The notes under the pieces: generated by a model
Seen by the model: only the letters and a program-made list of their open reading frames with translations
Told to the model about the DNA's origin: nothing
The model's database searches: none
In this document: positions 1-55,207 of the stretch, in pieces
How the letters are laid out: each line of letters begins with the position of its first letter
Position numbering within the stretch: position 1 is the stretch's first letter
IMG/VR virus record: IMGVR_UViG_3300044640_002813
Span: 1-55,207 of that record
Direction: 5' to 3' (one strand)
Length of the DNA stretch: 55,207 nucleotides
DNA from: a virus
Taxonomy: Duplodnaviria > Caudoviricetes
Program-made: the position numbers and the translations under genes

Positions 1-432
1 GCAGATCGATATGATCTACACGTTTACTATACCCCAAATGAATTTCAAGGCTGGTATGAGTCTCCACAATTTTCAGATTTTGACACTAGAGGATTAAGAT
101 ACTATTGGAAAGAACTTTCAGGCGGCAAACCAGTTGTGGTTTTAGTGCCAGGAACCGGAGAAAGATTCGATCATAAATCAGCTGAATTCATCGCATATGA
201 AGAAGTATTTCAAGATCTGATGAGTATTCCTGAATTTAGGGAAATCAATCGATTTGCTGAGGCCAGAGGAGGCAGTGCATCAGTTCCTAAAGAACTGACA
301 ATGGGGCTGATTGCAAAGGTCAAAGAAATGGGACTAGACAGCAGAATCCGGGATATCTTCGATAAATCAAAAGAGGATCCAGAATACATCAAGGCGATGG
401 TTAAGGAGTCCAGTCGAATGGGATTGATTTAA
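1..432 (+). CDS. Hypothetical protein, 5'-truncated by the window edge
   Basis: Frame is open from base 1 (ADRYDLHVYY...) through the ORF-track call 136..432. Ends ...SSRMGLI; its stop overlaps the stop of the convergent sigma gene (TTAA). Confidence 0.75.
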   Translation, partial: ADRYDLHVYYTPNEFQGWYESPQFSDFDTRGLRYYWKELSGGKPVVVLVPGTGERFDHKSAEFIAYEEVFQDLMSIPEFREINRFAEARGGSASVPKELTMGLIAKVKEMGLDSRIRDIFDKSKEDPEYIKAMVKESSRMGLI

Positions 433-1316
433 AGTTCTCTCCGAATTCTAGCCTGATTCATAATAATTTTCAGTTTTCGAATCGCTTTAGTATATCTTTG
501 TCTGATGGTCTCAGGGGTGAAATCTCCAAATTGATTAGCAATTCGAGTAAAGCTATGAGGCTCGTATCCAAACAGACCCAGTCGCATTGCGATTATCTGC
601 TTTTGAACCGGAGTCAGCTTATTGAGATATCTTTCTATCATTTGATCCGATGATCCGGTAATGACCAGGTGATCTGTACCTTCCGGGTCACCATTGATCG
701 TATTGATCGGACCCCAATCTCCTTCTATGTCTGAATCATTACCCCATCCGTCCATCGGAGTAGGAGCATGATTTGCAACCAGCGCCATCTTGATTCCTTC
801 AATTTTGGCATCAGGATCAACCGTCTCTAAATAGGCATCGAAGAGCTCATCAATAGTAGGATCCCTTTGTAAGTCTTGAGCCATTTTAGATTCTAGCTGA
901 TTGATCTTTGAAATAGTAGAAACCTGATTAGACGGCACTCGGATCTGTCTGGAATTATCAGTTAGGTATTTCAACATATTCTTTCTAATAAACCAAACTG
1001 CATAGGATATAAATTTAAAGCCAGTAGTCGGATCGAATCCTTCTGCCGCTTCAAGCAGACCCATGTTGCCTTCATTGATCAGGTCTTCCATCTTAGTACT
1101 GTCACGGCCGGCATACATCTTAGCTACCGAAATCACAAATCTCAGGTTGGAAGTAATCAGTCTCTCCTTGGCTAACAGGTCCCCTTCTCTAGCTAGAACA
1201 GCAAGTTCTGCTTCTTGAGTTGGAGTCAGGGCTTCATATCTAGATATCTCAGTCATGTATCGACTTAAACTGTCTGTTCTAACTGTGTATCTAGCTGAAA
1301 TTTTAAATTCTCTCAT
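429..1316 (-). CDS. Phage-encoded sigma-70 factor, RpoD/SigA-like (Bacteroidota type, no region 1.1)
   Basis: Region 1.2 SLSRYMTEI, region 2 LITSNLRFVISVAK / DLINEGNMGL / FDPTTGFKFISYAVWFIR, region 3 SRQIRVP, region 4 ETIRQRYTKAIRKL. N-terminus MREFKIS resembles Bacteroidota primary sigma (MRQLKIT). Confidence 0.93.
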   Translation of the reverse strand: MREFKISARYTVRTDSLSRYMTEISRYEALTPTQEAELAVLAREGDLLAKERLITSNLRFVISVAKMYAGRDSTKMEDLINEGNMGLLEAAEGFDPTTGFKFISYAVWFIRKNMLKYLTDNSRQIRVPSNQVSTISKINQLESKMAQDLQRDPTIDELFDAYLETVDPDAKIEGIKMALVANHAPTPMDGWGNDSDIEGDWGPINTINGDPEGTDHLVITGSSDQMIERYLNKLTPVQKQIIAMRLGLFGYEPHSFTRIANQFGDFTPETIRQRYTKAIRKLKIIMNQARIRREL

Positions 1317-1366
1317 TTTGTTCTTTAAATTAATAAGTTTTAAAACTATTTTACCACATAAATCAG

Positions 1367-1373
1367 ATAAATA
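1367..1373 (+). promoter_or_regulatory. Late-type promoter motif ATAAATA
   Basis: 17 nt before ATG 1391; resembles T4 late TATAAATA. Confidence 0.6.
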
Positions 1374-1390
1374 ATAAAAAATTATTAAAT

Positions 1391-2416
1391 ATGGGATTTA
1401 GACACGTTATACCCTATTCAAAATGGCATAAGGTAAATGAAGTTAATATTGCGGCATATAATCAACCTTCTATTCCACTTAAACAGCCTATTTTAACTAA
1501 TAAGGATGGATCATCTATTCCTAATCCTGAAGATAAAAAAGAAGGGGCTCCGGTTGTTAAAACGGAGGATCCAGCTCCTAGCGGAATTCCAACTCCGAAT
1601 AATACTTCATTGCGGGACGATTTAATTACAATCGCAGTAAATAAGACAGTGGTTAAATTTATAGATTTAATGAACGAGAATAAAAAATATTTTCCAGCTG
1701 AATTATATAAAGGAAAAAAAGAATTTTGGGAATTCTTCACTAATGTTCAAAATGGAACCTTAAGTAAGCCTGAATTTGCTAAAATGGTAAAAGACAAGAA
1801 GCTTATATTCTGTCCGCCAGTTGATAGCGATATGAAAGTTTCAATGGACTACTTCACGTGGTTCCCGTCTGATGACACTGGAGAAAACTGGACGCTTGAA
1901 CCCTATACTCAACCTGGATTCAATAAGATCGCTTGGACTTTTAAAGATAGTTATTCATGTCCAGTTCCAACAACAAAGGAAGAGAGAGAAAAAGAACCTA
2001 CTCTAGGTGAAACCTTTCCTCAGTTAGGACTAGGAAATCCAGATTCTTCTACTAAAACCTGTCCATTTGGGCCGGGTGAATGGCTATATGTCAAGCAATT
2101 CTCAGGTTCTGAGGCTCCAGAATATAATGGTCAGAAAAAGGTTTCTGCCAGATCTCTTGCGGCTACCTCATCTGCTACTTCTTCTACACTTACTACTAGC
2201 GCAACTCCAGCAGTTCCAGTTCCTACTGATATCTTGATCCTTGAACAGGACTACGAAACCAAGGTTACTACTGGTAAATCGTATGGATATGTCTTGTTAA
2301 TTAAGAGAAATCAAGCTCAAGGAGGATCAGCATCTTATGGTGGAGTCAGAGGAGGAAGTTACGGAGTAGGAGGATACGGAACCCCAGTTGAAAAGTACAG
2401 TGCAAAGTACTTCTAA
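1391..2416 (+). CDS. Hypothetical late protein with capsid-targeting-like leader (putative internal virion protein)
   Basis: 341-aa ORF; leader MGFRHVIPYSKWHKVNE; ATAAATA 17 nt upstream. Confidence 0.75.
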   Translation: MGFRHVIPYSKWHKVNEVNIAAYNQPSIPLKQPILTNKDGSSIPNPEDKKEGAPVVKTEDPAPSGIPTPNNTSLRDDLITIAVNKTVVKFIDLMNENKKYFPAELYKGKKEFWEFFTNVQNGTLSKPEFAKMVKDKKLIFCPPVDSDMKVSMDYFTWFPSDDTGENWTLEPYTQPGFNKIAWTFKDSYSCPVPTTKEEREKEPTLGETFPQLGLGNPDSSTKTCPFGPGEWLYVKQFSGSEAPEYNGQKKVSARSLAATSSATSSTLTTSATPAVPVPTDILILEQDYETKVTTGKSYGYVLLIKRNQAQGGSASYGGVRGGSYGVGGYGTPVEKYSAKYF

Positions 2417-2440
2417 TTTGAAAAAAAGGAGTAATAAGGG

Positions 2441-2552
2441 AAATAAATAAAAAAAAGAATAACATATGTCTCACATTAAGAATTTTAAAGACTGGTTCCG
2501 AGTATATGAATCGGCAGGATTTAAGTACAAGTCAGGAATGGCAATTTTCGAA
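2441..2552 (+). repeat. Direct repeat copy 1 (promoter plus 29-codon leader); copy 2 at about 4740-4851
   Basis: Visible nucleotide alignment; 9 synonymous and 2 non-synonymous codon differences. Confidence 0.9.
2443..2449 (+). promoter_or_regulatory. Late-type promoter motif ATAAATA
   Basis: 16 nt before ATG 2466. Confidence 0.6.
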
Positions 2553-4097
2553 ACGACCCCCACTCCAAGCGATGGTTCAATAGAAGCAGATATAAAGGTT
2601 CAATTTGCTGCAGGAGCATATGGAGCAACTCAAGCTGAACAAGATCAGTTAATAGGTCAAATACGAACAAGTTTAACCCCATTAGTAGAGTTCATTAAAA
2701 ATCCTGCACCGGATTATTTTGGACACTTTATAAATATTGAAGTTGAAGCTAGTGCAGACGCAACTGGATTATCAGCGGGAGCACTCCAAAAAGCTGCTGC
2801 TCTAGGGATCACCGCACAAATGCAACCTTCTGAACAAAATACAATTTTATCAAATGCTAGAAAGGATACGTGTATCAAATTAATAAACAAAATATTAGTA
2901 GAAGAACTTGGCGTGACTGAAGAAGAATTAAAAACTAAAATTACTATATCTGGAAAAGCAACAGTTAGTCCTAACCTAAATGATCCAAGTGCAAGATTTG
3001 TAAAAGCTAGATTAAGTAAGGGAGCTCAATATTTGCCGCCGCCGCCGCCTGATAAGATAGAAGAAGACGTACTCAAATGTGGTTACGAAGAAACAAAGGA
3101 GGGAACCGAAGCTAAAAAATATCCATACATTGGATATGAAAAAAAGGTTAAAAGTTCTATGAGGACTGGTCAAAAAATGACTTTGTCATTTAATTCATAC
3201 AACTATCCAGATGCATTCTATATAAAATATGGAGACGTTGAAAAATTTAGCGGATTCATTGGAGCACAAAAAAAGGACGGTAGAGATTTTAATTCGGAGC
3301 TATCTAGCTATGGAGCAGAACTTAAAAAAGCAGTTGATGAGACTATTAAGAGACTCGGAGGAAAGATTGAATCAGATTTACAAACAGATTTTCAAGTAAC
3401 AGGCACACCTACTGAAATGACGAATGCTTTAAAAAAGAAAATAAAGGAGAGTACACTTGATCCTAAATATCATGAATGGCCTCTTATGATTGTAGGATAC
3501 TTAAATGATAGCGGTAATCGATCCGACGGAATTTTGGGGACCACTTGGGTTCAAAATCCTGGAGAAGCTATGGCTTTACCGCCAGATGAATATTTAATAG
3601 GCGCTAAATCACAAAACAGTTTAATGTTAAAAACTCTATTAAAAGAAGGGTTTATTTCTATTCCAGATGAAGGCAATTATAGTGATGCATTTCGGGAAAA
3701 ACTAGAGGGTACTGATTCTAATCCTACTGAAAATGATAAAAAATTAATAGAAGAAGAAGGATCAAAATGGAAAAAAGTGAAATGGACTATTGACAATGCT
3801 TCTAAATTTGCTGGAGGAGGAAGGGGCATAGACGGTTCAACAATAAAGCCTAGAGACATAACAAAGGAAAAAAACTACACGCCGTTAACCAAAGAAATAG
3901 TTTTGGAAATGATTAAGAATGGAAGTTTAGGGGAAGAAGTAAAGAATAGAAGAAACTTAACTCCAAATCCCGCAAATAAAAATGCACTGGATTTTAATTT
4001 TACCTTTGAAAAAGATTTTAGAGATGAATACGTAACAATTGTTGTATTTTCGCCTTTATCTGGAACCGAATTTAATATTAAAGCAACTTGTAAATAA
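2466..4097 (+). CDS. Putative virion cargo protein A1: conserved 29-aa leader plus OmpA-C-like domain
   Basis: 543 aa; leader MSHIKNFKDWFRVYESAGFKYKSGMAIFE shared with 4765..6561; OmpA-like pattern F.AG...NIEVEASAD...NTILSNAR...ARFVK; poly-Pro linker. Confidence 0.7.
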   Translation: MSHIKNFKDWFRVYESAGFKYKSGMAIFETTPTPSDGSIEADIKVQFAAGAYGATQAEQDQLIGQIRTSLTPLVEFIKNPAPDYFGHFINIEVEASADATGLSAGALQKAAALGITAQMQPSEQNTILSNARKDTCIKLINKILVEELGVTEEELKTKITISGKATVSPNLNDPSARFVKARLSKGAQYLPPPPPDKIEEDVLKCGYEETKEGTEAKKYPYIGYEKKVKSSMRTGQKMTLSFNSYNYPDAFYIKYGDVEKFSGFIGAQKKDGRDFNSELSSYGAELKKAVDETIKRLGGKIESDLQTDFQVTGTPTEMTNALKKKIKESTLDPKYHEWPLMIVGYLNDSGNRSDGILGTTWVQNPGEAMALPPDEYLIGAKSQNSLMLKTLLKEGFISIPDEGNYSDAFREKLEGTDSNPTENDKKLIEEEGSKWKKVKWTIDNASKFAGGGRGIDGSTIKPRDITKEKNYTPLTKEIVLEMIKNGSLGEEVKNRRNLTPNPANKNALDFNFTFEKDFRDEYVTIVVFSPLSGTEFNIKATCK

Positions 4098-4122
4098 ACA
4101 ATTGAGCACTGATAATGCATTA

Positions 4123-4662
4123 TCAGTGCTCAAGAGATTCTGCACACTTGTATTTCATCGGTACATTTTTAACACTGATAATAAATATTTTATAGACAGT
4201 CTCCTCATTTTGTATTAAGATGTCGATATAAAAACCTACAAGATAAGGTTTATCAGCATTTATATTTTTACCAGACCACCATTCGGTAGATATTTTGCCA
4301 GGCGTTTCTGACATTCTTTCCTCTAATCGTTGAGTTAATAACGATTCAGGCTTATAATAACAAGATATAGCATTAGGTATAGATTGAGTAACTTGATAGG
4401 TATCGTATAATGCCCAATTATCTTCTAATTTTAAAACATTTAGAAAATTAGTATTTTCAACAGTTTCTTTAATTTTAAATATCTGTTGAGCCATTTGGTC
4501 AGCTTCAGTAGACGATCGTATTTCTCCTAACATCATACTTGATCTTTTTTTATTTAAGCTTAATAGAAAAGAATTCTTGACAGTTTCAGTTAATTTATTA
4601 TCTATTTGAGAATTGATACTTGATGCTACAACTAAAGTGATTAAAAGGATTAAAGATTTCAT
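4123..4662 (-). CDS. Secreted protein B1 (signal peptide), possibly CAP/SCP-like
   Basis: Start moved from 4713 to the ATG at 4662, giving the Sec-type signal MKSLILLITLVVASSINS-Q. LNKKRSSMMLGEI...ADQMAQ weakly resembles a CAP-domain N-terminus. Confidence 0.7.
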   Translation of the reverse strand: MKSLILLITLVVASSINSQIDNKLTETVKNSFLLSLNKKRSSMMLGEIRSSTEADQMAQQIFKIKETVENTNFLNVLKLEDNWALYDTYQVTQSIPNAISCYYKPESLLTQRLEERMSETPGKISTEWWSGKNINADKPYLVGFYIDILIQNEETVYKIFIISVKNVPMKYKCAESLEH

Positions 4663-4671
4663 CGTTTTCGG

Positions 4672-4689
4672 ATTTAATTGGTTATAATC
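4672..4689 (-). promoter_or_regulatory. Shared upstream element GATTATAACCAATTAAAT (copy 1)
   Basis: Exact 18-mer, 9 nt before the start of B1; identical copy at 7086-7103. Confidence 0.65.
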
Positions 4690-4740
4690 TAATTTACTCA
4701 ATTTTATCGACATTTTTAAAAAAAATCATTTCTTTTAAGA

Positions 4741-4747
4741 ATAAATA
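4741..4747 (+). promoter_or_regulatory. Late-type promoter motif ATAAATA
   Basis: 17 nt before ATG 4765. Confidence 0.6.
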
Positions 4748-4764
4748 ATAAAAAAGAATAACAA

Positions 4765-6561
4765 ATGTCACACATTAAAAACTTTAAAGACTGGTTCCGA
4801 GTGTATGAATCAGCAGGATTTAAGTATCAGCCTGGCATGGCAATATTTGAAGCGACAATTACCCCAGGGGCGCTTTATGCTGCTGATACTGCTATTGAAA
4901 ATTTGGAAGGGTTGTCAACTAAACTTGATAAAATGACTTCAGAAATGTCAACTGACTGGACCTCACTTATAAATGGATGGAAAAAATTAATTGCAAACAA
5001 AGCACCGGGTGACGGAAAGGCTGAGACAAGTAACGTTTACACAACATGGTTTGAGGGCTCCAAAGCCGGTAATCTCGACAAGGCACAGACAGAGTTCAGT
5101 GCATTCCTAGCAGACACCACCAAATATACAAAACCATCTTTTTCAATTGTGAAGAATGATTTTGTAATTAACAATGCAAAAGGAAGAAAGGTTCCGTTTA
5201 CTAACGGATCACTAACATGGTGGATCAATGCTGACAATTTACTCATGAGGTTTAATGCAACTAATATTTTAAATATGCTTGTATCGTTAAATGACCACTA
5301 TCCGACTGCAGCTTGGGCCAGCGGTAAAACAGTTGAACAGTTGGGATCAATGGCATGGGACAAAATAAAAGATGGAGGAGGCATAGGAAAATGGTATTGG
5401 CCTGATGCCGCAGTTGCCAAAATCGTCGCCCCTGCTATCCAAAGATTCTTATCCTGGAAAGATGCATTAGCGATAAGCTCAGGTTCTAAAGCATTGTCTG
5501 CTGATAGCTTAGGTGGAGGAATCAAGGCAGGAGATACGGTTTCAGACCCAAAAGGGATGGAAAAGGAGATTCTTGTTCAAAAATTTGGTTTTTATACTAT
5601 TGCTTCAGTGGAACAAGGAGCCGGAAATGAATACACCAAATTTGAGACAACCTCAGTTCAGGTTCCAGTCGGAGGAGGAAAAGGGGCAGTTGCAGTTAAA
5701 GACGATAAGCAATCTTTACTGGGATCATCTGGTTTATTTGCTCAAGGTTCTAAAACTCCAGTTCCAGCCAAAGCCGCTGGACAGCTTGAAGCCTTACAAA
5801 AGATATTAAGTCAGTATTCTAACATTACTTCTATTAAAGTTCAAGGATCCGCCTCATGGGAATGGACTAACGGTAACACAAGAGACGACGCTCAAAATCT
5901 GGCATTAGCTAAAATTAGAGCTCAATGGTTTATTGATCAACTTAATGTCGGAACAAACAAAGTTGCAACCATGTGGATGCCTACTGAAGTAGATAAAGTG
6001 GTAAATGGAGTAAAGCAGGTAGTAGGTGAAGGGGCCGTAGTTCAACCTACTAATGATGTAAAAACTGCTCCTGATTGGAGGGTAACCAACTTCTTTATAA
6101 CTGGAGATAAAGTAACAGAAAATACACTACCTGAAAAATGGATCACAGTGACTGAAACTGGAGATATTACATTAAAATATGATAAGGTTACAATCACCGA
6201 GCATATTTTAACGGTTTCTTTTACATCTCCAGGATTGATAACGTCTAAAGGATGGGGACAGGAGAAAGGTAAAAAAGATATAAAATCAGAGCTTAAACAG
6301 AGTACTAAATGGGATGACTTAAAGGCGGGACAGGAGATAGTTATAAACGATAAGTCAGACCCTCCAAAACCAGTCGGAGGTGGAGTCGATGGTAAACAGA
6401 TTTTCGTAGTAGGCGAAGGTACTGAAAAAAATACCTTAAAGGTTAAATTGGTAACTACAAAGGACGGTCAGAAATCAGAAAGAGAGATTGACAACGTAAT
6501 CAAAGATAGATATCTAAGAGAAGTAAAACCTAAACCTGTCGAAGGAGAAGATAACTTATAA
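4765..6561 (+). CDS. Putative virion cargo protein A2: conserved 29-aa leader plus OmpA-C-like domain
   Basis: 598 aa; leader 27/29 identical to 2466..4097; LFAQGS...ITSIKVQGSAS...NLALAKIRAQ...WRVTNF matches the OmpA-C pattern. Confidence 0.72.
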   Translation: MSHIKNFKDWFRVYESAGFKYQPGMAIFEATITPGALYAADTAIENLEGLSTKLDKMTSEMSTDWTSLINGWKKLIANKAPGDGKAETSNVYTTWFEGSKAGNLDKAQTEFSAFLADTTKYTKPSFSIVKNDFVINNAKGRKVPFTNGSLTWWINADNLLMRFNATNILNMLVSLNDHYPTAAWASGKTVEQLGSMAWDKIKDGGGIGKWYWPDAAVAKIVAPAIQRFLSWKDALAISSGSKALSADSLGGGIKAGDTVSDPKGMEKEILVQKFGFYTIASVEQGAGNEYTKFETTSVQVPVGGGKGAVAVKDDKQSLLGSSGLFAQGSKTPVPAKAAGQLEALQKILSQYSNITSIKVQGSASWEWTNGNTRDDAQNLALAKIRAQWFIDQLNVGTNKVATMWMPTEVDKVVNGVKQVVGEGAVVQPTNDVKTAPDWRVTNFFITGDKVTENTLPEKWITVTETGDITLKYDKVTITEHILTVSFTSPGLITSKGWGQEKGKKDIKSELKQSTKWDDLKAGQEIVINDKSDPPKPVGGGVDGKQIFVVGEGTEKNTLKVKLVTTKDGQKSEREIDNVIKDRYLREVKPKPVEGEDNL

Positions 6562-6576
6562 AAGATCATAACTAAT

Positions 6577-6608
6577 AAAAAACCCATCTGTTAAAGATGG
6601 GTTTTTTT
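6577..6608. terminator. Bidirectional intrinsic terminator
   Basis: A6-CCCATCT-gttaa-AGATGGG-T7 between convergent genes. Confidence 0.88.
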
Positions 6609-6626
6609 ATTTAATAATTTATGAAA

Positions 6627-7076
6627 CTAATAATCAATTGATATTGCCATATAACTTCTTCCTTCAACATCTCCAAATACAATAGAATATTTTGTAAATT
6701 CAAAATCTTTAATCTGTATTTCTTCATTTGTTATATTCTCCTTTACTCTAGAAATCAAATGAGATAAAGGAAGATCATAGATAGATACTACATCGTTTGG
6801 AACAGAATTTACTGATCTAAAATGAACTTTACTATCGTCATTTAAAAAGGACTCTCCTTTAATTTTTTTAATAGCATAACCATGACATTCAGGATTAAAA
6901 GATTCAGTTAATTCTACGTTTCCAAGCTCTGCCTTGATCAATGAATCAATTGAATACTTGATACGTTCAATTTTTGCAGACTTGTCTTTAAATTCAGTAG
7001 AATCTAATCCGTTAGAGAATGCTAAGTTAAATACTAATGATCCTCCGATTACTAAGGCTAAAATTAACTTTTTCAT
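6627..7076 (-). CDS. Secreted protein B2 (signal peptide)
   Basis: Start moved from 7115 to the ATG at 7076, giving MKKLILALVIGGSLVFNLAFS; upstream 18-mer identical to that of B1. Confidence 0.7.
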   Translation of the reverse strand: MKKLILALVIGGSLVFNLAFSNGLDSTEFKDKSAKIERIKYSIDSLIKAELGNVELTESFNPECHGYAIKKIKGESFLNDDSKVHFRSVNSVPNDVVSIYDLPLSHLISRVKENITNEEIQIKDFEFTKYSIVFGDVEGRSYMAISIDY

Positions 7077-7085
7077 GGCTTTTAA

Positions 7086-7103
7086 ATTTAATTGGTTATA
7101 ATC
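7086..7103 (-). promoter_or_regulatory. Shared upstream element GATTATAACCAATTAAAT (copy 2)
   Basis: Exact 18-mer, 9 nt before the start of B2. Confidence 0.65.
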
Positions 7104-7136
7104 AATACTACTCATATTATCTGTAAATTTAAAAAA

Positions 7137-7143
7137 ATAAATA
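7137..7143 (+). promoter_or_regulatory. Late-type promoter motif ATAAATA
   Basis: 18 nt before ATG 7162. Confidence 0.55.
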
Positions 7144-7161
7144 ATAAGAAATAACTTAGAA

Positions 7162-7509
7162 ATGAAAAGAATTAAAAAACTATTCTCTGATCTGTTGATG
7201 GAGAAAGGATTCTATTCACAAGGTAGAATTTATTTGTTCATATCTGTGTTGGCCTATTACATTACCCTAGGCATCCTGACATGCACTGGAATGAGCAAGA
7301 AACATGCTGATATTGACATCAATAATTTTAAAATGATTGTTGATGGGCTACAATACGCAATGGTCCTATTTGCAGGTTATGTGTTTGGTGGTAAATTTGT
7401 AGATGTTCTAAAAGAGGCTAAATATTTAAAGTCTAATGACTCTGCTAATGCTACTGCATCTAATCAGATGCAGGGTTCAACTCCAGATCCTAATTTAGGA
7501 GCTAATTAA
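7162..7509 (+). CDS. Small two-TM membrane protein, holin-like
   Basis: 115 aa; hydrophobic segments IYLFISVLAYYITLGILT and IVDGLQYAMVLFAGYVFGG; late-type motif upstream. Holin role is inferred. Confidence 0.55.
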   Translation: MKRIKKLFSDLLMEKGFYSQGRIYLFISVLAYYITLGILTCTGMSKKHADIDINNFKMIVDGLQYAMVLFAGYVFGGKFVDVLKEAKYLKSNDSANATASNQMQGSTPDPNLGAN

Positions 7510-7534
7510 AAAAAGAGGGAGTAGTCTCCCTCTT
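7508..7534 (-). terminator. Intrinsic terminator
   Basis: AAGAGGGAG-tagt-CTCCCTCTT with a U-tract on the minus strand, between convergent genes. Confidence 0.8.
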
Positions 7535-8618
7535 AAATTAATCCTCCAAGTCCTAGTTCTTCTAGTCCTAATTCTTTAAAGATGTCAGTATAAACTGTAG
7601 CAGTTTTACCGGTTGCAATGAATTGTAAGAATTTACTACATGCTCCCATTAAGCTGTGACGTTCTACCACATCTTTGATATCAGCTTTCTTATCCCAAGA
7701 ATCTGGTGCCTTTTTCTTATAGTCTCCCTTGTCTCCTAGGTATTCAATGAATTTTCTGTATTCTACATCGATCTGACCGTCTGACATGGTACCCGTTTCG
7801 ATGTCCTTAGCTGCAGCTAACAATTGAGCAAGAGGCCCAGCTGCTGAAATTGATTGATAACTACCAAAGTCTTTTAATTCTTCAGGATCAATCTGAGACA
7901 ATTGCCTTTGGAAATCCTCCTTCTTTTTAACCGATTTCTTATCGTATACTTTGGTCAAGATGTTAGTGTATTCTTTCTTAAAATAATCCAAGAAAATCTT
8001 GTCGTCCATCTTTTTAGTCTCTTCTCGTTTCTCACGTTTTTCAGTAGCTCTGGTTTCTCGTTCCATGATATAGAGAACTGAATTTTCAGTGATGTCCTCT
8101 CTTAATTGTTCGATTGTGCCTCTCCATGCTGCTACTGGTTCTCCAGTCTCGCGGTCAATAGTTACGATTCGGATATAGTTACCGCGTTTCTGAGAAACTT
8201 CTGGACGGTCTGGATCGTATCCTTTCCAATCCCGAGTCTTACCTGTTTTTCGGGTAATGTAGTGAACCATCTGTTCGTCTGGATTTACCAAGATCAATTT
8301 AACTGCAGTATCAGTTCTTTTATCAATACTGTTTACTAAGTAATCATAGATTCTCTGAACTCCTGATTTGGATCCAACTACTCCAACGTCATGTGATACC
8401 GGATCATCCTGAGTTTGAGGCCAGTCTCCACCGTATTCTCCGTGTAAGGTTCTAAATTTACCTCCACGCATCATACCGGATTTGGTTCTAGCAACATTTT
8501 TGCCAGTCAGCTTGTGAATGAACTGCATCAGGTCCTTTGGAACCCCTAGTTTGGTCAATTCACTCGCCATCTCATTGATCTGAGAATATTGATTGAATCC
8601 TTTTAAATATCTTTTCAT
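7533..8618 (-). CDS. Hypothetical late protein with capsid-targeting-like leader
   Basis: 361 aa; MKRYLKGFNQYSQINE; ATAAATA upstream; terminator downstream. Confidence 0.75.
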   Translation of the reverse strand: MKRYLKGFNQYSQINEMASELTKLGVPKDLMQFIHKLTGKNVARTKSGMMRGGKFRTLHGEYGGDWPQTQDDPVSHDVGVVGSKSGVQRIYDYLVNSIDKRTDTAVKLILVNPDEQMVHYITRKTGKTRDWKGYDPDRPEVSQKRGNYIRIVTIDRETGEPVAAWRGTIEQLREDITENSVLYIMERETRATEKREKREETKKMDDKIFLDYFKKEYTNILTKVYDKKSVKKKEDFQRQLSQIDPEELKDFGSYQSISAAGPLAQLLAAAKDIETGTMSDGQIDVEYRKFIEYLGDKGDYKKKAPDSWDKKADIKDVVERHSLMGACSKFLQFIATGKTATVYTDIFKELGLEELGLGGLI

Positions 8619-8627
8619 AATGTAGAT

Positions 8628-8686
8628 TCTTTTTTATTATTTATTAGAAAAAAGTCCGGATATTTTAAGATAAATAATAAAAAAGA
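8628..8686. promoter_or_regulatory. Back-to-back divergent late-type promoters
   Basis: ATAAATAATAAAAAAGA on both strands (8628-8644 minus, 8670-8686 plus) forms a 17-bp inverted repeat. Confidence 0.65.
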
Positions 8687-8693
8687 AGAGAAT

Positions 8694-10097
8694 ATGAGTA
8701 ATAGATTTATCATTACAGAATATAAAAATTGGTCTAAATTTGGACATGCTAATTTTAATAAAATTTATGAGAATATTCCGAAGGATGCCTCTCTAGCGGC
8801 AGGTCCGGTTGCTCCAGTAGCGCCAGTAGCGCCAGTAGCGCCAGGCCAAGTAGATGCGGCTACTCCAACTACAACAGTTCCAGAAGAACTTCAAACAGCT
8901 GACACTCAGCAAAAGGCTAATGAAGAATTAGATAGAGGATGTAATTGGATGGTTGTTGCAAAATCAGATGGAAATAAGGAGGTTTTATATATTAAGGAAG
9001 AAAAAACAGCAGATTCTACTTCCTTTACTCTATTAGCAGGAGACAAGGCTAAAGCAGAAGCTGTTTCTAAATTTAGCACTGGCTTATCTACTATACGAGT
9101 TCAAGGCGGAGGATTTGATAAAACTAAAGCGATAGGATCCTATTATTTCGGTTCATTAGGAGGATCCTATAATGTATATGTTGCAAAAGACGATCACTGC
9201 TTCTATCTTAAGCAGGTTCTCGGACAGGGAACTACCGGATCTAGTTTGACTGCTAATGCATCGGCAGATTCGATGGGAGAATATTATACGGTTGAATGGG
9301 TAAGAGATGAAAATTTTGCGAATAGCGGAATTTTGATGGTGTGGAAAAAATTAGCAAGCGGAAAGCTAGAGAAAAAAGGATATTTACAGCCTGATACCGG
9401 AGGAGAAGACTACGTGTTTATCAAATTTTTAAGTCAAACTGGATCATGGGAGCCTAAAGCGCTGAGTGATGGCCCTAGATATTTTGTTAATGCAAATAGA
9501 ATAATAACATTTGCTAATAATCTCTGGAATGCGATGTCTGGGGGTGGAACTGATCCGTTTTTAATAAACGGGACTCTAACTGACATGCAACCTCTTGAAT
9601 TCCTGGTTTTAGAGAGATTATGGACCAGCAATGCGTGGTCAACACCAGCTGGAACTCTTAGTAAACTAGATCCTAGAATTTCAAATGCTTCAGACTTTGC
9701 TAAATTTGCCAATGCAACTCCAGTGTATGACCAGGCTGACGTCGATACCAACGATCCTATGTCTTCTTCTGACGATATTGTAGAATATTTCCCTTCAGCT
9801 AAAACTCCAAGCTTGCTACTGGATTTATTTTGGGAAATGGAGGATCATTATGATGAACGCCAACTAGCAATGACAACACAGCTTGATAGATTAATCGGAG
9901 GTCTAGTTAATGAAAAGGAAGCTGATTATGCAAAGCCTTTTCAAATTGAAGAAGAACAATCTGGAAATATTATAATTAATACCCAAGAAGATATCCTCGA
10001 ATTAAAAGGTATAAAAGGATTAAGCATTATTGAATTAGGTAAAATGCTACAAAACGAGGCAAGTGGATATAAATTATCTGAATACTGGAAAGATTAA
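8694..10097 (+). CDS. Putative virion protein with an annexin-like repeat
   Basis: 467 aa; leader ...YKNW...KIYE; (PVA)x4 linker; ANNLWNAMSGGGTD resembles the annexin A..L..AMkG.GTD motif. Confidence 0.65.
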   Translation: MSNRFIITEYKNWSKFGHANFNKIYENIPKDASLAAGPVAPVAPVAPVAPGQVDAATPTTTVPEELQTADTQQKANEELDRGCNWMVVAKSDGNKEVLYIKEEKTADSTSFTLLAGDKAKAEAVSKFSTGLSTIRVQGGGFDKTKAIGSYYFGSLGGSYNVYVAKDDHCFYLKQVLGQGTTGSSLTANASADSMGEYYTVEWVRDENFANSGILMVWKKLASGKLEKKGYLQPDTGGEDYVFIKFLSQTGSWEPKALSDGPRYFVNANRIITFANNLWNAMSGGGTDPFLINGTLTDMQPLEFLVLERLWTSNAWSTPAGTLSKLDPRISNASDFAKFANATPVYDQADVDTNDPMSSSDDIVEYFPSAKTPSLLLDLFWEMEDHYDERQLAMTTQLDRLIGGLVNEKEADYAKPFQIEEEQSGNIIINTQEDILELKGIKGLSIIELGKMLQNEASGYKLSEYWKD

Positions 10098-10111
10098 AAA
10101 ATTAAATTAAA

Positions 10112-11119
10112 ATGAGAATTGCCGGATATCAAAACTGGTCCAACCGAAATTTTAAGGGGCTATATGAAGATGTGGAAGTAACACAAGTTGATCCAATAGG
10201 ATCTAAGAAAATGTCATTTACAGCTGGAACTAGTTGGGATGGTAAAATGGTTCTTAAGCCTAATGGTGAAGACAAATTCATTTTAAAGATTATTGATAAA
10301 GATCGAAGTAATATAGAATACCCATATCTGCAGGCGGATGGTCGCCTGATAAAAGGATCAGAAGCTGACATTCTTAAATTTATACAGGAAAAAGGAGGAT
10401 TTGATCCCTCGATTCTTAAAACCAAAATTCTAGTTTATTATGGAAAGATAAAAAGAGGTGGAGCTCTTCAAATTATAAGTTTTGAACTTGTAAACCGAGA
10501 TGCTGTACCTGCTTCTGTTAATTTTGTACATAGCAATGAATGGAAGTCTGGAATAATTACTCCTAATCTTGATACTTCAATTGAATCGGATCCAGAATCT
10601 AAATCGGAAGCTGGGTCTCAAATAAATCTATCGGGAGGATCTAATTCTGTTGATCTAACTTCCGGAGACGCATTGAATGATCCTTTATATAAAAGATTAG
10701 TTGGACCTGGAATTCTTCCTCTTGAATATGGAGACGGTGGAACAAAAAGAATTGACAGCAAATATGTTAAAGTTGTGATTCAGTGGCTTCAAGCAATCTT
10801 GAAAAATCTAGGACAAAATATATCAGCAGACGGATGGTTTGGACCGATTACGATTAAAGCAATTGGATCTATAAACGGTCAAACATATACTGATGAGCAG
10901 ACTAAATCATTTAAATTTACAGATGTTGAGGCCCTTAAATTAGTAAATAAGGCTAAAGAAGCAAAAATAACTGCCGAGCAGGTTGAAAAATCTATTCCAG
11001 ATTATTTTGGATCTAAGCCTAAAGTTTATACTAATTCAGGGTCTAAGCCTGCTTCTTCTAATACTCCTGCGAGTTCAACGGCTCCTGCTAAAATGAAGAG
11101 AGTCATTAAATTTGGATAA
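10112..11119 (+). CDS. Putative virion protein with a peptidoglycan-binding domain
   Basis: 335 aa; IQWLQAILKNLGQNISADGWFGPITIKAI is a PG_binding_1-like motif; leader ...YQNW...GLYE. Confidence 0.72.
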   Translation: MRIAGYQNWSNRNFKGLYEDVEVTQVDPIGSKKMSFTAGTSWDGKMVLKPNGEDKFILKIIDKDRSNIEYPYLQADGRLIKGSEADILKFIQEKGGFDPSILKTKILVYYGKIKRGGALQIISFELVNRDAVPASVNFVHSNEWKSGIITPNLDTSIESDPESKSEAGSQINLSGGSNSVDLTSGDALNDPLYKRLVGPGILPLEYGDGGTKRIDSKYVKVVIQWLQAILKNLGQNISADGWFGPITIKAIGSINGQTYTDEQTKSFKFTDVEALKLVNKAKEAKITAEQVEKSIPDYFGSKPKVYTNSGSKPASSNTPASSTAPAKMKRVIKFG

Positions 11120-11537
11120 CCAATTTAATTTCTAACTTAGGGCGAATAGACCTTTCGGTTTTAAAATTTAAACTTATAGAATTACTGAGTATTCTGGAGA
11201 TCGTAAGGTCTCCAGGTATACCGTTTACTTCTTTTCCGTTTAACTGGTCTCCTCGAATCGGACCTGAATCTTCTATCTGATCAAGAGGTTTAGAATATTG
11301 AATGATGATTTTGTTTAGAATTGAAATAGGATCTGAGGTCGGATTAAATCTAGAAAAGTCCCATCTCCTCTCTTCAATGATCTTGAATAATTGATTTCCT
11401 AATCTGCCTTGAAACAGAATCTGATCTGGCCATTTACCAGTTTCACTAGCCAGTTCTTCTATCTTTAAACTAATAAAATAGAAGAACTGGATCTCAAACT
11501 CAGAATCCGGTTGACTTGGAATCTTAAACGTTTCCAC
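11106..11537 (-). CDS. Hypothetical protein
   Basis: ORF track gives 11106..11594; GTG at 11537 gives a short overlap with the upstream gene and is preferred. Confidence 0.6.
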   Translation of the reverse strand: METFKIPSQPDSEFEIQFFYFISLKIEELASETGKWPDQILFQGRLGNQLFKIIEERRWDFSRFNPTSDPISILNKIIIQYSKPLDQIEDSGPIRGDQLNGKEVNGIPGDLTISRILSNSISLNFKTERSIRPKLEIKLVIQI

Positions 11538-11796
11538 TGGATTCTTCCAAGATTTTTTTAGTGATGTTGTTGATTCGATTAGCTCCAGGTCCAATCATCT
11601 TGTATTCACCCTGGGATCTTATAAATTTTCTCCATTTAGAATCCATGCAGTCCAATATAAATTCACCAGGATATTCAGGTTTAACCCCAAAATGATATAC
11701 AAAAGCCTCTTTATTATAGTAATCAGATCTGGCTTCTGCGTATTTAACCAGGACGTCATAGATCTTTTCAGCTGCTCGAGTAGGCATTCTATTCAT
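11524..11796 (-). CDS. Hypothetical protein
   Basis: 90-aa ATG ORF lying 8 nt downstream of the DUF4494 gene. Confidence 0.7.
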   Translation of the reverse strand: MNRMPTRAAEKIYDVLVKYAEARSDYYNKEAFVYHFGVKPEYPGEFILDCMDSKWRKFIRSQGEYKMIGPGANRINNITKKILEESSGNV

Positions 11797-11804
11797 GACC
11801 CTAA

Positions 11805-12005
11805 TTATTTAATTACTCCTAGGATTTTAGACTCTTTAACACTCACCACTGAAAATTCAGCCATAGTGTCTTTAAATTTAAGGTTTAATTTTTCTTCTGC
11901 GTCGGAAATTGAACGGGCCTCTACCAGATACTCTTCATACATCTTTCTGGTTCTACCGCTCTTGTCATCAATTGTTTCAAATTTTACTTTGGTTAAATAG
12001 TACAT
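11805..12005 (-). CDS. DUF4494-family protein
   Basis: YYLTKVKFE...KMYEEYLVEARSISDAEEKL...SVKESKI matches the Bacteroidota DUF4494 pattern. Confidence 0.8.
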   Translation of the reverse strand: MYYLTKVKFETIDDKSGRTRKMYEEYLVEARSISDAEEKLNLKFKDTMAEFSVVSVKESKILGVIK

Positions 12006-12032
12006 GTTATATGATTTAAAAATTAATGATAT

Positions 12033-12059
12033 ATTGTACCGTGATCCTGGAATAGGTTT
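12033..12059 (-). promoter_or_regulatory. Bipartite promoter motif AAAC-N16-GTACAAT
   Basis: Upstream of the DUF4494 operon. Confidence 0.6.
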
Positions 12060-12496
12060 TAGAATTTAAGTCGGCAGTTATTGTTTTTTAGATTCTTTTT
12101 GCACCAGCCTGATTTTAATTCAACTGCAAATCTGCAAGGCTTCTTACTGGAATATTTAGGAAGATCCTCTTCTTCTAGGTCGGTTCCAGGTTCCATTGTT
12201 TGATTATCTATCAAATTAAGATTAGAATCAAAGAAGAGAATATCTAGAGGAAAATCGACATTTTTCATCCAGAAAACCAAAGGTTCCTCAGAATCATAGA
12301 CGAATAGGATTCCCTCATCATCTCCGGGCTCACCTGAGTGCATGAATCCTTTAGATCGAGTTTCATCTTTAGCTGCAACTTTAAGTTTAACAGGGATTCC
12401 CTCGATGTGAGCTACTATTTCCTTACCATCGATCTGATTTTTTCGACAGAAATTTTCAAACAGAGGAACAAATTGATCTTCGGATCGGTATTGCAT
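12059..12496 (-). CDS. DUF192-family protein
   Basis: RSKGFMH...EGILFVY...FWMKNVDFPLDILFFD...AVELKSGW. Confidence 0.88.
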   Translation of the reverse strand: MQYRSEDQFVPLFENFCRKNQIDGKEIVAHIEGIPVKLKVAAKDETRSKGFMHSGEPGDDEGILFVYDSEEPLVFWMKNVDFPLDILFFDSNLNLIDNQTMEPGTDLEEEDLPKYSSKKPCRFAVELKSGWCKKNLKNNNCRLKF

Positions 12497-15400
12497 TATT
12501 CAGATTTTAGATTTTTAAGATAAGCGACTGAAGCATCTACTCCTGCAATTACCCCTTTAATCTTTTCAACGTTGGCTTTGGGATTTCTAGAAGGATCTTT
12601 AAGAATTATCTGTAAGGCGGTATTTAGCTTTTGGCGAGTCTCATTCGTGACAGCGACAACCTTATTAATAGTATCAGCAGTGTATTGAGGCGAACCTTCA
12701 AATATAAGCTTAAACATTCTGGCTCCGTTTACTGTAACACATCCAATTCGATTAAATCTCTCAAGAGCCAGAGATCGGGCTTTATCTCCAGCTTCTGGAT
12801 TAAGGGCCATTTCTTTAGCAATTATCAACTCTTGTAACCTACTCTTCTTCTCCGCTTCAGCATTGTCTGAAGATGATCCTTTGATCACGCTAAGTTCGAT
12901 TCCTTTAATCATATCCTGCACTACGTTTGCAATTTCTTTGGTATCATTTAACTTTCTATAAATTGGGTCAATTGCAGAGTTTAGATCAACTTCAGGTTTA
13001 AGAGAAATCTGTATCTCTTCTAGCCCTTCATCTGGGACTCCGTGTTTCCTCATTAAATCAATCATGTTGTCACCTTCATATCCGACCTGATTATCATCTT
13101 TACGGTGAGCTGTTTTTAATCTACCTGTTGCATCTGGACTGTATCCAACCATACTCATTGGATCAGCAGAACTCTTTCCAAAATCAAACATGACATATTG
13201 AATTCGGGATCCACCTGCATAGGTATACCACATTCCTTGACCTCCATAATGGCGTGGAATAATACACCAGCTAGCAGATCTACATAATTCTCCAAGAGCA
13301 TTAGGTGATCTGAAAACTGCGATAATTCTCTGATCATCTTCGTATACTGGAACTACACCTGGATATAATTCATTAATTCGGGCGGAAACTTCACCTTTTT
13401 GAGTTCCAATAGAATCTATTTTATTAACCAGATTAGTTAGTATCTGATCTAAAGATTTATAGCTAGACATCTTTCGGGTAATCTCGCCTACTAGTTTACC
13501 TGAATCATCTGCTTTATTTAGCTGAGCAGCTGTTGATATTAATTCATCCTGCACCTCTTTTGGAGCGGCAGCAAATAGAGCTTTTTGATCGATCGGAGTC
13601 CTACCCGGAATTGGTTCCCCGGTTCCAGGATAACGGTAACCTGCTTCTCTTACCAAGCTTCTAGGCAGCCATAATCCCATTTGAACATCTTCTAATTTAG
13701 TAAGATCATCCAATAATCTTTCAAATCCAGGTCGAGTATCTTTAGCATCCTGCATTATAGTTGCATACTGAGTCACCTGCATCGGAAGCTTGTTTAGGAT
13801 TGCATTTAATCGGTTGAGTTCAGCAAATATAGTTTCTAAGTTGGTATAAGTAGCCCCCTGTTCGTATTTAAATTTGATAAACGGAATCATGAGATTAGGT
13901 TTGCTCTCAGTTAAGTTTCTGATCTGATTAAATTCAGGATCTGATTCTATTCGAGCAATCTGCTCAGGTGTTAATTCATCGGGTCTGATCCCTTTTTTTT
14001 TAGCAATCATGCTCACAAAATACTCTTTTGCAGCTTTCACGTTTTCAAAGATTTGGTGATACTTTTCATAGGATTTCAAGTGTAACAGATTCGATACATT
14101 TTGAGATTCTGTTAAATATTTACTCAATCTTTCAACTTCTTTAAAATCACCAGAGTCTAGAGCGTTATCTATTAGGGCTTCAATTTCACGTTTAGAAAGG
14201 TTCTCAAGTGGGTCAGATTCAACATCCTGAGGTCCTTCCGAATAGTATTCGTCTGGATCATCGTCTGCCTCCAATTCAACTGCTCCCTGTTGAGGAGATG
14301 ATTGGACATCATCAGGCTTAGATTGATATTCAGATTCTGAATCTAATCCTGAAATAGCCTCTTCAACCATCGGATAGAATAACTCTTCTATTTTAGATTG
14401 ATTCTCCATTAAGACGTAGTACACAACCTCTAGAAAAGCCTTTCTATCATCAGTTCGATAGGTTGCTAATCTTCCAAATATCATCCAATATAACTGTTCT
14501 TCAAATGCTCCTAGTTCGTCCCATGCTGCGTCTGCTTCGGCAGGATCGTCGGAATTGGTATAACTTCTTAATCTGCTGATTCTTTCTTCCACATCCGGGT
14601 GGCTTGATATCGCAGAATAAAATGCTTTTTGCATCTCAGGTCCATATTTAAATTCTTCAGGTTCATCGCTTAAGGTATCAGTATTCATTAGAACCTGTTC
14701 AGCTTCTTCTTCAGAAAGATGTTCTAAACTTAATTGAGTAGCTAGCATATAGATACTCTTAATCGCTTCATGTATTAGGACTGAAAGATCTACTCCTCTG
14801 GCTTTGATAACTGATTGAACTCCGTTAAATAATTCTTCAGCGTCTTCACTGTTAAATACTGCATCATTATCAATATCAGATAGCAAATTTTGAGCAGCAT
14901 CTGCTTTGTCCTCGTCGGTTTCAACCTCTTCAAAATCAATACTACTAGATCCAGCAGTTGACATTTTTAAGAAATTAACGATTACGTTGTCAGGAAGTGT
15001 CCAATCATTAAACTGAGCAACATTAGAAATTTTATTCAGTATCGATACGTATTGAACCGCAGCATCTCTACCTAAAATATCAGCAAGTCCCTTTTTAAAC
15101 ATCGGTAAATTTAAAACCGCTTTTGATGTTAATCCTTTTCCTTGTTGAATTGATCTTAATATTTTACGAGCATGAATCTCATTCTTAATTTTATCATCCT
15201 CTATTTCTTCAAAATCAGGCATTTGTGGCTTTTCAGGAGTAGGCTCCATCATTTCCTTACTTTCAGACGGACTAGAAATTTTAAAATCCAGCTTAACGTC
15301 ATCCAATAGGGTTCCAAATAGAGACTTGATACATCTTTCAGCAAGATTAGAAAGATCATCCTCTTTACCCTGTTGCATAGACTGTGACTGTCCAACTAGG

Positions 15401-15582
15401 CCCATGAAGTTTCTAATATCTCCTTGATTCTGATTAAAAAACTGTTGCATCGCGGGATCCTTAGACCTCTTGATTTTATCTAACCAGGAAGGATCCTGGG
15501 AATCTCCTTCTCCTGGGATTCCAATGTTACCTCGTAATGAGGCCTCTGTTATAAATTGATCGAAACCTCTAAGCTTATGCAT
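12496..15582 (-). CDS. Large putative internal virion protein, apparent two-part fusion
   Basis: 1028 aa; leader MHKLRGFDQFITE; LIHEAIK motif; UVR-like IDNALDSGDFKEVERL; second internal leader-like segment; C-half contains a SASWCI motif. Confidence 0.75.
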   Translation of the reverse strand: MHKLRGFDQFITEASLRGNIGIPGEGDSQDPSWLDKIKRSKDPAMQQFFNQNQGDIRNFMGLVGQSQSMQQGKEDDLSNLAERCIKSLFGTLLDDVKLDFKISSPSESKEMMEPTPEKPQMPDFEEIEDDKIKNEIHARKILRSIQQGKGLTSKAVLNLPMFKKGLADILGRDAAVQYVSILNKISNVAQFNDWTLPDNVIVNFLKMSTAGSSSIDFEEVETDEDKADAAQNLLSDIDNDAVFNSEDAEELFNGVQSVIKARGVDLSVLIHEAIKSIYMLATQLSLEHLSEEEAEQVLMNTDTLSDEPEEFKYGPEMQKAFYSAISSHPDVEERISRLRSYTNSDDPAEADAAWDELGAFEEQLYWMIFGRLATYRTDDRKAFLEVVYYVLMENQSKIEELFYPMVEEAISGLDSESEYQSKPDDVQSSPQQGAVELEADDDPDEYYSEGPQDVESDPLENLSKREIEALIDNALDSGDFKEVERLSKYLTESQNVSNLLHLKSYEKYHQIFENVKAAKEYFVSMIAKKKGIRPDELTPEQIARIESDPEFNQIRNLTESKPNLMIPFIKFKYEQGATYTNLETIFAELNRLNAILNKLPMQVTQYATIMQDAKDTRPGFERLLDDLTKLEDVQMGLWLPRSLVREAGYRYPGTGEPIPGRTPIDQKALFAAAPKEVQDELISTAAQLNKADDSGKLVGEITRKMSSYKSLDQILTNLVNKIDSIGTQKGEVSARINELYPGVVPVYEDDQRIIAVFRSPNALGELCRSASWCIIPRHYGGQGMWYTYAGGSRIQYVMFDFGKSSADPMSMVGYSPDATGRLKTAHRKDDNQVGYEGDNMIDLMRKHGVPDEGLEEIQISLKPEVDLNSAIDPIYRKLNDTKEIANVVQDMIKGIELSVIKGSSSDNAEAEKKSRLQELIIAKEMALNPEAGDKARSLALERFNRIGCVTVNGARMFKLIFEGSPQYTADTINKVVAVTNETRQKLNTALQIILKDPSRNPKANVEKIKGVIAGVDASVAYLKNLKSE

Positions 15583-15841
15583 ATTTATTACGTAAATTTT
15601 TCATCATAGTTTGACCGTTCTTGGTATTTGAAACTGATTTAAGATCAGAGAAAAACATCTCTAGAACCTGGCCTAATTTAGCTATAGGTTTACTCTTTTC
15701 TCTTTCACTAGGTCTTTTAGTTGGAACAGGTCTCCAAGGTCTAGTTGCAGGGGGTGCAGTAGTTGGAGGAGCGGTAGTAGGCTTAACCTCAGTAGCATAT
15801 TCTGCCCATTCGTTAATTCCTTTTACATAATTAATTTTCAT
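15575..15841 (-). CDS. Small Pro/Thr-rich late protein
   Basis: 88 aa; MKINYVKGINEW; PTTAP x2; overlaps the start of the 1028-aa gene. Confidence 0.7.
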   Translation of the reverse strand: MKINYVKGINEWAEYATEVKPTTAPPTTAPPATRPWRPVPTKRPSEREKSKPIAKLGQVLEMFFSDLKSVSNTKNGQTMMKNLRNKYA

Positions 15842-15860
15842 TTAATTATATTATTTTAAT

Positions 15861-15867
15861 TATTTAT
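15861..15867 (-). promoter_or_regulatory. Late-type promoter motif ATAAATA
   Basis: 19 nt before ATG 15841, just after a terminator. Confidence 0.6.
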
Positions 15868-15878
15868 CTTAAAAGGAT

Positions 15879-15910
15879 CAAAAAAAAATCCCGACTAAGG
15901 TCGGGATTTT
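15879..15910 (-). terminator. Intrinsic terminator
   Basis: AAAATCCCGAC-taag-GTCGGGATTTT with a long U-tract on the minus strand. Confidence 0.88.
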
Positions 15911-15935
15911 GATATATTATTGAGAAAGTATCAAT

Positions 15936-16316
15936 TTACCAGTTTTTTCTCCATCTCCAAGATTCGTTAGCTGGCTCTTCACCTTCAGCTGGCTCTTCGC
16001 CTTCTTCACCTTCAGCTGGCTCTTCGCCTTCTTCACCTTCAGCTGGCTCTTCTTCAGCTCCACCACCTTCTAATTCTTCAACTCTAGCTGTCAAATCATC
16101 AAGCATAGCTTTTAAATCTTCTAGTGTAACTTCTTCTCCTTCTCCTTCAGCTCCTTCTTCGCCTTCTTCTGGCATTTCATCAGTTAAAGCAGCTCCACCT
16201 TCTTCATCCTCTGGATTAGCTCCATAGTATCCGAAGTCTTCGCCTTCTGCATATTCTCCTGACATTGATTCATTCAATCTTGCTCGCATGAATCCTGAAA
16301 AATTTTTTACTTTCAT
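15936..16316 (-). CDS. Highly acidic small protein (prohead core or internal-protein-like)
   Basis: 126 aa; leader MKVKNFSGFMRARLNE; short coiled coil; EEPAEGEEG repeats; own promoter motif and terminator. Confidence 0.75.
   Translation of the reverse strand: MKVKNFSGFMRARLNESMSGEYAEGEDFGYYGANPEDEEGGAALTDEMPEEGEEGAEGEGEEVTLEDLKAMLDDLTARVEELEGGGAEEEPAEGEEGEEPAEGEEGEEPAEGEEPANESWRWRKNW
15969..16052 (-). repeat. 27-bp coding tandem repeat (EEPAEGEEG)
   Basis: TTCACCTTCAGCTGGCTCTTCGCCTTC, about three copies. Confidence 0.9.
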
Positions 16317-16346
16317 TTTAATCTAATTATTTTTTATTATTTTAAT

Positions 16347-16353
16347 TATTTAT
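16347..16353 (-). promoter_or_regulatory. Late-type promoter motif ATAAATA
   Basis: 30 nt before ATG 16316. Confidence 0.5.
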
Positions 16354-16462
16354 TAGAAAGATTTAAAAAAAAACGAAGAAAATAAAATTAATATAACTCT
16401 TTCTATGTTTATTTTAATTAAAAAGGAATAGTGTCCTGCTTTTTATTTACTTGTACCTAATG

Positions 16463-16493
16463 AAAAAATCCTAACTTTTTAGGTTAGGATTTT
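16463..16493 (-). terminator. Intrinsic terminator
   Basis: AAAATCCTAAC-loop-GTTAGGATTTT downstream of 16519..17025. Confidence 0.75.
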
Positions 16494-16518
16494 AGGTTTA
16501 TAGTTTAGGAGTTGATAA

Positions 16519-17025
16519 CTATTCAGGTGAAATCATAGATTTCAGTTCTTCATCAAGTCTTCCCATTTCAGAAAGTGCAGGTCTTAAGAGCATGCTAGCT
16601 GCAAAAAGTTTCTGAGCAGAATCTTCTCCAACTCCAGTCGCTTTATTTAAAAAGTAGGAAGTGGACTCGATAGTTGCTGCAGTTAATTCTACTTGATGTG
16701 AAGATTTTTTATCTAATTGAGCTAATTCTTCGCATATGCTAGATAGTTCCAATTTTGAGATGATTAACAAATAAGCCTGTTGAGGCCCTACCCATTCTGA
16801 TTTATCTAATCTGTTTCTTAGATAAGTAGCATCTGAATAAGTCATGTTGATTTTGAAAGTTCCAGTTCTTTCTAGTCTTAATCGAGTCATCTTTTCTTCT
16901 AGAGTTTCTTCACGCTCGGACTCCATTTCTACTGGAGCATCTGAATCGGTTTCAACATTTAATTCAACTGTTTCTTCTAAAACAGTTTCGTTTTCTACCA
17001 CTGGGGTCTTTAATTCTTGATCCAT
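16519..17025 (-). CDS. Hypothetical protein with acidic N-terminus
   Basis: 168-aa ORF; AAAC-N16-GTATAAT motif upstream; terminator downstream. Confidence 0.75.
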   Translation of the reverse strand: MDQELKTPVVENETVLEETVELNVETDSDAPVEMESEREETLEEKMTRLRLERTGTFKINMTYSDATYLRNRLDKSEWVGPQQAYLLIISKLELSSICEELAQLDKKSSHQVELTAATIESTSYFLNKATGVGEDSAQKLFAASMLLRPALSEMGRLDEELKSMISPE

Positions 17026-17042
17026 AATTTTAATTTTTAAAT

Positions 17043-17069
17043 ATTATACTCAAGACCTGAAAAAGGTTT
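17043..17069 (-). promoter_or_regulatory. Bipartite promoter motif AAAC-N16-GTATAAT
   Basis: Upstream of 16519..17025. Confidence 0.62.
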
Positions 17070-19206
17070 AAGCGTATTCTTCTGAAAAATTAGGTCTAAT
17101 TCCCTGAGCTGCAGATATTCCCCAGGTAGGATCAGTTCCCCATCCTCCATTTGCTCTAACGAAATTATAGATCGCATCATCTATAGTTTCAAATCCGTTA
17201 GGATCTATTCCTTTCTGTTTAAGTTGAGGAACTAACATTGCAACTGCAATCTTAGCAGCTATCACTGGATTATTAGCAAGATCGGGATTAGAGACAAGAT
17301 CAGCTCCGACCACCTTACCATACTGAGCATATAGGCTCTTAAAGGTGATGCCATTAAATCCTCTACCTCTATATTTCCAACCGTCTCCTTTTTGAGTATT
17401 ACCGGTATTTGGCCATAAATAAGGAGTAGCCTCCTTTCCATAAACCGCGTCCCAGAATTCCTCTTCATTATTTTTAAGAGCGGTCAGTTCAGCGTCATCA
17501 TATTTTGCAACTCTGGCTCCAAAAATAGATCGGATTCGGCTATTAGCTGTTGTTGCATAGCTTATTTCTCTCTGAGGTATAAATCCACTCTCTTTTCCAA
17601 TAACACAAAGAAGTCCAATTAAAGACTTGGTATTAGTGATTCCCGCCTTTTTAGCTACTTCTTCTATGATCCTGATATTTTTAGCCTGCTCACCCGTATA
17701 TGTGTGCTTGATTCGACTAGGTCCAGTTATTTCTATTTGGATATCACCTTGATCGACCTTTCCAGAATCCGCTATTTCTTCATCAGGGAGAGAAAATAAT
17801 CTTAACATTATTTTACCTATTTCAGTGTCTGTAATGTCCTTTTCCTCTTTTTGAATAACCTGAATAATTCTATCATCTTTTTTTATAAATTGGCCTGTTG
17901 GTTTTTTATCTTTATCGTATACATCATAAATATTTTTATCCATAAATTTACGCTTAACTATAAGCATTCTTCTATTTTCTTTATCATATATTTTAATAAA
18001 ATTTCTTCTCTTTTTAGAAAAACTGGTTCCTGAATAGAGTTCCCTTTCAGTATCGTCGTCTAGAGCTCCAGTCTCAGGCAGACCTTTATCTTTTTGAAAT
18101 TTCATTAAAGTTGCTTTAGTTTCTCCATAAAAGAGACCATCAATTCCATATACTGGAAGCTCGTATCCTTTATCAACTAGGGCCTGTTGCATTCGTTTAA
18201 CGTCTTCTGATTCTGAACCATATTTTAAAGTTCCTCCTTCTGAAGATGATGAAGAAATATCTCTACCTGCCCCTGATAGATATGGAAGAGGATCAACATG
18301 GTCCCCATTGAGAGATTTTCTGATTTCAAAGTGTAGATGTGCCCCTCTAGAATTTCCAGCCCCTCCTTCTACTCCTTGATCTCCGCCTGACTTTCCTATG
18401 ATCTGACCCTTTTTGACGCTATCACCTGCCTGGACATCCATTTGAGAAAGATGAGCGTATAAAGAATAGAGGGTTTCACCGCCTACATCATGTCGAATTA
18501 ATATCACGTTTCCATATCCATACTTATCTGACATATCGGCACGTTCAACGGTTCCGTCTGCAATTGATACAACACCTGCCCCAGTTGGAATACCTAGATC
18601 TATTCCTTTATGCATTCTTCCCCACCTAGGTCCAAATTTTGAAGTTAAAGTGGCTTCAGATGCTAGTGGATAATTAAATTTTCCTTCTCCAGAATCTGAT
18701 TCTTCAGGTTCAGTTTTAGGTGCTCCTAATATATTTCCAGATTCATCAACATAGTTTTTTAAATCTTTATTCTTAAGTCCAATATGTACATGTTCATACC
18801 ACGTTCTGCCGTCTGATGGCCGACCGATATGACCGATGAGTTCACCTTTCTTTAGTTCATATCCACTTTTAATTGAAGGTTCTAAACTTCCAAGATGAGT
18901 GTAGAACACCTTTTCATTGAATTCTGATGCCGTTACCGTGACATGCCAACCATATACTTTCTGATTAGATGAGTTAGATAATTTTACTGATTTAACTTTA
19001 CCGTCAAATATCGAATATACTGGAGTTCCTGCTTTTGCCATGACATCCCATGCATTATCAGATTCCCAATTACCAAATGCCCTTTTACCATGTGCATCAG
19101 GTCCGCCACCCCATGTGAATTTTTTGTTTCCAACCAAGTGGCTAGATGAGGTTGCAGATTCGTTAATTGCTTTATGATATTTCCAAGGATTTATGAAATC
19201 GTGCAT
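17068..19206 (-). CDS. Multidomain peptidoglycan hydrolase: M23 + M23 + PG-binding + GH19-like lysozyme
   Basis: M23 motifs YTHL...HVH and HKGID...YAHL...HLHFE; PG-binding VKRMQQAL...IDGLFYGET..LMKFQKDKGL; GH19-like KESGF...GDGWKYRGRGF; leader ...KAINE. Confidence 0.9.
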   Translation of the reverse strand: MHDFINPWKYHKAINESATSSSHLVGNKKFTWGGGPDAHGKRAFGNWESDNAWDVMAKAGTPVYSIFDGKVKSVKLSNSSNQKVYGWHVTVTASEFNEKVFYTHLGSLEPSIKSGYELKKGELIGHIGRPSDGRTWYEHVHIGLKNKDLKNYVDESGNILGAPKTEPEESDSGEGKFNYPLASEATLTSKFGPRWGRMHKGIDLGIPTGAGVVSIADGTVERADMSDKYGYGNVILIRHDVGGETLYSLYAHLSQMDVQAGDSVKKGQIIGKSGGDQGVEGGAGNSRGAHLHFEIRKSLNGDHVDPLPYLSGAGRDISSSSSEGGTLKYGSESEDVKRMQQALVDKGYELPVYGIDGLFYGETKATLMKFQKDKGLPETGALDDDTERELYSGTSFSKKRRNFIKIYDKENRRMLIVKRKFMDKNIYDVYDKDKKPTGQFIKKDDRIIQVIQKEEKDITDTEIGKIMLRLFSLPDEEIADSGKVDQGDIQIEITGPSRIKHTYTGEQAKNIRIIEEVAKKAGITNTKSLIGLLCVIGKESGFIPQREISYATTANSRIRSIFGARVAKYDDAELTALKNNEEEFWDAVYGKEATPYLWPNTGNTQKGDGWKYRGRGFNGITFKSLYAQYGKVVGADLVSNPDLANNPVIAAKIAVAMLVPQLKQKGIDPNGFETIDDAIYNFVRANGGWGTDPTWGISAAQGIRPNFSEEYA

Positions 19207-19225
19207 CTATTTGATTAATTTTTAT

Positions 19226-19232
19226 TATTTAT
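19226..19232 (-). promoter_or_regulatory. Late-type promoter motif ATAAATA
   Basis: 19 nt before ATG 19206. Confidence 0.6.
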
Positions 19233-19712
19233 TTAGGAAAGGCGGTCTAGAATTATCATTTGAGATCTGTGTATCATTCCATAAGCATCTCGGATTGGAA
19301 CAAATCCTGCCCAGTCTACTTCTTCTAATTGTAATTGAGATTTAGGAACTTTAAGATCTATAAGATCTATTTCTGAAAGATCTTGAATTAGCATATTAAA
19401 ATAAATCAGCTGGCCTGTCAATTTACCTGAATCATCATACTTATATGACTCCATAGGACTGAGATCTAATTGATTTGAAATCTGATCAGGTCTAATAATG
19501 ATTCCAGTTTCCTCCCTCATTTCTCTGATTGCGGCTTCAAGAGGATCTTCACCCTCTTCTATCTTTCCTTTAGGGATGCTTAAATTGTTTTTATGCCAGC
19601 TTGAATTAGTAGAGTGGACCAATAGGATCAAGTCAAGATACTTAATGGCGATCCCAGCGGCTACTCTAGGCTTATTCATAGATTCATTAAAGGATTTAAA
19701 ATTTAAGATCAT
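19233..19712 (-). CDS. Nudix hydrolase
   Basis: Perfect Nudix box G-KIEEG-E-DPLEAAI-REMREETGI; leader MILNFKSFNE. Confidence 0.93.
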   Translation of the reverse strand: MILNFKSFNESMNKPRVAAGIAIKYLDLILLVHSTNSSWHKNNLSIPKGKIEEGEDPLEAAIREMREETGIIIRPDQISNQLDLSPMESYKYDDSGKLTGQLIYFNMLIQDLSEIDLIDLKVPKSQLQLEEVDWAGFVPIRDAYGMIHRSQMIILDRLS

Positions 19713-19887
19713 TATTCTTATTTGCTAAATATTTTGCTCTATTTAATTGTTCTCTTCTTTTTTGAGATTTAGAAATAAAAGTTTTTCTGTTTCTCAATTC
19801 ATCGTGTATTTTATACTTATCCATCCTTTGACGATAAGTTTTTAAAACTGATTCTATTTTTTTATTTTTAACCTCTACTATTATCAT
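19696..19887 (-). CDS. rpsU: Phage-encoded 30S ribosomal protein bS21
   Basis: 63 aa, basic; MIIVEVK..KIESVLK.YRQR...ELRNRKTFISKSQKRREQLNRAKY fits the Bacteroidota/phage bS21 pattern (EL.R..F.KPS..RR). Confidence 0.85.
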   Translation of the reverse strand: MIIVEVKNKKIESVLKTYRQRMDKYKIHDELRNRKTFISKSQKRREQLNRAKYLANKNNDLKF

Positions 19888-20738
19888 TTTTTAAATAATT
19901 TTGAATAGTCCATAGAATACTTACTCTTGATTAATTTAGAATCAAAGTATTTCCTTTTATAATAATCTGAAAGATCTTCATCTAATATTCTATTTTTAAC
20001 CCAAGGTGGGAGTTTGGAATTATAATGATCTTGATATATGTTATTATATACTGTATATGCCTGATGAGGATTTAAATTTAAATTTTTATTTAAATCCGAA
20101 AGATATATTTTTCCATCTAATGATTCGATTAAATCTATATTAAATACATCTAATTTATATGATTCATATAGATCATTGACAATGTCTTTTATTTGATTCG
20201 AATGTTTAAATGAATTAAGATCCATATCAAATGACATGTTGTTAATCTTTTCTTCTCCGCATATGGGATAATTTTTAAATGCGACTATTTTAAAACGAGT
20301 CCGGGGCTGAGGAGATTCAGTAAACATTTTATACCGAGTCTCAGCTTGCCTGAGTTTATGCAACGTTTTATATAAATCTGATTTATTACCATTTGATGCA
20401 GTAACTGGAAACTTTAATAATTTAACATTTTGAATATTATCAACCGCGTTAGGAATCCAGTTTTTATTTTTAAAATCAGAAAAGACTTCATTTAAAGATG
20501 GAGTAATAGCTGAATTATAAGTGCTAGAATTGGACTCATTGATTCGGATTGAATCAAAACTAAAATTATCACATAAAATTATTGGAATATCAGATTCTAG
20601 AAGATCGTATTTATTTTCTATGTGTTTAAAATATTCATGGCTCGGTTTATTCTGGCAAGCCAGGCCTATTTTTTTAAAGAATGCTATTTTATAGTCAGTG
20701 TGTCTTTTTACATAGTCATCAAATTTATGAAATTTCAT
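19884..20738 (-). CDS. RimK-like ATP-grasp protein, apparently degenerate
   Basis: WIP.AV...LKFPV; FKIVAFK; LDVFNIDLIESLDGKIYLSDLN resembles RimK D..GVD.....G..vlEVN, but the K-P..G..G.GV loop and E-x-N are altered. Confidence 0.55.
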   Translation of the reverse strand: MKFHKFDDYVKRHTDYKIAFFKKIGLACQNKPSHEYFKHIENKYDLLESDIPIILCDNFSFDSIRINESNSSTYNSAITPSLNEVFSDFKNKNWIPNAVDNIQNVKLLKFPVTASNGNKSDLYKTLHKLRQAETRYKMFTESPQPRTRFKIVAFKNYPICGEEKINNMSFDMDLNSFKHSNQIKDIVNDLYESYKLDVFNIDLIESLDGKIYLSDLNKNLNLNPHQAYTVYNNIYQDHYNSKLPPWVKNRILDEDLSDYYKRKYFDSKLIKSKYSMDYSKLFKK

Positions 20739-20759
20739 AATAACTTTATTGATTTTTAT

Positions 20760-20779
20760 TATTTATTTTTAGATAAATA
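20760..20779. promoter_or_regulatory. Back-to-back divergent late-type promoters
   Basis: ATAAATA at 20760-20766 (minus, RimK-like/bS21/Nudix operon) and 20773-20779 (plus). Confidence 0.6.
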
Positions 20780-20795
20780 AAATAAAATACTGATA

Positions 20796-21893
20796 ATGGG
20801 TAAAACTTATAATTCTTGGAAATCAGTTAACGAATGGAATATTTTTAATAATCCAAAAAGAGGAAAACAGGTATTTACTTCCCCGTCTGGTCAAAAACAA
20901 AGAATGGCTTTTAAAATTCAAGATGATTTTAATTTCATTATCAAGCTTTTCAGATTTTCAGACGTTATAGATCAAAAAGGAAATATAACTTCATTAGGAA
21001 TGGACTCGTTAATTAAATTCTTTAATGGACAATCGGACATGACTAACGTTTATGGCCCGTTTGATAGTTCTTTTTTCCAAAAAAAGTTTTTACTCTATAC
21101 AGTATTAGAAGACTCAGCCGACAAAGATAAAATTCAATTTACTATCATTAGTAGGAATATTTATCCAAAATTAGGCCCTCAGAATATTATGGTAAATGCT
21201 ATGAATTTAGCAAATTTAATAAGCGCAAATCAGCCTGAGGACGCTGAAATAATTCAAAATATACAGATTAATCGAGAAAAAGTAAAGGATAAAGATATTG
21301 AAGAGCCTGAAAAATTGAAAGACGATGTCAAGAAGGAAGAGGCAGGCGGAACCGATGCTACTGAAAAGGAATTAGGAAACAAATTTAGATACACCATGAG
21401 ATCAAATGGCAAACTTTATTTAATGGAGTTTGCAGCAGGAGGAGCGATAGACGCTCAAGTAATAGGAGAAGGACATCCGAATGGAGCAATATCATGGGAG
21501 GGATCTAGATTGATGTGGTATACTGATGCTGATTCAGTTGATAATATATCAGTCTATTCTAAATGGATTGATGAGGATATTCCCCTGTACACGGATACTG
21601 AAATAAATAATCCTGCGGATAAAGAATTTTTGTCTAAAATATTTACAGATGATGCATTTAGAAAAAAGGTAATCGGTGAATATGAAAAGGAATTTGGAGA
21701 ATCTGAAGTTAATTCTACAACTATAAAAAAGATGCTATTCTTTAAAGATGGTACTCCTATATTTCCAGAAGAAATAAAGCAACCAGTTCAATCCTCAACT
21801 ATTGATTCTAATACTGAAGATAATGTAGTTGAAGAACCTAAAGAAGACGAGGACTATGAATGGGTTAGAAAAGAAGAAACAAAATATTTCTAA
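20796..21893 (+). CDS. Hypothetical late protein with capsid-targeting-like leader
   Basis: 365 aa; MGKTYNSWKSVNE; ATAAATA upstream. Confidence 0.75.
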   Translation: MGKTYNSWKSVNEWNIFNNPKRGKQVFTSPSGQKQRMAFKIQDDFNFIIKLFRFSDVIDQKGNITSLGMDSLIKFFNGQSDMTNVYGPFDSSFFQKKFLLYTVLEDSADKDKIQFTIISRNIYPKLGPQNIMVNAMNLANLISANQPEDAEIIQNIQINREKVKDKDIEEPEKLKDDVKKEEAGGTDATEKELGNKFRYTMRSNGKLYLMEFAAGGAIDAQVIGEGHPNGAISWEGSRLMWYTDADSVDNISVYSKWIDEDIPLYTDTEINNPADKEFLSKIFTDDAFRKKVIGEYEKEFGESEVNSTTIKKMLFFKDGTPIFPEEIKQPVQSSTIDSNTEDNVVEEPKEDEDYEWVRKEETKYF

Positions 21894-21899
21894 AATAAT

Positions 21900-23552
21900 A
21901 TGTATAACGTAAATAATTATAAAAGATACGGTAATTTTTTATACGAGGACCTGAATATTTCTCTATCTGATGATTTAAATCCAAGATTGAAGCAATATCT
22001 GACCAATCAAAAATTAATAGACTTTTTAGCTGATAATTTTGATACTGTACCCGATGGACAGGAAGGTCAGATTCAATTAAATAACGAAGATTATGGAATA
22101 TTAAAAGAAGATAAGCTGTTTGTAAAAGTTGATAAGTCTAATCCTAAAGATCCTAAATTCTACTTATGGATCATGAATGATCAATTTTTATTCGGTGATG
22201 TTAATTTCGATATTGCAGCGACTCTATTAAAGCAAGCTGGAGATGAAGGAGGAACGATCGGGTATGTAGGAAATTTGTTAGGATCATTAATAGGATTGGG
22301 AGATGCTGGAGATTCCGGAACTGACGAAGACACAATAGTCGCAGTAGCAGGAGCAATGGCATCAATTGCTGCTGAAAAGAGTCAAGATCCGATGCTATAT
22401 TTTTCTAAATTAGCTGAGACTTTTTCTAAAAAATACGGACAAGATCTAACTTCTTTCTTAGAAACTGAATTTTCAGGAGGGTCAGAAGTGGCAGCTCTTA
22501 ACGCATTTAGAAGACCGATATCAGCTTCAACCGCTAGAGGTTTAAACATTCCAATGATTCTATTTGATGTTGCTTTAACTGCAGTTACATTTGGAGCTGG
22601 CACTGTTTTAAAAGCAGGGGTTCCAGCCGGAGCCAGAGGAGCAGCTGCAGCTACTCGTGCAGGTGAAGGTGCATTGGCCGCAACACGAGCAGGAGAAGCA
22701 GCAGGAGCTGCCGCAAGAGGAGCTGAAGCAGCAGCAGCCGGAGTCCGAGGAGCTGAAGGAGCAGTGATTGCTGGAGATGCAGCTTTAACTGGAACAAAAG
22801 GAGTTATATCCCGGCTTAAAGGATGGGCGGGAATTGGAAAAACCAAACAGATTAGTAATATTGAGCAGGAGATCAAAGTCGGTCAGCAGATCATGTATAA
22901 ACAAAAAAATAAAATGGTTCCACACAAAGTAACTGGAATAACTCAAAATGGAGTTCAGCTTCAGGCTTTAAGCGGACCTAAAAATACTTTCATAGCTGCC
23001 GCCGATAAATTTGTGTTAGAAGTTCATCCTAATCTTGCAAATAGAATTCTTAACCGAGCAGGATTAAATACAACTAAAGCCGGTTTAATACTTGCAACTA
23101 CTAAAATTAATAGCATTGTAGGTGCAACCTCTTCAACCGTAAGTCAGCCTGCTGGATTCTTTGGAAAAGCTGGAGAAATTATGGGATGGTACGATACATT
23201 TACAGCAGATGCAGGATCTTTTGCTGCATCTCTTCAAAATAAAACTGCTAAAGAATTAGCAGAAATGCTATTCGATCTTAAAAAAGGAACTGGATTCTTC
23301 GGTAATACTACTAATCAAGAGGAATTAGCAATGGCAGTTATCATAACCAGCCTTAGCCCTGAAGGAGCAAGACAGGTTCAAGCTGAATACTCTAAAATAG
23401 ATACTGAGATGTCAGTGTACGCTCTCTTAGCTGATGAAATTGGAGGAGAAGTTGGAATGTTCGCTAAGGCATATTGGACAGGAATAACCGGTGAAGGTAC
23501 AGAATATGTATCTGCAATCAGAAACGTTAGGGCTAAATTAAGAGCTAAATAA
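21900..23552 (+). CDS. Putative ejection/membrane protein with two annexin-like repeats and a Gly/Ala-rich hydrophobic segment
   Basis: GTDEDTI...KKYGQDLTSFLETEFSG and AEMLFDLKKG...QVQAEY...LLADEIGG; hydrophobic MILFDVALTAVTFGAG; AARGAE repeats. Confidence 0.68.
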   Translation: MYNVNNYKRYGNFLYEDLNISLSDDLNPRLKQYLTNQKLIDFLADNFDTVPDGQEGQIQLNNEDYGILKEDKLFVKVDKSNPKDPKFYLWIMNDQFLFGDVNFDIAATLLKQAGDEGGTIGYVGNLLGSLIGLGDAGDSGTDEDTIVAVAGAMASIAAEKSQDPMLYFSKLAETFSKKYGQDLTSFLETEFSGGSEVAALNAFRRPISASTARGLNIPMILFDVALTAVTFGAGTVLKAGVPAGARGAAAATRAGEGALAATRAGEAAGAAARGAEAAAAGVRGAEGAVIAGDAALTGTKGVISRLKGWAGIGKTKQISNIEQEIKVGQQIMYKQKNKMVPHKVTGITQNGVQLQALSGPKNTFIAAADKFVLEVHPNLANRILNRAGLNTTKAGLILATTKINSIVGATSSTVSQPAGFFGKAGEIMGWYDTFTADAGSFAASLQNKTAKELAEMLFDLKKGTGFFGNTTNQEELAMAVIITSLSPEGARQVQAEYSKIDTEMSVYALLADEIGGEVGMFAKAYWTGITGEGTEYVSAIRNVRAKLRAK

Positions 23553-25502
23553 TCACCATTTAGAGTAGGGAATCACGTGTTTAAACTTGGTAGATTCAGA
23601 TATATCTTTTTTAACAGTTGTTTCCTCTTCAGAATCTTTTAATTCAGGTGGAGTATCAATAGATAATTTCATTTCTTCATAATAATCAGGATTATCCGCG
23701 TGTACATTTGAATACCATTCTGCAACTTCAGGAGGTAATTTATCTTTTTCTCCACTTGTATAGTATACAACATCAACTATTCTAGGAAGATTAAATTTTT
23801 TGGCATAATAATCCAAATTATTTTGTAAAACTGGAACCGCATCATTATTTTCAAACGCATCTATATAGGGTACGCTGTATGATGCGTCTGGATTTTCTTT
23901 TAATTCTCGATCCATAATCTCTTGCATCTTCTGTTGAACTGCAGCATTTCCAAATAGTTCATATTCTCCTTCACTAAACTTTTTAGTTTGTCCGAAATGT
24001 CCAATCAATTTAAGAACCTGTTTCCCAATGAACAGGGGTACCATTTTACCAATTGTAATAGTTCCGAAAATCTTTCCAAACTTGTTTGCCTGACCGTATG
24101 TGTTACTAACTCGATTCATAAGACCTCCCACCTCTCCATAAAAGGAGTTTGCATTCATTTTAACACGACTCATCTCTGAAGTCAGATTCGTACCATATCT
24201 AGCAGAGATAAAATCAGTTTCTTTTAGAAATTCAGCGTCCAATTTAACCGCAGTTCCACTTTTAGTATTTACAATTAAATCGGTTCCTTTTGCTTCAATT
24301 CTTGCTCCATCTGAAGCGGCAGCCATAAAGAAATCATCTAGTTTTTGAACTTTGGCAGCATCTAATAATTGAGGAATGTTAGAAGCAAATTGATTCATTT
24401 TAGCAGAATAGGTTCCAAACATGTCAGCTATTCCTTCAAAAAAGGATCTTAAGGGTTTACCTACAAACGGGATCCATCCAACCACTGTTCCTAGAAAATC
24501 TCCAAAGAACTTAGCTATTAAATCTCCTATTGTTCCTAAAACCCCCTTAGTGCTTTTTCCAATATAGTCCAGGGCTTTCCAACTTTCAGGTCTAGCTGCT
24601 GCTGCTAAATTTATCGCATCTTTAGACATTTTAGCTGATCCACCTGCAACACCTCCGGCTGCTCCCATGTAACGGGTACTGATTTGTAAAACCTCAGCTC
24701 CTGCTTTGGATCCTTTAAACCAGCCTTTGAAAAGATCCCCAGCAAATGGAAGAGCTGCACATATAAAATTGATTAGTGCAAGTAACCATTTACCTCGAAT
24801 CATATAAATTATTCCATTGATGATATCCGCTATTAATCCTACTGGCTCAAATGCCGATCCAAAAAGTCCAACTAAATCTAGAACAAAGTGAAGAATTCCA
24901 ATTGGGGATCCTCCTTCAGTCAATGCACTTAGTAAGCCTTTCAGCATTCCTAATATTCCACCACCTCCCCAGTCCCCTTGAGAAGGGGAAGCTGCTCCGC
25001 TTACTGCAGCTAGAACGTCGTCTCCAGCTTCAGAAGAAGCAGGTGTAAATTCTCCAGATGCGGAAGAAGTTGGAGTCTCATCAAAAAATGACATGACATC
25101 ATCAGCAGTTTTTCCAATATCAAACGGGAGAGAAATATCGCTCTCGTTCACTTTCTTGAATCCAAATTCTCGAATCACTTTACTATATGATTCATTTAGT
25201 TTAGTGATCTCAGATTGAGACATGTGATTGAGGGACTCACGAACGATAGAATTAACTCCTCCCATCAGGTTTTTATAATAGTCAGTGCTTGTTACGATTC
25301 CTCGTTTAAGAATCATATCCAATTCAAGTTGGAATCTTAGATCTTCCGGAACCGACTCTTCAATCTTATTTAGGAAGTCGCATTCCTTTTTAATGGTTTC
25401 TAAACTAAGGGCCTTTGATAATTTATCCGCGTGCCCAACTAGTGCCTCATTAATAACAGAAGATAAATGGTTCAACTCAGAATAAGAGGAAACATGATTC
25501 AT
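23553..25502 (-). CDS. Putative ejection/membrane protein with a pre-toxin-TG-like hydrophobic module
   Basis: LDLVGLF...VGLIADIINGIIYMIRGKWLLALINFICAALPFAGD; several (I/L/V)xE-S sites in the N-terminal 125 aa; C-terminal FKHVIPYSKW. Confidence 0.68.
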   Translation of the reverse strand: MNHVSSYSELNHLSSVINEALVGHADKLSKALSLETIKKECDFLNKIEESVPEDLRFQLELDMILKRGIVTSTDYYKNLMGGVNSIVRESLNHMSQSEITKLNESYSKVIREFGFKKVNESDISLPFDIGKTADDVMSFFDETPTSSASGEFTPASSEAGDDVLAAVSGAASPSQGDWGGGGILGMLKGLLSALTEGGSPIGILHFVLDLVGLFGSAFEPVGLIADIINGIIYMIRGKWLLALINFICAALPFAGDLFKGWFKGSKAGAEVLQISTRYMGAAGGVAGGSAKMSKDAINLAAAARPESWKALDYIGKSTKGVLGTIGDLIAKFFGDFLGTVVGWIPFVGKPLRSFFEGIADMFGTYSAKMNQFASNIPQLLDAAKVQKLDDFFMAAASDGARIEAKGTDLIVNTKSGTAVKLDAEFLKETDFISARYGTNLTSEMSRVKMNANSFYGEVGGLMNRVSNTYGQANKFGKIFGTITIGKMVPLFIGKQVLKLIGHFGQTKKFSEGEYELFGNAAVQQKMQEIMDRELKENPDASYSVPYIDAFENNDAVPVLQNNLDYYAKKFNLPRIVDVVYYTSGEKDKLPPEVAEWYSNVHADNPDYYEEMKLSIDTPPELKDSEEETTVKKDISESTKFKHVIPYSKW

Positions 25503-25520
25503 ATTTAAAGATCTTTTTAT

Positions 25521-25527
25521 TATTTAT
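25521..25527 (-). promoter_or_regulatory. Late-type promoter motif ATAAATA
   Basis: 18 nt before ATG 25502, after the bgt terminator. Confidence 0.6.
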
Positions 25528-25542
25528 TCTTTTTTATAGAAT

Positions 25543-25567
25543 AAAAAAAACCTCTTAGCAGAGGTTT
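25543..25567 (-). terminator. Intrinsic terminator after bgt
   Basis: AAACCTCT-tagc-AGAGGTTT with U8 on the minus strand. Confidence 0.8.
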
Positions 25568-25577
25568 GACGGTGGAA

Positions 25578-26576
25578 TCAACTAAAAAGTCTCTTTAGCT
25601 CCTGCCTCTGTCTTCGAATCAGATCAGGAGAATAGGCAGCAATCAATCTTTTAATGTCATTCTGACTGGAAACATAGAGAAGATCTCTTAAAACCGGATC
25701 CTGTATTATTTCTCGATTAGGATCGTATTCGATTTGAATTGCAGCAAGACAATTAGAAGCAAGAGTCTCATACAATCGATAGGTTTTAACGTTATCTAGA
25801 TGCTCTTCATCTCCAGTTATTAATGAAACTTTAACCAGATCTAAGGTCTTCATTAATTCTCCATGCTCTAGTTTTTTCATAAACTCAGCCTGAACTCGAT
25901 CTGACTTATATCCAATTAGTAGATTTTGAGTATCTGTTGGAAAATATTTTCTGATTTGATTTTCTCTAAACGATCCTCTCTTATCTCCATAATATACAAG
26001 GTCCCATTTTTTCTCTACATCTTCTTTAATTAGGTCAAGATCTACACTCTCAAAACGGTGTTTAAAGATGTAAGTGAACCAGTCGACGTGAAGATGATTT
26101 TGAGGCTGCCAACCTAGATATTTAGATACATCTTTTCCTGAAAAAAGATAGGTGGCAGTTTGGATTATGGAATCCCATTTATCTACAGATTGAGTGCATA
26201 ACTGAAACCTATCAGATATGATCTTAGCATAATTGATTGGAGGTATTCTTGGATCATTAACTAACATATAGATCTTTCCTCGGTAATTAGCAAGATCGTT
26301 GCATATTTTTTCGCAATGTTCTCCCATTACTCCTCCAAAAAAATTGGCGGTGCTTAATTGAAGAATCACGGCTCCGTATTCTGAAAAATCAGTATCAGTA
26401 TAATTGATATAAAAATCCAGGTCTTTGGTATTTCTATTTTTGTATCCGACAACATCAACTTGAGCCCCTTTCTCTTCCATCATTTTTTTAATGAACATGG
26501 CTTCTAACCCTCTATGATTCTTATCATTGTAGGTCAAGTTAGCAAATACTGAAGTGATCGCTATTCTCTGTTTCAT
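25578..26576 (-). CDS. bgt: DNA beta-glucosyltransferase, T4 BGT-like
   Basis: Colinear with T4 BGT motifs: NFFGG, KIY..NDPR (catalytic Asp position), KK.D..Y.G..R...RE, LITGD....DN..T.RLYETLAS, LYV. Confidence 0.88.
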   Translation of the reverse strand: MKQRIAITSVFANLTYNDKNHRGLEAMFIKKMMEEKGAQVDVVGYKNRNTKDLDFYINYTDTDFSEYGAVILQLSTANFFGGVMGEHCEKICNDLANYRGKIYMLVNDPRIPPINYAKIISDRFQLCTQSVDKWDSIIQTATYLFSGKDVSKYLGWQPQNHLHVDWFTYIFKHRFESVDLDLIKEDVEKKWDLVYYGDKRGSFRENQIRKYFPTDTQNLLIGYKSDRVQAEFMKKLEHGELMKTLDLVKVSLITGDEEHLDNVKTYRLYETLASNCLAAIQIEYDPNREIIQDPVLRDLLYVSSQNDIKRLIAAYSPDLIRRQRQELKRLFS

Positions 26577-26845
26577 TTTTCGTTAATATAGTTATCTAAT
26601 CCTTGAATGTATGCAACTGCATCTAATAGATTATCCCTTTTATGATTATAGGATTCTCTAGAAAACTTGAGAGCAATGAGTGCTTTAAACATATCTGCTC
26701 CGGTTACGTTTAATCCTGTCATACCATTAAATATCATGGCAGCGCGATCCATTCCTTCTGAAAAAGGGCCGTACATTCGATCAGATTCTTCGCTTCTATT
26801 ATTTACGATCTGATCTGCTTCTTTTAAAATTGATTCTTGATTCAT
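26573..26845 (-). CDS. DUF6378-like small helical protein
   Basis: SILKEA.QIVN.R....R.YG....ALK.SR....K.DN..D...Y; ATGA overlap with bgt. Confidence 0.75.
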   Translation of the reverse strand: MNQESILKEADQIVNNRSEESDRMYGPFSEGMDRAAMIFNGMTGLNVTGADMFKALIALKFSRESYNHKRDNLLDAVAYIQGLDNYINEK

Positions 26846-26851
26846 ATTTAT

Positions 26852-26880
26852 ATTATACTATAAATTCTATTCCAGTTTCA
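26852..26880 (-). promoter_or_regulatory. Bipartite promoter motif TGAAAC-N16-GTATAAT
   Basis: Upstream of DUF6378-bgt, directly after a terminator. Confidence 0.62.
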
Positions 26881-26888
26881 AAAGACAT

Positions 26889-26915
26889 AAAAAAACCTGC
26901 GTTAAGCAGGTTTTT
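26889..26915 (-). terminator. Intrinsic terminator
   Basis: AAAAACCTGC-gttaa-GCAGGTTTTT downstream of 26952..28706. Confidence 0.85.
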
Positions 26916-26951
26916 ATTCTTTTTTAAATAGGTAGGATGTCCCTTTAAAAT

Positions 26952-28706
26952 TTATTTTTTAATAACTCCTTTAGCGATTAAAATGTCCTTTTTAGTAACT
27001 TTACCGTCTCCGCTCATATCTGGAAATTTTCCTCCTTTTTTAGATTTCTTTTTGGATTTTTCCTCTTTTTCTTTCTCTTCTTTTTTCTCTTTAATAGCTT
27101 TAGCTTCAGCTAGGACATCAAATTTAATCAAGTCAACTTTAACGTATTCTTCTTTAAGATTAGAAATTGTAACATTGATTGATTCCTTTACTTTTTCTAG
27201 TTTCTTTTTAGAATCAGTATCCGTATCATCTGATCCAATTGCATCTTCTAATTTTTTAGCTGATACTTCTAATTTTGAAATATCTTGAAGAATCTTATTC
27301 TTCTTGCCTTCTGCTACTTTTCTTAATTTAGAAGCTTCATTTATTTCAGATTCAAAGATTGAACTTACGTCGTAGTTGAATTTGTTCATACAGTGCTCGT
27401 ATAGAGACTGTCCAGTAACACGACTCCATTTTCTCTCTACTTGATTTAGTTTCTCGCATAATATTTTAGTGCCTTCTAATTCAAAAACTGTAGATTCACT
27501 TAAAGTTCGATCGTTCTTGATATTTTTAATAAATTCAAAATTACAGATTAGGTTTTGATTTTCTAAAATAGCTTTAACATCTGATCTTACTGGGGCAGGG
27601 TATAGAGCAAGAGCCTCATTTAAATTAACAGACGCGGCATCAGTAACTTTTTTTCCATTGATCTTTAATTCCAGGTCTCTTTTAAAATTAGGAGTAAATG
27701 AGATTTTAAAATCTTTAATTGAAGAACTCTCAACCCCTTCATAGATATCATACGGCATGAATCCTAATTTAACATAAGATTCGCAAACTCCGTAAAATTT
27801 AGGAAAATTTTGTTTAACCCAGTCAGGATTAACAGTTGATACTCTAAATCCTCCGGTTTTAATATGAACTCGATCTTCTCCTGCAGCTAATTTAGACTCA
27901 GTTAATTTCATGAATCGATCATCAGTGTAAATTAAAAGTCCACCCTTAATCTTTCTAGCTGGAGCAATAGTATTTCGAACTACAGTATCTCCATTTCCAT
28001 TTCCTAAATAGAATGAACCAAACTTTTTAGATTCAAGAATTCTTAAGTTTTCAACTAGAGCATTAACAATAGGAAGGTTAGAAGTTCCATACTTTAAGTT
28101 GATGATGTCCGGAGTGTAAGTTCTCTCAGCTAGCATTTGCTTTAATTCTTTAGAAACGGATTCGTATATTGGACTATTCATTCGATCCATCGACCAAATA
28201 GCATTCAACATTTCAAATCCAGAAGGATTGTTCTCTAAAACTTTAGATATTTTATTAACTGACTTCTTGATTGAAGATTCATGTAAATGTTGGCTAAATT
28301 CTTTTATGAACGGAGGATAAAGAGTAAATTCAGATGCTCCATTTTGGATTGCACCTAGATAATTTTCAACCTTTGTCATGATGATTGGATTAGAATAAGC
28401 AGTCGATTCTTTGATTGACTTTAATTCTCTTTCCAATCCTCCTATTTTATATAGATTTTCAATATATGAATCTATTGTTTTAGAATTTGCAGAAAACTGA
28501 TGTAGGATAACGTCTAAATTTTTATTTTTTAGATGTCGATTTACCCCTTTTAAACTCTCGTTTAATTCATGATATATTTTATCGTAGTTATCGCCTGCGT
28601 TAATTGATTTATTTGCTGATTCAACTACCATTTTAATCAACGAGTTTGTCTTAAAACTTGAGTTGCTAGTAAGTTCAGCTAATACGTTATTTACGAAATC
28701 CTTCAT
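26952..28706 (-). CDS. Putative prohead core/scaffold-like protein
   Basis: 584 aa; many (I/L/V)xE-S/A sites (VVES, LNES, IKES, LHES, LNEA, INEA); C-terminal coiled coil, Lys-rich stretch and DMSGDGKVTKKD loop; own late motif and terminator. Confidence 0.6.
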   Translation of the reverse strand: MKDFVNNVLAELTSNSSFKTNSLIKMVVESANKSINAGDNYDKIYHELNESLKGVNRHLKNKNLDVILHQFSANSKTIDSYIENLYKIGGLERELKSIKESTAYSNPIIMTKVENYLGAIQNGASEFTLYPPFIKEFSQHLHESSIKKSVNKISKVLENNPSGFEMLNAIWSMDRMNSPIYESVSKELKQMLAERTYTPDIINLKYGTSNLPIVNALVENLRILESKKFGSFYLGNGNGDTVVRNTIAPARKIKGGLLIYTDDRFMKLTESKLAAGEDRVHIKTGGFRVSTVNPDWVKQNFPKFYGVCESYVKLGFMPYDIYEGVESSSIKDFKISFTPNFKRDLELKINGKKVTDAASVNLNEALALYPAPVRSDVKAILENQNLICNFEFIKNIKNDRTLSESTVFELEGTKILCEKLNQVERKWSRVTGQSLYEHCMNKFNYDVSSIFESEINEASKLRKVAEGKKNKILQDISKLEVSAKKLEDAIGSDDTDTDSKKKLEKVKESINVTISNLKEEYVKVDLIKFDVLAEAKAIKEKKEEKEKEEKSKKKSKKGGKFPDMSGDGKVTKKDILIAKGVIKK

Positions 28707-28728
28707 TTCTATGTAAATTATTTTATTT

Positions 28729-28735
28729 TATTTAT
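28729..28735 (-). promoter_or_regulatory. Late-type promoter motif ATAAATA
   Basis: 22 nt before ATG 28706. Confidence 0.6.
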
Positions 28736-28768
28736 CTTATTTTTTAGAGAATATTCTAAATTAAATCT

Positions 28769-30835
28769 TTATTTGGTAGATTTAGATCCAGAATTATTTG
28801 TATCCGTTTTAATTTTTTTAGGATTAGGTACGCCAATTCTATTCACAACTCCCGCTACTGCCTTATTTTTAATTGGATTAAGTTCTTCAACTTTAGGCTT
28901 TTTAGAGTTGAGCTTAACATTTAGTTTGTCTATTTTTTCCTCTACCTTCTTAATCATTTCTTCTTTTTTATTTCTAGCTTCAGCTTCGGCTTTAGCATCG
29001 GCAATAGCTTGATCTACATCTGATTGTTCTGAAACCAGTCTCCATTGTCCAGAATATAGAAGAGTCTCAGTTCCATCTTTAGCAACTGATGTAAGATAAA
29101 TTGTGCGGTTAACGGAGTTAACAATTTCAGAACTGTTAGCCTTCTTAACAATAAACAGGATTTCTCCAACTGAAAGATTTTCAGTACTTGGATCATTTTT
29201 ATTATCAATTGACACTTTTCCTTTACTGGTTTCAAACACTAATCTGAAATTTGACGCATTAAGATTTAAATCCAAAGGTATTGGGTTTTGATTAATCACA
29301 TTATATACTTTTAATCTTACAGCGTTATCGAATGGAGTTAGAACAAATCTTAATGCTCCTTGTTTAAATATCACCTGATCTTCAATATCGGTTTTATCGG
29401 CGATCGCACTTACGTTGGCTATAGAAATATTGTTATTACTAAAAAATACTGGGACGTATTCTACGACTGTTATGGGAGCAGCTACAGGTTGAACTAATTG
29501 CGGAACTGTGGGATCTGCAATAGCGACGGTCGTAGTTGCAGTAGGCTGGACCGTTATTTGAGTTGAAGTAATTCCAGTTTGAGAATTAAAACCTGGAGCA
29601 AAACTAGGTTCAATGAATAGATTAGTAGCCTCGAGATTGGTTTTTATGATCTTATTGTAAATCTTCTGAGACTGAGGCTCGTCAGTTAAAGGTATAATGT
29701 TTAGGTTCTTTCCATATTTCTTTGGAGAAAGCAGAGAAAACGAGGCTTCGCGTATGATCTGTTCTCCAGTTCGAGTATTAGTCAATCGACAAAGCAAGTC
29801 GATTGACATGCTCACAGCAGATCCTGCATTTCTTAATACTGGGCGATACAATAGAGGTTCGTCAAATTTCTCTTCTTGGAATATTACCTGTTTAGAAGTA
29901 TTTATGAATGATGATCCGATCTGTTCGAATACGCTCAACTGATGGATGATTATCCAGTTATCCGAAGGGTTTCTTCTATTTAAAATTGAAATCAATTCCT
30001 CAGGAAACGCTGAATTAAATGTGAGATAATATTCTATAAAATCGCCACTTGTAGATTCTCCGACAAAGGCTCCTACTGTATCAAATTCATTACTTTGAGA
30101 TATAGAAGATTCAAAATTTTGGCTAGATTCAAATACGTCGTATTTAACATTTAAAGCAGTAGATAATACTTCTTTTCTTCCGCATTCAGTTAAACTTATA
30201 TTGATTGGATTATTATATATAAAACCTGAATATCCAGTATCAGTCGGAGTTATAGCTGCTGAAAATGTAGTAGAAGGATTTAAGGAAATATTAAATTCTT
30301 CATTTATATTTTTAATAGATGGGACTTTTATATCTATAAATTTATCATAGGTCGCGTTACCTATAAATAGGGGCCTAGGATTAAAAGTTATAATTTCGTT
30401 AATCGTATCATTTGAAACTAAAATACGAGCAAAGACGTTATTTCTCCCATCATTCATTTGATTAGTGACACTTAAAATTATCCCTGCAAGGGGATTTAAT
30501 TGAAATCCTGATATAAAATGGAACCTTACTTTATCGTATACAACATTAAATCCATTTACTGGAGACTCACTTATCTTATCATCGTATATTAAATAATTAG
30601 GAATCTTTTCAGAATCTAAGTATGCAAATTTACCGTTTCCTATTGAAACAGCTGTTAGGTCCCTAATATTTCTAGTAGAATTAATAGCCGAATCCGGGTT
30701 AAAAATTTGATATGAATTAGAATGTTCATTAATTAATAGAGTAAAATCTTCACTCAAAAAGTTAATTGAGTTTAATGGTTCAAACATGTATTCTACAATA
30801 CAATAAGGAGTAAGATTTATAAATCGACTTTGCAT
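28769..30835 (-). CDS. Putative structural protein (beta-rich)
   Basis: 688-aa ORF inside the morphogenesis operon; no recognised motif. Confidence 0.75.
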   Translation of the reverse strand: MQSRFINLTPYCIVEYMFEPLNSINFLSEDFTLLINEHSNSYQIFNPDSAINSTRNIRDLTAVSIGNGKFAYLDSEKIPNYLIYDDKISESPVNGFNVVYDKVRFHFISGFQLNPLAGIILSVTNQMNDGRNNVFARILVSNDTINEIITFNPRPLFIGNATYDKFIDIKVPSIKNINEEFNISLNPSTTFSAAITPTDTGYSGFIYNNPINISLTECGRKEVLSTALNVKYDVFESSQNFESSISQSNEFDTVGAFVGESTSGDFIEYYLTFNSAFPEELISILNRRNPSDNWIIIHQLSVFEQIGSSFINTSKQVIFQEEKFDEPLLYRPVLRNAGSAVSMSIDLLCRLTNTRTGEQIIREASFSLLSPKKYGKNLNIIPLTDEPQSQKIYNKIIKTNLEATNLFIEPSFAPGFNSQTGITSTQITVQPTATTTVAIADPTVPQLVQPVAAPITVVEYVPVFFSNNNISIANVSAIADKTDIEDQVIFKQGALRFVLTPFDNAVRLKVYNVINQNPIPLDLNLNASNFRLVFETSKGKVSIDNKNDPSTENLSVGEILFIVKKANSSEIVNSVNRTIYLTSVAKDGTETLLYSGQWRLVSEQSDVDQAIADAKAEAEARNKKEEMIKKVEEKIDKLNVKLNSKKPKVEELNPIKNKAVAGVVNRIGVPNPKKIKTDTNNSGSKSTK

Positions 30836-30842
30836 TTAAATT

Positions 30843-31634
30843 TTATTTTTTCTTTTCTTTTACAAATTTATAGTAGTAATGTAATCCCACATAATTATTA
30901 GACATTGCATTTAATACTAAGACATTATTTTTATAGTATATACCTCCTCCTATTGAAATCGCTCCTTGATTAGTTGTGAGACTTTTAAAGAATCCACCTC
31001 CAAATACCAAACCTAAATTAGTATATTCTATAGGTTTTACAATTTTATCAGGAGGCAGGCTATTCACAGTCATTGAATCAACTAATAGCCAACTAGGTCC
31101 GATTAATTTACTACTCCACATTCCTTTAGATGTTTCTGTTAAAATCACCTGAAGTGGCAATTTTCCAAATTTCCATTCTCCTAAATAAGTTAAATTTTTA
31201 GTGTGAATTTTACCGTTCCAATTGATAAAAGATTCGCTTGAATTAGGATATTTAAGATCTAATTTTATGATATTGCTATCAACAGGATCCGGCTCTACAT
31301 CTCCTTGAGAAATTTCATCTTTTAAAGAAATGATTGAATTATTGATCATTAGGAGTCTTTCTCCTTGGTTTGTTATCCTCTCATATAATTCGATATTCTG
31401 TTTCTTTAATTGTTCATTTAATTCCTTTTGAGTCTTAAAAAAATTAACTAGTTTAGAATACTGGCCATCATCGTCTTTTTTTAGCCGATCAGCTGCTAAT
31501 ATGTCACGCTGTGCTTGACTGATCTGGTCCTTTAAATCCTGTTTTAATTTTTGATTCTCACAGTGACTGACTATTAATAGAAATATCAGTACTATTACTC
31601 CTATAAAAATAAAATTTTGTCTTACTTCTTTCAT
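30843..31634 (-). CDS. Membrane-anchored coiled-coil protein with a beta-strand C-terminus (spanin-like candidate)
   Basis: N-terminal TM FIFIGVIVLIFLLIV, then a coiled coil and amphipathic strands ending ...GLHYYYKF. Confidence 0.55.
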   Translation of the reverse strand: MKEVRQNFIFIGVIVLIFLLIVSHCENQKLKQDLKDQISQAQRDILAADRLKKDDDGQYSKLVNFFKTQKELNEQLKKQNIELYERITNQGERLLMINNSIISLKDEISQGDVEPDPVDSNIIKLDLKYPNSSESFINWNGKIHTKNLTYLGEWKFGKLPLQVILTETSKGMWSSKLIGPSWLLVDSMTVNSLPPDKIVKPIEYTNLGLVFGGGFFKSLTTNQGAISIGGGIYYKNNVLVLNAMSNNYVGLHYYYKFVKEKKK

Positions 31635-31867
31635 ATTGTTAGCATTTTAAGCAATTCAGAATAGTCTAATTTTCTTCCTATTTGCTCTTCTATTTTATTT
31701 ATAGTTTTTTTTTCTTGTTCTCTAAGTAGATTAAGATCTTCTATTACTCTGGATTTTTGGAATTCAATTTCAATTAATTGATTGTTTAAATCAGTTAATT
31801 CATCATGAATTTTAGAATAGGTAGAACGAATTTGATCTAATTCTTGGAGTTGCGATTGATTCAACAT
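31631..31867 (-). CDS. Small coiled-coil protein
   Basis: 78 aa with heptad pattern; ATGA overlap with the downstream gene. Confidence 0.7.
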   Translation of the reverse strand: MLNQSQLQELDQIRSTYSKIHDELTDLNNQLIEIEFQKSRVIEDLNLLREQEKKTINKIEEQIGRKLDYSELLKMLTI

Positions 31868-31877
31868 ATATTTAATT

Positions 31878-33836
31878 TTAATTTATTACTTTTACTTCTA
31901 AAGGTCCCATTAATAAATCTTCTAATCTTCTCAGTCTCATTGATACCTCTGAAAGATCTACATAATTTCCTCCAACTGATGAATTGGTCATTGCGGTTTG
32001 AGATCCTTCATTAGTTGTTTGATTTGCAACATTATTGGATACCAAGGTCTCAGTGACTTGATTATTGACTGGATTTACTTCATTGTTTGTTTCATTCTTT
32101 AATTCTTCATTTGAATCCTGTGAAGCCGAGTTAGTATTAGTCGAAGTATTATTGAATGTATTAATTGGAGCAACCTTTTTATCTAAACCAACTGGATTTT
32201 TATTCACTTCTAAATTATCTGATTCTTTTAAAATCTCAGTTGATTTATCATTTTTATCAGTTGATACATTATTAGATTCAGTGGACATTGAGCTATTTAG
32301 TACTGTTTCTTTACCAAAGTATGAATTAATCATTTGTAGATCTTCTGCATTTCCAAAATCATTTAATGATATTGCATTAGCATCAGCATCTGTCAGAGAC
32401 TTAGTTACTGTAGTAGTATTTTTATTAAGCTCTTCTACTGTGTTAGTATACGATTCTAGATTATTAGACACTTCTTCTAATTTATCTGTAGTGTTGTTTA
32501 TTTCTGAAGTATTAGATTCAGAATTAGATGAATTTATATTATTATTATTATTATTTTGAGTCGAAGAAATTGGTGTTGAAATTACAGGCTCTCTCGATTC
32601 TTTCTCATTTATAACAGTAGTGTCCTCAACAATTTTATTACTCACATTCGATACTATGTCTTCGGTTACTTGATCTGAATTGATCGCTGATTTCTCCTCA
32701 GTACTTGAACGAGCCAGTTGCAAAATCTGTTCTAGATTGGATTCAGATTCAGCAACCGTCATGGTTTTTTTGCCAAAAATTTCATCTACTATATTAGATG
32801 ATATGTTCTCAGTAGTCTCGTTCAATATAGGAGCAGCATCTTCTATAATTTCCGCTGCTGGATTAACAGGGTTTATGACGGTAGATCCCCCTGAGGATGG
32901 TTGAGAGACATTTGTTACTTCTGAGGTATTTATTTCCTTACTATCATCTATATTATTTTGAGTATTATTTTGATTAATAACTGTCTCATTGACGGTAGAA
33001 GTATTATAAGTAATATTGTTAATTGTCCCGGATTGAGATCCAGAATCTTCAGATTTTATGTCACTTGGAGAATTTATGGTAGTCTCTGAAGCAGATATGT
33101 CGCTTGGTAAAACTTGAGATTCAACCGCAGGGCCCTTGGTTTCTATAGTTTCAGAGCTTTTGGTTATTTCTTCGGACTCAGTTTCTGTTGGATTTATCGG
33201 ACTCTTTCCTTTCTCTGAATCAGGTTTAGTTTCAAAGAAATCAGTGCTTAGAGTTTTAACCTCTTTTTCAGCCTGGTTTAGATTTTCAGTTTCATTTATA
33301 GGTGCTCCTCCCCCTTTTTTAGGAAATATTGCGCCTTTAAACTCTTTGCCAATCTGTTTAAGCTGATCTTTAAAACTTAATTCATTAAAATTTTTATAGA
33401 TATCGCTTATCTGTGTGAGTTTGACGATGTCTGGATAAATTTGCGTATAAAAAGGGGTCGATTCCTTTGACTCTCCGTGAAACAGATACGGTATGTTTAA
33501 ATCAAGCTGCATATCAGCTTTCCAGTATTTAAAGTTTCCCATTTCCTCTGGGCTTACCCCGGGCCCAGCGTTCAAAACATTATAGCTATTATCGATAGCT
33601 ACAAATGCATCTCTTAATTTCTTATTAGATAGGTTATCTCTTCCCATATCAGTGACATTGGTACGGGTACCAACTCTGATTTCCATTAATTGACCTTTTT
33701 GAAAAAATAATTGAACATCCCCTCTAGTAAGAAAATCAAAGACTACATCTTTCATTATACGCTCGGATGTCCAAACAAAACCTAAAGCTTTTAAATCTTC
33801 AATATGGGAGCTAGTAAAATCCTTGATTTCTGCCAT
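31878..33836 (-). CDS. Low-complexity S/N/T/E-rich protein at a tape-measure/hub-like position
   Basis: 652 aa; folded-looking N-terminal part, long disordered middle, C-terminal helix LSEVSMRLRRLEDLLMGPLEV; directly follows the gp26/gp51-like pair. Confidence 0.6.
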   Translation of the reverse strand: MAEIKDFTSSHIEDLKALGFVWTSERIMKDVVFDFLTRGDVQLFFQKGQLMEIRVGTRTNVTDMGRDNLSNKKLRDAFVAIDNSYNVLNAGPGVSPEEMGNFKYWKADMQLDLNIPYLFHGESKESTPFYTQIYPDIVKLTQISDIYKNFNELSFKDQLKQIGKEFKGAIFPKKGGGAPINETENLNQAEKEVKTLSTDFFETKPDSEKGKSPINPTETESEEITKSSETIETKGPAVESQVLPSDISASETTINSPSDIKSEDSGSQSGTINNITYNTSTVNETVINQNNTQNNIDDSKEINTSEVTNVSQPSSGGSTVINPVNPAAEIIEDAAPILNETTENISSNIVDEIFGKKTMTVAESESNLEQILQLARSSTEEKSAINSDQVTEDIVSNVSNKIVEDTTVINEKESREPVISTPISSTQNNNNNNINSSNSESNTSEINNTTDKLEEVSNNLESYTNTVEELNKNTTTVTKSLTDADANAISLNDFGNAEDLQMINSYFGKETVLNSSMSTESNNVSTDKNDKSTEILKESDNLEVNKNPVGLDKKVAPINTFNNTSTNTNSASQDSNEELKNETNNEVNPVNNQVTETLVSNNVANQTTNEGSQTAMTNSSVGGNYVDLSEVSMRLRRLEDLLMGPLEVKVIN

Positions 33837-33858
33837 GAATTGATCTTATTTTTATTAT

Positions 33859-34071
33859 TTATCTCAATTTCAAATGGCTAGGAAGATTGACAGAAGGGGC
33901 AGGCTGATTTGGATTATCAGCCATATTTAGAATATTATCATTCTCCTTTTCTATATCTTTATTGATTATATTTAAGAGAAGGGAGTACTCCATGTATTCC
34001 ATTTCATATAGGGTATCAAAGCTTTGATTAAGCTTCACTGCCAAGCGAGCATTTAGCTCAAATAAGTTCAT
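33859..34071 (-). CDS. Baseplate/tail assembly chaperone, T4 gp51-like; possibly expressed as a frameshift extension of the upstream gene
   Basis: SFDTLYEMEYMEYSLLLNII resembles the S..EI..M...E......L pattern of gp51-like chaperones; frame is open back to 34161. Confidence 0.6.
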   Translation of the reverse strand: MNLFELNARLAVKLNQSFDTLYEMEYMEYSLLLNIINKDIEKENDNILNMADNPNQPAPSVNLPSHLKLR

Positions 34072-35050
34072 CAAGTCCAGCTGAAACAATGAAAATATCT
34101 TTGGTAGTGAAGCTTCCTCCCAAAAAAATGTGACTCTCCACTCCTGACTTACATTTTTCACAAACAGTAGTTGCCCTATTTAAAGAAGCCTTCTTTAAAG
34201 CCTCAGTAAATTTATGAATTATCATAAATTTCTGTTTATTCCAGTTTATAGAGTCAATTTTAAAATTTCCAAGGTCATCCATGCTTATTTTTCTCCAATT
34301 ATTTACCAAATAAGGTCCATAAGAATAAAATGCGCTGTCTACTTCTTTTCCGTTTTGGATGTCTATCTTTCTTTTTTGTGAAAATTTAGAATTCATGCCT
34401 ATTGTTGGCATGTAAAATACTAAAGTTTCACCTAATTTTTCTGAAGGAACAACAAAACATCTGTTTTCTTCCGAATACCATTTTAATATCTCGTCTGGAA
34501 TCTCAAAACCTAGTAGATTTTGACTGATGACCTGAGTTCGGTTTACATGTCCGCACTTATTGTTGTTACATTTTATATTTGCAAACAATTTATTTTCTTG
34601 ATTTGGAAAAGTAAGCTCATAAATTCTAAAAACGATGTGATATTTGTCGACTTCATTAAAGTCGTTAAAATTTAAGGGCATAGATCCACCTTTTATCTTG
34701 AATTTTGTGCAAGAATTTAGGATAAAGTTGATTTTTTCTCTAACATCGATCGGATCGTGCTCATCCATGGTTGACCAGTGTCTAATTTCTTTGGTTTTAG
34801 CCGATCTGATCATAAGTTCAGCATTCAAAGGATAGAACATTCCCTTTGATGGTAAAAGATCAAAGCTTAGGATCTTCCACGGTGACTCTTCAACTGCTGA
34901 CATTTCCATTTGTTGATAGCTGGAAGCTTTTCCTAGACTTTTAACCGGTTCCGATTTAACTTCTTCGACCTGATTAATCCCATTTTGACGATCTAGCTCA
35001 TTTAAATAGCCAAGGGCCTCGTCTTCATCTATTTTATCAAATTCTGACAT
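34058..35050 (-). CDS. Baseplate hub assembly chaperone, T4 gp26-like
   Basis: LPSKGMFYP....IRS..TKE N-terminal motif; two Cys pairs (CNNNKC, CEKC). Confidence 0.75.
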   Translation of the reverse strand: MSEFDKIDEDEALGYLNELDRQNGINQVEEVKSEPVKSLGKASSYQQMEMSAVEESPWKILSFDLLPSKGMFYPLNAELMIRSAKTKEIRHWSTMDEHDPIDVREKINFILNSCTKFKIKGGSMPLNFNDFNEVDKYHIVFRIYELTFPNQENKLFANIKCNNNKCGHVNRTQVISQNLLGFEIPDEILKWYSEENRCFVVPSEKLGETLVFYMPTIGMNSKFSQKRKIDIQNGKEVDSAFYSYGPYLVNNWRKISMDDLGNFKIDSINWNKQKFMIIHKFTEALKKASLNRATTVCEKCKSGVESHIFLGGSFTTKDIFIVSAGLDELI

Positions 35051-35071
35051 AAATATTTATGATTTTTTTAT

Positions 35072-35099
35072 ATTATATACAAAAATAGGCAATCAGTTT
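35072..35099 (-). promoter_or_regulatory. Bipartite promoter motif AAAC-N17-ATATAAT
   Basis: Upstream of the gp26-like gene. Confidence 0.55.
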
Positions 35100-35130
35100 T
35101 AAAAACTGACAATCTTTTTTAAAAAATTGA

Positions 35131-35592
35131 TTAGGAATTGACGAATTGAGAAAAACTTAGTGCCCGGTATGATTCAAACACTCTTTCCATAGTGTCTACA
35201 TATATTTCCTTCTTTTCTAGTGTCTTAGGGTCCCGGATAAACACCTTTATCGTCTTATCTCTTCTGTTTACTTTGATAGAATCTAATTTTCCAACTACGG
35301 TTCTTCCATTTTCAGTTCCGATCGTAGAATTTACAACGATTCCTCTTATTCTATCACCCGGTTTAAAGTGATACTTAAGCATATTGATATTCAGTTCAAA
35401 CTGGCTCACTCCGGGGTCAGATTTTCTAGACATATCACTTAAAGGTACGTTTTTGATGGAAACGCCAGGGGTAAATTGACTTCGGCCAACTACAAAGTTG
35501 AAATCTCCTTTTTCTCCATAAAAAGGAAGACCTCTCATCCCATCTTGTCGCTGGAACGAAGTAAAAGTTCTATTTTCGTTTAATCCGTTCAT
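35131..35592 (-). CDS. Hypothetical virion-associated protein
   Basis: 153 aa; N-terminal LNE; SH3-like FKPGDRIRG; C-terminal VFESYRALSFSQF. Confidence 0.7.
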   Translation of the reverse strand: MNGLNENRTFTSFQRQDGMRGLPFYGEKGDFNFVVGRSQFTPGVSIKNVPLSDMSRKSDPGVSQFELNINMLKYHFKPGDRIRGIVVNSTIGTENGRTVVGKLDSIKVNRRDKTIKVFIRDPKTLEKKEIYVDTMERVFESYRALSFSQFVNS

Positions 35593-36014
35593 TAATATAC
35601 AGTAGGTAGAGTTCTCTTTCTGTGGCCAAATATTTTATAAGACACTGGAGCCGTAACTGGGTCTCCCGCTACATCCGTCCATTCAAATTTCTTTAACCAT
35701 ACAAACATTTTAGGATTATCGATCAGGTAATCAGTAGGATAAACTGGAGCGTTCGCATCGTTATTATCTAATCCCCATATTTTGATATAGGCAGATCCTG
35801 GTACATCAACGAACTCCATCATATAGATCGGTCCGTAGGTGTTTCCTATTTTGTCTACAGCTGCAGGCCCACCTACTTGAAAATATCCAAGAGTTGTTGG
35901 TTGTCCAGGTGCTGCTCTTCGGTCAGTGCTGATAAACACTGGAGAATAATCTAAATCCGGACTAGCGGTTGATGCGTGTGCTAATTCTATAATTTCAGTT
36001 GCGCTTTCTAACAT
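35592..36014 (-). CDS. Hypothetical protein
   Basis: 140-aa ORF, TAATG-coupled to the next gene. Confidence 0.75.
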   Translation of the reverse strand: MLESATEIIELAHASTASPDLDYSPVFISTDRRAAPGQPTTLGYFQVGGPAAVDKIGNTYGPIYMMEFVDVPGSAYIKIWGLDNNDANAPVYPTDYLIDNPKMFVWLKKFEWTDVAGDPVTAPVSYKIFGHRKRTLPTVY

Positions 36015-36020
36015 ATTTTA

Positions 36021-36551
36021 TTATATTTTTCCATATATTAATAATCCTCTTAATCTGGTTTGAAAGTCAGAATTTGGGTTTATTACTTTTATTTTATTTA
36101 TTAATTGATCAGGCTGGTTTGTTTTTGGATTGGCAAACATCATAAATAGATTGTGTAGATAATATCTTTTGTATTGTAAAGATTCACCGTCTTCAATCCA
36201 CAGTTCAACTGATTTATTGGTTAATAATATTTCTTCTCCGTTTGTATCGTTTGATGGATAACTAATGTATAGTAAAATTCCTCTTACATAATATTTGCTA
36301 TCATCTAATTCAGATGGAGATCCTATAGATTCCAGTTGATTATTAAATAGAGTTAACTCTTGCTCAGGCTCTAGATTTAAATTGATACATGAATGTCCAT
36401 CAGATAAATACGCAAAATCAGTTAAACAAAAGTCAGATATTATCTTCTCTTGCTCTACTATTTTAAAACACTTGTCATTAAACAATTGTAAAACGGCTTG
36501 TGGTCCGTTTCCTCCGCAGCATTCGCAAATATCATTAATATTGGGTATCAT
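36021..36551 (-). CDS. Hypothetical protein
   Basis: 176-aa ORF with N-terminal CECC. Confidence 0.75.
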   Translation of the reverse strand: MIPNINDICECCGGNGPQAVLQLFNDKCFKIVEQEKIISDFCLTDFAYLSDGHSCINLNLEPEQELTLFNNQLESIGSPSELDDSKYYVRGILLYISYPSNDTNGEEILLTNKSVELWIEDGESLQYKRYYLHNLFMMFANPKTNQPDQLINKIKVINPNSDFQTRLRGLLIYGKI

Positions 36552-36558
36552 TCATGAC

Positions 36559-37320
36559 TTATTTTTTTAAGATTCTCCTCATCTTTGGACTTAGACCTGG
36601 AGCGCTTTTAGTATCCTTCTTTATACTATTTATATCGTCAGATTCAGATATTTCAGACTCTTCTAAATAAGGAGTAAAAGCTAGAGCACTGGGTTCATCT
36701 ATAAGATCTTCTTCAGTAATAATTGGTAATTTACCTTCTTCTCTTAATTCTCTTACTTTATCCCAAACTCTGTCGGCTTCGTTTTGTAAATCAGATTTTT
36801 CGTATTCCTCAACAGTTTCTTTAGAATCTTCGATGTTATCTTTTTCGTCATATACGATAGGATCTGTTTCTATTTGACCAAACTGAATGTAAAAGTGAAG
36901 AGCTGTAAGTGACATAACAGGAAGAGTTCCACCTTGAACGATTGCTAATAATCTGCGATGATCTAATGCGGACCACTCATCGAAAAAGGGAAGAACTAAT
37001 TCCATCCAGTCCTTAAATCCCTGGCTAGCAACGTCTATTTCTTTAAATTCAAAATAAACATTTCCTATTATTTGAATAAATGTGACCAATCCAAATAGAA
37101 ACCAGATCGCTACTTTGCTCGCCTTGATTGATGCAGCTGAAACTGAAGCCAGAGCAAATATTTCAATTGCTACTGACAGATATATTGCCCAGCTGATTGG
37201 ATTTCCTAGATCATACCAGCTGACAACATGGCTAATTGACATGATGACTACTAAAATAATAGGAAGAAGAAAGGAATTTCTAATAATAGATCTTTGATTC
37301 CTTTTGAAAAAATTAATCAT
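36559..37320 (-). CDS. Multi-pass membrane protein with acidic C-terminal tail
   Basis: About four hydrophobic segments in the first 145 aa. Confidence 0.75.
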   Translation of the reverse strand: MINFFKRNQRSIIRNSFLLPIILVVIMSISHVVSWYDLGNPISWAIYLSVAIEIFALASVSAASIKASKVAIWFLFGLVTFIQIIGNVYFEFKEIDVASQGFKDWMELVLPFFDEWSALDHRRLLAIVQGGTLPVMSLTALHFYIQFGQIETDPIVYDEKDNIEDSKETVEEYEKSDLQNEADRVWDKVRELREEGKLPIITEEDLIDEPSALAFTPYLEESEISESDDINSIKKDTKSAPGLSPKMRRILKK

Positions 37321-37331
37321 TTTCCGTTATC

Positions 37332-37658
37332 TTATTTTTGTAATTTTTTGATGTTATCTTTAACGATCATATGAAGTTCCATTAACTGATCACCTCTGTC
37401 TTTTTGAGATATGTAGTTATCATATTCGATGTGAACTTTTATTTTTTCCAGTCTGATGACTTCGGATATTTTGCTTATGGTATCTTTCTGCCCGTTAATG
37501 ACACGAGTTAAACTATCAATAGTTCTTTCGTTTTTACTTTTTACTCTATCTAATTTTCTAGCTTCGCCGGATTTAGAACACGAACGAACAAAGAAAATGA
37601 ACAAAAGAGAGGATAAAATGTAGATTTTATATTTCTTAACGAATTCAACTGCTTTCAT
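37332..37658 (-). CDS. Membrane-anchored coiled-coil protein (possible lipoprotein or spanin component)
   Basis: IYILSSLLFIFFVRSC followed by a coiled coil; late motif upstream. Confidence 0.65.
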   Translation of the reverse strand: MKAVEFVKKYKIYILSSLLFIFFVRSCSKSGEARKLDRVKSKNERTIDSLTRVINGQKDTISKISEVIRLEKIKVHIEYDNYISQKDRGDQLMELHMIVKDNIKKLQK

Positions 37659-37676
37659 TTAATTTTATATTTTTAT

Positions 37677-37683
37677 TATTTAT
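37677..37683 (-). promoter_or_regulatory. Late-type promoter motif ATAAATA
   Basis: 18 nt before ATG 37658. Confidence 0.55.
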
Positions 37684-38144
37684 CTTAAAATCAAGTATAA
37701 AGAGACTAGTGACACCACTAAAATTGATGAAAAATATCCAATTGAGTATTTAAATTTAGACTTTTTATATTTTTTAAAGTCAAATTCAATCTGGACAACG
37801 TAGCCATAATAATCAGTGGTCTGAACACGGTCGTAATCTGCCTTTATCACGTCTAGTATTCCTTCTTTTTGAAAGAAATCGGTGAATCTTCTCATTTTTT
37901 CGCTTATAAAGTTGATTTCCACTTGATTTTGAGACTCTTCACTGTATAATAAAAGTTCAGGATTAAGATCTATTCCCAGGTATAGTTTGCCGGAGTCGTG
38001 GCTTATTCCCATCTCTTTTAGTTTGTTGGACTCTTCAAGTTCTCTTAGGATGCCTTTGTACTTATTATAATATTTAAGTTCAGAAATATCTCCTTTTAAG
38101 GATTTCCAAACTCTATTCGGATATACATAGTCTAATATTTTCAT
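37680..38144 (-). CDS. Tail-anchored membrane protein coupled to the ECF sigma gene
   Basis: 154 aa; C-terminal TM YSIGYFSSILVVSLVSLYLIL; ATGA overlap with the sigma gene. Confidence 0.7.
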   Translation of the reverse strand: MKILDYVYPNRVWKSLKGDISELKYYNKYKGILRELEESNKLKEMGISHDSGKLYLGIDLNPELLLYSEESQNQVEINFISEKMRRFTDFFQKEGILDVIKADYDRVQTTDYYGYVVQIEFDFKKYKKSKFKYSIGYFSSILVVSLVSLYLILR

Positions 38145-38773
38145 AGGTCAAATATATGTTTTAATGATTCTTTAAAATGAGGATTTTTCTCTAAAACTTT
38201 TTCTTTAATTTCAATCCTAGCCTTTCTAAGCTTGGTTTTTACAGTATTTTCGTTTATATCGTATTTTATAGCAATAGACTTTACTTTTTCTCGATTTATC
38301 ATCTTATCGATCGCTATGTTCTTAAGTAGGGCATCCTCCAATCCATAAATCTCAGATATGGTTTTATCGAATACGTCTTGAAATTCAAGTTCTAATTCTC
38401 TACCGGTTACTGCCCTGTCCGCCGGATCATAGTCGCAATAGATCGACTCAACTGAGATGATTGGAGATCTTTTCTTTTGGAAAAGATAGAAGAGTGTTTC
38501 ATTTCGGGCAATGGCATAGATCCAAGTTGTAAATCTTCCTCTTTCAAAATCGAATTTAGATATATTTTTAAATATCTTCTTAAGTGTCCATTGAAGAGCC
38601 TCATCTGTATCTTCAGAATTTTTACAAAACTTCCAGATGAAGAATTTTAATTTCGGATAAATAAGCTCGGCAAGCTCGTTTTTTTCCCTTTCGGTGATTA
38701 GATTGTTTTCAAATTTAGATGCGATTTCATGTATTCGATCATTGATCAAGCGATTAGTTGTTTCAAATCCCAT
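38141..38773 (-). CDS. ECF-type sigma-70 factor
   Basis: Region 2 DTDEALQWTLKKIFKNISKFDFERGRFTTWIYAIARN; region 4 IAIKYDINENTVKTKLRKAR; 210 aa. Confidence 0.9.
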   Translation of the reverse strand: MGFETTNRLINDRIHEIASKFENNLITEREKNELAELIYPKLKFFIWKFCKNSEDTDEALQWTLKKIFKNISKFDFERGRFTTWIYAIARNETLFYLFQKKRSPIISVESIYCDYDPADRAVTGRELELEFQDVFDKTISEIYGLEDALLKNIAIDKMINREKVKSIAIKYDINENTVKTKLRKARIEIKEKVLEKNPHFKESLKHIFDL

Positions 38774-38774
38774 T

Positions 38775-39083
38775 TTAAGCTAATTGGTTTTTTTTATTTT
38801 TTATGTCATTTATAATGTTGACGCATTCTTGGCAAAGTTCATAGTATTCAATTTCTTCGAAGAAAGCAATACATTTATTTAAGCTGTCTATAAAACGATC
38901 CCGGCTTAAATTAATATTGTAATCCTTAGAGATGGTAGATATTTTTACCACTTTTACTTCCTTAATTTCAGAATTAAGGTAATTTTCTTTGATTGAAGTT
39001 AGAATATTCTCATAGATCTCTTTTCTATACGATTCAAATATCTCCTCTATTTCAAAGTCTCCGTTTAAATGTATGTTTTTCAT
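38775..39083 (-). CDS. Hypothetical protein with C-terminal helical hairpin
   Basis: 102 aa; FFEEIEYYELCQEC. Confidence 0.7.
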   Translation of the reverse strand: MKNIHLNGDFEIEEIFESYRKEIYENILTSIKENYLNSEIKEVKVVKISTISKDYNINLSRDRFIDSLNKCIAFFEEIEYYELCQECVNIINDIKNKKNQLA

Positions 39084-39121
39084 AAATATAGGATTAACAA
39101 GGTTATTATACCATATCGAGA

Positions 39122-41101
39122 TTAGGATTTAAAAAATTTAGCATTTATTTTTTTAATCTGATCCCGAGTTTCAGGATTGAACACATCCCGTTTGACATCG
39201 TATCCAGGTTTAGGTTGATTATCTTTGGTAGAATTTAATTGTCTAATTGCGTCGTAATCATATAAAGATCTAGATCCGGTTCCTTCAATGTCAAATATCT
39301 TTTCATTTAATTCCTTCAAATATTCAGGTCCCATTCTTTCAAAGGTATCAACCGCTATGTCCCAGAACTGATTAGACTCAAATAGAGAAGAAAGGTTTAC
39401 TGAAGTCATAGCAAGGTCATCGTTTCCATTCTGACCTCTATATAGGCCTCCTTTAGATTTTCCAAATGACATTAATTCCATTATCGTAACATAATCATTA
39501 GGTATGATTCTATTAATAGTCACATAGTATTTAAATTTTTCACAATACTTAATCTTATTGGTTGGCCCTAATCTTAATCCTTGCTTGAATTGAACTGCAG
39601 CTTGAGTGTGTTTAGTGTGTATCATCTGACTTGGCCAATACGCTTCATTTACTCTAAATTGATTTAGCAGAATATCTCCCTTGTGATTTAATTCAAGAAC
39701 GATTCTGGTGTTATCAGGATTGAATACATTATATATGATATGTTCACAGGCGACAGTGAATTGACTGATGTCGATCTGATTGGATCTTAGGTATCCTATT
39801 TGAACTAGGGACACTGCGTCAATCTCACTCTTAATTAACTCCTTCTTTTTCAAAAGCTCTGAAATTGGCAAAGCTACCATTTTATAGATATTTAAGATTG
39901 AGTAATCCCCTCCGATTCCATCCGCGGTGTCAATGCTAAACACGTAACTGTTCGGATCGGATTTAAAGTCTGAAATACTTAAATTTGCATATTTAGGATG
40001 AAAGAAAAGATGATCGTTGATATAATCTAATTCCTCAGATAACATCAGTCTAGGGTTTTGATAATCAACTTTAATGTTGTCTAGTCTCTTTAGTTCTCTA
40101 GAGTTTAAAAGAAGTTTGTCAGATGAGAAGAACTGTAGACCGTATTCCTGATTAAATGCTTCAATTGACCCGATATCGGCTATGTTTTGCTGTTTCCAAT
40201 CTTCTCCTCTTCCTGGAATCTGCCACCAGTCAACTCTCATCGGGACATAGCTAGATTTTTTATCAATAGCATCTTTCCAAATTTCCCAGAATTTATTCTT
40301 GCCGTTAGGCGTAGACGTAATGATGATTTTTCCCTCTGGATCCGCAGTTACTGTTGGATAGATTGCTCGATAAAATTCATCTAGATTTGCTTCATTGATA
40401 TGGGCAAACTCATCAATATAAAGAAGGTTAACCGTTAAACCGATACCTGATTTTTTGGTAGTGGTTCTACCTACAATTCGGCTGTTTGAATCAAATTTTA
40501 CAGTACCTGCATTGATTACTTCTATTCCAGGCTTCATAAAGAAAGGCAAACCTTCTAAAGAAATTTTAAACTTATCTAGGAGTTCCTTAGTGGTTGTAAA
40601 GTTATCTGCAACACAGAGAGCAGTTTTGTCAGGATGAAACAGGAGATACCAGAGCATGAATATAGACGAGGTCACAGTTTTACCAGTTTGTCTGCTTGCC
40701 ATTAAAATGTTCAGCTTATTTCCCTTAAAAGATTTTAGAATTTGATTTTGAAAATCTCGAAGTCCTCCTGCATCTTTAACTGTTACTCGGCCGTTATTGG
40801 TTTGAATCACACAATAGTTTCTAGCAAAATAAAGCACGCTCTCTTTACATTTTGCAAGTTCGTCAATTTCATCTGGCGTATATTCAAATGGCAGATTATC
40901 TCGTCTTAGATTAATATCATTATCTTTAAAAGGGGAGTTTCCAAGTTTTCTAACATCTTTGGCACCATTATTAATGTCCTCAATCAATTTATTGATCTTT
41001 TCAGTAGTCCAAATATAGGAATTATCAGCAGTTCCGCCTGGGGTCATGGCTGACACTCTTATCGAGGAAAAACCTCCGCTTGATGACATTATATCCCTCA
41101 T
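39122..41101 (-). CDS. terL: Terminase large subunit, T4 gp17-like
   Basis: LRDFQ adenine motif, Walker A ASRQTGKT, Walker B LLYIDEFAH, coupling motif ITSTPNG, nuclease SIDTADG..GDYS and NDDLAM. Confidence 0.96.
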   Translation of the reverse strand: MRDIMSSSGGFSSIRVSAMTPGGTADNSYIWTTEKINKLIEDINNGAKDVRKLGNSPFKDNDINLRRDNLPFEYTPDEIDELAKCKESVLYFARNYCVIQTNNGRVTVKDAGGLRDFQNQILKSFKGNKLNILMASRQTGKTVTSSIFMLWYLLFHPDKTALCVADNFTTTKELLDKFKISLEGLPFFMKPGIEVINAGTVKFDSNSRIVGRTTTKKSGIGLTVNLLYIDEFAHINEANLDEFYRAIYPTVTADPEGKIIITSTPNGKNKFWEIWKDAIDKKSSYVPMRVDWWQIPGRGEDWKQQNIADIGSIEAFNQEYGLQFFSSDKLLLNSRELKRLDNIKVDYQNPRLMLSEELDYINDHLFFHPKYANLSISDFKSDPNSYVFSIDTADGIGGDYSILNIYKMVALPISELLKKKELIKSEIDAVSLVQIGYLRSNQIDISQFTVACEHIIYNVFNPDNTRIVLELNHKGDILLNQFRVNEAYWPSQMIHTKHTQAAVQFKQGLRLGPTNKIKYCEKFKYYVTINRIIPNDYVTIMELMSFGKSKGGLYRGQNGNDDLAMTSVNLSSLFESNQFWDIAVDTFERMGPEYLKELNEKIFDIEGTGSRSLYDYDAIRQLNSTKDNQPKPGYDVKRDVFNPETRDQIKKINAKFFKS

Positions 41102-41102
41102 A

Positions 41103-41837
41103 TTAAATTATCTCTTCAATATTTATAAATTCATCTCCGTCAATTGAATCATCAGAATCAGGTTCGATGTTTTGATCTCTCATCAGATTAAATTTATTAT
41201 TAGGATCCACTAGTCCGATAGATGATTCGTCCTCATCGTCTGTGATTTCAGATTTAGGTAAACTCTGGATCACATTTTTAGTTCCAACTGATATAAAAAA
41301 CTTGCCTTCAGCATCGCTGGACTCTACCTGAGTTGAATCCGGGTTCACTGGAGAATCATTATTCAATTTCTTATAAGTTTCTTCTAGGAAGAGAATATAG
41401 TTAGCCTGCATCTTTGTTATGTTGGCCATCTTGTCCTGTAATTGTCCCATCACCTCTAATAAACGAGGATGAGTATTGCCTGACGCAATATCTTCCATCA
41501 CCCGGATGATAGCTATTTTTAGGGTCTTTAATTGAAAGAAAAGGTTGGAAATGTTTATGGTATCCAGTTCTTTTTTATGGCGAGCATAATCATTCTTTTC
41601 AAATACTCCAATATCCACAAAATTTTTAAATAGGGAGTCAGTTATTTCTCTGGCTTTCACGGTGAACTGCTCGCTCATCTGATCGAAGTCGTATGGACTT
41701 TCTCTCTTTAATTCTTGCGCAAGTTCATTATCTGCTACCATTTCCTCATTAGGAGCTGATCCTATTGAACTTAATAGGCTCTCTAACTCATTTTTAAGAG
41801 CATGCCTGTTTTCTTTGCTTAACTTACCGTCTGACAT
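41103..41837 (-). CDS. Terminase small subunit candidate, T4 gp16-like
   Basis: Immediately upstream of terL; THPRLLEVMGQL resembles gp16 SPR..EV...L..Q. Confidence 0.6.
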   Translation of the reverse strand: MSDGKLSKENRHALKNELESLLSSIGSAPNEEMVADNELAQELKRESPYDFDQMSEQFTVKAREITDSLFKNFVDIGVFEKNDYARHKKELDTINISNLFFQLKTLKIAIIRVMEDIASGNTHPRLLEVMGQLQDKMANITKMQANYILFLEETYKKLNNDSPVNPDSTQVESSDAEGKFFISVGTKNVIQSLPKSEITDDEDESSIGLVDPNNKFNLMRDQNIEPDSDDSIDGDEFINIEEII

Positions 41838-42082
41838 TAATTAATTTTGTTTTCGTACTTATCTACTGCTGGATTAGCAAAAGTTTTTATCTGTTTAACT
41901 GATTCTATCCAATTATAGATGATGTCGTTGATCCTCTTGATAAAAGTATCAAGGGTAGAGTTAACGTTGAATAATTGAGAAGAAAGAGTATTTCTCATGA
42001 TATTATCTTTATAATCGAATCCAAGATTTAATCTTCTTTCTCTTCTTTCATAAATTGGCCGATAAATGCTGTCTTTAACCAT
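41837..42082 (-). CDS. Hypothetical protein
   Basis: 81-aa ORF, TAATG-coupled to the next gene. Confidence 0.7.
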   Translation of the reverse strand: MVKDSIYRPIYERRERRLNLGFDYKDNIMRNTLSSQLFNVNSTLDTFIKRINDIIYNWIESVKQIKTFANPAVDKYENKIN

Positions 42083-42086
42083 ATTT

Positions 42087-43748
42087 TTATTTATTAATTG
42101 GGCGAGGAGTTATGTCCTTTATGTTTATGTTAACTGATCCTAATGAATCATCAGATAATCCTTCAGAATATACGTTTCCAAATCGGTCTGAGAATCCTCC
42201 TCTGATCACAGGAAGCTCCCCTTTTGAAATTATAATATCGTTGAACGGGTCTAACCCGACCTCGGCTGCATTCGAATTACTAGATTTTGCAATTTCATTA
42301 TTCTGACCTATGACTGTAATTGCCACTGAATCTATTCCATTTATTCTCTCTATTGATTTAATGAGATCGCTTTTAGGTATTCTAGATCTTCTGGTATTTT
42401 CAATGAAGTATTTGCCAATCGCATTATAGATATCTCTTTTAATTATTTCAGTTGAAACATCATCAAATACTATGACGCTTAAATTAATAACGTAACGAGT
42501 TATTACAGGATCTATTATGATTGGATCTGTTGAAATCAATTTACTGCCTGATTTTTCAATGTATTTTAAAATTTCAGATTTTTGATGATCAGATAATATA
42601 AATTTATCTAATTTGGAACTAAAATAATCCTGGGACGTGCTGAATGATTTTTGAATATCTGGAATTAGAAATAAATTTAGAATCCTATCATCTTGTTCAC
42701 TTAAAAAAACGTCGATTAGGGAAAATAATCCTAACCTTCTTAAAACAACTTCATAGTGATCCGGATTAACTAGAGCGAAACTTTTTGAAGTTTTAGGGGC
42801 GATTAATCGAGTAAGTTCAGGACTCTCTGGATTAATTCCAAAAAATGGTGCCTGAGTCGTTGTTATCGTGACGACCTTATTTAGATCAACATCTGCTCCG
42901 GTTAAACTAAATCCGGTATCAACAAATTTAAATTTAATTTGAGAAGGGTCGCTGGTTCTAATATTTCCTCGTGGTCCTTCAGTTATTAAATATTCGACTA
43001 TTATCTCAGATCCAGAATTAGGAATTTTTCCATAGTTACCGTTACCAAAATAGATATCGAGACCGCTAGTTATTCCTGTTTTAGTTATGTATCCTTTTTC
43101 GTTTCTCGGGATATCTAGAATGGATTCATATTTTTTCCACTTTTCGCCATTAACGTAAACATTGACATAGAAATTATCTATAAAATAATTTTGAGGGCTG
43201 CCTATTGAGAAACTTTCAAACGCTTTTCCTCTGGATACCACTGTCTGAGATTCTAAGATTCCTTGTTTAATAGCTAATTTGATTCCATCATCAGATCCAG
43301 ACAGAGAAAATTTTATTTCATCCTGAGGAAGATCTAATACGTAAGTCAATCCGTTGTTGGTACATTGTATTCTGGATAAATTTGGAATTATTGTTAAATC
43401 AGTATCAGCATCTCTAGCATTTTGATTTATAGATATAGAAATTTCCCCAGACGCTCCGATTGCTCGGCTTGGATTATGCCCTGCGAGAGATGCAAGGGAA
43501 TAAATTGAGGTTACTCGAGTTGCTTCATTAATATTTAATTCAGTGATTGAATCTTCAATATAGTAAAAAACTAATTGGGTTAAATTTTCAATTACTATTA
43601 AGATTTGTCCAAATGGGGAAGCCGCTGTGAAAACTGACTTACTTTGATTAAATCGAGTAGAAAGAAAATTAATGGTATCTAACAGAATATCTTCAACCAA
43701 TACACTCAGCCGTTGGAGAACCTGATATTTAAAAATCTGATTTGCCAT
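42087..43748 (-). CDS. Baseplate wedge subunit, T4 gp6-like
   Basis: A...SI.SLA...G.NP.R; IYFGNGNYGKIP..GS.I.VEYL.T.G..GN; ES....R..AP; ALV..DHYE. Confidence 0.85.
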   Translation of the reverse strand: MANQIFKYQVLQRLSVLVEDILLDTINFLSTRFNQSKSVFTAASPFGQILIVIENLTQLVFYYIEDSITELNINEATRVTSIYSLASLAGHNPSRAIGASGEISISINQNARDADTDLTIIPNLSRIQCTNNGLTYVLDLPQDEIKFSLSGSDDGIKLAIKQGILESQTVVSRGKAFESFSIGSPQNYFIDNFYVNVYVNGEKWKKYESILDIPRNEKGYITKTGITSGLDIYFGNGNYGKIPNSGSEIIVEYLITEGPRGNIRTSDPSQIKFKFVDTGFSLTGADVDLNKVVTITTTQAPFFGINPESPELTRLIAPKTSKSFALVNPDHYEVVLRRLGLFSLIDVFLSEQDDRILNLFLIPDIQKSFSTSQDYFSSKLDKFILSDHQKSEILKYIEKSGSKLISTDPIIIDPVITRYVINLSVIVFDDVSTEIIKRDIYNAIGKYFIENTRRSRIPKSDLIKSIERINGIDSVAITVIGQNNEIAKSSNSNAAEVGLDPFNDIIISKGELPVIRGGFSDRFGNVYSEGLSDDSLGSVNINIKDITPRPINK

Positions 43749-43766
43749 TTAATTGATAATTTATAT

Positions 43767-43821
43767 TATTTATACCGATTTAATTTGATTTAGATTATGC
43801 TGATCAGTTCTTTAATAAATA
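43767..43821. promoter_or_regulatory. Divergent late-type promoters
   Basis: Exact T4 late consensus TATAAATA at 43767-43774 (minus, baseplate/terminase operon) and ATAAATA at 43815-43821 (plus). Confidence 0.65.
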
Positions 43822-43845
43822 AAATAAGAAATATCTTCAATTTAC

Positions 43846-45168
43846 ATGTATAAAGACCTAAGCAAATCCAATATTTACGAAAATTCAAATTTAAGTTTCG
43901 AGTTTGAGTTCATGTCCCCTATTAGAAGAAGAGACATGGCCTCTAAACTTTCAAAGATACTTGGAAAACAGGTAAAGTGGTTTAAAGGGGTAGACGAATC
44001 GTTTAAACCTAATCGAGAATGCTTTAAATTGAGCAATAAATACTCAGAAACTTCCAAGTCCTTTATATTAGAAACTGGATTTTTACCCTATCAGGAGGCA
44101 ATGCATATAATGTTAAAGACCTTTAATTCAATTAAGAACTACGGACACACTTGCGATAGATGTGAAATGACAGTAGGAATCCAATTAAATGAGGCCAGAA
44201 TAGGATTGCCAGTTAAGCTTCATAAAATAAACAAGTTTAAATATTTTATCGGCCTAAATGAGAACGAATTCCTAGGAGAATGGGGAACTGTTTCAACCGA
44301 GAGACAGAAACTTAGGCACACTAAATATTCTTACATTAAAGCCAAGGATCCTTACAATACCGTTATATCTCCTTCCCTTATCGAAAAGATGGATCCAACT
44401 GTTTTTTCTTTTCCGGAATCTGAGTTTTTCGGCCATGATTTTTCTAAAATAGAGGAAGGATGGGTAAAGATTAGTTACATCGGAGGTAAAGAATATGAAC
44501 TGCGAAAAAAGCAGGCAGTTGATACTATAAATTCAGTAATTAATCGACTATATGAAACTTTAAATCAGAATTGGGAATACAATCAAGATGAAAAAAGAAA
44601 AATCTATAGCCTGGTTGAAGACTATAATCAGTCGCTTAAGAACACCAGAACCTATCTTAATTTTGTTTCTAACTTTCCTTCGATTGAGCTCTATGTAGAT
44701 TTAAAACCTACTCAGTACCTGCTTGAGACTGAATATCCAAAGTTCAGAGAAAAGCTGCTAGAGCTAGTATCATTTGGAGAAATATCTGAAGCTAAATTAA
44801 ACTATGATAGAGATCGCGGAATGATTCAAATCAAGGACGCTAAAATCAATAAGAGCATCATCATTGAAGGGATAGAATTCTACGATTGCACCATTGAAGC
44901 TGATGCTAAAAATTGTGCCTTTAGTGGATGTCTAATTAAGAATTCAAAATTGGAAGAATGTAATATTTTAGCTGGAAATCAGATTTCCAATTCAAAGATA
45001 TTGGAATGCAAGTATCCTGGAGGAAATAATGAGATTTCTAATAGTTATTTAGATAATTCAGGATCAGATATGATAAACGCAGATTTAAAGTCATGTCTTG
45101 TAAACCGAGGAACATTTAAATACTTATCGGGAATAGATAAAGATACTGTCATCTTAAATAGAGGATAA
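43846..45168 (+). CDS. Amidoligase-like (COOH-NH2 ligase fold) protein, degenerate, with a C-terminal beta-helix
   Basis: SFEFEF...LETGFLPY...T.DRC.M...SYIGG follows the amidoligase layout; I.NS.I..C repeats at the C-terminus. Confidence 0.55.
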   Translation: MYKDLSKSNIYENSNLSFEFEFMSPIRRRDMASKLSKILGKQVKWFKGVDESFKPNRECFKLSNKYSETSKSFILETGFLPYQEAMHIMLKTFNSIKNYGHTCDRCEMTVGIQLNEARIGLPVKLHKINKFKYFIGLNENEFLGEWGTVSTERQKLRHTKYSYIKAKDPYNTVISPSLIEKMDPTVFSFPESEFFGHDFSKIEEGWVKISYIGGKEYELRKKQAVDTINSVINRLYETLNQNWEYNQDEKRKIYSLVEDYNQSLKNTRTYLNFVSNFPSIELYVDLKPTQYLLETEYPKFREKLLELVSFGEISEAKLNYDRDRGMIQIKDAKINKSIIIEGIEFYDCTIEADAKNCAFSGCLIKNSKLEECNILAGNQISNSKILECKYPGGNNEISNSYLDNSGSDMINADLKSCLVNRGTFKYLSGIDKDTVILNRG

Positions 45169-45203
45169 TTCATTTGACCCGTATTTATTATCAATTCTCC
45201 ATA

Positions 45204-45210
45204 ATAAATA
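45204..45210 (+). promoter_or_regulatory. Late-type promoter motif ATAAATA
   Basis: 20 nt before ATG 45231. Confidence 0.6.
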
Positions 45211-45230
45211 AATAAAAACATTAAAGTTGA

Positions 45231-47720
<2,490 letters not shown>

Positions 47721-47721
47721 C

Positions 47722-47913
47722 ATGAAAGGAACATATGAAATACTTGAGTATATTGCAATCACATCTAATGGAAACGAAAATCGTCAAATGATTGTATATT
47801 ATAGTAATGGCGGCAAGGAAGAAACTCGAGAACTTTATTATTCAGGGTATGTAATTCAAAGAGGATATGCTGAGAGAAGCAGTGTTATTTCTGATCAGCA
47901 GGACGAAGAATAG
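47722..47913 (+). CDS. Small protein after fibre gene (possible fibre chaperone)
   Basis: 63-aa ATG ORF starting 1 nt after the fibre stop. Confidence 0.6.
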   Translation: MKGTYEILEYIAITSNGNENRQMIVYYSNGGKEETRELYYSGYVIQRGYAERSSVISDQQDEE

Positions 47914-47924
47914 TTAAGTTTAAA

Positions 47925-48117
47925 GATAAACGGACTGGCTTGTTTATCCATATAGATTTATTTTTGTTCATTCTATGAGATAAATAAAAATAAACTATTC
48001 AATGCCTCTTAATTTTCCAATTCCTTCTTTTGTCGGTGAGATTTACACTGGACCAAACGGAAATCAATGGGAATGGACCGGCGCAATCTGGAAGATCTTA
48101 ACCCCTACTATTGCAGG
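47925..48117 (+). repeat. Intergenic plus 5'-coding direct repeat; second copy at about 49904-50097
   Basis: About 77 nt of near-identical non-coding sequence followed by the MPLNFP...IWK.LTP.IAGP coding module. Confidence 0.9.
47980..47986 (+). promoter_or_regulatory. Late-type promoter motif ATAAATA
   Basis: 15 nt before ATG 48002. Confidence 0.6.
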
Positions 48118-48850
48118 ACCTACAGGTCCTATTGGCTCAACTGGACCATATCCATTCTATTATCAAAATACTGGCCCGTCAGGACCAACGCAAGTAGGAT
48201 CTTTATGGTATAATTCAGACACTGGAGAATTAGCAGTATACATCGATGACGGAAACTCAGAGCAATGGGTCACTCCGAATGGATATGTCGGTGCAACTGG
48301 ACCAACAGGTAACACTGGACCAACAGGTAACACTGGACCTACGGGAGACACTGGACCTACAGGAGACACTGGACCTACGGGAATTCCAGGTACTGCATCT
48401 AACACTGGTGCAACCGGACCTATCGGAGACACTGGACCTATCGGAGACACTGGACCTATCGGAGACACTGGACCTATCGGAGACACAGGACCTGCTGCAC
48501 CGAAAGTAATACAATTAGCAGCAAGCGATGAGATTACTGCATTAACAGCTGGAACTAACAAAATAACTTTTAGGATGCCGTATGCGATGACGCTATCAGA
48601 AGTTAGATCATCGTTAACAACAGCTCAATCGAGTGGTTCTATATTTACTATCGACATCAACCTAAATGGTTCTTCGGTCCTAGGAACACTTCTTACAATT
48701 GATAATACCGAAAAAACTTCAGTAACCGCTACCACGCCAGCAACAATAACAACAAGTTCACTGACGGATGACGGGGAAATAACTATAGACATAGATCAAA
48801 TTGGAAGCGGAACTGCCGCCGGTCTGAAAATAACTTTAATTGGTACATAA
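48002..48850 (+). CDS. Short collagen fibre protein (MPLNFP family)
   Basis: N-terminal [25 protein letters not shown]; collagen tract; C-terminal beta-sandwich ...[21 protein letters not shown]. Confidence 0.82.
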
Positions 48851-49677
48851 TGCCATTTATAATTAATCCATACGTATTTGAGAATAATTTTGATCCTGAT
48901 GCCCAGGCGTTCATAACTTCGAGCGGTATCACAAGCTCGATCGAGCAGAACACACTAAATACTTTTGTTATTGGATTAAAAGGTGCAGGTCTATGGTCAC
49001 TTATCTATTTTATGCATGTTTATCTGGGATCTACTGCTTCTACACACAAGTATAACTTGGTAAATCCATTGGACGCTGACACTGCTTTTAGACTGCAATT
49101 TAATGGAGGATGGACGCATTCAAGCACAGGAGCTACACCGAATGGGGTAAATGCATGGGCCGACACATTTTTTGATCCATCAGTAAATCTTAATACCTCT
49201 GATCTATGTTCATTTGGATACTATTCAAGAACTGATTCAGCCGTTACATCTGAATACGTAATGGGTTCAAACAGTGGATTCACCCAAGCCGCATGTGCTT
49301 TAATAGCAAGAAGAGATACTGGTCTAAGGTTTGCAATTGCAGATTTTCCTTCAGGAACCAATTTTAGAGCAGCAGGGGATTCATTATCTGGAGACGGTAG
49401 AGGATTTTTTGTAGGAAGTGTAGATGGGCCTAACACTAAACTTTATGTAAACGGTGCAGTGGTTGCTTCAAATACTAGTGCAACATTAAATACTTTAGGA
49501 ACATTCGCACCAGTTATAGGAGCAATTAGGGCTGAATCTGGCGGTCCTATTATTGCAGGCTACACTGACAAAGAATGCGCACTCGATTTTGTAGCTAAAA
49601 AATTAAATGATGCCCAAGTGCTAACATTAACCAACTTAGTTCAGGCATTTCAAACCAGTTTAAGTAGACAAGTATGA
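48850..49677 (+). CDS. Putative adhesin / lectin-like receptor-binding protein
   Basis: TAATG-coupled to the fibre; [18 protein letters not shown]; ConA/LamG-like TKLYVNG. Confidence 0.65.
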   Translation: MPFIINPYVFENNFDPDAQAFITSSGITSSIEQNTLNTFVIGLKGAGLWSLIYFMHVYLGSTASTHKYNLVNPLDADTAFRLQFNGGWTHSSTGATPNGVNAWADTFFDPSVNLNTSDLCSFGYYSRTDSAVTSEYVMGSNSGFTQAACALIARRDTGLRFAIADFPSGTNFRAAGDSLSGDGRGFFVGSVDGPNTKLYVNGAVVASNTSATLNTLGTFAPVIGAIRAESGGPIIAGYTDKECALDFVAKKLNDAQVLTLTNLVQAFQTSLSRQV

Positions 49678-49889
49678 TACAAGTAGGATTATTAACAGAA
49701 ACACAAAAGAATGAGATTGAAGGTCAGATGTTTGATCTAGATTCTTACTTTTATCCATTTCAGGACATTGATGACAATTGGATAATATCGATCGAAGAAA
49801 TGGAAAAGTGTGTTAACCCTGCGTTTGATTGGGTAAAGGATTTGACTCTGATTGAACATAAACCGAAGCCGGTTCCTCTTCTTTTTTAA
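49674..49889 (+). CDS. Small acidic protein (possible fibre/adhesin chaperone)
   Basis: 71 aa; ATGA overlap with the upstream gene. Confidence 0.7.
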   Translation: MIQVGLLTETQKNEIEGQMFDLDSYFYPFQDIDDNWIISIEEMEKCVNPAFDWVKDLTLIEHKPKPVPLLF

Positions 49890-49958
49890 TAATCTAATTT
49901 ATGGATAAATGGGCTGCCTTGTTTATTCACATGGATTTATTTTTGTTCATTCTATAAG

Positions 49959-49965
49959 ATAAATA
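49959..49965 (+). promoter_or_regulatory. Late-type promoter motif ATAAATA
   Basis: 15 nt before ATG 49981. Confidence 0.6.
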
Positions 49966-49980
49966 AAAATAAACTACTCA

Positions 49981-52900
49981 ATGCCTCTTAATTTTCCGAC
50001 CCCTTCCTTTATAGGAGAAATTTATACAGGACCTAATGGAAATCAATGGGAATGGAACGGCTCAATTTGGAAGAGCTTGACGCCTGCAATTGCAGGTCCT
50101 ATTGATGTAACCTATTCTCAATTGGTATCAAGTATCGGATCAGGTTCTTTGATTGAGGGATCTTATTATTTAATAACTGATTTTAAAACCTGTTATGACC
50201 AGCCTGATTTTGATTATGACGGCAACCCGATAACAAGTGGCAACTATAAAGATTCAGCTCCAGTTGAGCCTATAATAGTTTTTGCGATAGGTACGGATCG
50301 AATAAGCGAAGACGCATACCAACCCGATTATCCAAATGACCGGATAAAATACGACTGGACATATTCTACGACTGAAGTAACAGGTGGAGCCGCTTATGGT
50401 AGAATAACAGAAAGAATAGACGAGTGGAATAATCGAACTGACTATGATCACAGAAATATTCTTTTTAAGAGATACCGACTATATGTCAGCACCAGTGAAA
50501 ACAGCTTAAGGATAAATGGTCAGATCGATCTTCTCTTTGATGGGACAGTAAATGGAACCGACACTCAATTTACTGATCTTTCAGTAGGAGACGTTATTTT
50601 TATAGACTCAATCAACCCTGGCTATTATGAAATATCTAACATAGCAGATAATGTTACGATGACTGTCATAGGGGACGTTATATCTCCAGTATCCGGATCT
50701 TATTTCTATAGAACAATAGAGATCACAAGAGGGGGTGAATACTTCAGCTATAAGAGAACTAATGTTAAGACGGATGACTATCGGGAATATACAACCTTTG
50801 GAAATGCTCTAGGATCATCATATGCTATTAATAACCGCATAGGAGACTATGCTAATGATTATCTTAATTTAGGTGAGACCTTTATGTTATCTAACAACGC
50901 GTTCTTAATAGGACCAGACGATAGCAACCGACTAGGTAATTTTTGCACTAATAATACGTTTGGTTCTGGATTAGTTTTCAACACTTTTGGAAGTTTATGC
51001 TCCAATAATGCGCTTTCGGGTTCTAAGGTGGAGAGTAACTCAATCGCAAACAGTTTTGTCGGTAACATTATAAATACTAACTTATACCTTAATAGGATAG
51101 GAAACGTTTTCCAATCAAATCTGCTACTTGCAGAAGACGGATCTCAACTAGAATCTAATCAAATAGACGATAGATTTGAGGGTAACTTAATCTATATGAG
51201 TTTTGTCGAAAATTCAATCGGAAATAATTTTAAGGGTAACGTTATAGGGGATTATTCTAATATCAATCAAGGCTTTTATTTTCAAAATAATGAAGTAGAT
51301 GACCTTTTTCAAAATAATAAGATAGGGAGATCTTTTTATTCTAATAGCATCGGTACTTCTTTTAAATCATGTACTGTATATGGAGATTTTTACGACAATG
51401 GAATCTCAGCTAATTTTACGAGTAATGAGATATATGGAGGGTTTTACGAAAACACCATAGATCTCGGGTTTAATAAAAATCAGGTCTATTCAGATTTTTA
51501 CGCAAACACTGTCGGAAAGTTTTTTGACACCAACCGAGTTGGCCCTGGATTTTTTCGGAATCAGATAGGATCAGGATTCCTGTCGAACGCACCCTATAAT
51601 TACGAGTATTTCGGACTGGATAATCTGAATACTGTATTGGACCGAAGTTATGATGTTGCGGGTGGCGCGATACCATCAGAATCAGTTATATTAGGACTAC
51701 CTCTGGTTATGAAAGTAACGTCGGTCGGTCCTGAAAGATATTTTAGAGTGCAATTTCTACAATGGACCCCATCAGGTGGAGGAGGTGGATTTTCGTATGT
51801 ACGAAATGAAATCGATTCTTCTACAGGAGCTGACATTGGCTCTCAAGTCCTTTTTACAAAGACTAACTCGGGTAGCGAAATTGATATAATCATACCAGGA
51901 GTTTTAGAAATAACAAGAGGATCAAGTGATGGAATATACAATGCAGCGACAGAAGGAGGATGGAGCGGATCCAGTCCGGCTGACACCCAGTGGAATTCAG
52001 TATATGTAGTGTATGCATTCGGACTCGACTTTGGATTCAACCAGATAGGGGACGATTTTAGTGACAACCTGATAGGACCTGAATTTGGAGCATTAGGTAA
52101 GAACTCGAATGGAAACTTGATAGGAGACTGCTTTCAAAAAAATACTATTTTTGGAACATTTTTAAACAATTCAATAGGGAACCTGATGACGGAAAATACC
52201 ATAGATGAAGGTTTTATTAATAATAGAATAAAGAACTATTGTGCAGGTAATACAATTGGACCTGGTTGGGAGAACAATGACATCGGGGATTTCTTCGGAA
52301 ATGCGAATCTACCTAATATAATAGGAGGAAACTTTACAAACAACAAAATAGGTAATTTTTTCGGATGCGGATCTACTAAAGATTACGGAGGTAACAAGAT
52401 CGGTACGGTGACCACTTTAAACTACAATTCGGTACAGGGAATACCTTCATCAATCTCTTTGACATCAGGTGGAAGTTCGTATTCAAATTCAAGTAATGTC
52501 GCTACAACTGGAGTCTCCGGATCTGGATTAACAGTTGACATCGTTACTGACGGGCTGGGACTAATCACGTCAATAACAATCAATACTCCAGGTACATATT
52601 ATTCAGTTGGTGATACCATAACAATAACCGGAGGCGGTAACGATGCCACCTTAAACATCGATTCAATCGGTTCATTTAATACTGGCGATGTTCTAGATAA
52701 CGGACTAGGCGATTCTTGTGAAGTAATCGTTGATGATCCAGGATCTTCATTAATGACGGTAAATGTTATAATAGGGGAGTTTGCAAATGGAGAAACCATA
52801 GATAATGGAACAGGTACACTTGCTATTTTTGACTCGATTTCTACGGAACCGGATAAAAATGCAAGTTTTTTAGACAATGTAATAGGTGATTATTTTATAA

Positions 52901-53721
52901 ACAATCAGATCGGGTTTAGATTTGCCGATAATCAAATAGGAAACTATTTTGGAAATAGTGGAGACACCGGAATATCTAACATCATTTTAGACGATTTTAG
53001 AGGAAATGTAATAGATAATTATTTCGGTATTGATGTTGAGACTCCATCAACCGATGAGGGTGGAAATATAATACGAAGTAATTTCATAGAGAATTATATA
53101 GGGGACAGCTTTATTTATAATATTACAGTAGATACCTCAGGCGGAGGATATTACAATAATGTTATCGGATGGGCCTGCACCAATAATATAATAGCTGACG
53201 GATTTAATTATAACAGACTAGGAGACATATTTCAATTCAACATTTTAAGCACCAGCTTTGCGTCAAACAATATAGGATTTTTCTTCAATGTCAATCTAAT
53301 AAGCGATAACTTTTCATCAAATGTGATAGGAGATTTATCCTGGTTCAATGACATAGGTTCAGGCTTTTCTCATAATAAAGCAGGAAATCTATTTGGAGAT
53401 TTCTTCGGAGGAGGCAATACTATAGGGGCAGATGCGATAGACAACATATTTTCTGAGCATGCGGTAGCTAATACTATTGGGGATAATTTTTTTAGTAATT
53501 CTCTTTCTGCGTATTTTGGTGGTAATCTAGTAGGTAATGATTTTCAATACAACACCTCACAATATCCAGTAACAGGATACGATTTTGTTAACCCTTCTCC
53601 TGCGCCTACTCATGTTTACGGAGGGTATACATGTACTATCAGTGGAGATCAATCTGGAAATTTAAAATTAACTTATATAGACGGAACTGGAACCATCGTA
53701 GTAGTGGATCCTGACGAATAA
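49981..53721 (+). CDS. Large beta-helix tail spike/fibre protein (MPLNFP family)
   Basis: 1246 aa; same N-terminal module as 48002; dozens of ~11-aa N.IG..F..N repeats interrupted by inserted domains. Confidence 0.82.
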   Translation: MPLNFPTPSFIGEIYTGPNGNQWEWNGSIWKSLTPAIAGPIDVTYSQLVSSIGSGSLIEGSYYLITDFKTCYDQPDFDYDGNPITSGNYKDSAPVEPIIVFAIGTDRISEDAYQPDYPNDRIKYDWTYSTTEVTGGAAYGRITERIDEWNNRTDYDHRNILFKRYRLYVSTSENSLRINGQIDLLFDGTVNGTDTQFTDLSVGDVIFIDSINPGYYEISNIADNVTMTVIGDVISPVSGSYFYRTIEITRGGEYFSYKRTNVKTDDYREYTTFGNALGSSYAINNRIGDYANDYLNLGETFMLSNNAFLIGPDDSNRLGNFCTNNTFGSGLVFNTFGSLCSNNALSGSKVESNSIANSFVGNIINTNLYLNRIGNVFQSNLLLAEDGSQLESNQIDDRFEGNLIYMSFVENSIGNNFKGNVIGDYSNINQGFYFQNNEVDDLFQNNKIGRSFYSNSIGTSFKSCTVYGDFYDNGISANFTSNEIYGGFYENTIDLGFNKNQVYSDFYANTVGKFFDTNRVGPGFFRNQIGSGFLSNAPYNYEYFGLDNLNTVLDRSYDVAGGAIPSESVILGLPLVMKVTSVGPERYFRVQFLQWTPSGGGGGFSYVRNEIDSSTGADIGSQVLFTKTNSGSEIDIIIPGVLEITRGSSDGIYNAATEGGWSGSSPADTQWNSVYVVYAFGLDFGFNQIGDDFSDNLIGPEFGALGKNSNGNLIGDCFQKNTIFGTFLNNSIGNLMTENTIDEGFINNRIKNYCAGNTIGPGWENNDIGDFFGNANLPNIIGGNFTNNKIGNFFGCGSTKDYGGNKIGTVTTLNYNSVQGIPSSISLTSGGSSYSNSSNVATTGVSGSGLTVDIVTDGLGLITSITINTPGTYYSVGDTITITGGGNDATLNIDSIGSFNTGDVLDNGLGDSCEVIVDDPGSSLMTVNVIIGEFANGETIDNGTGTLAIFDSISTEPDKNASFLDNVIGDYFINNQIGFRFADNQIGNYFGNSGDTGISNIILDDFRGNVIDNYFGIDVETPSTDEGGNIIRSNFIENYIGDSFIYNITVDTSGGGYYNNVIGWACTNNIIADGFNYNRLGDIFQFNILSTSFASNNIGFFFNVNLISDNFSSNVIGDLSWFNDIGSGFSHNKAGNLFGDFFGGGNTIGADAIDNIFSEHAVANTIGDNFFSNSLSAYFGGNLVGNDFQYNTSQYPVTGYDFVNPSPAPTHVYGGYTCTISGDQSGNLKLTYIDGTGTIVVVDPDE

Positions 53722-53733
53722 AATCAATTATAA

Positions 53734-54240
53734 ATGGCACAACGTAAAAATATTCATGGATCTGGATCCTTTCTTAGGGATCTATCTATAATTCAAAAAA
53801 TAGAGGAGATAGTGAACGCTAGTTTTAATCAGTTTAACAAGACTGATCGGTCCCTTTTGAGACTGCAAAAAGAGATGTTTTCACTAGAAAAAAAGGATGA
53901 TGAGGCCAGCTTAAACAGAAAAAAAGAGCTGGAGCAGATAATAACAAAAGAGAGAGATAAGAAGGAAATAGAGAACCGGATGATTGAGAGTGGTGCCCTA
54001 GCTGAATCAGTGATTGAGGCTTTAAAAAAAGAGGATGGAGGTGCAGATATATCAATCGATATAGAGGCAGGCGTAAATGCAGGTCGTGGAAAGGAGCCAA
54101 TAGGGGAACTTCCTCCTGCTCGAGGACTGAAGGAAGCTGTACAGTCATTGATAGATAGAAGATCTTTGCATAGAGATATAAAACAAGAGTTCGGTAAACG
54201 AAATCTAAATTATTTTAATCTTAAAGAGATTGCAAAATAA
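53734..54240 (+). CDS. Hypothetical coiled-coil protein
   Basis: 168-aa ATG ORF. Confidence 0.7.
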   Translation: MAQRKNIHGSGSFLRDLSIIQKIEEIVNASFNQFNKTDRSLLRLQKEMFSLEKKDDEASLNRKKELEQIITKERDKKEIENRMIESGALAESVIEALKKEDGGADISIDIEAGVNAGRGKEPIGELPPARGLKEAVQSLIDRRSLHRDIKQEFGKRNLNYFNLKEIAK

Positions 54241-54243
54241 ATA
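54237..54243 (+). promoter_or_regulatory. Late-type promoter motif ATAAATA
   Basis: 16 nt before ATG 54260. Confidence 0.6.
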
Positions 54244-54259
54244 AAAATAAATTGATCTG

Positions 54260-55207
54260 ATGCCAATTAACTTTCCAACACCCTCCTTTATAGGTGAATT
54301 ATATACCAGTCCAAATGGAGATATTTGGGAATGGAATGGATATGCCTGGTCAAAAGTAGGGGCTCCTTTTAATCAGGGACCTACTGGCTCAACTGGAGCA
54401 TCTGGAAAAACCGGACCTACTGGTTTTAAAGGGGCAACCGGATCCCAGGGACCTCAGGGAATCCAAGGAACACAAGGACCTCAGGGAATCCAAGGACCAC
54501 AAGGAGTTCAAGGACCTCAGGGTCAAACTGGACCTCAGGGCCAAACCGGACCTCAAGGAATCAAGGGATCAACTGGATGGACTGGACTGAACGGCACACC
54601 TGGACCGTCAGGTCCGACTGGGCCCGAAGGTCCAACTGGACCTTTAGGTGGACCCACTGGACCAACAGGAGGAGGAAGCACTGGAGCAACTGGCTGGACT
54701 GGTCCTACTGGTTGGACGGGTCAGACTGGACCAACTGGAGATTCAGGGCCTACTGGAGATTTTGGACCAACTGGAGATACTGGACCTGCTGGAGATACTG
54801 GTCCAACTGGAGATTCAGGGCCTACTGGAGATGCCGGACCATTTGGACCTCAAGGGCCAACTGGGCCAACTGGAATACTAGGAGCGACCGGGTCAATCGG
54901 GTCGACAGGTTCAACTGGACCAACAGGGCCGATAGATTTTAGATATAGAACAACTGGAGTAACTAGCACTCCGTATACTGCAACTTTTTCATTTGATTAT
55001 TATGGAGTTACGTATACCGGAGGAGTATGTAGTATATCCTTGCCAACCGCTGGGGTATTAGATGAAGGGAGAACTATTACAGTCGCCGACGAAGATGGTA
55101 ACATCAGCCTAGGAGGCAGAGGAATCCTGGTTTCCGGAACTGGGGGACAACTGATTGACGGAAGCAGTAGCGTTCTTATGCAGATAGATTACATGTCGTT
55201 AACCTTT
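54260..55207 (+). CDS. Collagen fibre protein (MPLNFP family), 3'-truncated; missing from the ORF track
   Basis: Hand translation is open from ATG 54260 to the window end: [27 protein letters not shown], a long Gly-X-Y tract, then ...SISLPTAG...[11 protein letters not shown]...LIDG. Confidence 0.88.

Follow-up and report, generated by a model that had tools for sequence, protein, structure and literature searches.

The window analysed here (the whole stretch of DNA, 55,207 nt) is a 55-kb piece, ~22% of a full genome, of the ~250-kb genome of a T4-superfamily phage (GC content ~35%) whose host probably belongs to the Bacteroidota. A 253-kb relative (G004) encodes a TerL 51% identical to that of the window and is syntenic with it over 16.5–43.7 kb. 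Between positions 1391 and 25502, 15 ORFs begin with a leader or leader-like segment, and every N-terminus reads as it had been given in the original prediction; leader length, measured to the last Phi-x-E (Phi, hydrophobic), is 10–29 aa. A late-promoter-like motif, ATAAATAATWAAAA, occurs 17 times in the window with at most one mismatch (0.82 expected). Ten of these copies immediately precede a leader gene, and the remaining leader genes are operon-internal or preceded by a motif variant, as expected from the claimed ATAAATA and operon context. Late expression of the leader genes is supported at the level of sequence.

Leader-bearing genes along the window

The first leader gene (1391..2416, +; 341 aa), behind a motif copy reading ATAAATAATAAAAA (1367..1380, +), starts with the 17-aa leader MGFRHVIPYSKWHKVNE, and its body has no match to any family. 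At 2466..4097 (+; 543 aa; motif with one mismatch at 2443..2456, +), a 29-aa leader composed of MSHIKNFKDWFRVYE and SAGFKYKSGMAIFE, each ending in a Phi-x-E site, precedes an OmpA-like peptidoglycan-binding fold that begins at ~residue 39; the helix and linker before it are predicted with low confidence. The same leader (27/29 identical) opens the 598-aa protein at 4765..6561 (+; motif at 4741..4754, +), whose body is unrelated, only the leader being common to the two. A 361-aa protein (7533..8618, −; motif at 8631..8644, −) bears the leader MKRYLKGFNQYSQINE, and a 467-aa protein (8694..10097, +; motif at 8670..8683, +) bears MSNRFIITE followed by YKNWSKFGHANFNKIYE, with a candidate site at the end of each part. 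Operon-internal and downstream of the latter gene, 10112..11119 (+; 335 aa) joins the leader MRIAGYQNWSNRNFKGLYE to a PG_binding_3 domain at residues 223–252.

The 1028-aa protein at 12496..15582 (−; leader MHKLRGFDQFITE) is an in-frame fusion of what are, in phage LR745206, two separate adjacent genes, both leader-bearing. By eye only, an internal leader-like stretch, LKSYEKYHQIFE followed by N, was noticed at ~residues 500–513 of this protein. The neighbouring 88-aa protein (15575..15841, −; motif at 15854..15867, −) consists of the leader MKINYVKGINE and a basic Pro/Thr-rich body, and its syntenic LR745206 counterpart of 84 aa is likewise leader-bearing. A 126-aa acidic protein (pI 4.1; 15936..16316, −; motif at 16340..16353, −) has the leader MKVKNFSGFMRARLNE, a type (MKVKNFAGFMK..LNE) carried by similar-sized proteins across many related loci. 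In the 712-aa protein at 17068..19206 (−; motif at 19219..19232, −), the leader MHDFINPWKYHKAINE is combined with Peptidase_M23, PG_binding_1 and GH19 lysozyme-like domains, which make it a candidate virion-borne cell-wall hydrolase.

One late operon, behind the motif at 20753..20766 (−), holds a leader-like gene, a gene for ribosomal protein bS21 (19696–19887) and a NUDIX gene, with leader genes on both flanks of bS21. The leader-like protein (19884..20738, −; 284 aa) starts with MKFHKFDDY and retains the aromatic pair, and no Phi-N-E was found near its N-terminus; the G004 homologue (MIKKFDDFQ) has the same pattern. The NUDIX protein (19233..19712, −; 159 aa) carries the leader MILNFKSFNE with its hydrolase domain starting at residue 15, just past the leader, and its LR745206 homologue also bears a leader. 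Preceded by a variant of the motif, the gene at 20796..21893 (+; 365 aa) encodes the leader MGKTYNSWKSVNE, of a type (M.KSF..W..[VL][NT]E) present on 340–369-aa proteins in many related loci; it is followed by an operon-internal gene for a 550-aa protein (21900..23552, +; leader MYNVNNYKRYGNFLYE). The last of the set (23553..25502, −; 649 aa; motif at 25514..25527, −) has the leader MNHVSSYSELNHLSSVINE, two predicted transmembrane helices (~residues 200–258) and 40 homologues, 30 of the 39 aligned starting with M[KR][HY][VI]..[YF].

A two-part leader is concentrated at N-termini

The leader had been described as an aromatic-x-x-aromatic segment followed, with one exception, by a hydrophobic-x-E site, and we confirmed the presence of both parts. 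An aromatic i/i+3 pair falls within the first 15 aa in 13/15 claimed ORFs compared to 2/40 other ORFs, and [LIVMF][NYT]E falls at residues 8–30 in 14/15 compared to 6/40, the single exception being the one stated; these counts are descriptive only, since the set was picked by eye. Sigma, bgt, terminase, baseplate and fibre genes, which had been said to lack the leader, do so according to the N-termini and annotation of the window's ORFs. The leaders are predicted to be helical.

Both parts were combined into one regular expression, [FYW]xx[FYW]x(0-14)[LIVMF][NYT]E within the first 30 aa, which matched 11/55 called-ORF N-termini compared to 6/501 internal 30-aa windows (binomial p = 5e-11) and 0/117 shadow ORFs of the window DNA. 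The matches comprise ten claimed ORFs and 38775–39083, and are concentrated in the region (10/23 ORFs, 1/32 outside; Fisher p = 3e-4), although on the window itself the expression is circular, having been composed after the leaders were seen. Applied unchanged, it was enriched at N-termini over internal windows in 80 related IMG/VR loci (119/1543 compared to 118/11647) and in G004 (22/319 compared to 27/2167). Furthermore, in the 80 loci the cut motif follows 90/295 N-terminal aromatic pairs compared to 175/1877 internal ones (Fisher p = 3e-20); among those 90 N-terminal cases, NE occupies P2-P1 in 76 and P1' holds S, A or G in 54. With a PSSM trained solely on the 634-kb phage LR745206, 7/55 N-termini of the window scored higher than 99% of internal positions (0.55 expected; Mann-Whitney p = 3e-7), six of the seven within the claimed set. 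LR745206 itself has 81/942 leader-type N-termini, distributed genome-wide; by eye, some of these proteins belong to paralogous families. The regular expression showed no enrichment in the cultured relatives PTm1 (3/308) and PAU (1/292), and likewise none in T4.

The leader as a protein-level module

The leader acts as a module independent of the body behind it, and it is under selection at the protein level. Across six aligned proteins, 28 of the initial 29 columns show no variation, whereas the bodies share at most 24% identity, and the first 15 codons of 2466 and 4765 differ by four synonymous and no non-synonymous changes; synonymous codon variation is also seen at conserved leader positions. 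Orthologues 30–78% identical keep the leader pattern with changed residues. At least six leader families recur in conserved order in many related loci and in G004, namely the 649-aa transmembrane, 365-aa, 550-aa, 126-aa and 2466-type proteins and both halves of the 1028-aa protein.

Candidate protease sites in relatives

Among the window's scanned proteins, which represent ~22% of the genome, no Peptidase_S77/gp21-family protease, scaffold or capsid gene was found, and the link to a protease therefore depends on relatives. Peptidase_S77 (gp21-type) is present in seven of these (LR745206, LR756502, PTm1, PAU, LR756500, G004 and G005), and Gp23-family capsid genes in LR745206, LR756502, PTm1, G004 and G005; Peptidase_S77 was not found in MaF61 nor in three contigs ~50% complete. 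The N-terminal propeptides of the capsid proteins contain GSLNE/STAPG at residue 53 (G004), SINE/NAY (LR745206) and GIINE/SYG (PTm1), where the slash marks the candidate cut; for comparison, T4 gp23 is cut after L-T-E65.

In these relatives, protease and scaffold form a single fusion protein, which is rich in Phi-N-E relative to composition shuffles: 9 compared to 1.6 in G004 and 9 compared to 1.3 in PTm1 (0/5000 in both), and 6 compared to 2.2 in LR745206 (P = 0.02). The G004 fusion has the highest Phi-N-E density among 151 proteins of at least 200 aa. As a positive control, T4 gp22 contains 16 [LI]xE compared to 5.8 expected (0/5000 shuffles) and ranks at the top of 90 proteins. One Phi-N-E motif thus appears to be common to the leaders, the capsid propeptides and the protease-scaffold, the last two as tested in relatives.

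A capsid-targeting reading and its alternatives

We consider it probable (roughly 0.7) that the leader is a T4-CTS-type, protease-cleaved head-targeting propeptide carried by an unusually large set of proteins. Its N-terminal element, centred on two aromatics three apart, would dock each new late protein onto the scaffolding core during prohead assembly, whereupon the gp21-family (Peptidase_S77) prohead protease would cut after the Glu of Phi-(N/Y/T)-E and free the mature protein inside the head, presumably for ejection together with the DNA when the next cell is infected. Its cargo would comprise conserved internal or ejection proteins (cell-wall hydrolase, peptidoglycan-binding proteins, membrane-inserting protein), enzymes such as the NUDIX hydrolase, and cassette-like variable proteins with a near-identical leader. 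We infer targeting, cleavage, packaging and injection of the leader proteins from sequence.

The idea of a CTS-type label, put forward in the original prediction, finds support at the sequence level in the two-part architecture, the late context and the Phi-N-E matches in relatives, but not in statistical homology to the T4 CTS: when the LR745206 PSSM was run on 274 T4 ORFs, ipI, ipII and ipIII were not in the top 10, and the likeness is therefore architectural rather than a statistically demonstrable homology. Two further elements of that prediction were overstated. In many relatives, at least six of the leader proteins belong to the conserved, syntenic core, which sits poorly with an "effector delivery system", and the "many" envelope-interacting domains amount to 4/15 (M23 with PG_binding and GH19, PG_binding_3, the OmpA-like fold and the two-helix transmembrane protein). 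The conserved leader proteins resemble proteins of the head interior or of ejection more than they do a variable arsenal. The more far-reaching proposal, that in this clade of jumbo and huge Bacteroidota-type phages the head works as a programmable container for delivery into which a short, swappable tag loads dozens of proteins as a pre-made takeover and counter-defence proteome, we regard as tentative and rather doubtful. Several points count against capsid targeting itself. The 81/942 leader-type N-termini of LR745206 are very many for one head, which leaves room for another function; internal Phi-[NY]-E sites are not depleted in the leader proteins; PTm1 and PAU lack enrichment; 19884–20738 and its G004 homologue lack a cut site; and the protease link depends on relatives.

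The leader might also be cut by the prohead protease while its carriers are mostly assembly or core parts rather than host-directed effectors, in which case the supposed delivery system would amount to the proteome that the phage keeps in its head for itself, made up of parts that every virion requires and that resemble scaffold, inner body or ejection channel components. The conserved order of the recurring families fits this explanation, as does the strong acidity of the 126-aa protein, often encountered in scaffold and core proteins; the relevant part of PMC9026906 describes many processed head proteins of phiKZ-type phages as structural inner-body components. We nevertheless judge it unlikely, since the NUDIX and M23/GH19 hydrolases are enzymes and not scaffolds, and a near-identical 29-aa leader on unrelated bodies suggests cargo swapping rather than a fixed structure. 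Internal cut sites in the leader proteins, moreover, are only at chance level and are not depleted (10 Phi-[NY]-E compared to 9.8 expected from shuffles), so these proteins do not appear to be built for degradation, unlike the protease-scaffold.

A role in expression or export appears highly improbable in either case. If the shared N-terminus were a translation or expression signal of late genes, read by phage bS21 ribosomes or acting as an mRNA element by the promoter, rather than a sorting tag, then the bS21 gene between leader genes in a late operon, the proposal that phage bS21 favours late phage transcripts (in the part of PMC9723584 concerned with it) and the start of leaders only 10–15 nt from the conserved promoter motif would find a place; however, the amino acids are conserved while synonymous codons vary, Phi-N-E stands at a variable distance of 10–29 codons from the start and recurs deep within protease-scaffold proteins, and the baseplate wedge (43748) and tail fibre (45231) genes lie behind the same motif without a leader. 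An export or membrane-association signal bringing envelope-acting late proteins to the cell envelope for lysis would suit the envelope-related domains of the four cargos and the predicted helix with its Lys/aromatic pattern, but would leave the invariant Glu and small residue unexplained, as well as the match to capsid and scaffold protein sites and a cytoplasmic-type NUDIX enzyme among the carriers. Read directly, the 15 leaders consist of charged or polar residues with scattered aromatics and contain no hydrophobic run that could serve as the core (~10 or more residues) of a Sec, Tat or lipoprotein signal peptide, and do not fit that class. Finally, chance plus common descent (AT-rich MK.. 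starts and a few paralogues) could be invoked, given that Lys/Asn/Phe-rich N-termini are common in genomes of such GC content, that the 2466 and 4765 leaders are nearly the same, and that some LR745206 carriers look paralogous. This explanation has a negligible probability and is largely refuted by the internal-window, shadow-ORF and out-of-sample controls (80 loci and G004), by the unrelated bodies of 2466 and 4765 past the leader, and by the lack of enrichment of the same expression in PTm1, PAU and T4.

Under the delivery-container proposal, the aromatic-x-x-aromatic ... Phi-N-E tag, carried by ~80 genes (~9% of ORFs) in 600-kb phages, would bring their products into the host with the DNA, cell-wall hydrolases, a NUDIX hydrolase and a membrane-inserting protein among them alongside numerous small proteins, and leader-flanked cassettes would allow cargo exchange among phages. 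The majority of jumbo- and huge-phage genes lack an assigned role; should the capsid-targeting reading be true, a location and timing (in the head, at the first moment of infection) would be assigned to 15 proteins here, 22 in the 253-kb relative and ~80 in the 634-kb phage, together with exact mature N-termini. Existing viral metaproteomes can be mined for semi-tryptic peptides that obey the Phi-N-E rule, and foreign proteins could be loaded into Bacteroidota phage heads by means of the tag. T4 capsid targeting has so far been known from a few coliphage proteins, and the principle would then reach a distant, environmentally widespread lineage on a far larger scale.

Comparison with known systems

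Encapsulin cargo-loading peptides are likewise short terminal tags that send unrelated enzymes inside an HK97-fold shell, but they are usually C-terminal, are not removed by a protease and serve a cellular nanocompartment rather than a virion. We know of no shared cleavable leader on the cargo proteins of crAss001, a podovirus of another lineage. This phage infects Bacteroidota and keeps proteins in its head for ejection (PMC10172136).

In the jumbo phages phiKZ, 201phi2-1 and SPN3US, a gp21-related protease (gp175/gp245) cleaves many proteins of the head interior, inner-body and ejection proteins among them, behind a Glu residue, and their propeptides are believed to direct them into the prohead (PMC5694885 and PMC9026906). 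Their motif is S/A/G-x-E and their propeptides mostly exceed 100 residues (PMC5694885), whereas here we find hydrophobic-N-E and 10–29 residues; a hydrophobic P3 in 14/15 leaders, together with their length, sets them apart from phiKZ-type head propeptides. In SPN3US, 8 of ~50 head proteins are processed (PMC5694885), while here the tag marks a defined, easily recognised family.

Relative to the T4 CTS (IPI, IPII, IPIII and Alt; removed by gp21), P2 is nearly always Asn in the window's relatives (76/90) and variable in T4, the spacer between the two leader elements varies, and carriers number 15 in 24 kb here and 81/942 in LR745206 compared to a handful in T4. They include large multi-domain enzymes and a transmembrane protein, not just small basic proteins, and the relatives have a protease-scaffold fusion. 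The resemblances are a short N-terminal propeptide (10–19 aa in T4, 10–29 here), a conserved leader on unrelated bodies, late expression, and a gp21-family protease with a gp23-family capsid protein in the phage's lineage, as seen in relatives. In the T4 record, IPIII starts M-K-T-Y4-Q-E-F7-I8-A-E10, and the passage of PMC9026906 on this protein reports experiments in which residues 4 and 7 proved to mediate targeting, and residues 8 and 10 processing; two aromatics three apart and then hydrophobic-x-Glu, as in the leaders described here, stand at these mapped positions.

Shared N-terminal leaders on unrelated window proteins

All 15 N-termini of the original prediction (ORFs starting between 1391 and 25502) read as written when checked against the sequence. 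An aromatic pair three residues apart falls within the first 15 residues of 13/15 of these ORFs compared to 2/40 other ORFs, and a candidate cut site, [LIVMF]-[N/Y/T]-E, lies at residues 8–30 in 14/15 versus 6/40, counts that refer to a set picked by hand. Briefly, the 55 window ORFs came from a simple greedy caller that keeps the longest ORF, with a minimum of 50 aa. A regular expression combining both elements matched 11 of these 55 N-termini (10 listed leaders and 38775–39083), 6 of 501 internal 30-residue windows, and no shadow ORFs (0/117 of at least 45 aa; 0/95 of at least 50 aa), an N-terminal excess with binomial p = 5e-11. The motif was indeed rarer outside the region (1/32 ORFs versus 10/23 inside) by this expression, which was written after the leaders had been seen; as it is circular on the window for that reason, we applied it unaltered to other genomes. 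No cut site was found in the product of 19884–20738 (−) or in its homologue in G004, a 253-kb IMG/VR relative.

The leader is conserved as a module of the protein, with synonymous codons varying at conserved leader positions. The genes at 2466–4097 (+) and 4765–6561 (+) differ by 4 synonymous and 0 non-synonymous changes over their first 15 codons, and their proteins have 27 of the first 29 residues in common and nothing else. The same 29 residues are carried by five database proteins with other bodies; upon alignment, 28 of the first 29 columns are invariant and the remainder is at most 24% identical. Orthologues of the 2466 product (70–78% identity) keep the pattern with changed residues (MPYLLNYKKWSSLYE|A), and a protein identical to the 4765 product is present on a 68-kb contig. 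Among 39 aligned homologues of the 649-aa protein (23553–25502, −), 30 begin M[KR][HY][VI]..[YF] and 24 carry Phi-[NY]-E (Phi, hydrophobic) at residues 8–40. The leader of the 19233–19712 (−) product is 10 residues long and its NUDIX domain begins at residue 15, and the AlphaFold model of the 2466 product (pLDDT 67) places residues 3–16 in a low-confidence helix, 17–38 in disorder, and a fold from ~39. With composition controlled by shuffles, leader proteins show no depletion of internal cut sites (10 observed versus 9.8 expected); the raw difference (1.62 versus 3.30 per 1000 aa) was rejected as depletion, since it arises from an excess in other proteins.

Leaders in related genomes

Related loci (80 from IMG/VR) were retrieved via homologues of the 649-aa protein; a search with the 1028-aa protein (12496–15582, −) alone found none. 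The scan of relatives proposed with the original prediction revealed N-terminal enrichment of the unaltered expression in the 80 loci (119/1543 N-termini versus 118/11647 internal windows), in G004 (22/319 versus 27/2167), in the 634-kb huge phage LR745206 (30/942 versus 1.08%), and in the first 400 kb of LR756500 (20/534 versus 1.18%). The same expression was not enriched in PTm1 (3/308), PAU (1/292), or T4 (2/274), and the leader set is not expanded in the cultured relatives PTm1 and PAU. Across the 80 loci, the cut motif follows the aromatic pair in 90/295 N-terminal versus 175/1877 internal cases (p = 3e-20), with N-E at P2–P1 in 76/90 and S (30), A (17), or G (7) as the next residue.

In LR745206, 81/942 ORFs start M-[KR]-[YHFN]-[LIV]-[KRNST], an anchor that fits just 13/3418 internal Met positions; position 7, which is outside the selection, is F or Y in 76/81. 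The consensus there is MKYLKxF(N/E)ES or MKYLKxYKxFES, and a leader form of LR756500, MKYIKEYEDFINE|, joins an LR745206-type start to a window-type Phi-N-E end. Furthermore, a PSSM built from LR745206 only scored 7/55 window N-termini higher than 99% of internal positions (Mann-Whitney p = 3e-7), namely six listed leaders and the small membrane protein 37332–37658 (−). Window counts and out-of-sample enrichment together bear out the proposal that unrelated proteins share a leader. The product of 37332–37658 has the best PSSM score of all window ORFs and runs directly into a hydrophobic segment, without a cut site.

Prohead protease, capsid, and scaffold

The window holds no head genes, and the protease link therefore comes from relatives only. 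Peptidase_S77, the family of the T4 prohead protease gp21, was detected in LR745206, LR756502, PTm1, PAU, LR756500, G004, and G005 (below the curated cut-off in LR745206 and LR756502), and all five S77-carrying relatives searched for Gp23-family capsid genes have them. The protease domain occupies the N-terminus of a 589–707-aa ORF, which continues into a long acidic tail and lies immediately upstream of the capsid gene. This ORF is a protease-scaffold fusion (G004 64429–66411, −; LR745206 198546–200669, +; PTm1 217778–219547, +; each with an N-terminal gp21-type domain), unlike T4, where 21 and 22 are separate genes.

Capsid-protein propeptides of these relatives carry the Phi-N-E motif, ..GSLNE|STAPG at residue 53 in G004, ..FHSINE|NAY in LR745206, and ..GIINE|SYG in PTm1. 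When aligned to T4 gp23, from which 65 residues are removed (PMC9958956), all three fall within the propeptide region, the PTm1 site near the T4 cut and the LR745206 site opposite an earlier T4 I-F-E; in the T4 record, the removed stretch ends L-T-E. Against 5000 composition-matched shuffles, Phi-N-E was in excess in the protease-scaffold proteins of G004 (9 observed, 1.6 expected; reached in 0/5000), PTm1 (9 observed, 1.3 expected; 0/5000), and LR745206 (6 observed, 2.2 expected; P = 0.02), and the G004 protein has the top Phi-N-E density among 151 proteins of at least 200 aa. As a control, the T4 ORF after gp21, which gene order suggests is gp22, contains 16 [LI]xE versus 5.8 expected (0/5000), first of 90 proteins; the same shuffle test on T4 recovers known biology. 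Complex prediction for the G004 protease-scaffold and a G004 leader protein of 135 aa gave "no answer" (score 0.00) and weighs neither way.

Expression context

A late-promoter-like motif, ATAAATAATWAAAA, occurs 17 times with at most 1 mismatch (0.82 expected), located 10–15 nt ahead of start codons. Ten of the copies lie ahead of leader genes, a motif variant stands before 20796, and the leader genes 10112, 15582 (−), 19712 (−), and 21900 are operon-internal. As copies also precede the baseplate wedge (43748) and tail-fibre (45231) genes, the motif behaves as the late promoter. The T4 late promoter is TATAAATA, which the core of the window motif resembles. In LR745206 a different motif, TAATATATA, lies upstream of 34/77 leader genes versus 112/865 others; capsid, protease-scaffold, and fibre-sized genes also have this motif or a near variant upstream, with TTATATATA ahead of the capsid gene. 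A sigma-70-family factor (429–1316, −; regions 1.2, 2, and 4) adjoins the late gene island and may read ATAAATAATAAAAA promoters. Two small membrane proteins (7162–7509, +; 37332–37658, −) are both encoded behind the late promoter motif.

The window phage and its cargo proteins

The linear 55,207-bp IMG/VR record is ~22% complete (CheckV), which makes it part of a genome of about 250 kb. Its T4-superfamily TerL (39122–41101, −) is nearest to those of uncultured huge phages of 460–640 kb (~36% identity), Sphingomonas phage PAU, Tenacibaculum phage PTm1, and Lak phages. G004 (94% complete) is 51% identical in TerL and 56% in the baseplate wedge, and matches the gene order at 16.5–43.7 kb. Further window genes encode the sigma-70-family factor, a T4-type beta-glucosyltransferase, the baseplate wedge, collagen-like tail fibres, and ribosomal protein bS21 (19696–19887, −; Pfam Ribosomal_S21, 27.6 bits). 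A Bacteroidota host is likely, because bS21 genes are on record for jumbo phages that infect freshwater Bacteroidetes (PMC9723584). The bS21 gene sits in a late operon between leader-like 19884–20738 and the leader-tagged NUDIX gene, and has homologues in LR745206 and G004. At 54389–54942 both strands carry low-complexity ORFs with SLRSL.. and WT.R.. repeats, probably a repeat at the contig end read in the wrong frame.

Assignable leader proteins comprise an M23 peptidase with PG_binding_1 and GH19 domains (17068–19206), a PG_binding_3 protein (10112–11119), the NUDIX protein, the 649-aa protein with two predicted TM helices, and the 2466 product, for which Foldseek gives moderate support for an OmpA-like fold (best 3td3, 5u1h, 6u83; E ~1e-3, TM ~0.45–0.5). 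Pfam and PHROGs assigned no family to 10/15 leader proteins, a PDB profile search with one of the protein alignments gave 0 matches, the ESM Atlas returned just unnamed viral clusters for the 1028-aa protein (scores ≤0.86), and the AlphaFold model of the 649-aa protein (pLDDT 57) was too poor for structure search. The 1028-aa ORF fuses in frame what in LR745206 are two adjacent, separately leader-tagged genes, the second of which aligns by BLAST only from its own residue 75; at this position G004 has two adjacent leader-tagged genes, one homologous to the 1028-aa protein. By eye only, a stretch near the junction (~residues 488–513), with ..YLTE|S.. and ..LKSYEKYHQIFE|N, resembles an internal leader that has been kept. 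Directly downstream of the 1028-aa gene lies a DUF192 gene without a leader (12059–12496, −; E = 2e-19).

The effector delivery system of the original prediction overstates the case. Several leader families are found repeatedly, in conserved order, across related loci, so that much of the set is a conserved internal module rather than a variable arsenal. The 2466/4765 type shows cassette-like exchange of cargo. Positions 2466–7115 hold a duplicated two-gene cassette, each leader gene being followed by a convergent small gene (4123–4713 and 6627–7115, −). The two small products share 29% identity (E = 1e-7), each with a hydrophobic N-terminal segment, and a putative partner or immunity role is conceivable.

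Comparison with known packaging systems

We place at roughly 0.7 the probability that these are head-targeting leaders of the T4 capsid targeting sequence (CTS) type, cleaved by the prohead protease. Counting against this reading, ~80 carriers in one huge phage would be a very large load for one head. The undepleted internal cut sites, the missing cut site in the 19884–20738 product and its G004 homologue, and the lack of expansion in the cultured relatives also speak against it. Homology to the T4 CTS was not demonstrable with the LR745206 leader PSSM, which did not retrieve the T4 internal proteins; its best T4 matches were unrelated MNYxKIYN.. N-termini. The likeness is instead one of layout. 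In the T4 record, ipII and ipIII start MKTYQEFIAE|A and ipI starts MKTFKEFTSTTTPVSTITE|A. According to PMC9026906, mutational work on IPIII assigns targeting to residues 4 and 7 and processing to residues 8 and 10, replacing residue 10 by Asp prevents processing while leaving targeting intact, and the CTS is suggested to let T4-like phages load varied proteins. Residues 4/7 are the aromatic pair and 8/10 the Phi-x-E, and the window leaders have exactly this two-part layout. The 54-aa hypothetical T4 gp61.1 (gene 61.1; NC_000866 18966–19130, −) starts MKTFKEFIKE|D, very like the ipI, ipII, and ipIII leaders.

The window beta-glucosyltransferase (25578–26576, −; Pfam 33.4 bits, PHROG 1e-16) suggests glucosylated hydroxymethyl-pyrimidine DNA, and the packaged T4 protein IPI* counters a nuclease acting on such DNA (PMC3012670). 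In phiKZ-type phages, many head proteins are processed after Glu, at S/A/G-x-E, with propeptides mostly >100 residues (PMC5694885), in contrast to the Phi-x-E and short leaders of the window. In a literature search covering few subscription journals, no paper connected leaders of the CTS type with Bacteroidota, jumbo, or huge phages. The CTS principle itself is already known from T4; a leader of this kind would stand out here for its scale and for extending to huge phages.

Follow-up and report, generated by a model that had tools for sequence, protein, structure and literature searches.

Why would a large phage place the gene of a ribosomal protein, bS21, in one overlapping unit with the genes of an ATP-grasp-like protein and a Nudix hydrolase? 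This question is raised by a locus in a 55,207-nucleotide stretch of DNA from a virus of the Caudoviricetes, analysed here at its full length and called the window below (Table 1). A preliminary description of the locus proposed that the three proteins act together on translation initiation, with a RimK-like protein that has lost its ATP-binding residues, and the analysis described here followed up this idea together with the other explanations that the locus admits.

Table 1. The three overlapping genes and their surroundings (positions in the window)
Feature	Position	Strand	Basis or remark
Predicted ATP-grasp-fold pseudoenzyme, 284 aa	19884-20738	minus	ORF list; gene 1 of the trio
bS21, 63 aa	19696-19887	minus	ORF list; gene 2 of the trio
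Nudix hydrolase, 159 aa	19233-19712	minus	ORF list; gene 3 of the trio
Promoter-like late-type motif ATAAATAATAAAAA (sense strand)	20753-20766	minus	14 nt 5' of the ATP-grasp start
Next copy of the promoter-like motif	19219-19232	minus	Abuts the Nudix stop codon (19233-19235); 12 nt 5' of the cell-wall hydrolase gene (start 19206)
Peptidoglycan (cell-wall) hydrolase, 712 aa, leader-bearing	17068-19206	minus	Two M23 stretches, a PG-binding domain and a GH19-like domain
Divergent motif copy, serving the 365-aa gene	20773-20786	plus	Motif scan
365-aa leader-bearing protein, starts MGKTYNSWKSVNE..., no known family	20796-21893	plus	Conserved divergent neighbour

The putative transcription unit, the phage and its probable host

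The stop codon of the ATP-grasp gene and the start codon of bS21 share an ATGA (19884-19887), and the bS21 and Nudix genes overlap by 17 nt (19696-19712). A single copy of a promoter-like motif stands upstream of the ATP-grasp gene and the interior of the trio (19233-20738) contains no copy. This motif, ATAAATAAWAWWAA, occurs 17 times in the window compared to 0.07 expected from 100 shuffles, and by our own reading of the positions 16 of these stop 8-15 nt 5' of an ATG. The gene starts behind motif copies include those of a baseplate wedge and a tail-fibre-like protein, which supports the label "late-type". Coordinates, both overlaps and the motif copy were all as first described, and the trio forms a single coupled unit behind one late-type motif, which would be transcribed late. 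Additionally, contigs from two lake-water runs (not marked as possible sources of the window) span both gene junctions with 0 differences, which attests presence only. Both neighbours, the 712-aa hydrolase downstream and the divergent 365-aa gene, are conserved in related contigs: homologues of the hydrolase come after the Nudix gene in L001, L003 and L004, and homologues of the 365-aa divergent neighbour were found in L001-L004.

The window was rated 22% complete, and its relatives 8-22% complete for 19-56 kb, which supports a large phage; it corresponds to a fragment of about 22% of a lake-water phage of roughly 250 kb. Its terminase is of the T4 type and is nearest to those of huge uncultured phages, Sphingomonas phage PAU, Tenacibaculum phage PTm1 and the Lak phages, and most of its structural genes have no PHROG match. 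No terminal repeat and no tRNA were found in the window, and a 550-aa neighbour had no match in the phage collection. Shine-Dalgarno cores precede 1 of the 54 genes, the 20 nt upstream being 85% A+T, and the host probably belongs to the Bacteroidota.

The ATP-grasp protein and the loss of its catalytic residues

The first protein of the trio comprises a leader (residues 1 to about 18), an ATP-grasp fold (about 19-240) and a C-terminal helical extension (245-269). Its sequence matched nothing in Pfam, PHROG or NCBIfam, and the profile of its family gave chance-level matches only (E > 1) against the sequences of solved structures. The fold was recovered by structure prediction. The AF2 model from 58 sequences, used instead of an earlier and poor model from 9 sequences (pLDDT 64.6), reached a pLDDT of 92.3 and a pTM of 0.88; all 50 rows of its VIA-align comparison were ATP-grasp proteins (Z 9.1-12.3), and Foldseek gave 441 matches at E <= 0.001 with PurK 3ax6 as the best (E 1.3e-8) and, among the matches listed, ATP-grasp-superfamily enzymes throughout. 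Profile-profile comparison also linked the protein to relatives with Pfam ATP-grasp domains. The model thus bears out the fold proposed earlier, and the protein is predicted to adopt the full three-domain ATP-grasp fold.

The narrower label "RimK-like" stood in part. RimK is the poly-glutamyl ligase of bS6, and its structure 4iwx is indeed the best VIA-align row (Z 12.3, rmsd 3.6, 215 residues aligned), but ArgX, ITPK4, PsnB, ITPK1, LysX/ArgX and synapsin all fall within 1 Z of it and the RimK family models (TIGR00768, PF08443) were not matched by the 284-aa protein. The active-looking relative P0035 found its best NCBIfam match in the RimK family model, at a sub-threshold 35.2 bits (cut-off 143.4). 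RimK and the LysX/ArgX peptide ligases have the same three-domain fold; unlike them, the window protein has neither the ATP-binding lysines nor the glycine-rich loop, and it has a helical extension at its C-terminus that is particular to its family, as well as a leader at its N-terminus. Since ArgX, PsnB, ITPK and synapsin are tied with RimK in structure, no specific kinship to RimK, LysX or ArgX is shown, and kinship to RimK in particular is only loosely supported. These results bear on the idea that the trio cooperates on the 30S platform, in which the dead RimK-like protein would bind bS6 or compete with a host ligase, phage bS21 would replace host bS21, the Nudix enzyme would process mRNA 5' ends and initiation would be re-tuned. 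The first structural rank of RimK and the best, sub-threshold match of the active relative speak for this idea, whereas the closeness of several unrelated ATP-grasp enzymes and the unmatched RimK models speak against it.

The loss of ATP-binding residues was examined in a joint alignment. The protein belongs to a 28-member family that aligns by hhalign with a 30-member active-looking sister family (probability 100, E 2.3e-39, 283 columns), and the 28 members were scored at the residues that are invariant in the sister (sister numbering). The ATP-binding lysines K114 and K148 are kept in 3 and 2 members respectively, and the S-G-x-G-I glycine-rich loop is deleted in 27. E186 and G277 are kept in none, E271 in 2, R188 and R202 in 3 each, D258 in 5 and N273 in 8, whereas the structural residues P76, P144 and Y287 are kept in all 28. 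In the window protein K114 is replaced by L82, K148 by S115, E186 by R148 and R188 by K150, and the loop is deleted; it retains D202 and, for the Mg-binding Asp/Glu-x-Asn, D215-x-N217, at positions that are variable across its family. With both lysines and the loop gone, the loss reported at first is confirmed. Judging by these residues, the 284-aa protein is a catalytically dead pseudoenzyme, and it derives from an active-looking, phage-specific family of ATP-grasp ligases.

Jumbo phages have been described to carry sporadic ATP-grasp peptide ligases, of the R2K clade and others, for which a role in modifying host proteins, among them those of the translation apparatus, was proposed (PMC4431377, Burroughs et al. 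2015; PMC7824862, Iyer et al. 2021). Unlike these ligases, the window protein is, by its predicted active site, not an enzyme. Two distant relatives (P0037 and P0048) match Pfam R2K_2 above its cut-off. On the other hand, the R2K clade is described as devoid of the linker lysine and of the classical loop, and the active sister retains both (K114 in 30/30 members and a G-H-S-G-x-G loop); membership of the clade was therefore dropped. No literature on phage ATP-grasp pseudoenzymes was found.

bS21, the Nudix hydrolase and the conservation of the trio

The second gene encodes bS21, as first stated, since the protein scores above the curated cut-offs of both Pfam PF01165 (27.6 bits, cut-off 27) and NCBIfam TIGR00030 (32.1 bits, cut-off 28.95). 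Its closest solved match is the bS21 of Flavobacterium johnsoniae (7jil_z, E 5.6e-5), and its Tyr53 aligns with the Bacteroidetes-signature Tyr54 of that protein. In F. johnsoniae, Tyr54 stacks on A1534, and bS21, bS18 and bS6 jointly hold the anti-Shine-Dalgarno sequence (PMC7797042), an arrangement that favours joint action of the trio on the platform. By our own reading, the Tyr54 position in related bS21s of the same slot is Tyr in L004, L101, L106 and L111 and His in L110. A search of the phage collection with bS21 returned a sole record, LR745206, at 47% identity.

Phage bS21 has been described in freshwater Bacteroidetes phages (Chen et al., 2022, PMC9723584), where it is likewise encoded by a small gene of large lake-water phages in late or structural surroundings, carries an aromatic residue at the Tyr54 position and was proposed to substitute for host bS21. 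It is expressed late and adjoins structural genes, and the authors also raise possible encapsidation (PMC9723584). The setting differs: the gene described there is encoded on the reverse strand and flanked by two families of hypothetical proteins, near terminase, portal, protease and capsid genes, whereas here bS21 is co-oriented and translationally coupled between the putatively dead ATP-grasp gene and the Nudix gene. The main text of that paper, as distinct from its supplementary neighbour tables, makes no mention of Nudix or ATP-grasp.

The third gene encodes a Nudix hydrolase that was rightly called intact. It matches PF00293 with 51.3 bits (cut-off 21.1; E 1.6e-13), and its Nudix box, judged by the pattern G-x5-E-x7-R-E-U-x-E-E-x-G-U, is complete (G49...E55...R63 E64...E67 E68...G70 I71) and invariant in 4/4 orthologues. 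None of the NCBIfam equivalogs, RppH and NudC included, was matched at cut-off (the best was NudE with 36.1 bits against 169), and the matches among solved structures were mixed: ADP-ribose pyrophosphatases (E 1.3e-9), Ap4A hydrolases, Dcp2 and MutT. A generic Nudix enzyme, below the cut-offs of RppH and NudC, argues against a role of the trio in re-tuning initiation.

The comparison of related contigs separates the trio into a constant and a variable part. The Nudix gene comes after the ATP-grasp gene in all 15 related contigs that extend far enough, and bS21 stands in the slot between the two in 9 of 18 distinct contigs, coupled in the same way each time; the overlaps of the trio are conserved at 17-23 nt, and the contigs with bS21 in the slot span two deep branches (about 33-47% ATP-grasp identity). 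In the other 9 contigs the pair stands without bS21, and the Nudix gene then begins directly at the stop codon of the ATP-grasp gene or overlaps it (by ATGA in L001 and L115). The trio is therefore old and bS21 dispensable: ATP-grasp and Nudix form a conserved core whose bS21 slot can stay empty in relatives. In the synteny check suggested at the outset, the trio recurred among relatives, and half of the 18 contigs had no bS21 in the slot. The search of the phage collection, by DNA and by protein, returned no match to either the operon or the 284-aa protein, and two of the three single-protein scans for related loci were without a match.

Additional evidence came from the phages that carry the active-looking ligase. 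In these, bS21 and the ligase gene share a strand and are 3.6-5.8 kb apart in 14 of the 16 records that have both (L038 and L076 being left out of this survey), in at least two gene orders. However, 7-11 genes separate the two and bS21 belongs to a cassette of its own (DnaJ-small protein-bS21-small protein) in 12/12 records, so that the proximity of ligase and bS21 may be inherited gene order. When the window was searched for DnaJ and for the small proteins on either side of bS21 in this cassette, only a weak match of 31-36 residues resulted, in ORF 38775-39083. The age and recurrence of the trio, with bS21 in the same slot and coupling in two deep branches, together with the 14 records above, support cooperation of the three proteins on the 30S platform; the pair without bS21 in 9 of 18 contigs and the separate cassette of the active-ligase phages weigh against it, and along with the uncertain RimK kinship and the generic Nudix enzyme they leave such cooperation quite unlikely.

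The strict pairing of the two flanking genes (15/15), with the Nudix start at the ATP-grasp stop where bS21 is absent, suggests another explanation, namely that the Nudix hydrolase has the dead ATP-grasp protein as a subunit which regulates it or presents its substrate, the two together making up an enzyme for counter-defence or for clearing nucleotides. Yeast offers a loose parallel, in that its ATP-grasp protein Pby1 associates with the Nudix decapping enzyme Dcp2. The C-terminal domain of Pby1 (6y3p, whose entry title states that it interacts with the decapping enzyme) is among the structural matches of the 284-aa protein (Z 10.1), and the hydrolase has Nudix domains of the Dcp2 type among its own sequence matches; yet Pby1 ranks 36 of 50 and is undistinguished from other ATP-grasp proteins, ADP-ribose pyrophosphatases and Ap4A hydrolases match the Nudix protein at least as well, and the pairing of two genes says little by itself about binding of their products. 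A complex prediction with ATP-grasp residues 36-284 and Nudix residues 11-159 gave a score of 0.00 (mark 0.32) and has no bearing either way. We consider a Nudix holoenzyme of this kind to be most unlikely.

N-terminal leaders and the proposed packaging of the flanking proteins

Both flanking proteins had been said to start with leader-like peptides. This is confirmed, and many further genes encode such peptides, in the form aromatic-x-x-aromatic, usually followed by hydrophobic-x-Glu. Regular expressions for this form, written post hoc after the data had been seen, matched within the first 32 residues in at least 11 of the 54 window genes compared to 3 of 460 internal windows (shuffles: mean 0.5, maximum 4 in 1000), and 10 of the 11 matched genes lie between 1391 and 23552. 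The ATP-grasp protein, the Nudix hydrolase and the cell-wall hydrolase are unmatched by these expressions, and the leader of all three was judged by eye. Across 84 related loci a stricter, T4-like pattern was found in 124 of 1055 genes against 56 of 4676 internal windows. By eye, the Nudix leader is MILNFKSFNE, and all 4 Nudix orthologues have Glu then Ser at the predicted cut; the ATP-grasp leader has the aromatic pair (F3/F6/Y9) and no Glu in residues 1-18, so that this protein, if packaged, would stay uncut. bS21 has no N-terminal leader. A 1028-aa leader-bearing protein matched, in the phage collection, only two huge uncultured phages, where it is unannotated, and a literature search for the leader peptide strings found none.

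Two known systems offer a comparison. The capsid-targeting sequence of T4 consists of 10 residues, of which positions 4 and 7 govern targeting and 8 and 10 processing (PMC9026906). As on the T4 internal proteins and Alt, whose tag is cut by the gp21 protease, a short N-terminal tag is found here on otherwise unrelated proteins, and it shares with the T4 tag two key positions three apart followed by hydrophobic-x-Glu (PMC9026906). The T4-type terminase of the window and an S77 prohead protease in 3 of 5 related records add to the likeness. Unlike in T4, the tag is often longer (10-26 residues) and mostly has Asn, Tyr or Thr at P2, the other structural genes are not T4-related, and the putative cargo would include the Nudix enzyme, the dead ligase and peptidoglycan hydrolases. 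In the giant phages phiKZ, 201phi2-1 and SPN3US, many head proteins, among them head ejection proteins, have N-terminal propeptides cut after Glu, with a preference of SPN3US for Ser at P1' (PMC10052503); the Glu-Ser of the four Nudix orthologues resembles this at the predicted site. The giant-phage motif differs (Ser/Ala/Gly-x-Glu), the propeptides described there are mostly long, and no sequence kinship to the head ejection proteins of these three phages was found.

Capsid targeting with proteolytic processing, which the preliminary description had not raised, is the likeliest meaning of the leaders, and we infer that the leader-bearing proteins are loaded into the head and processed by a prohead protease. 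An alternative is a cassette of expression only, in which the genes share a promoter since late timing suits each of them, nothing is packaged, the dead ATP-grasp protein is cytoplasmic or structural, and the leader is some other N-terminal feature, for instance a tag for chaperones or for assembly, or a side effect of initiation regions rich in A/U. The codons of the leader are very rich in A/T and Shine-Dalgarno sites are absent, which makes 5'-coding selection plausible. The S77 protease had 0 matches in the window, a fragment rated 22% complete, and it was not found in 2 of the 5 related records. Moreover, in the active-ligase relatives the leader genes stand among replication-type genes, and ATATATA, which differs from the window motif, precedes 63 of 123 leader genes compared to 48 of 861 others; with such company and another upstream motif, the leader may mark a co-regulated class there. 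Within the window the association of leader and promoter motif is weak (strict expression, Fisher p 0.065). Against expression alone stand the highly expressed structural genes (baseplate wedge, tail-fibre-like) that lie behind the same motif and have no leader, the 10-18x enrichment at N-termini over internal windows of a spaced amino-acid motif that ends in Glu, the retention of the leader in orthologues at 40-50% identity, and its presence on peptidoglycan hydrolases that have no export signals. Overall, a cassette of expression only appears unlikely.

The explanation that we prefer, with a probability of about 0.5, is a coupled late cassette with a packaged core of dead ligase and Nudix hydrolase and with bS21 made late to replace host bS21. 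The leader would load the ATP-grasp protein, the Nudix enzyme, the peptidoglycan hydrolase and the other leader proteins into the prohead, where a T4 gp21-type (S77) protease would trim it after Glu wherever a site exists, and the cargo would enter the next host cell along with the DNA. The Nudix enzyme would then work on a nucleotide-diphosphate substrate from the outset of infection, and the dead ligase would serve as a binding or scaffolding protein and not as an enzyme. bS21 would be made late through its coupling to the ATP-grasp gene and would most likely replace host bS21 on ribosomes of the Bacteroidota type, which would favour phage mRNAs devoid of Shine-Dalgarno sequences and with A-rich leaders. 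The antiquity of the trio and its conserved overlaps of 17-23 nt argue against this explanation, as they suggest that bS21 is no mere passenger. A reading that combines packaging with the ribosome is also conceivable, although very unlikely: large Bacteroidota phages would tie an ATP-grasp protein to their own bS21, as an active ligase less than 6 kb away in one branch and as a dead, substrate-binding derivative in an operon with bS21 and Nudix in another. In the latter branch the T4-like leader would bring dead ligase and Nudix into the capsid, and these two, as a binder of the ribosome platform and a pyrophosphatase of RNA or nucleotides, would re-tune host ribosomes from the first minute, with new bS21 completing the takeover late.

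Phage bS21 was already known but its working partners were not, and this locus provides a defined and recurrent gene partnership of a putatively dead ATP-grasp protein, bS21 and a Nudix hydrolase. It would also be a clear case of an enzyme family that gave rise to a pseudoenzyme within phage genomes. Should the leaders have another meaning, the locus would remain a useful if ordinary entry among the recorded contexts of phage bS21. The N-terminal tag itself appears, at the level of sequence, to be widespread in large Bacteroidota phages; if it serves to target proteins to the capsid, those that these uncultured phages inject could be read off at a glance, and the tag would offer, as that of T4 does, a handle for packaging foreign proteins.

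Fold and catalytic residues of the ATP-grasp-like protein

The 284-aa product of the first trio gene finds no match among Pfam, PHROG or NCBIfam models, and a word-index search of 5.8 billion clusters returned nine proteins at E <= 0.001 (the window's own included, at 100% identity), none of which carries a name. A profile search of 1.84 billion representatives gave 88 proteins. Ten of the distant hits were compared with Pfam: ATP-grasp-type models match eight of them at E <= 1e-5, and in seven a model cut-off is reached, the sole model to pass it in P0039 being Dala_Dala_lig_C (26.6 bits vs 24); P0051 matches weakly (E 0.0074) and P0030 has no Pfam ATP-grasp-type match. An AlphaFold2 model from a 58-sequence alignment (pLDDT 92.3, pTM 0.88) was compared with solved structures by VIA-align, where ATP-grasp proteins fill 50 of 50 rows, and Foldseek was concordant (best match PurK 3ax6, E 1.3e-8), which bears out the ATP-grasp fold proposed in the preliminary description. 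The fold takes in residues ~19-240 and leaves out residues 1-18; a long C-terminal helix (245-269) beyond it is specific to the window's family. The narrower label "RimK-like" fared less well: RimK 4iwx is indeed the top row (Z 12.3, rmsd 3.6 Å, 215 residues), but ArgX, ITPK4, PsnB, ITPK1, LysX/ArgX and synapsin lie within 1 Z of it, and kinship with RimK, as judged from the model, is unproven.

The window's 28-member family aligns (probability 100, E 2.3e-39, 283 columns) with an active-type family of 30 distant relatives (300-345 aa) that has all the hallmarks of a working ATP-grasp enzyme: the linker lysine and an Asp are invariant, and F-P-I-I-A-K-P-x-x-G-H-S-G-x-G-I, E-F-R and E-x-N-S-x-x-G are present. 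In the joint alignment the structural residues P76, P144 and Y287 are kept in 28/28 members of the window's family, and the catalytic positions (K114 to G277, numbered after the active-type family) are kept as follows: K114 in 3/28, K148 in 2/28, E186 in 0/28, R188 and R202 in 3/28 each, D258 in 5/28, E271 in 2/28, N273 in 8/28 and G277 in 0/28, with the S-G-x-G-I loop deleted in 27/28. Only D202 and D215-x-N217 are left in the window's own protein. Since K114, K148 and the loop are gone across most of the family, the earlier suggestion that recognisable ATP-binding residues had been lost is well founded; from its sequence the protein is very probably a dead enzyme, better regarded as a binder or scaffold. 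The profile of the window's family has a single matching place in four large related records (175-429 kb) and no match in a fifth (200 kb); in three of the four, the three compared, that place is the active-type gene.

The probable operon, its phage and its likely host

Features of the window discussed in the text
Feature	Position	Strand	Remark
ATP-grasp-fold gene	19884-20738	-	284 aa
bS21 gene	19696-19887	-	63 aa; ATGA at 19884-19887 common with ATP-grasp gene
Nudix gene	19233-19712	-	159 aa; 17-nt overlap with bS21 gene
Motif ATAAATAATAAAAA	20753-20766	-	upstream of trio
Gap upstream of trio	20739-20795		57 bp; two divergent motif copies
Motif ATAAATAAWAWWAA, examples from 17 copies	1367-1380, 4741-4754, 33849-33862, 43760-43773, 49959-49972
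Sigma-70-like protein	429-1316	-	regions 1.2, 2, 4
Sigma-70-like protein	38141-38773	-	region 2 only
Peptidoglycan hydrolase	17068-19206	-	712 aa; leader-bearing
Leader block	1391-25502	both	at least 10 genes
Leader-block gene	15936-16316		product strongly acidic
T4 beta-glucosyltransferase-like protein	25578-26576	-	N-terminal domain; PF09198, 33.4 bits vs cut-off 27
Paralogous pair	2466-4097 / 4765-6561	+	N-terminal 20 residues identical; upstream regions near-identical
Paralogous pair	48002-48850 / 49981-53721	+	first 30 residues near-identical (4 differences); upstream regions near-identical
Small paralogues	4123-4713 / 6627-7115	-	common DYNQLN...MK motif, then hydrophobic signal-peptide-like stretch; opposite strand, interleaved between leader-bearing genes

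The layout described earlier, three overlapping genes behind one motif, is confirmed by the coordinates: ATAAATAATAAAAA lies on the sense strand 14 nt upstream of the ATP-grasp start codon, has no copy within the trio, and recurs next beside the Nudix stop codon, ahead of the following gene. Its degenerate form ATAAATAAWAWWAA occurs 17 times in the window vs 0.07 expected, and 16 of these copies end 8-15 nt upstream of an ATG (by the gene-list reading), which implies very short mRNA leaders; because baseplate and tail-fibre-like genes are included, it is reasonable to call the motif late-type, as had been done. The two sigma-70-like proteins are candidate readers of promoter motifs belonging to the phage itself. 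In run X12, a 33-kb contig of about fivefold higher depth matches the window solely at 20741-20788, in the promoter-motif region, at two contig places, so that the motif is common to another, more abundant phage of the same water. A search for terminator-like sites gave none on the minus strand within the trio, and contigs from two lake-water runs outside those marked as possible sources bridge both trio junctions with 0 differences; the trio is probably a single operon.

The identities of the three genes are close to certain. The bS21 protein scores above both curated cut-offs (Pfam and NCBIfam), its best solved match is the ribosomal bS21 of Flavobacterium johnsoniae (7jil_z, E 5.6e-5), and its Tyr53 aligns with Tyr54 of that protein, described in the text consulted as stacking on A1534, where the anti-Shine-Dalgarno tail turns into the bS21/bS18/bS6 groove (PMC7797042). 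The Nudix hydrolase is intact, as first described, with a complete box invariant in 4/4 orthologues; family models and solved-structure matches assign it to no substrate class.

The window is the entire record, in which no terminal repeat was found and ORFs continue past both ends. Its completeness is 22% (CheckV-type) and that of four related records of 19-56 kb is 8-22%, hence a source genome of probably ~250 kb. A T4-type large terminase, a baseplate-wedge protein and tail-fibre-like proteins are encoded, the terminase being nearest (28-36% identity) to those of 460-640-kb uncultured phages, Sphingomonas phage PAU, Tenacibaculum phage PTm1 and Lak phages, and the DNA is present in lake-water metagenome runs; among the public runs listed for it there is no RNA run. 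Only 1/54 window genes has an upstream Shine-Dalgarno core, and in the 20 nt ahead of start codons A makes up 55% and A+T 85%; together with the F. johnsoniae-like bS21 and its Tyr53, this sequence evidence points to a probable Bacteroidota host. The beta-glucosyltransferase-like protein hints at sugar-modified DNA.

Conservation of the trio and of bS21 proximity

Related loci were drawn from viral and metagenome contigs after removal of duplicates (L103 = L001, L108 = L003) and of L107 and L109, whose contigs stop there, at the ATP-grasp gene. In 15/15 contigs long enough, the ATP-grasp gene is followed by a Nudix orthologue, with or without another ORF in the slot between the two. This slot is occupied by bS21 in 9 of 18 distinct contigs (the window, L004, L101, L102, L106, L110, L111, L112 and L113, the last by a six-frame check), is empty in L001, L100, L104, L114, L115 and L116, and is otherwise filled in three: unrelated ORFs of 60 and 120 aa in L003 (6873-7435), a 135-aa leader-bearing ORF in L105 (3367-3774), and in L002 (6847-7032) an ATP-grasp frame continuing ~60 residues to the contig end. 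A record-wide search found no bS21 in L001, L002 or L003, a weak absence, since every related record is a fragment. When the slot holds bS21, that gene runs 17-23 nt into the start of the Nudix gene; when bS21 is missing, the start of the Nudix gene directly adjoins the ATP-grasp stop or overlaps it. In the ATP-grasp tree, bS21 occurs in 6/6 rows of known state in the window's sub-clade; in the other, the bS21-bearing L004 groups as sister (supports 89/90, 90/90 and 88/94) to seven rows lacking bS21 or of unknown state; a deeper branch (~33-35% identity) has it in 2/5 contigs. The simplest reading is that the trio is old and that bS21 has been lost repeatedly. The trio is thus real and ancient, but the ATP-grasp/Nudix pair can do without bS21.

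The preliminary description had taken the trio for a possible module remodelling the 30S platform. The trio recurs, but the pair persists without bS21; such a module is improbable and ribosome remodelling is unproven. A two-protein enzyme formed by the Nudix and the pseudo-ligase would suit their constant pairing and is very improbable.

The active-type gene was found in 80 viral loci, 78 of whose records (all but L038 and L076) were searched for bS21. Sixteen of the 78 carry it above cut-off, 14 of them on the same strand 3.6-5.8 kb from the ligase gene (upstream in 6, downstream in 8) and two ~62 kb away. All 12 active-ligase records of loci L086-L097 (G008, G015, G016, G026, G029, G030, G037, G052, G059, G068, G076 and G080) have bS21 in a separate, conserved four-gene cassette (in order: DnaJ-domain protein, ~85-aa small protein, bS21, paralogous small protein), with 7-11 genes between it and the ligase, some of them exonuclease-, RNase HII- or PhoH-like as judged from sequence motifs. 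The proximity may be inherited gene order; a functional tie is kept alive by its occurrence in two gene orders and by the one-operon fusion in the window's branch.

N-terminal leaders and a proposed working of the operon

The leader-like N-termini noticed on both flanking proteins are real and part of a much larger set. The pattern [FWY]xx[FWY], at most 16 residues, then [ILVFMY][NTY]E within the first 32 residues, written post hoc after inspection of the data, matches 11/54 window genes, vs 3/460 internal windows and a mean of 0.5 (maximum 4) in 1000 shuffled sets; ten matches lie at 1391-23552, within the leader block, with examples MSHIKNFKDWFRVYE, MKRYLKGFNQYSQINE and MKVKNFSGFMRARLNE. Three proteins that escape this pattern were assigned by eye: the Nudix (MILNFKSFNE), the 712-aa hydrolase (...KAINE) and the ATP-grasp product (MKFHKFDDY..., with no Glu before residue 35). 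Most leader-block products have no known family. A stricter pattern (Met, 1-8 residues, aromatic-x-x-aromatic-hydrophobic-x-Glu) was found in 124/1055 genes of 84 related loci vs 56/4676 internal windows (typically MKHIKLFEQFINE and MKYLKLFEQFISE), and active-type ligases also bear the leader. In the window, structural genes behind the same promoter motif as the leader genes lack it. A literature search found the leader strings in no paper, and likewise no paper combining pseudoenzyme, ATP-grasp and phage.

These leaders resemble the capsid-targeting sequence of T4 as described in the sections consulted of PMC9026906: the first 10 residues of internal protein III, with positions 4 and 7 serving targeting and 8 and 10 gp21 processing, and with Asp at position 10 blocking cutting and not packaging. 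Diverse proteins are reported to be loaded by this tag in T-even phages (PMC3012670, in part). Many head proteins of giant phages are cut after Glu, and SPN3US prefers Ser at P1' (PMC10052503, in part); similarly, the four Nudix orthologues have a common leader in which Ser comes after Glu at the predicted cut, and the linker behind it varies in length. A gp21-type S77 protease was found in 3/5 related records searched, adjoining leader-bearing genes in two, and not in the window fragment. Of the window's leader proteins, two act on or bind peptidoglycan and have no export signal, which fits delivery by the virion. On the other hand, in active-ligase phages leader genes lie among replication-type genes, which counts against capsid targeting. 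In loci L006-L085 an upstream (G)ATATATA(A) motif, a promoter word different from the window's, precedes 63/123 leader genes vs 48/861 others, which shows co-regulation of leader genes, not its timing. By analogy with T4, the chances that the leader is a capsid-targeting signal are about even; a cassette serving co-expression alone, with some other role for the leader, would agree with the replication-type neighbours and is unlikely.

The reading preferred here, at a probability of about 0.5, is a late operon with a leader-packaged dead ligase and Nudix and a bS21 replacing the host copy. One late transcript would start just past the motif upstream of the trio; ribosomes ending the ATP-grasp gene would, as the overlaps suggest, restart on bS21 at the ATGA, and those ending bS21 on the Nudix within the 17-nt overlap. 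The leaders would draw the dead ligase and the Nudix into proheads, where the Nudix would probably be trimmed after Glu10; the ATP-grasp protein may stay uncut, as its leader has no Glu. Along with the DNA, the hydrolase and other tagged proteins, both would be delivered into the next cell, and the untagged bS21 would act in the producing cell, replacing host bS21. Such replacement has been proposed for other lake-water Bacteroidetes phages in the part consulted of PMC9723584, whose authors also raised possible encapsidation of bS21. Fold, lost catalysis and coupling hold. A phage bS21 in a late cluster is already known; what is new is the pseudo-ligase, its conserved Nudix partner and a widespread targeting-like leader.
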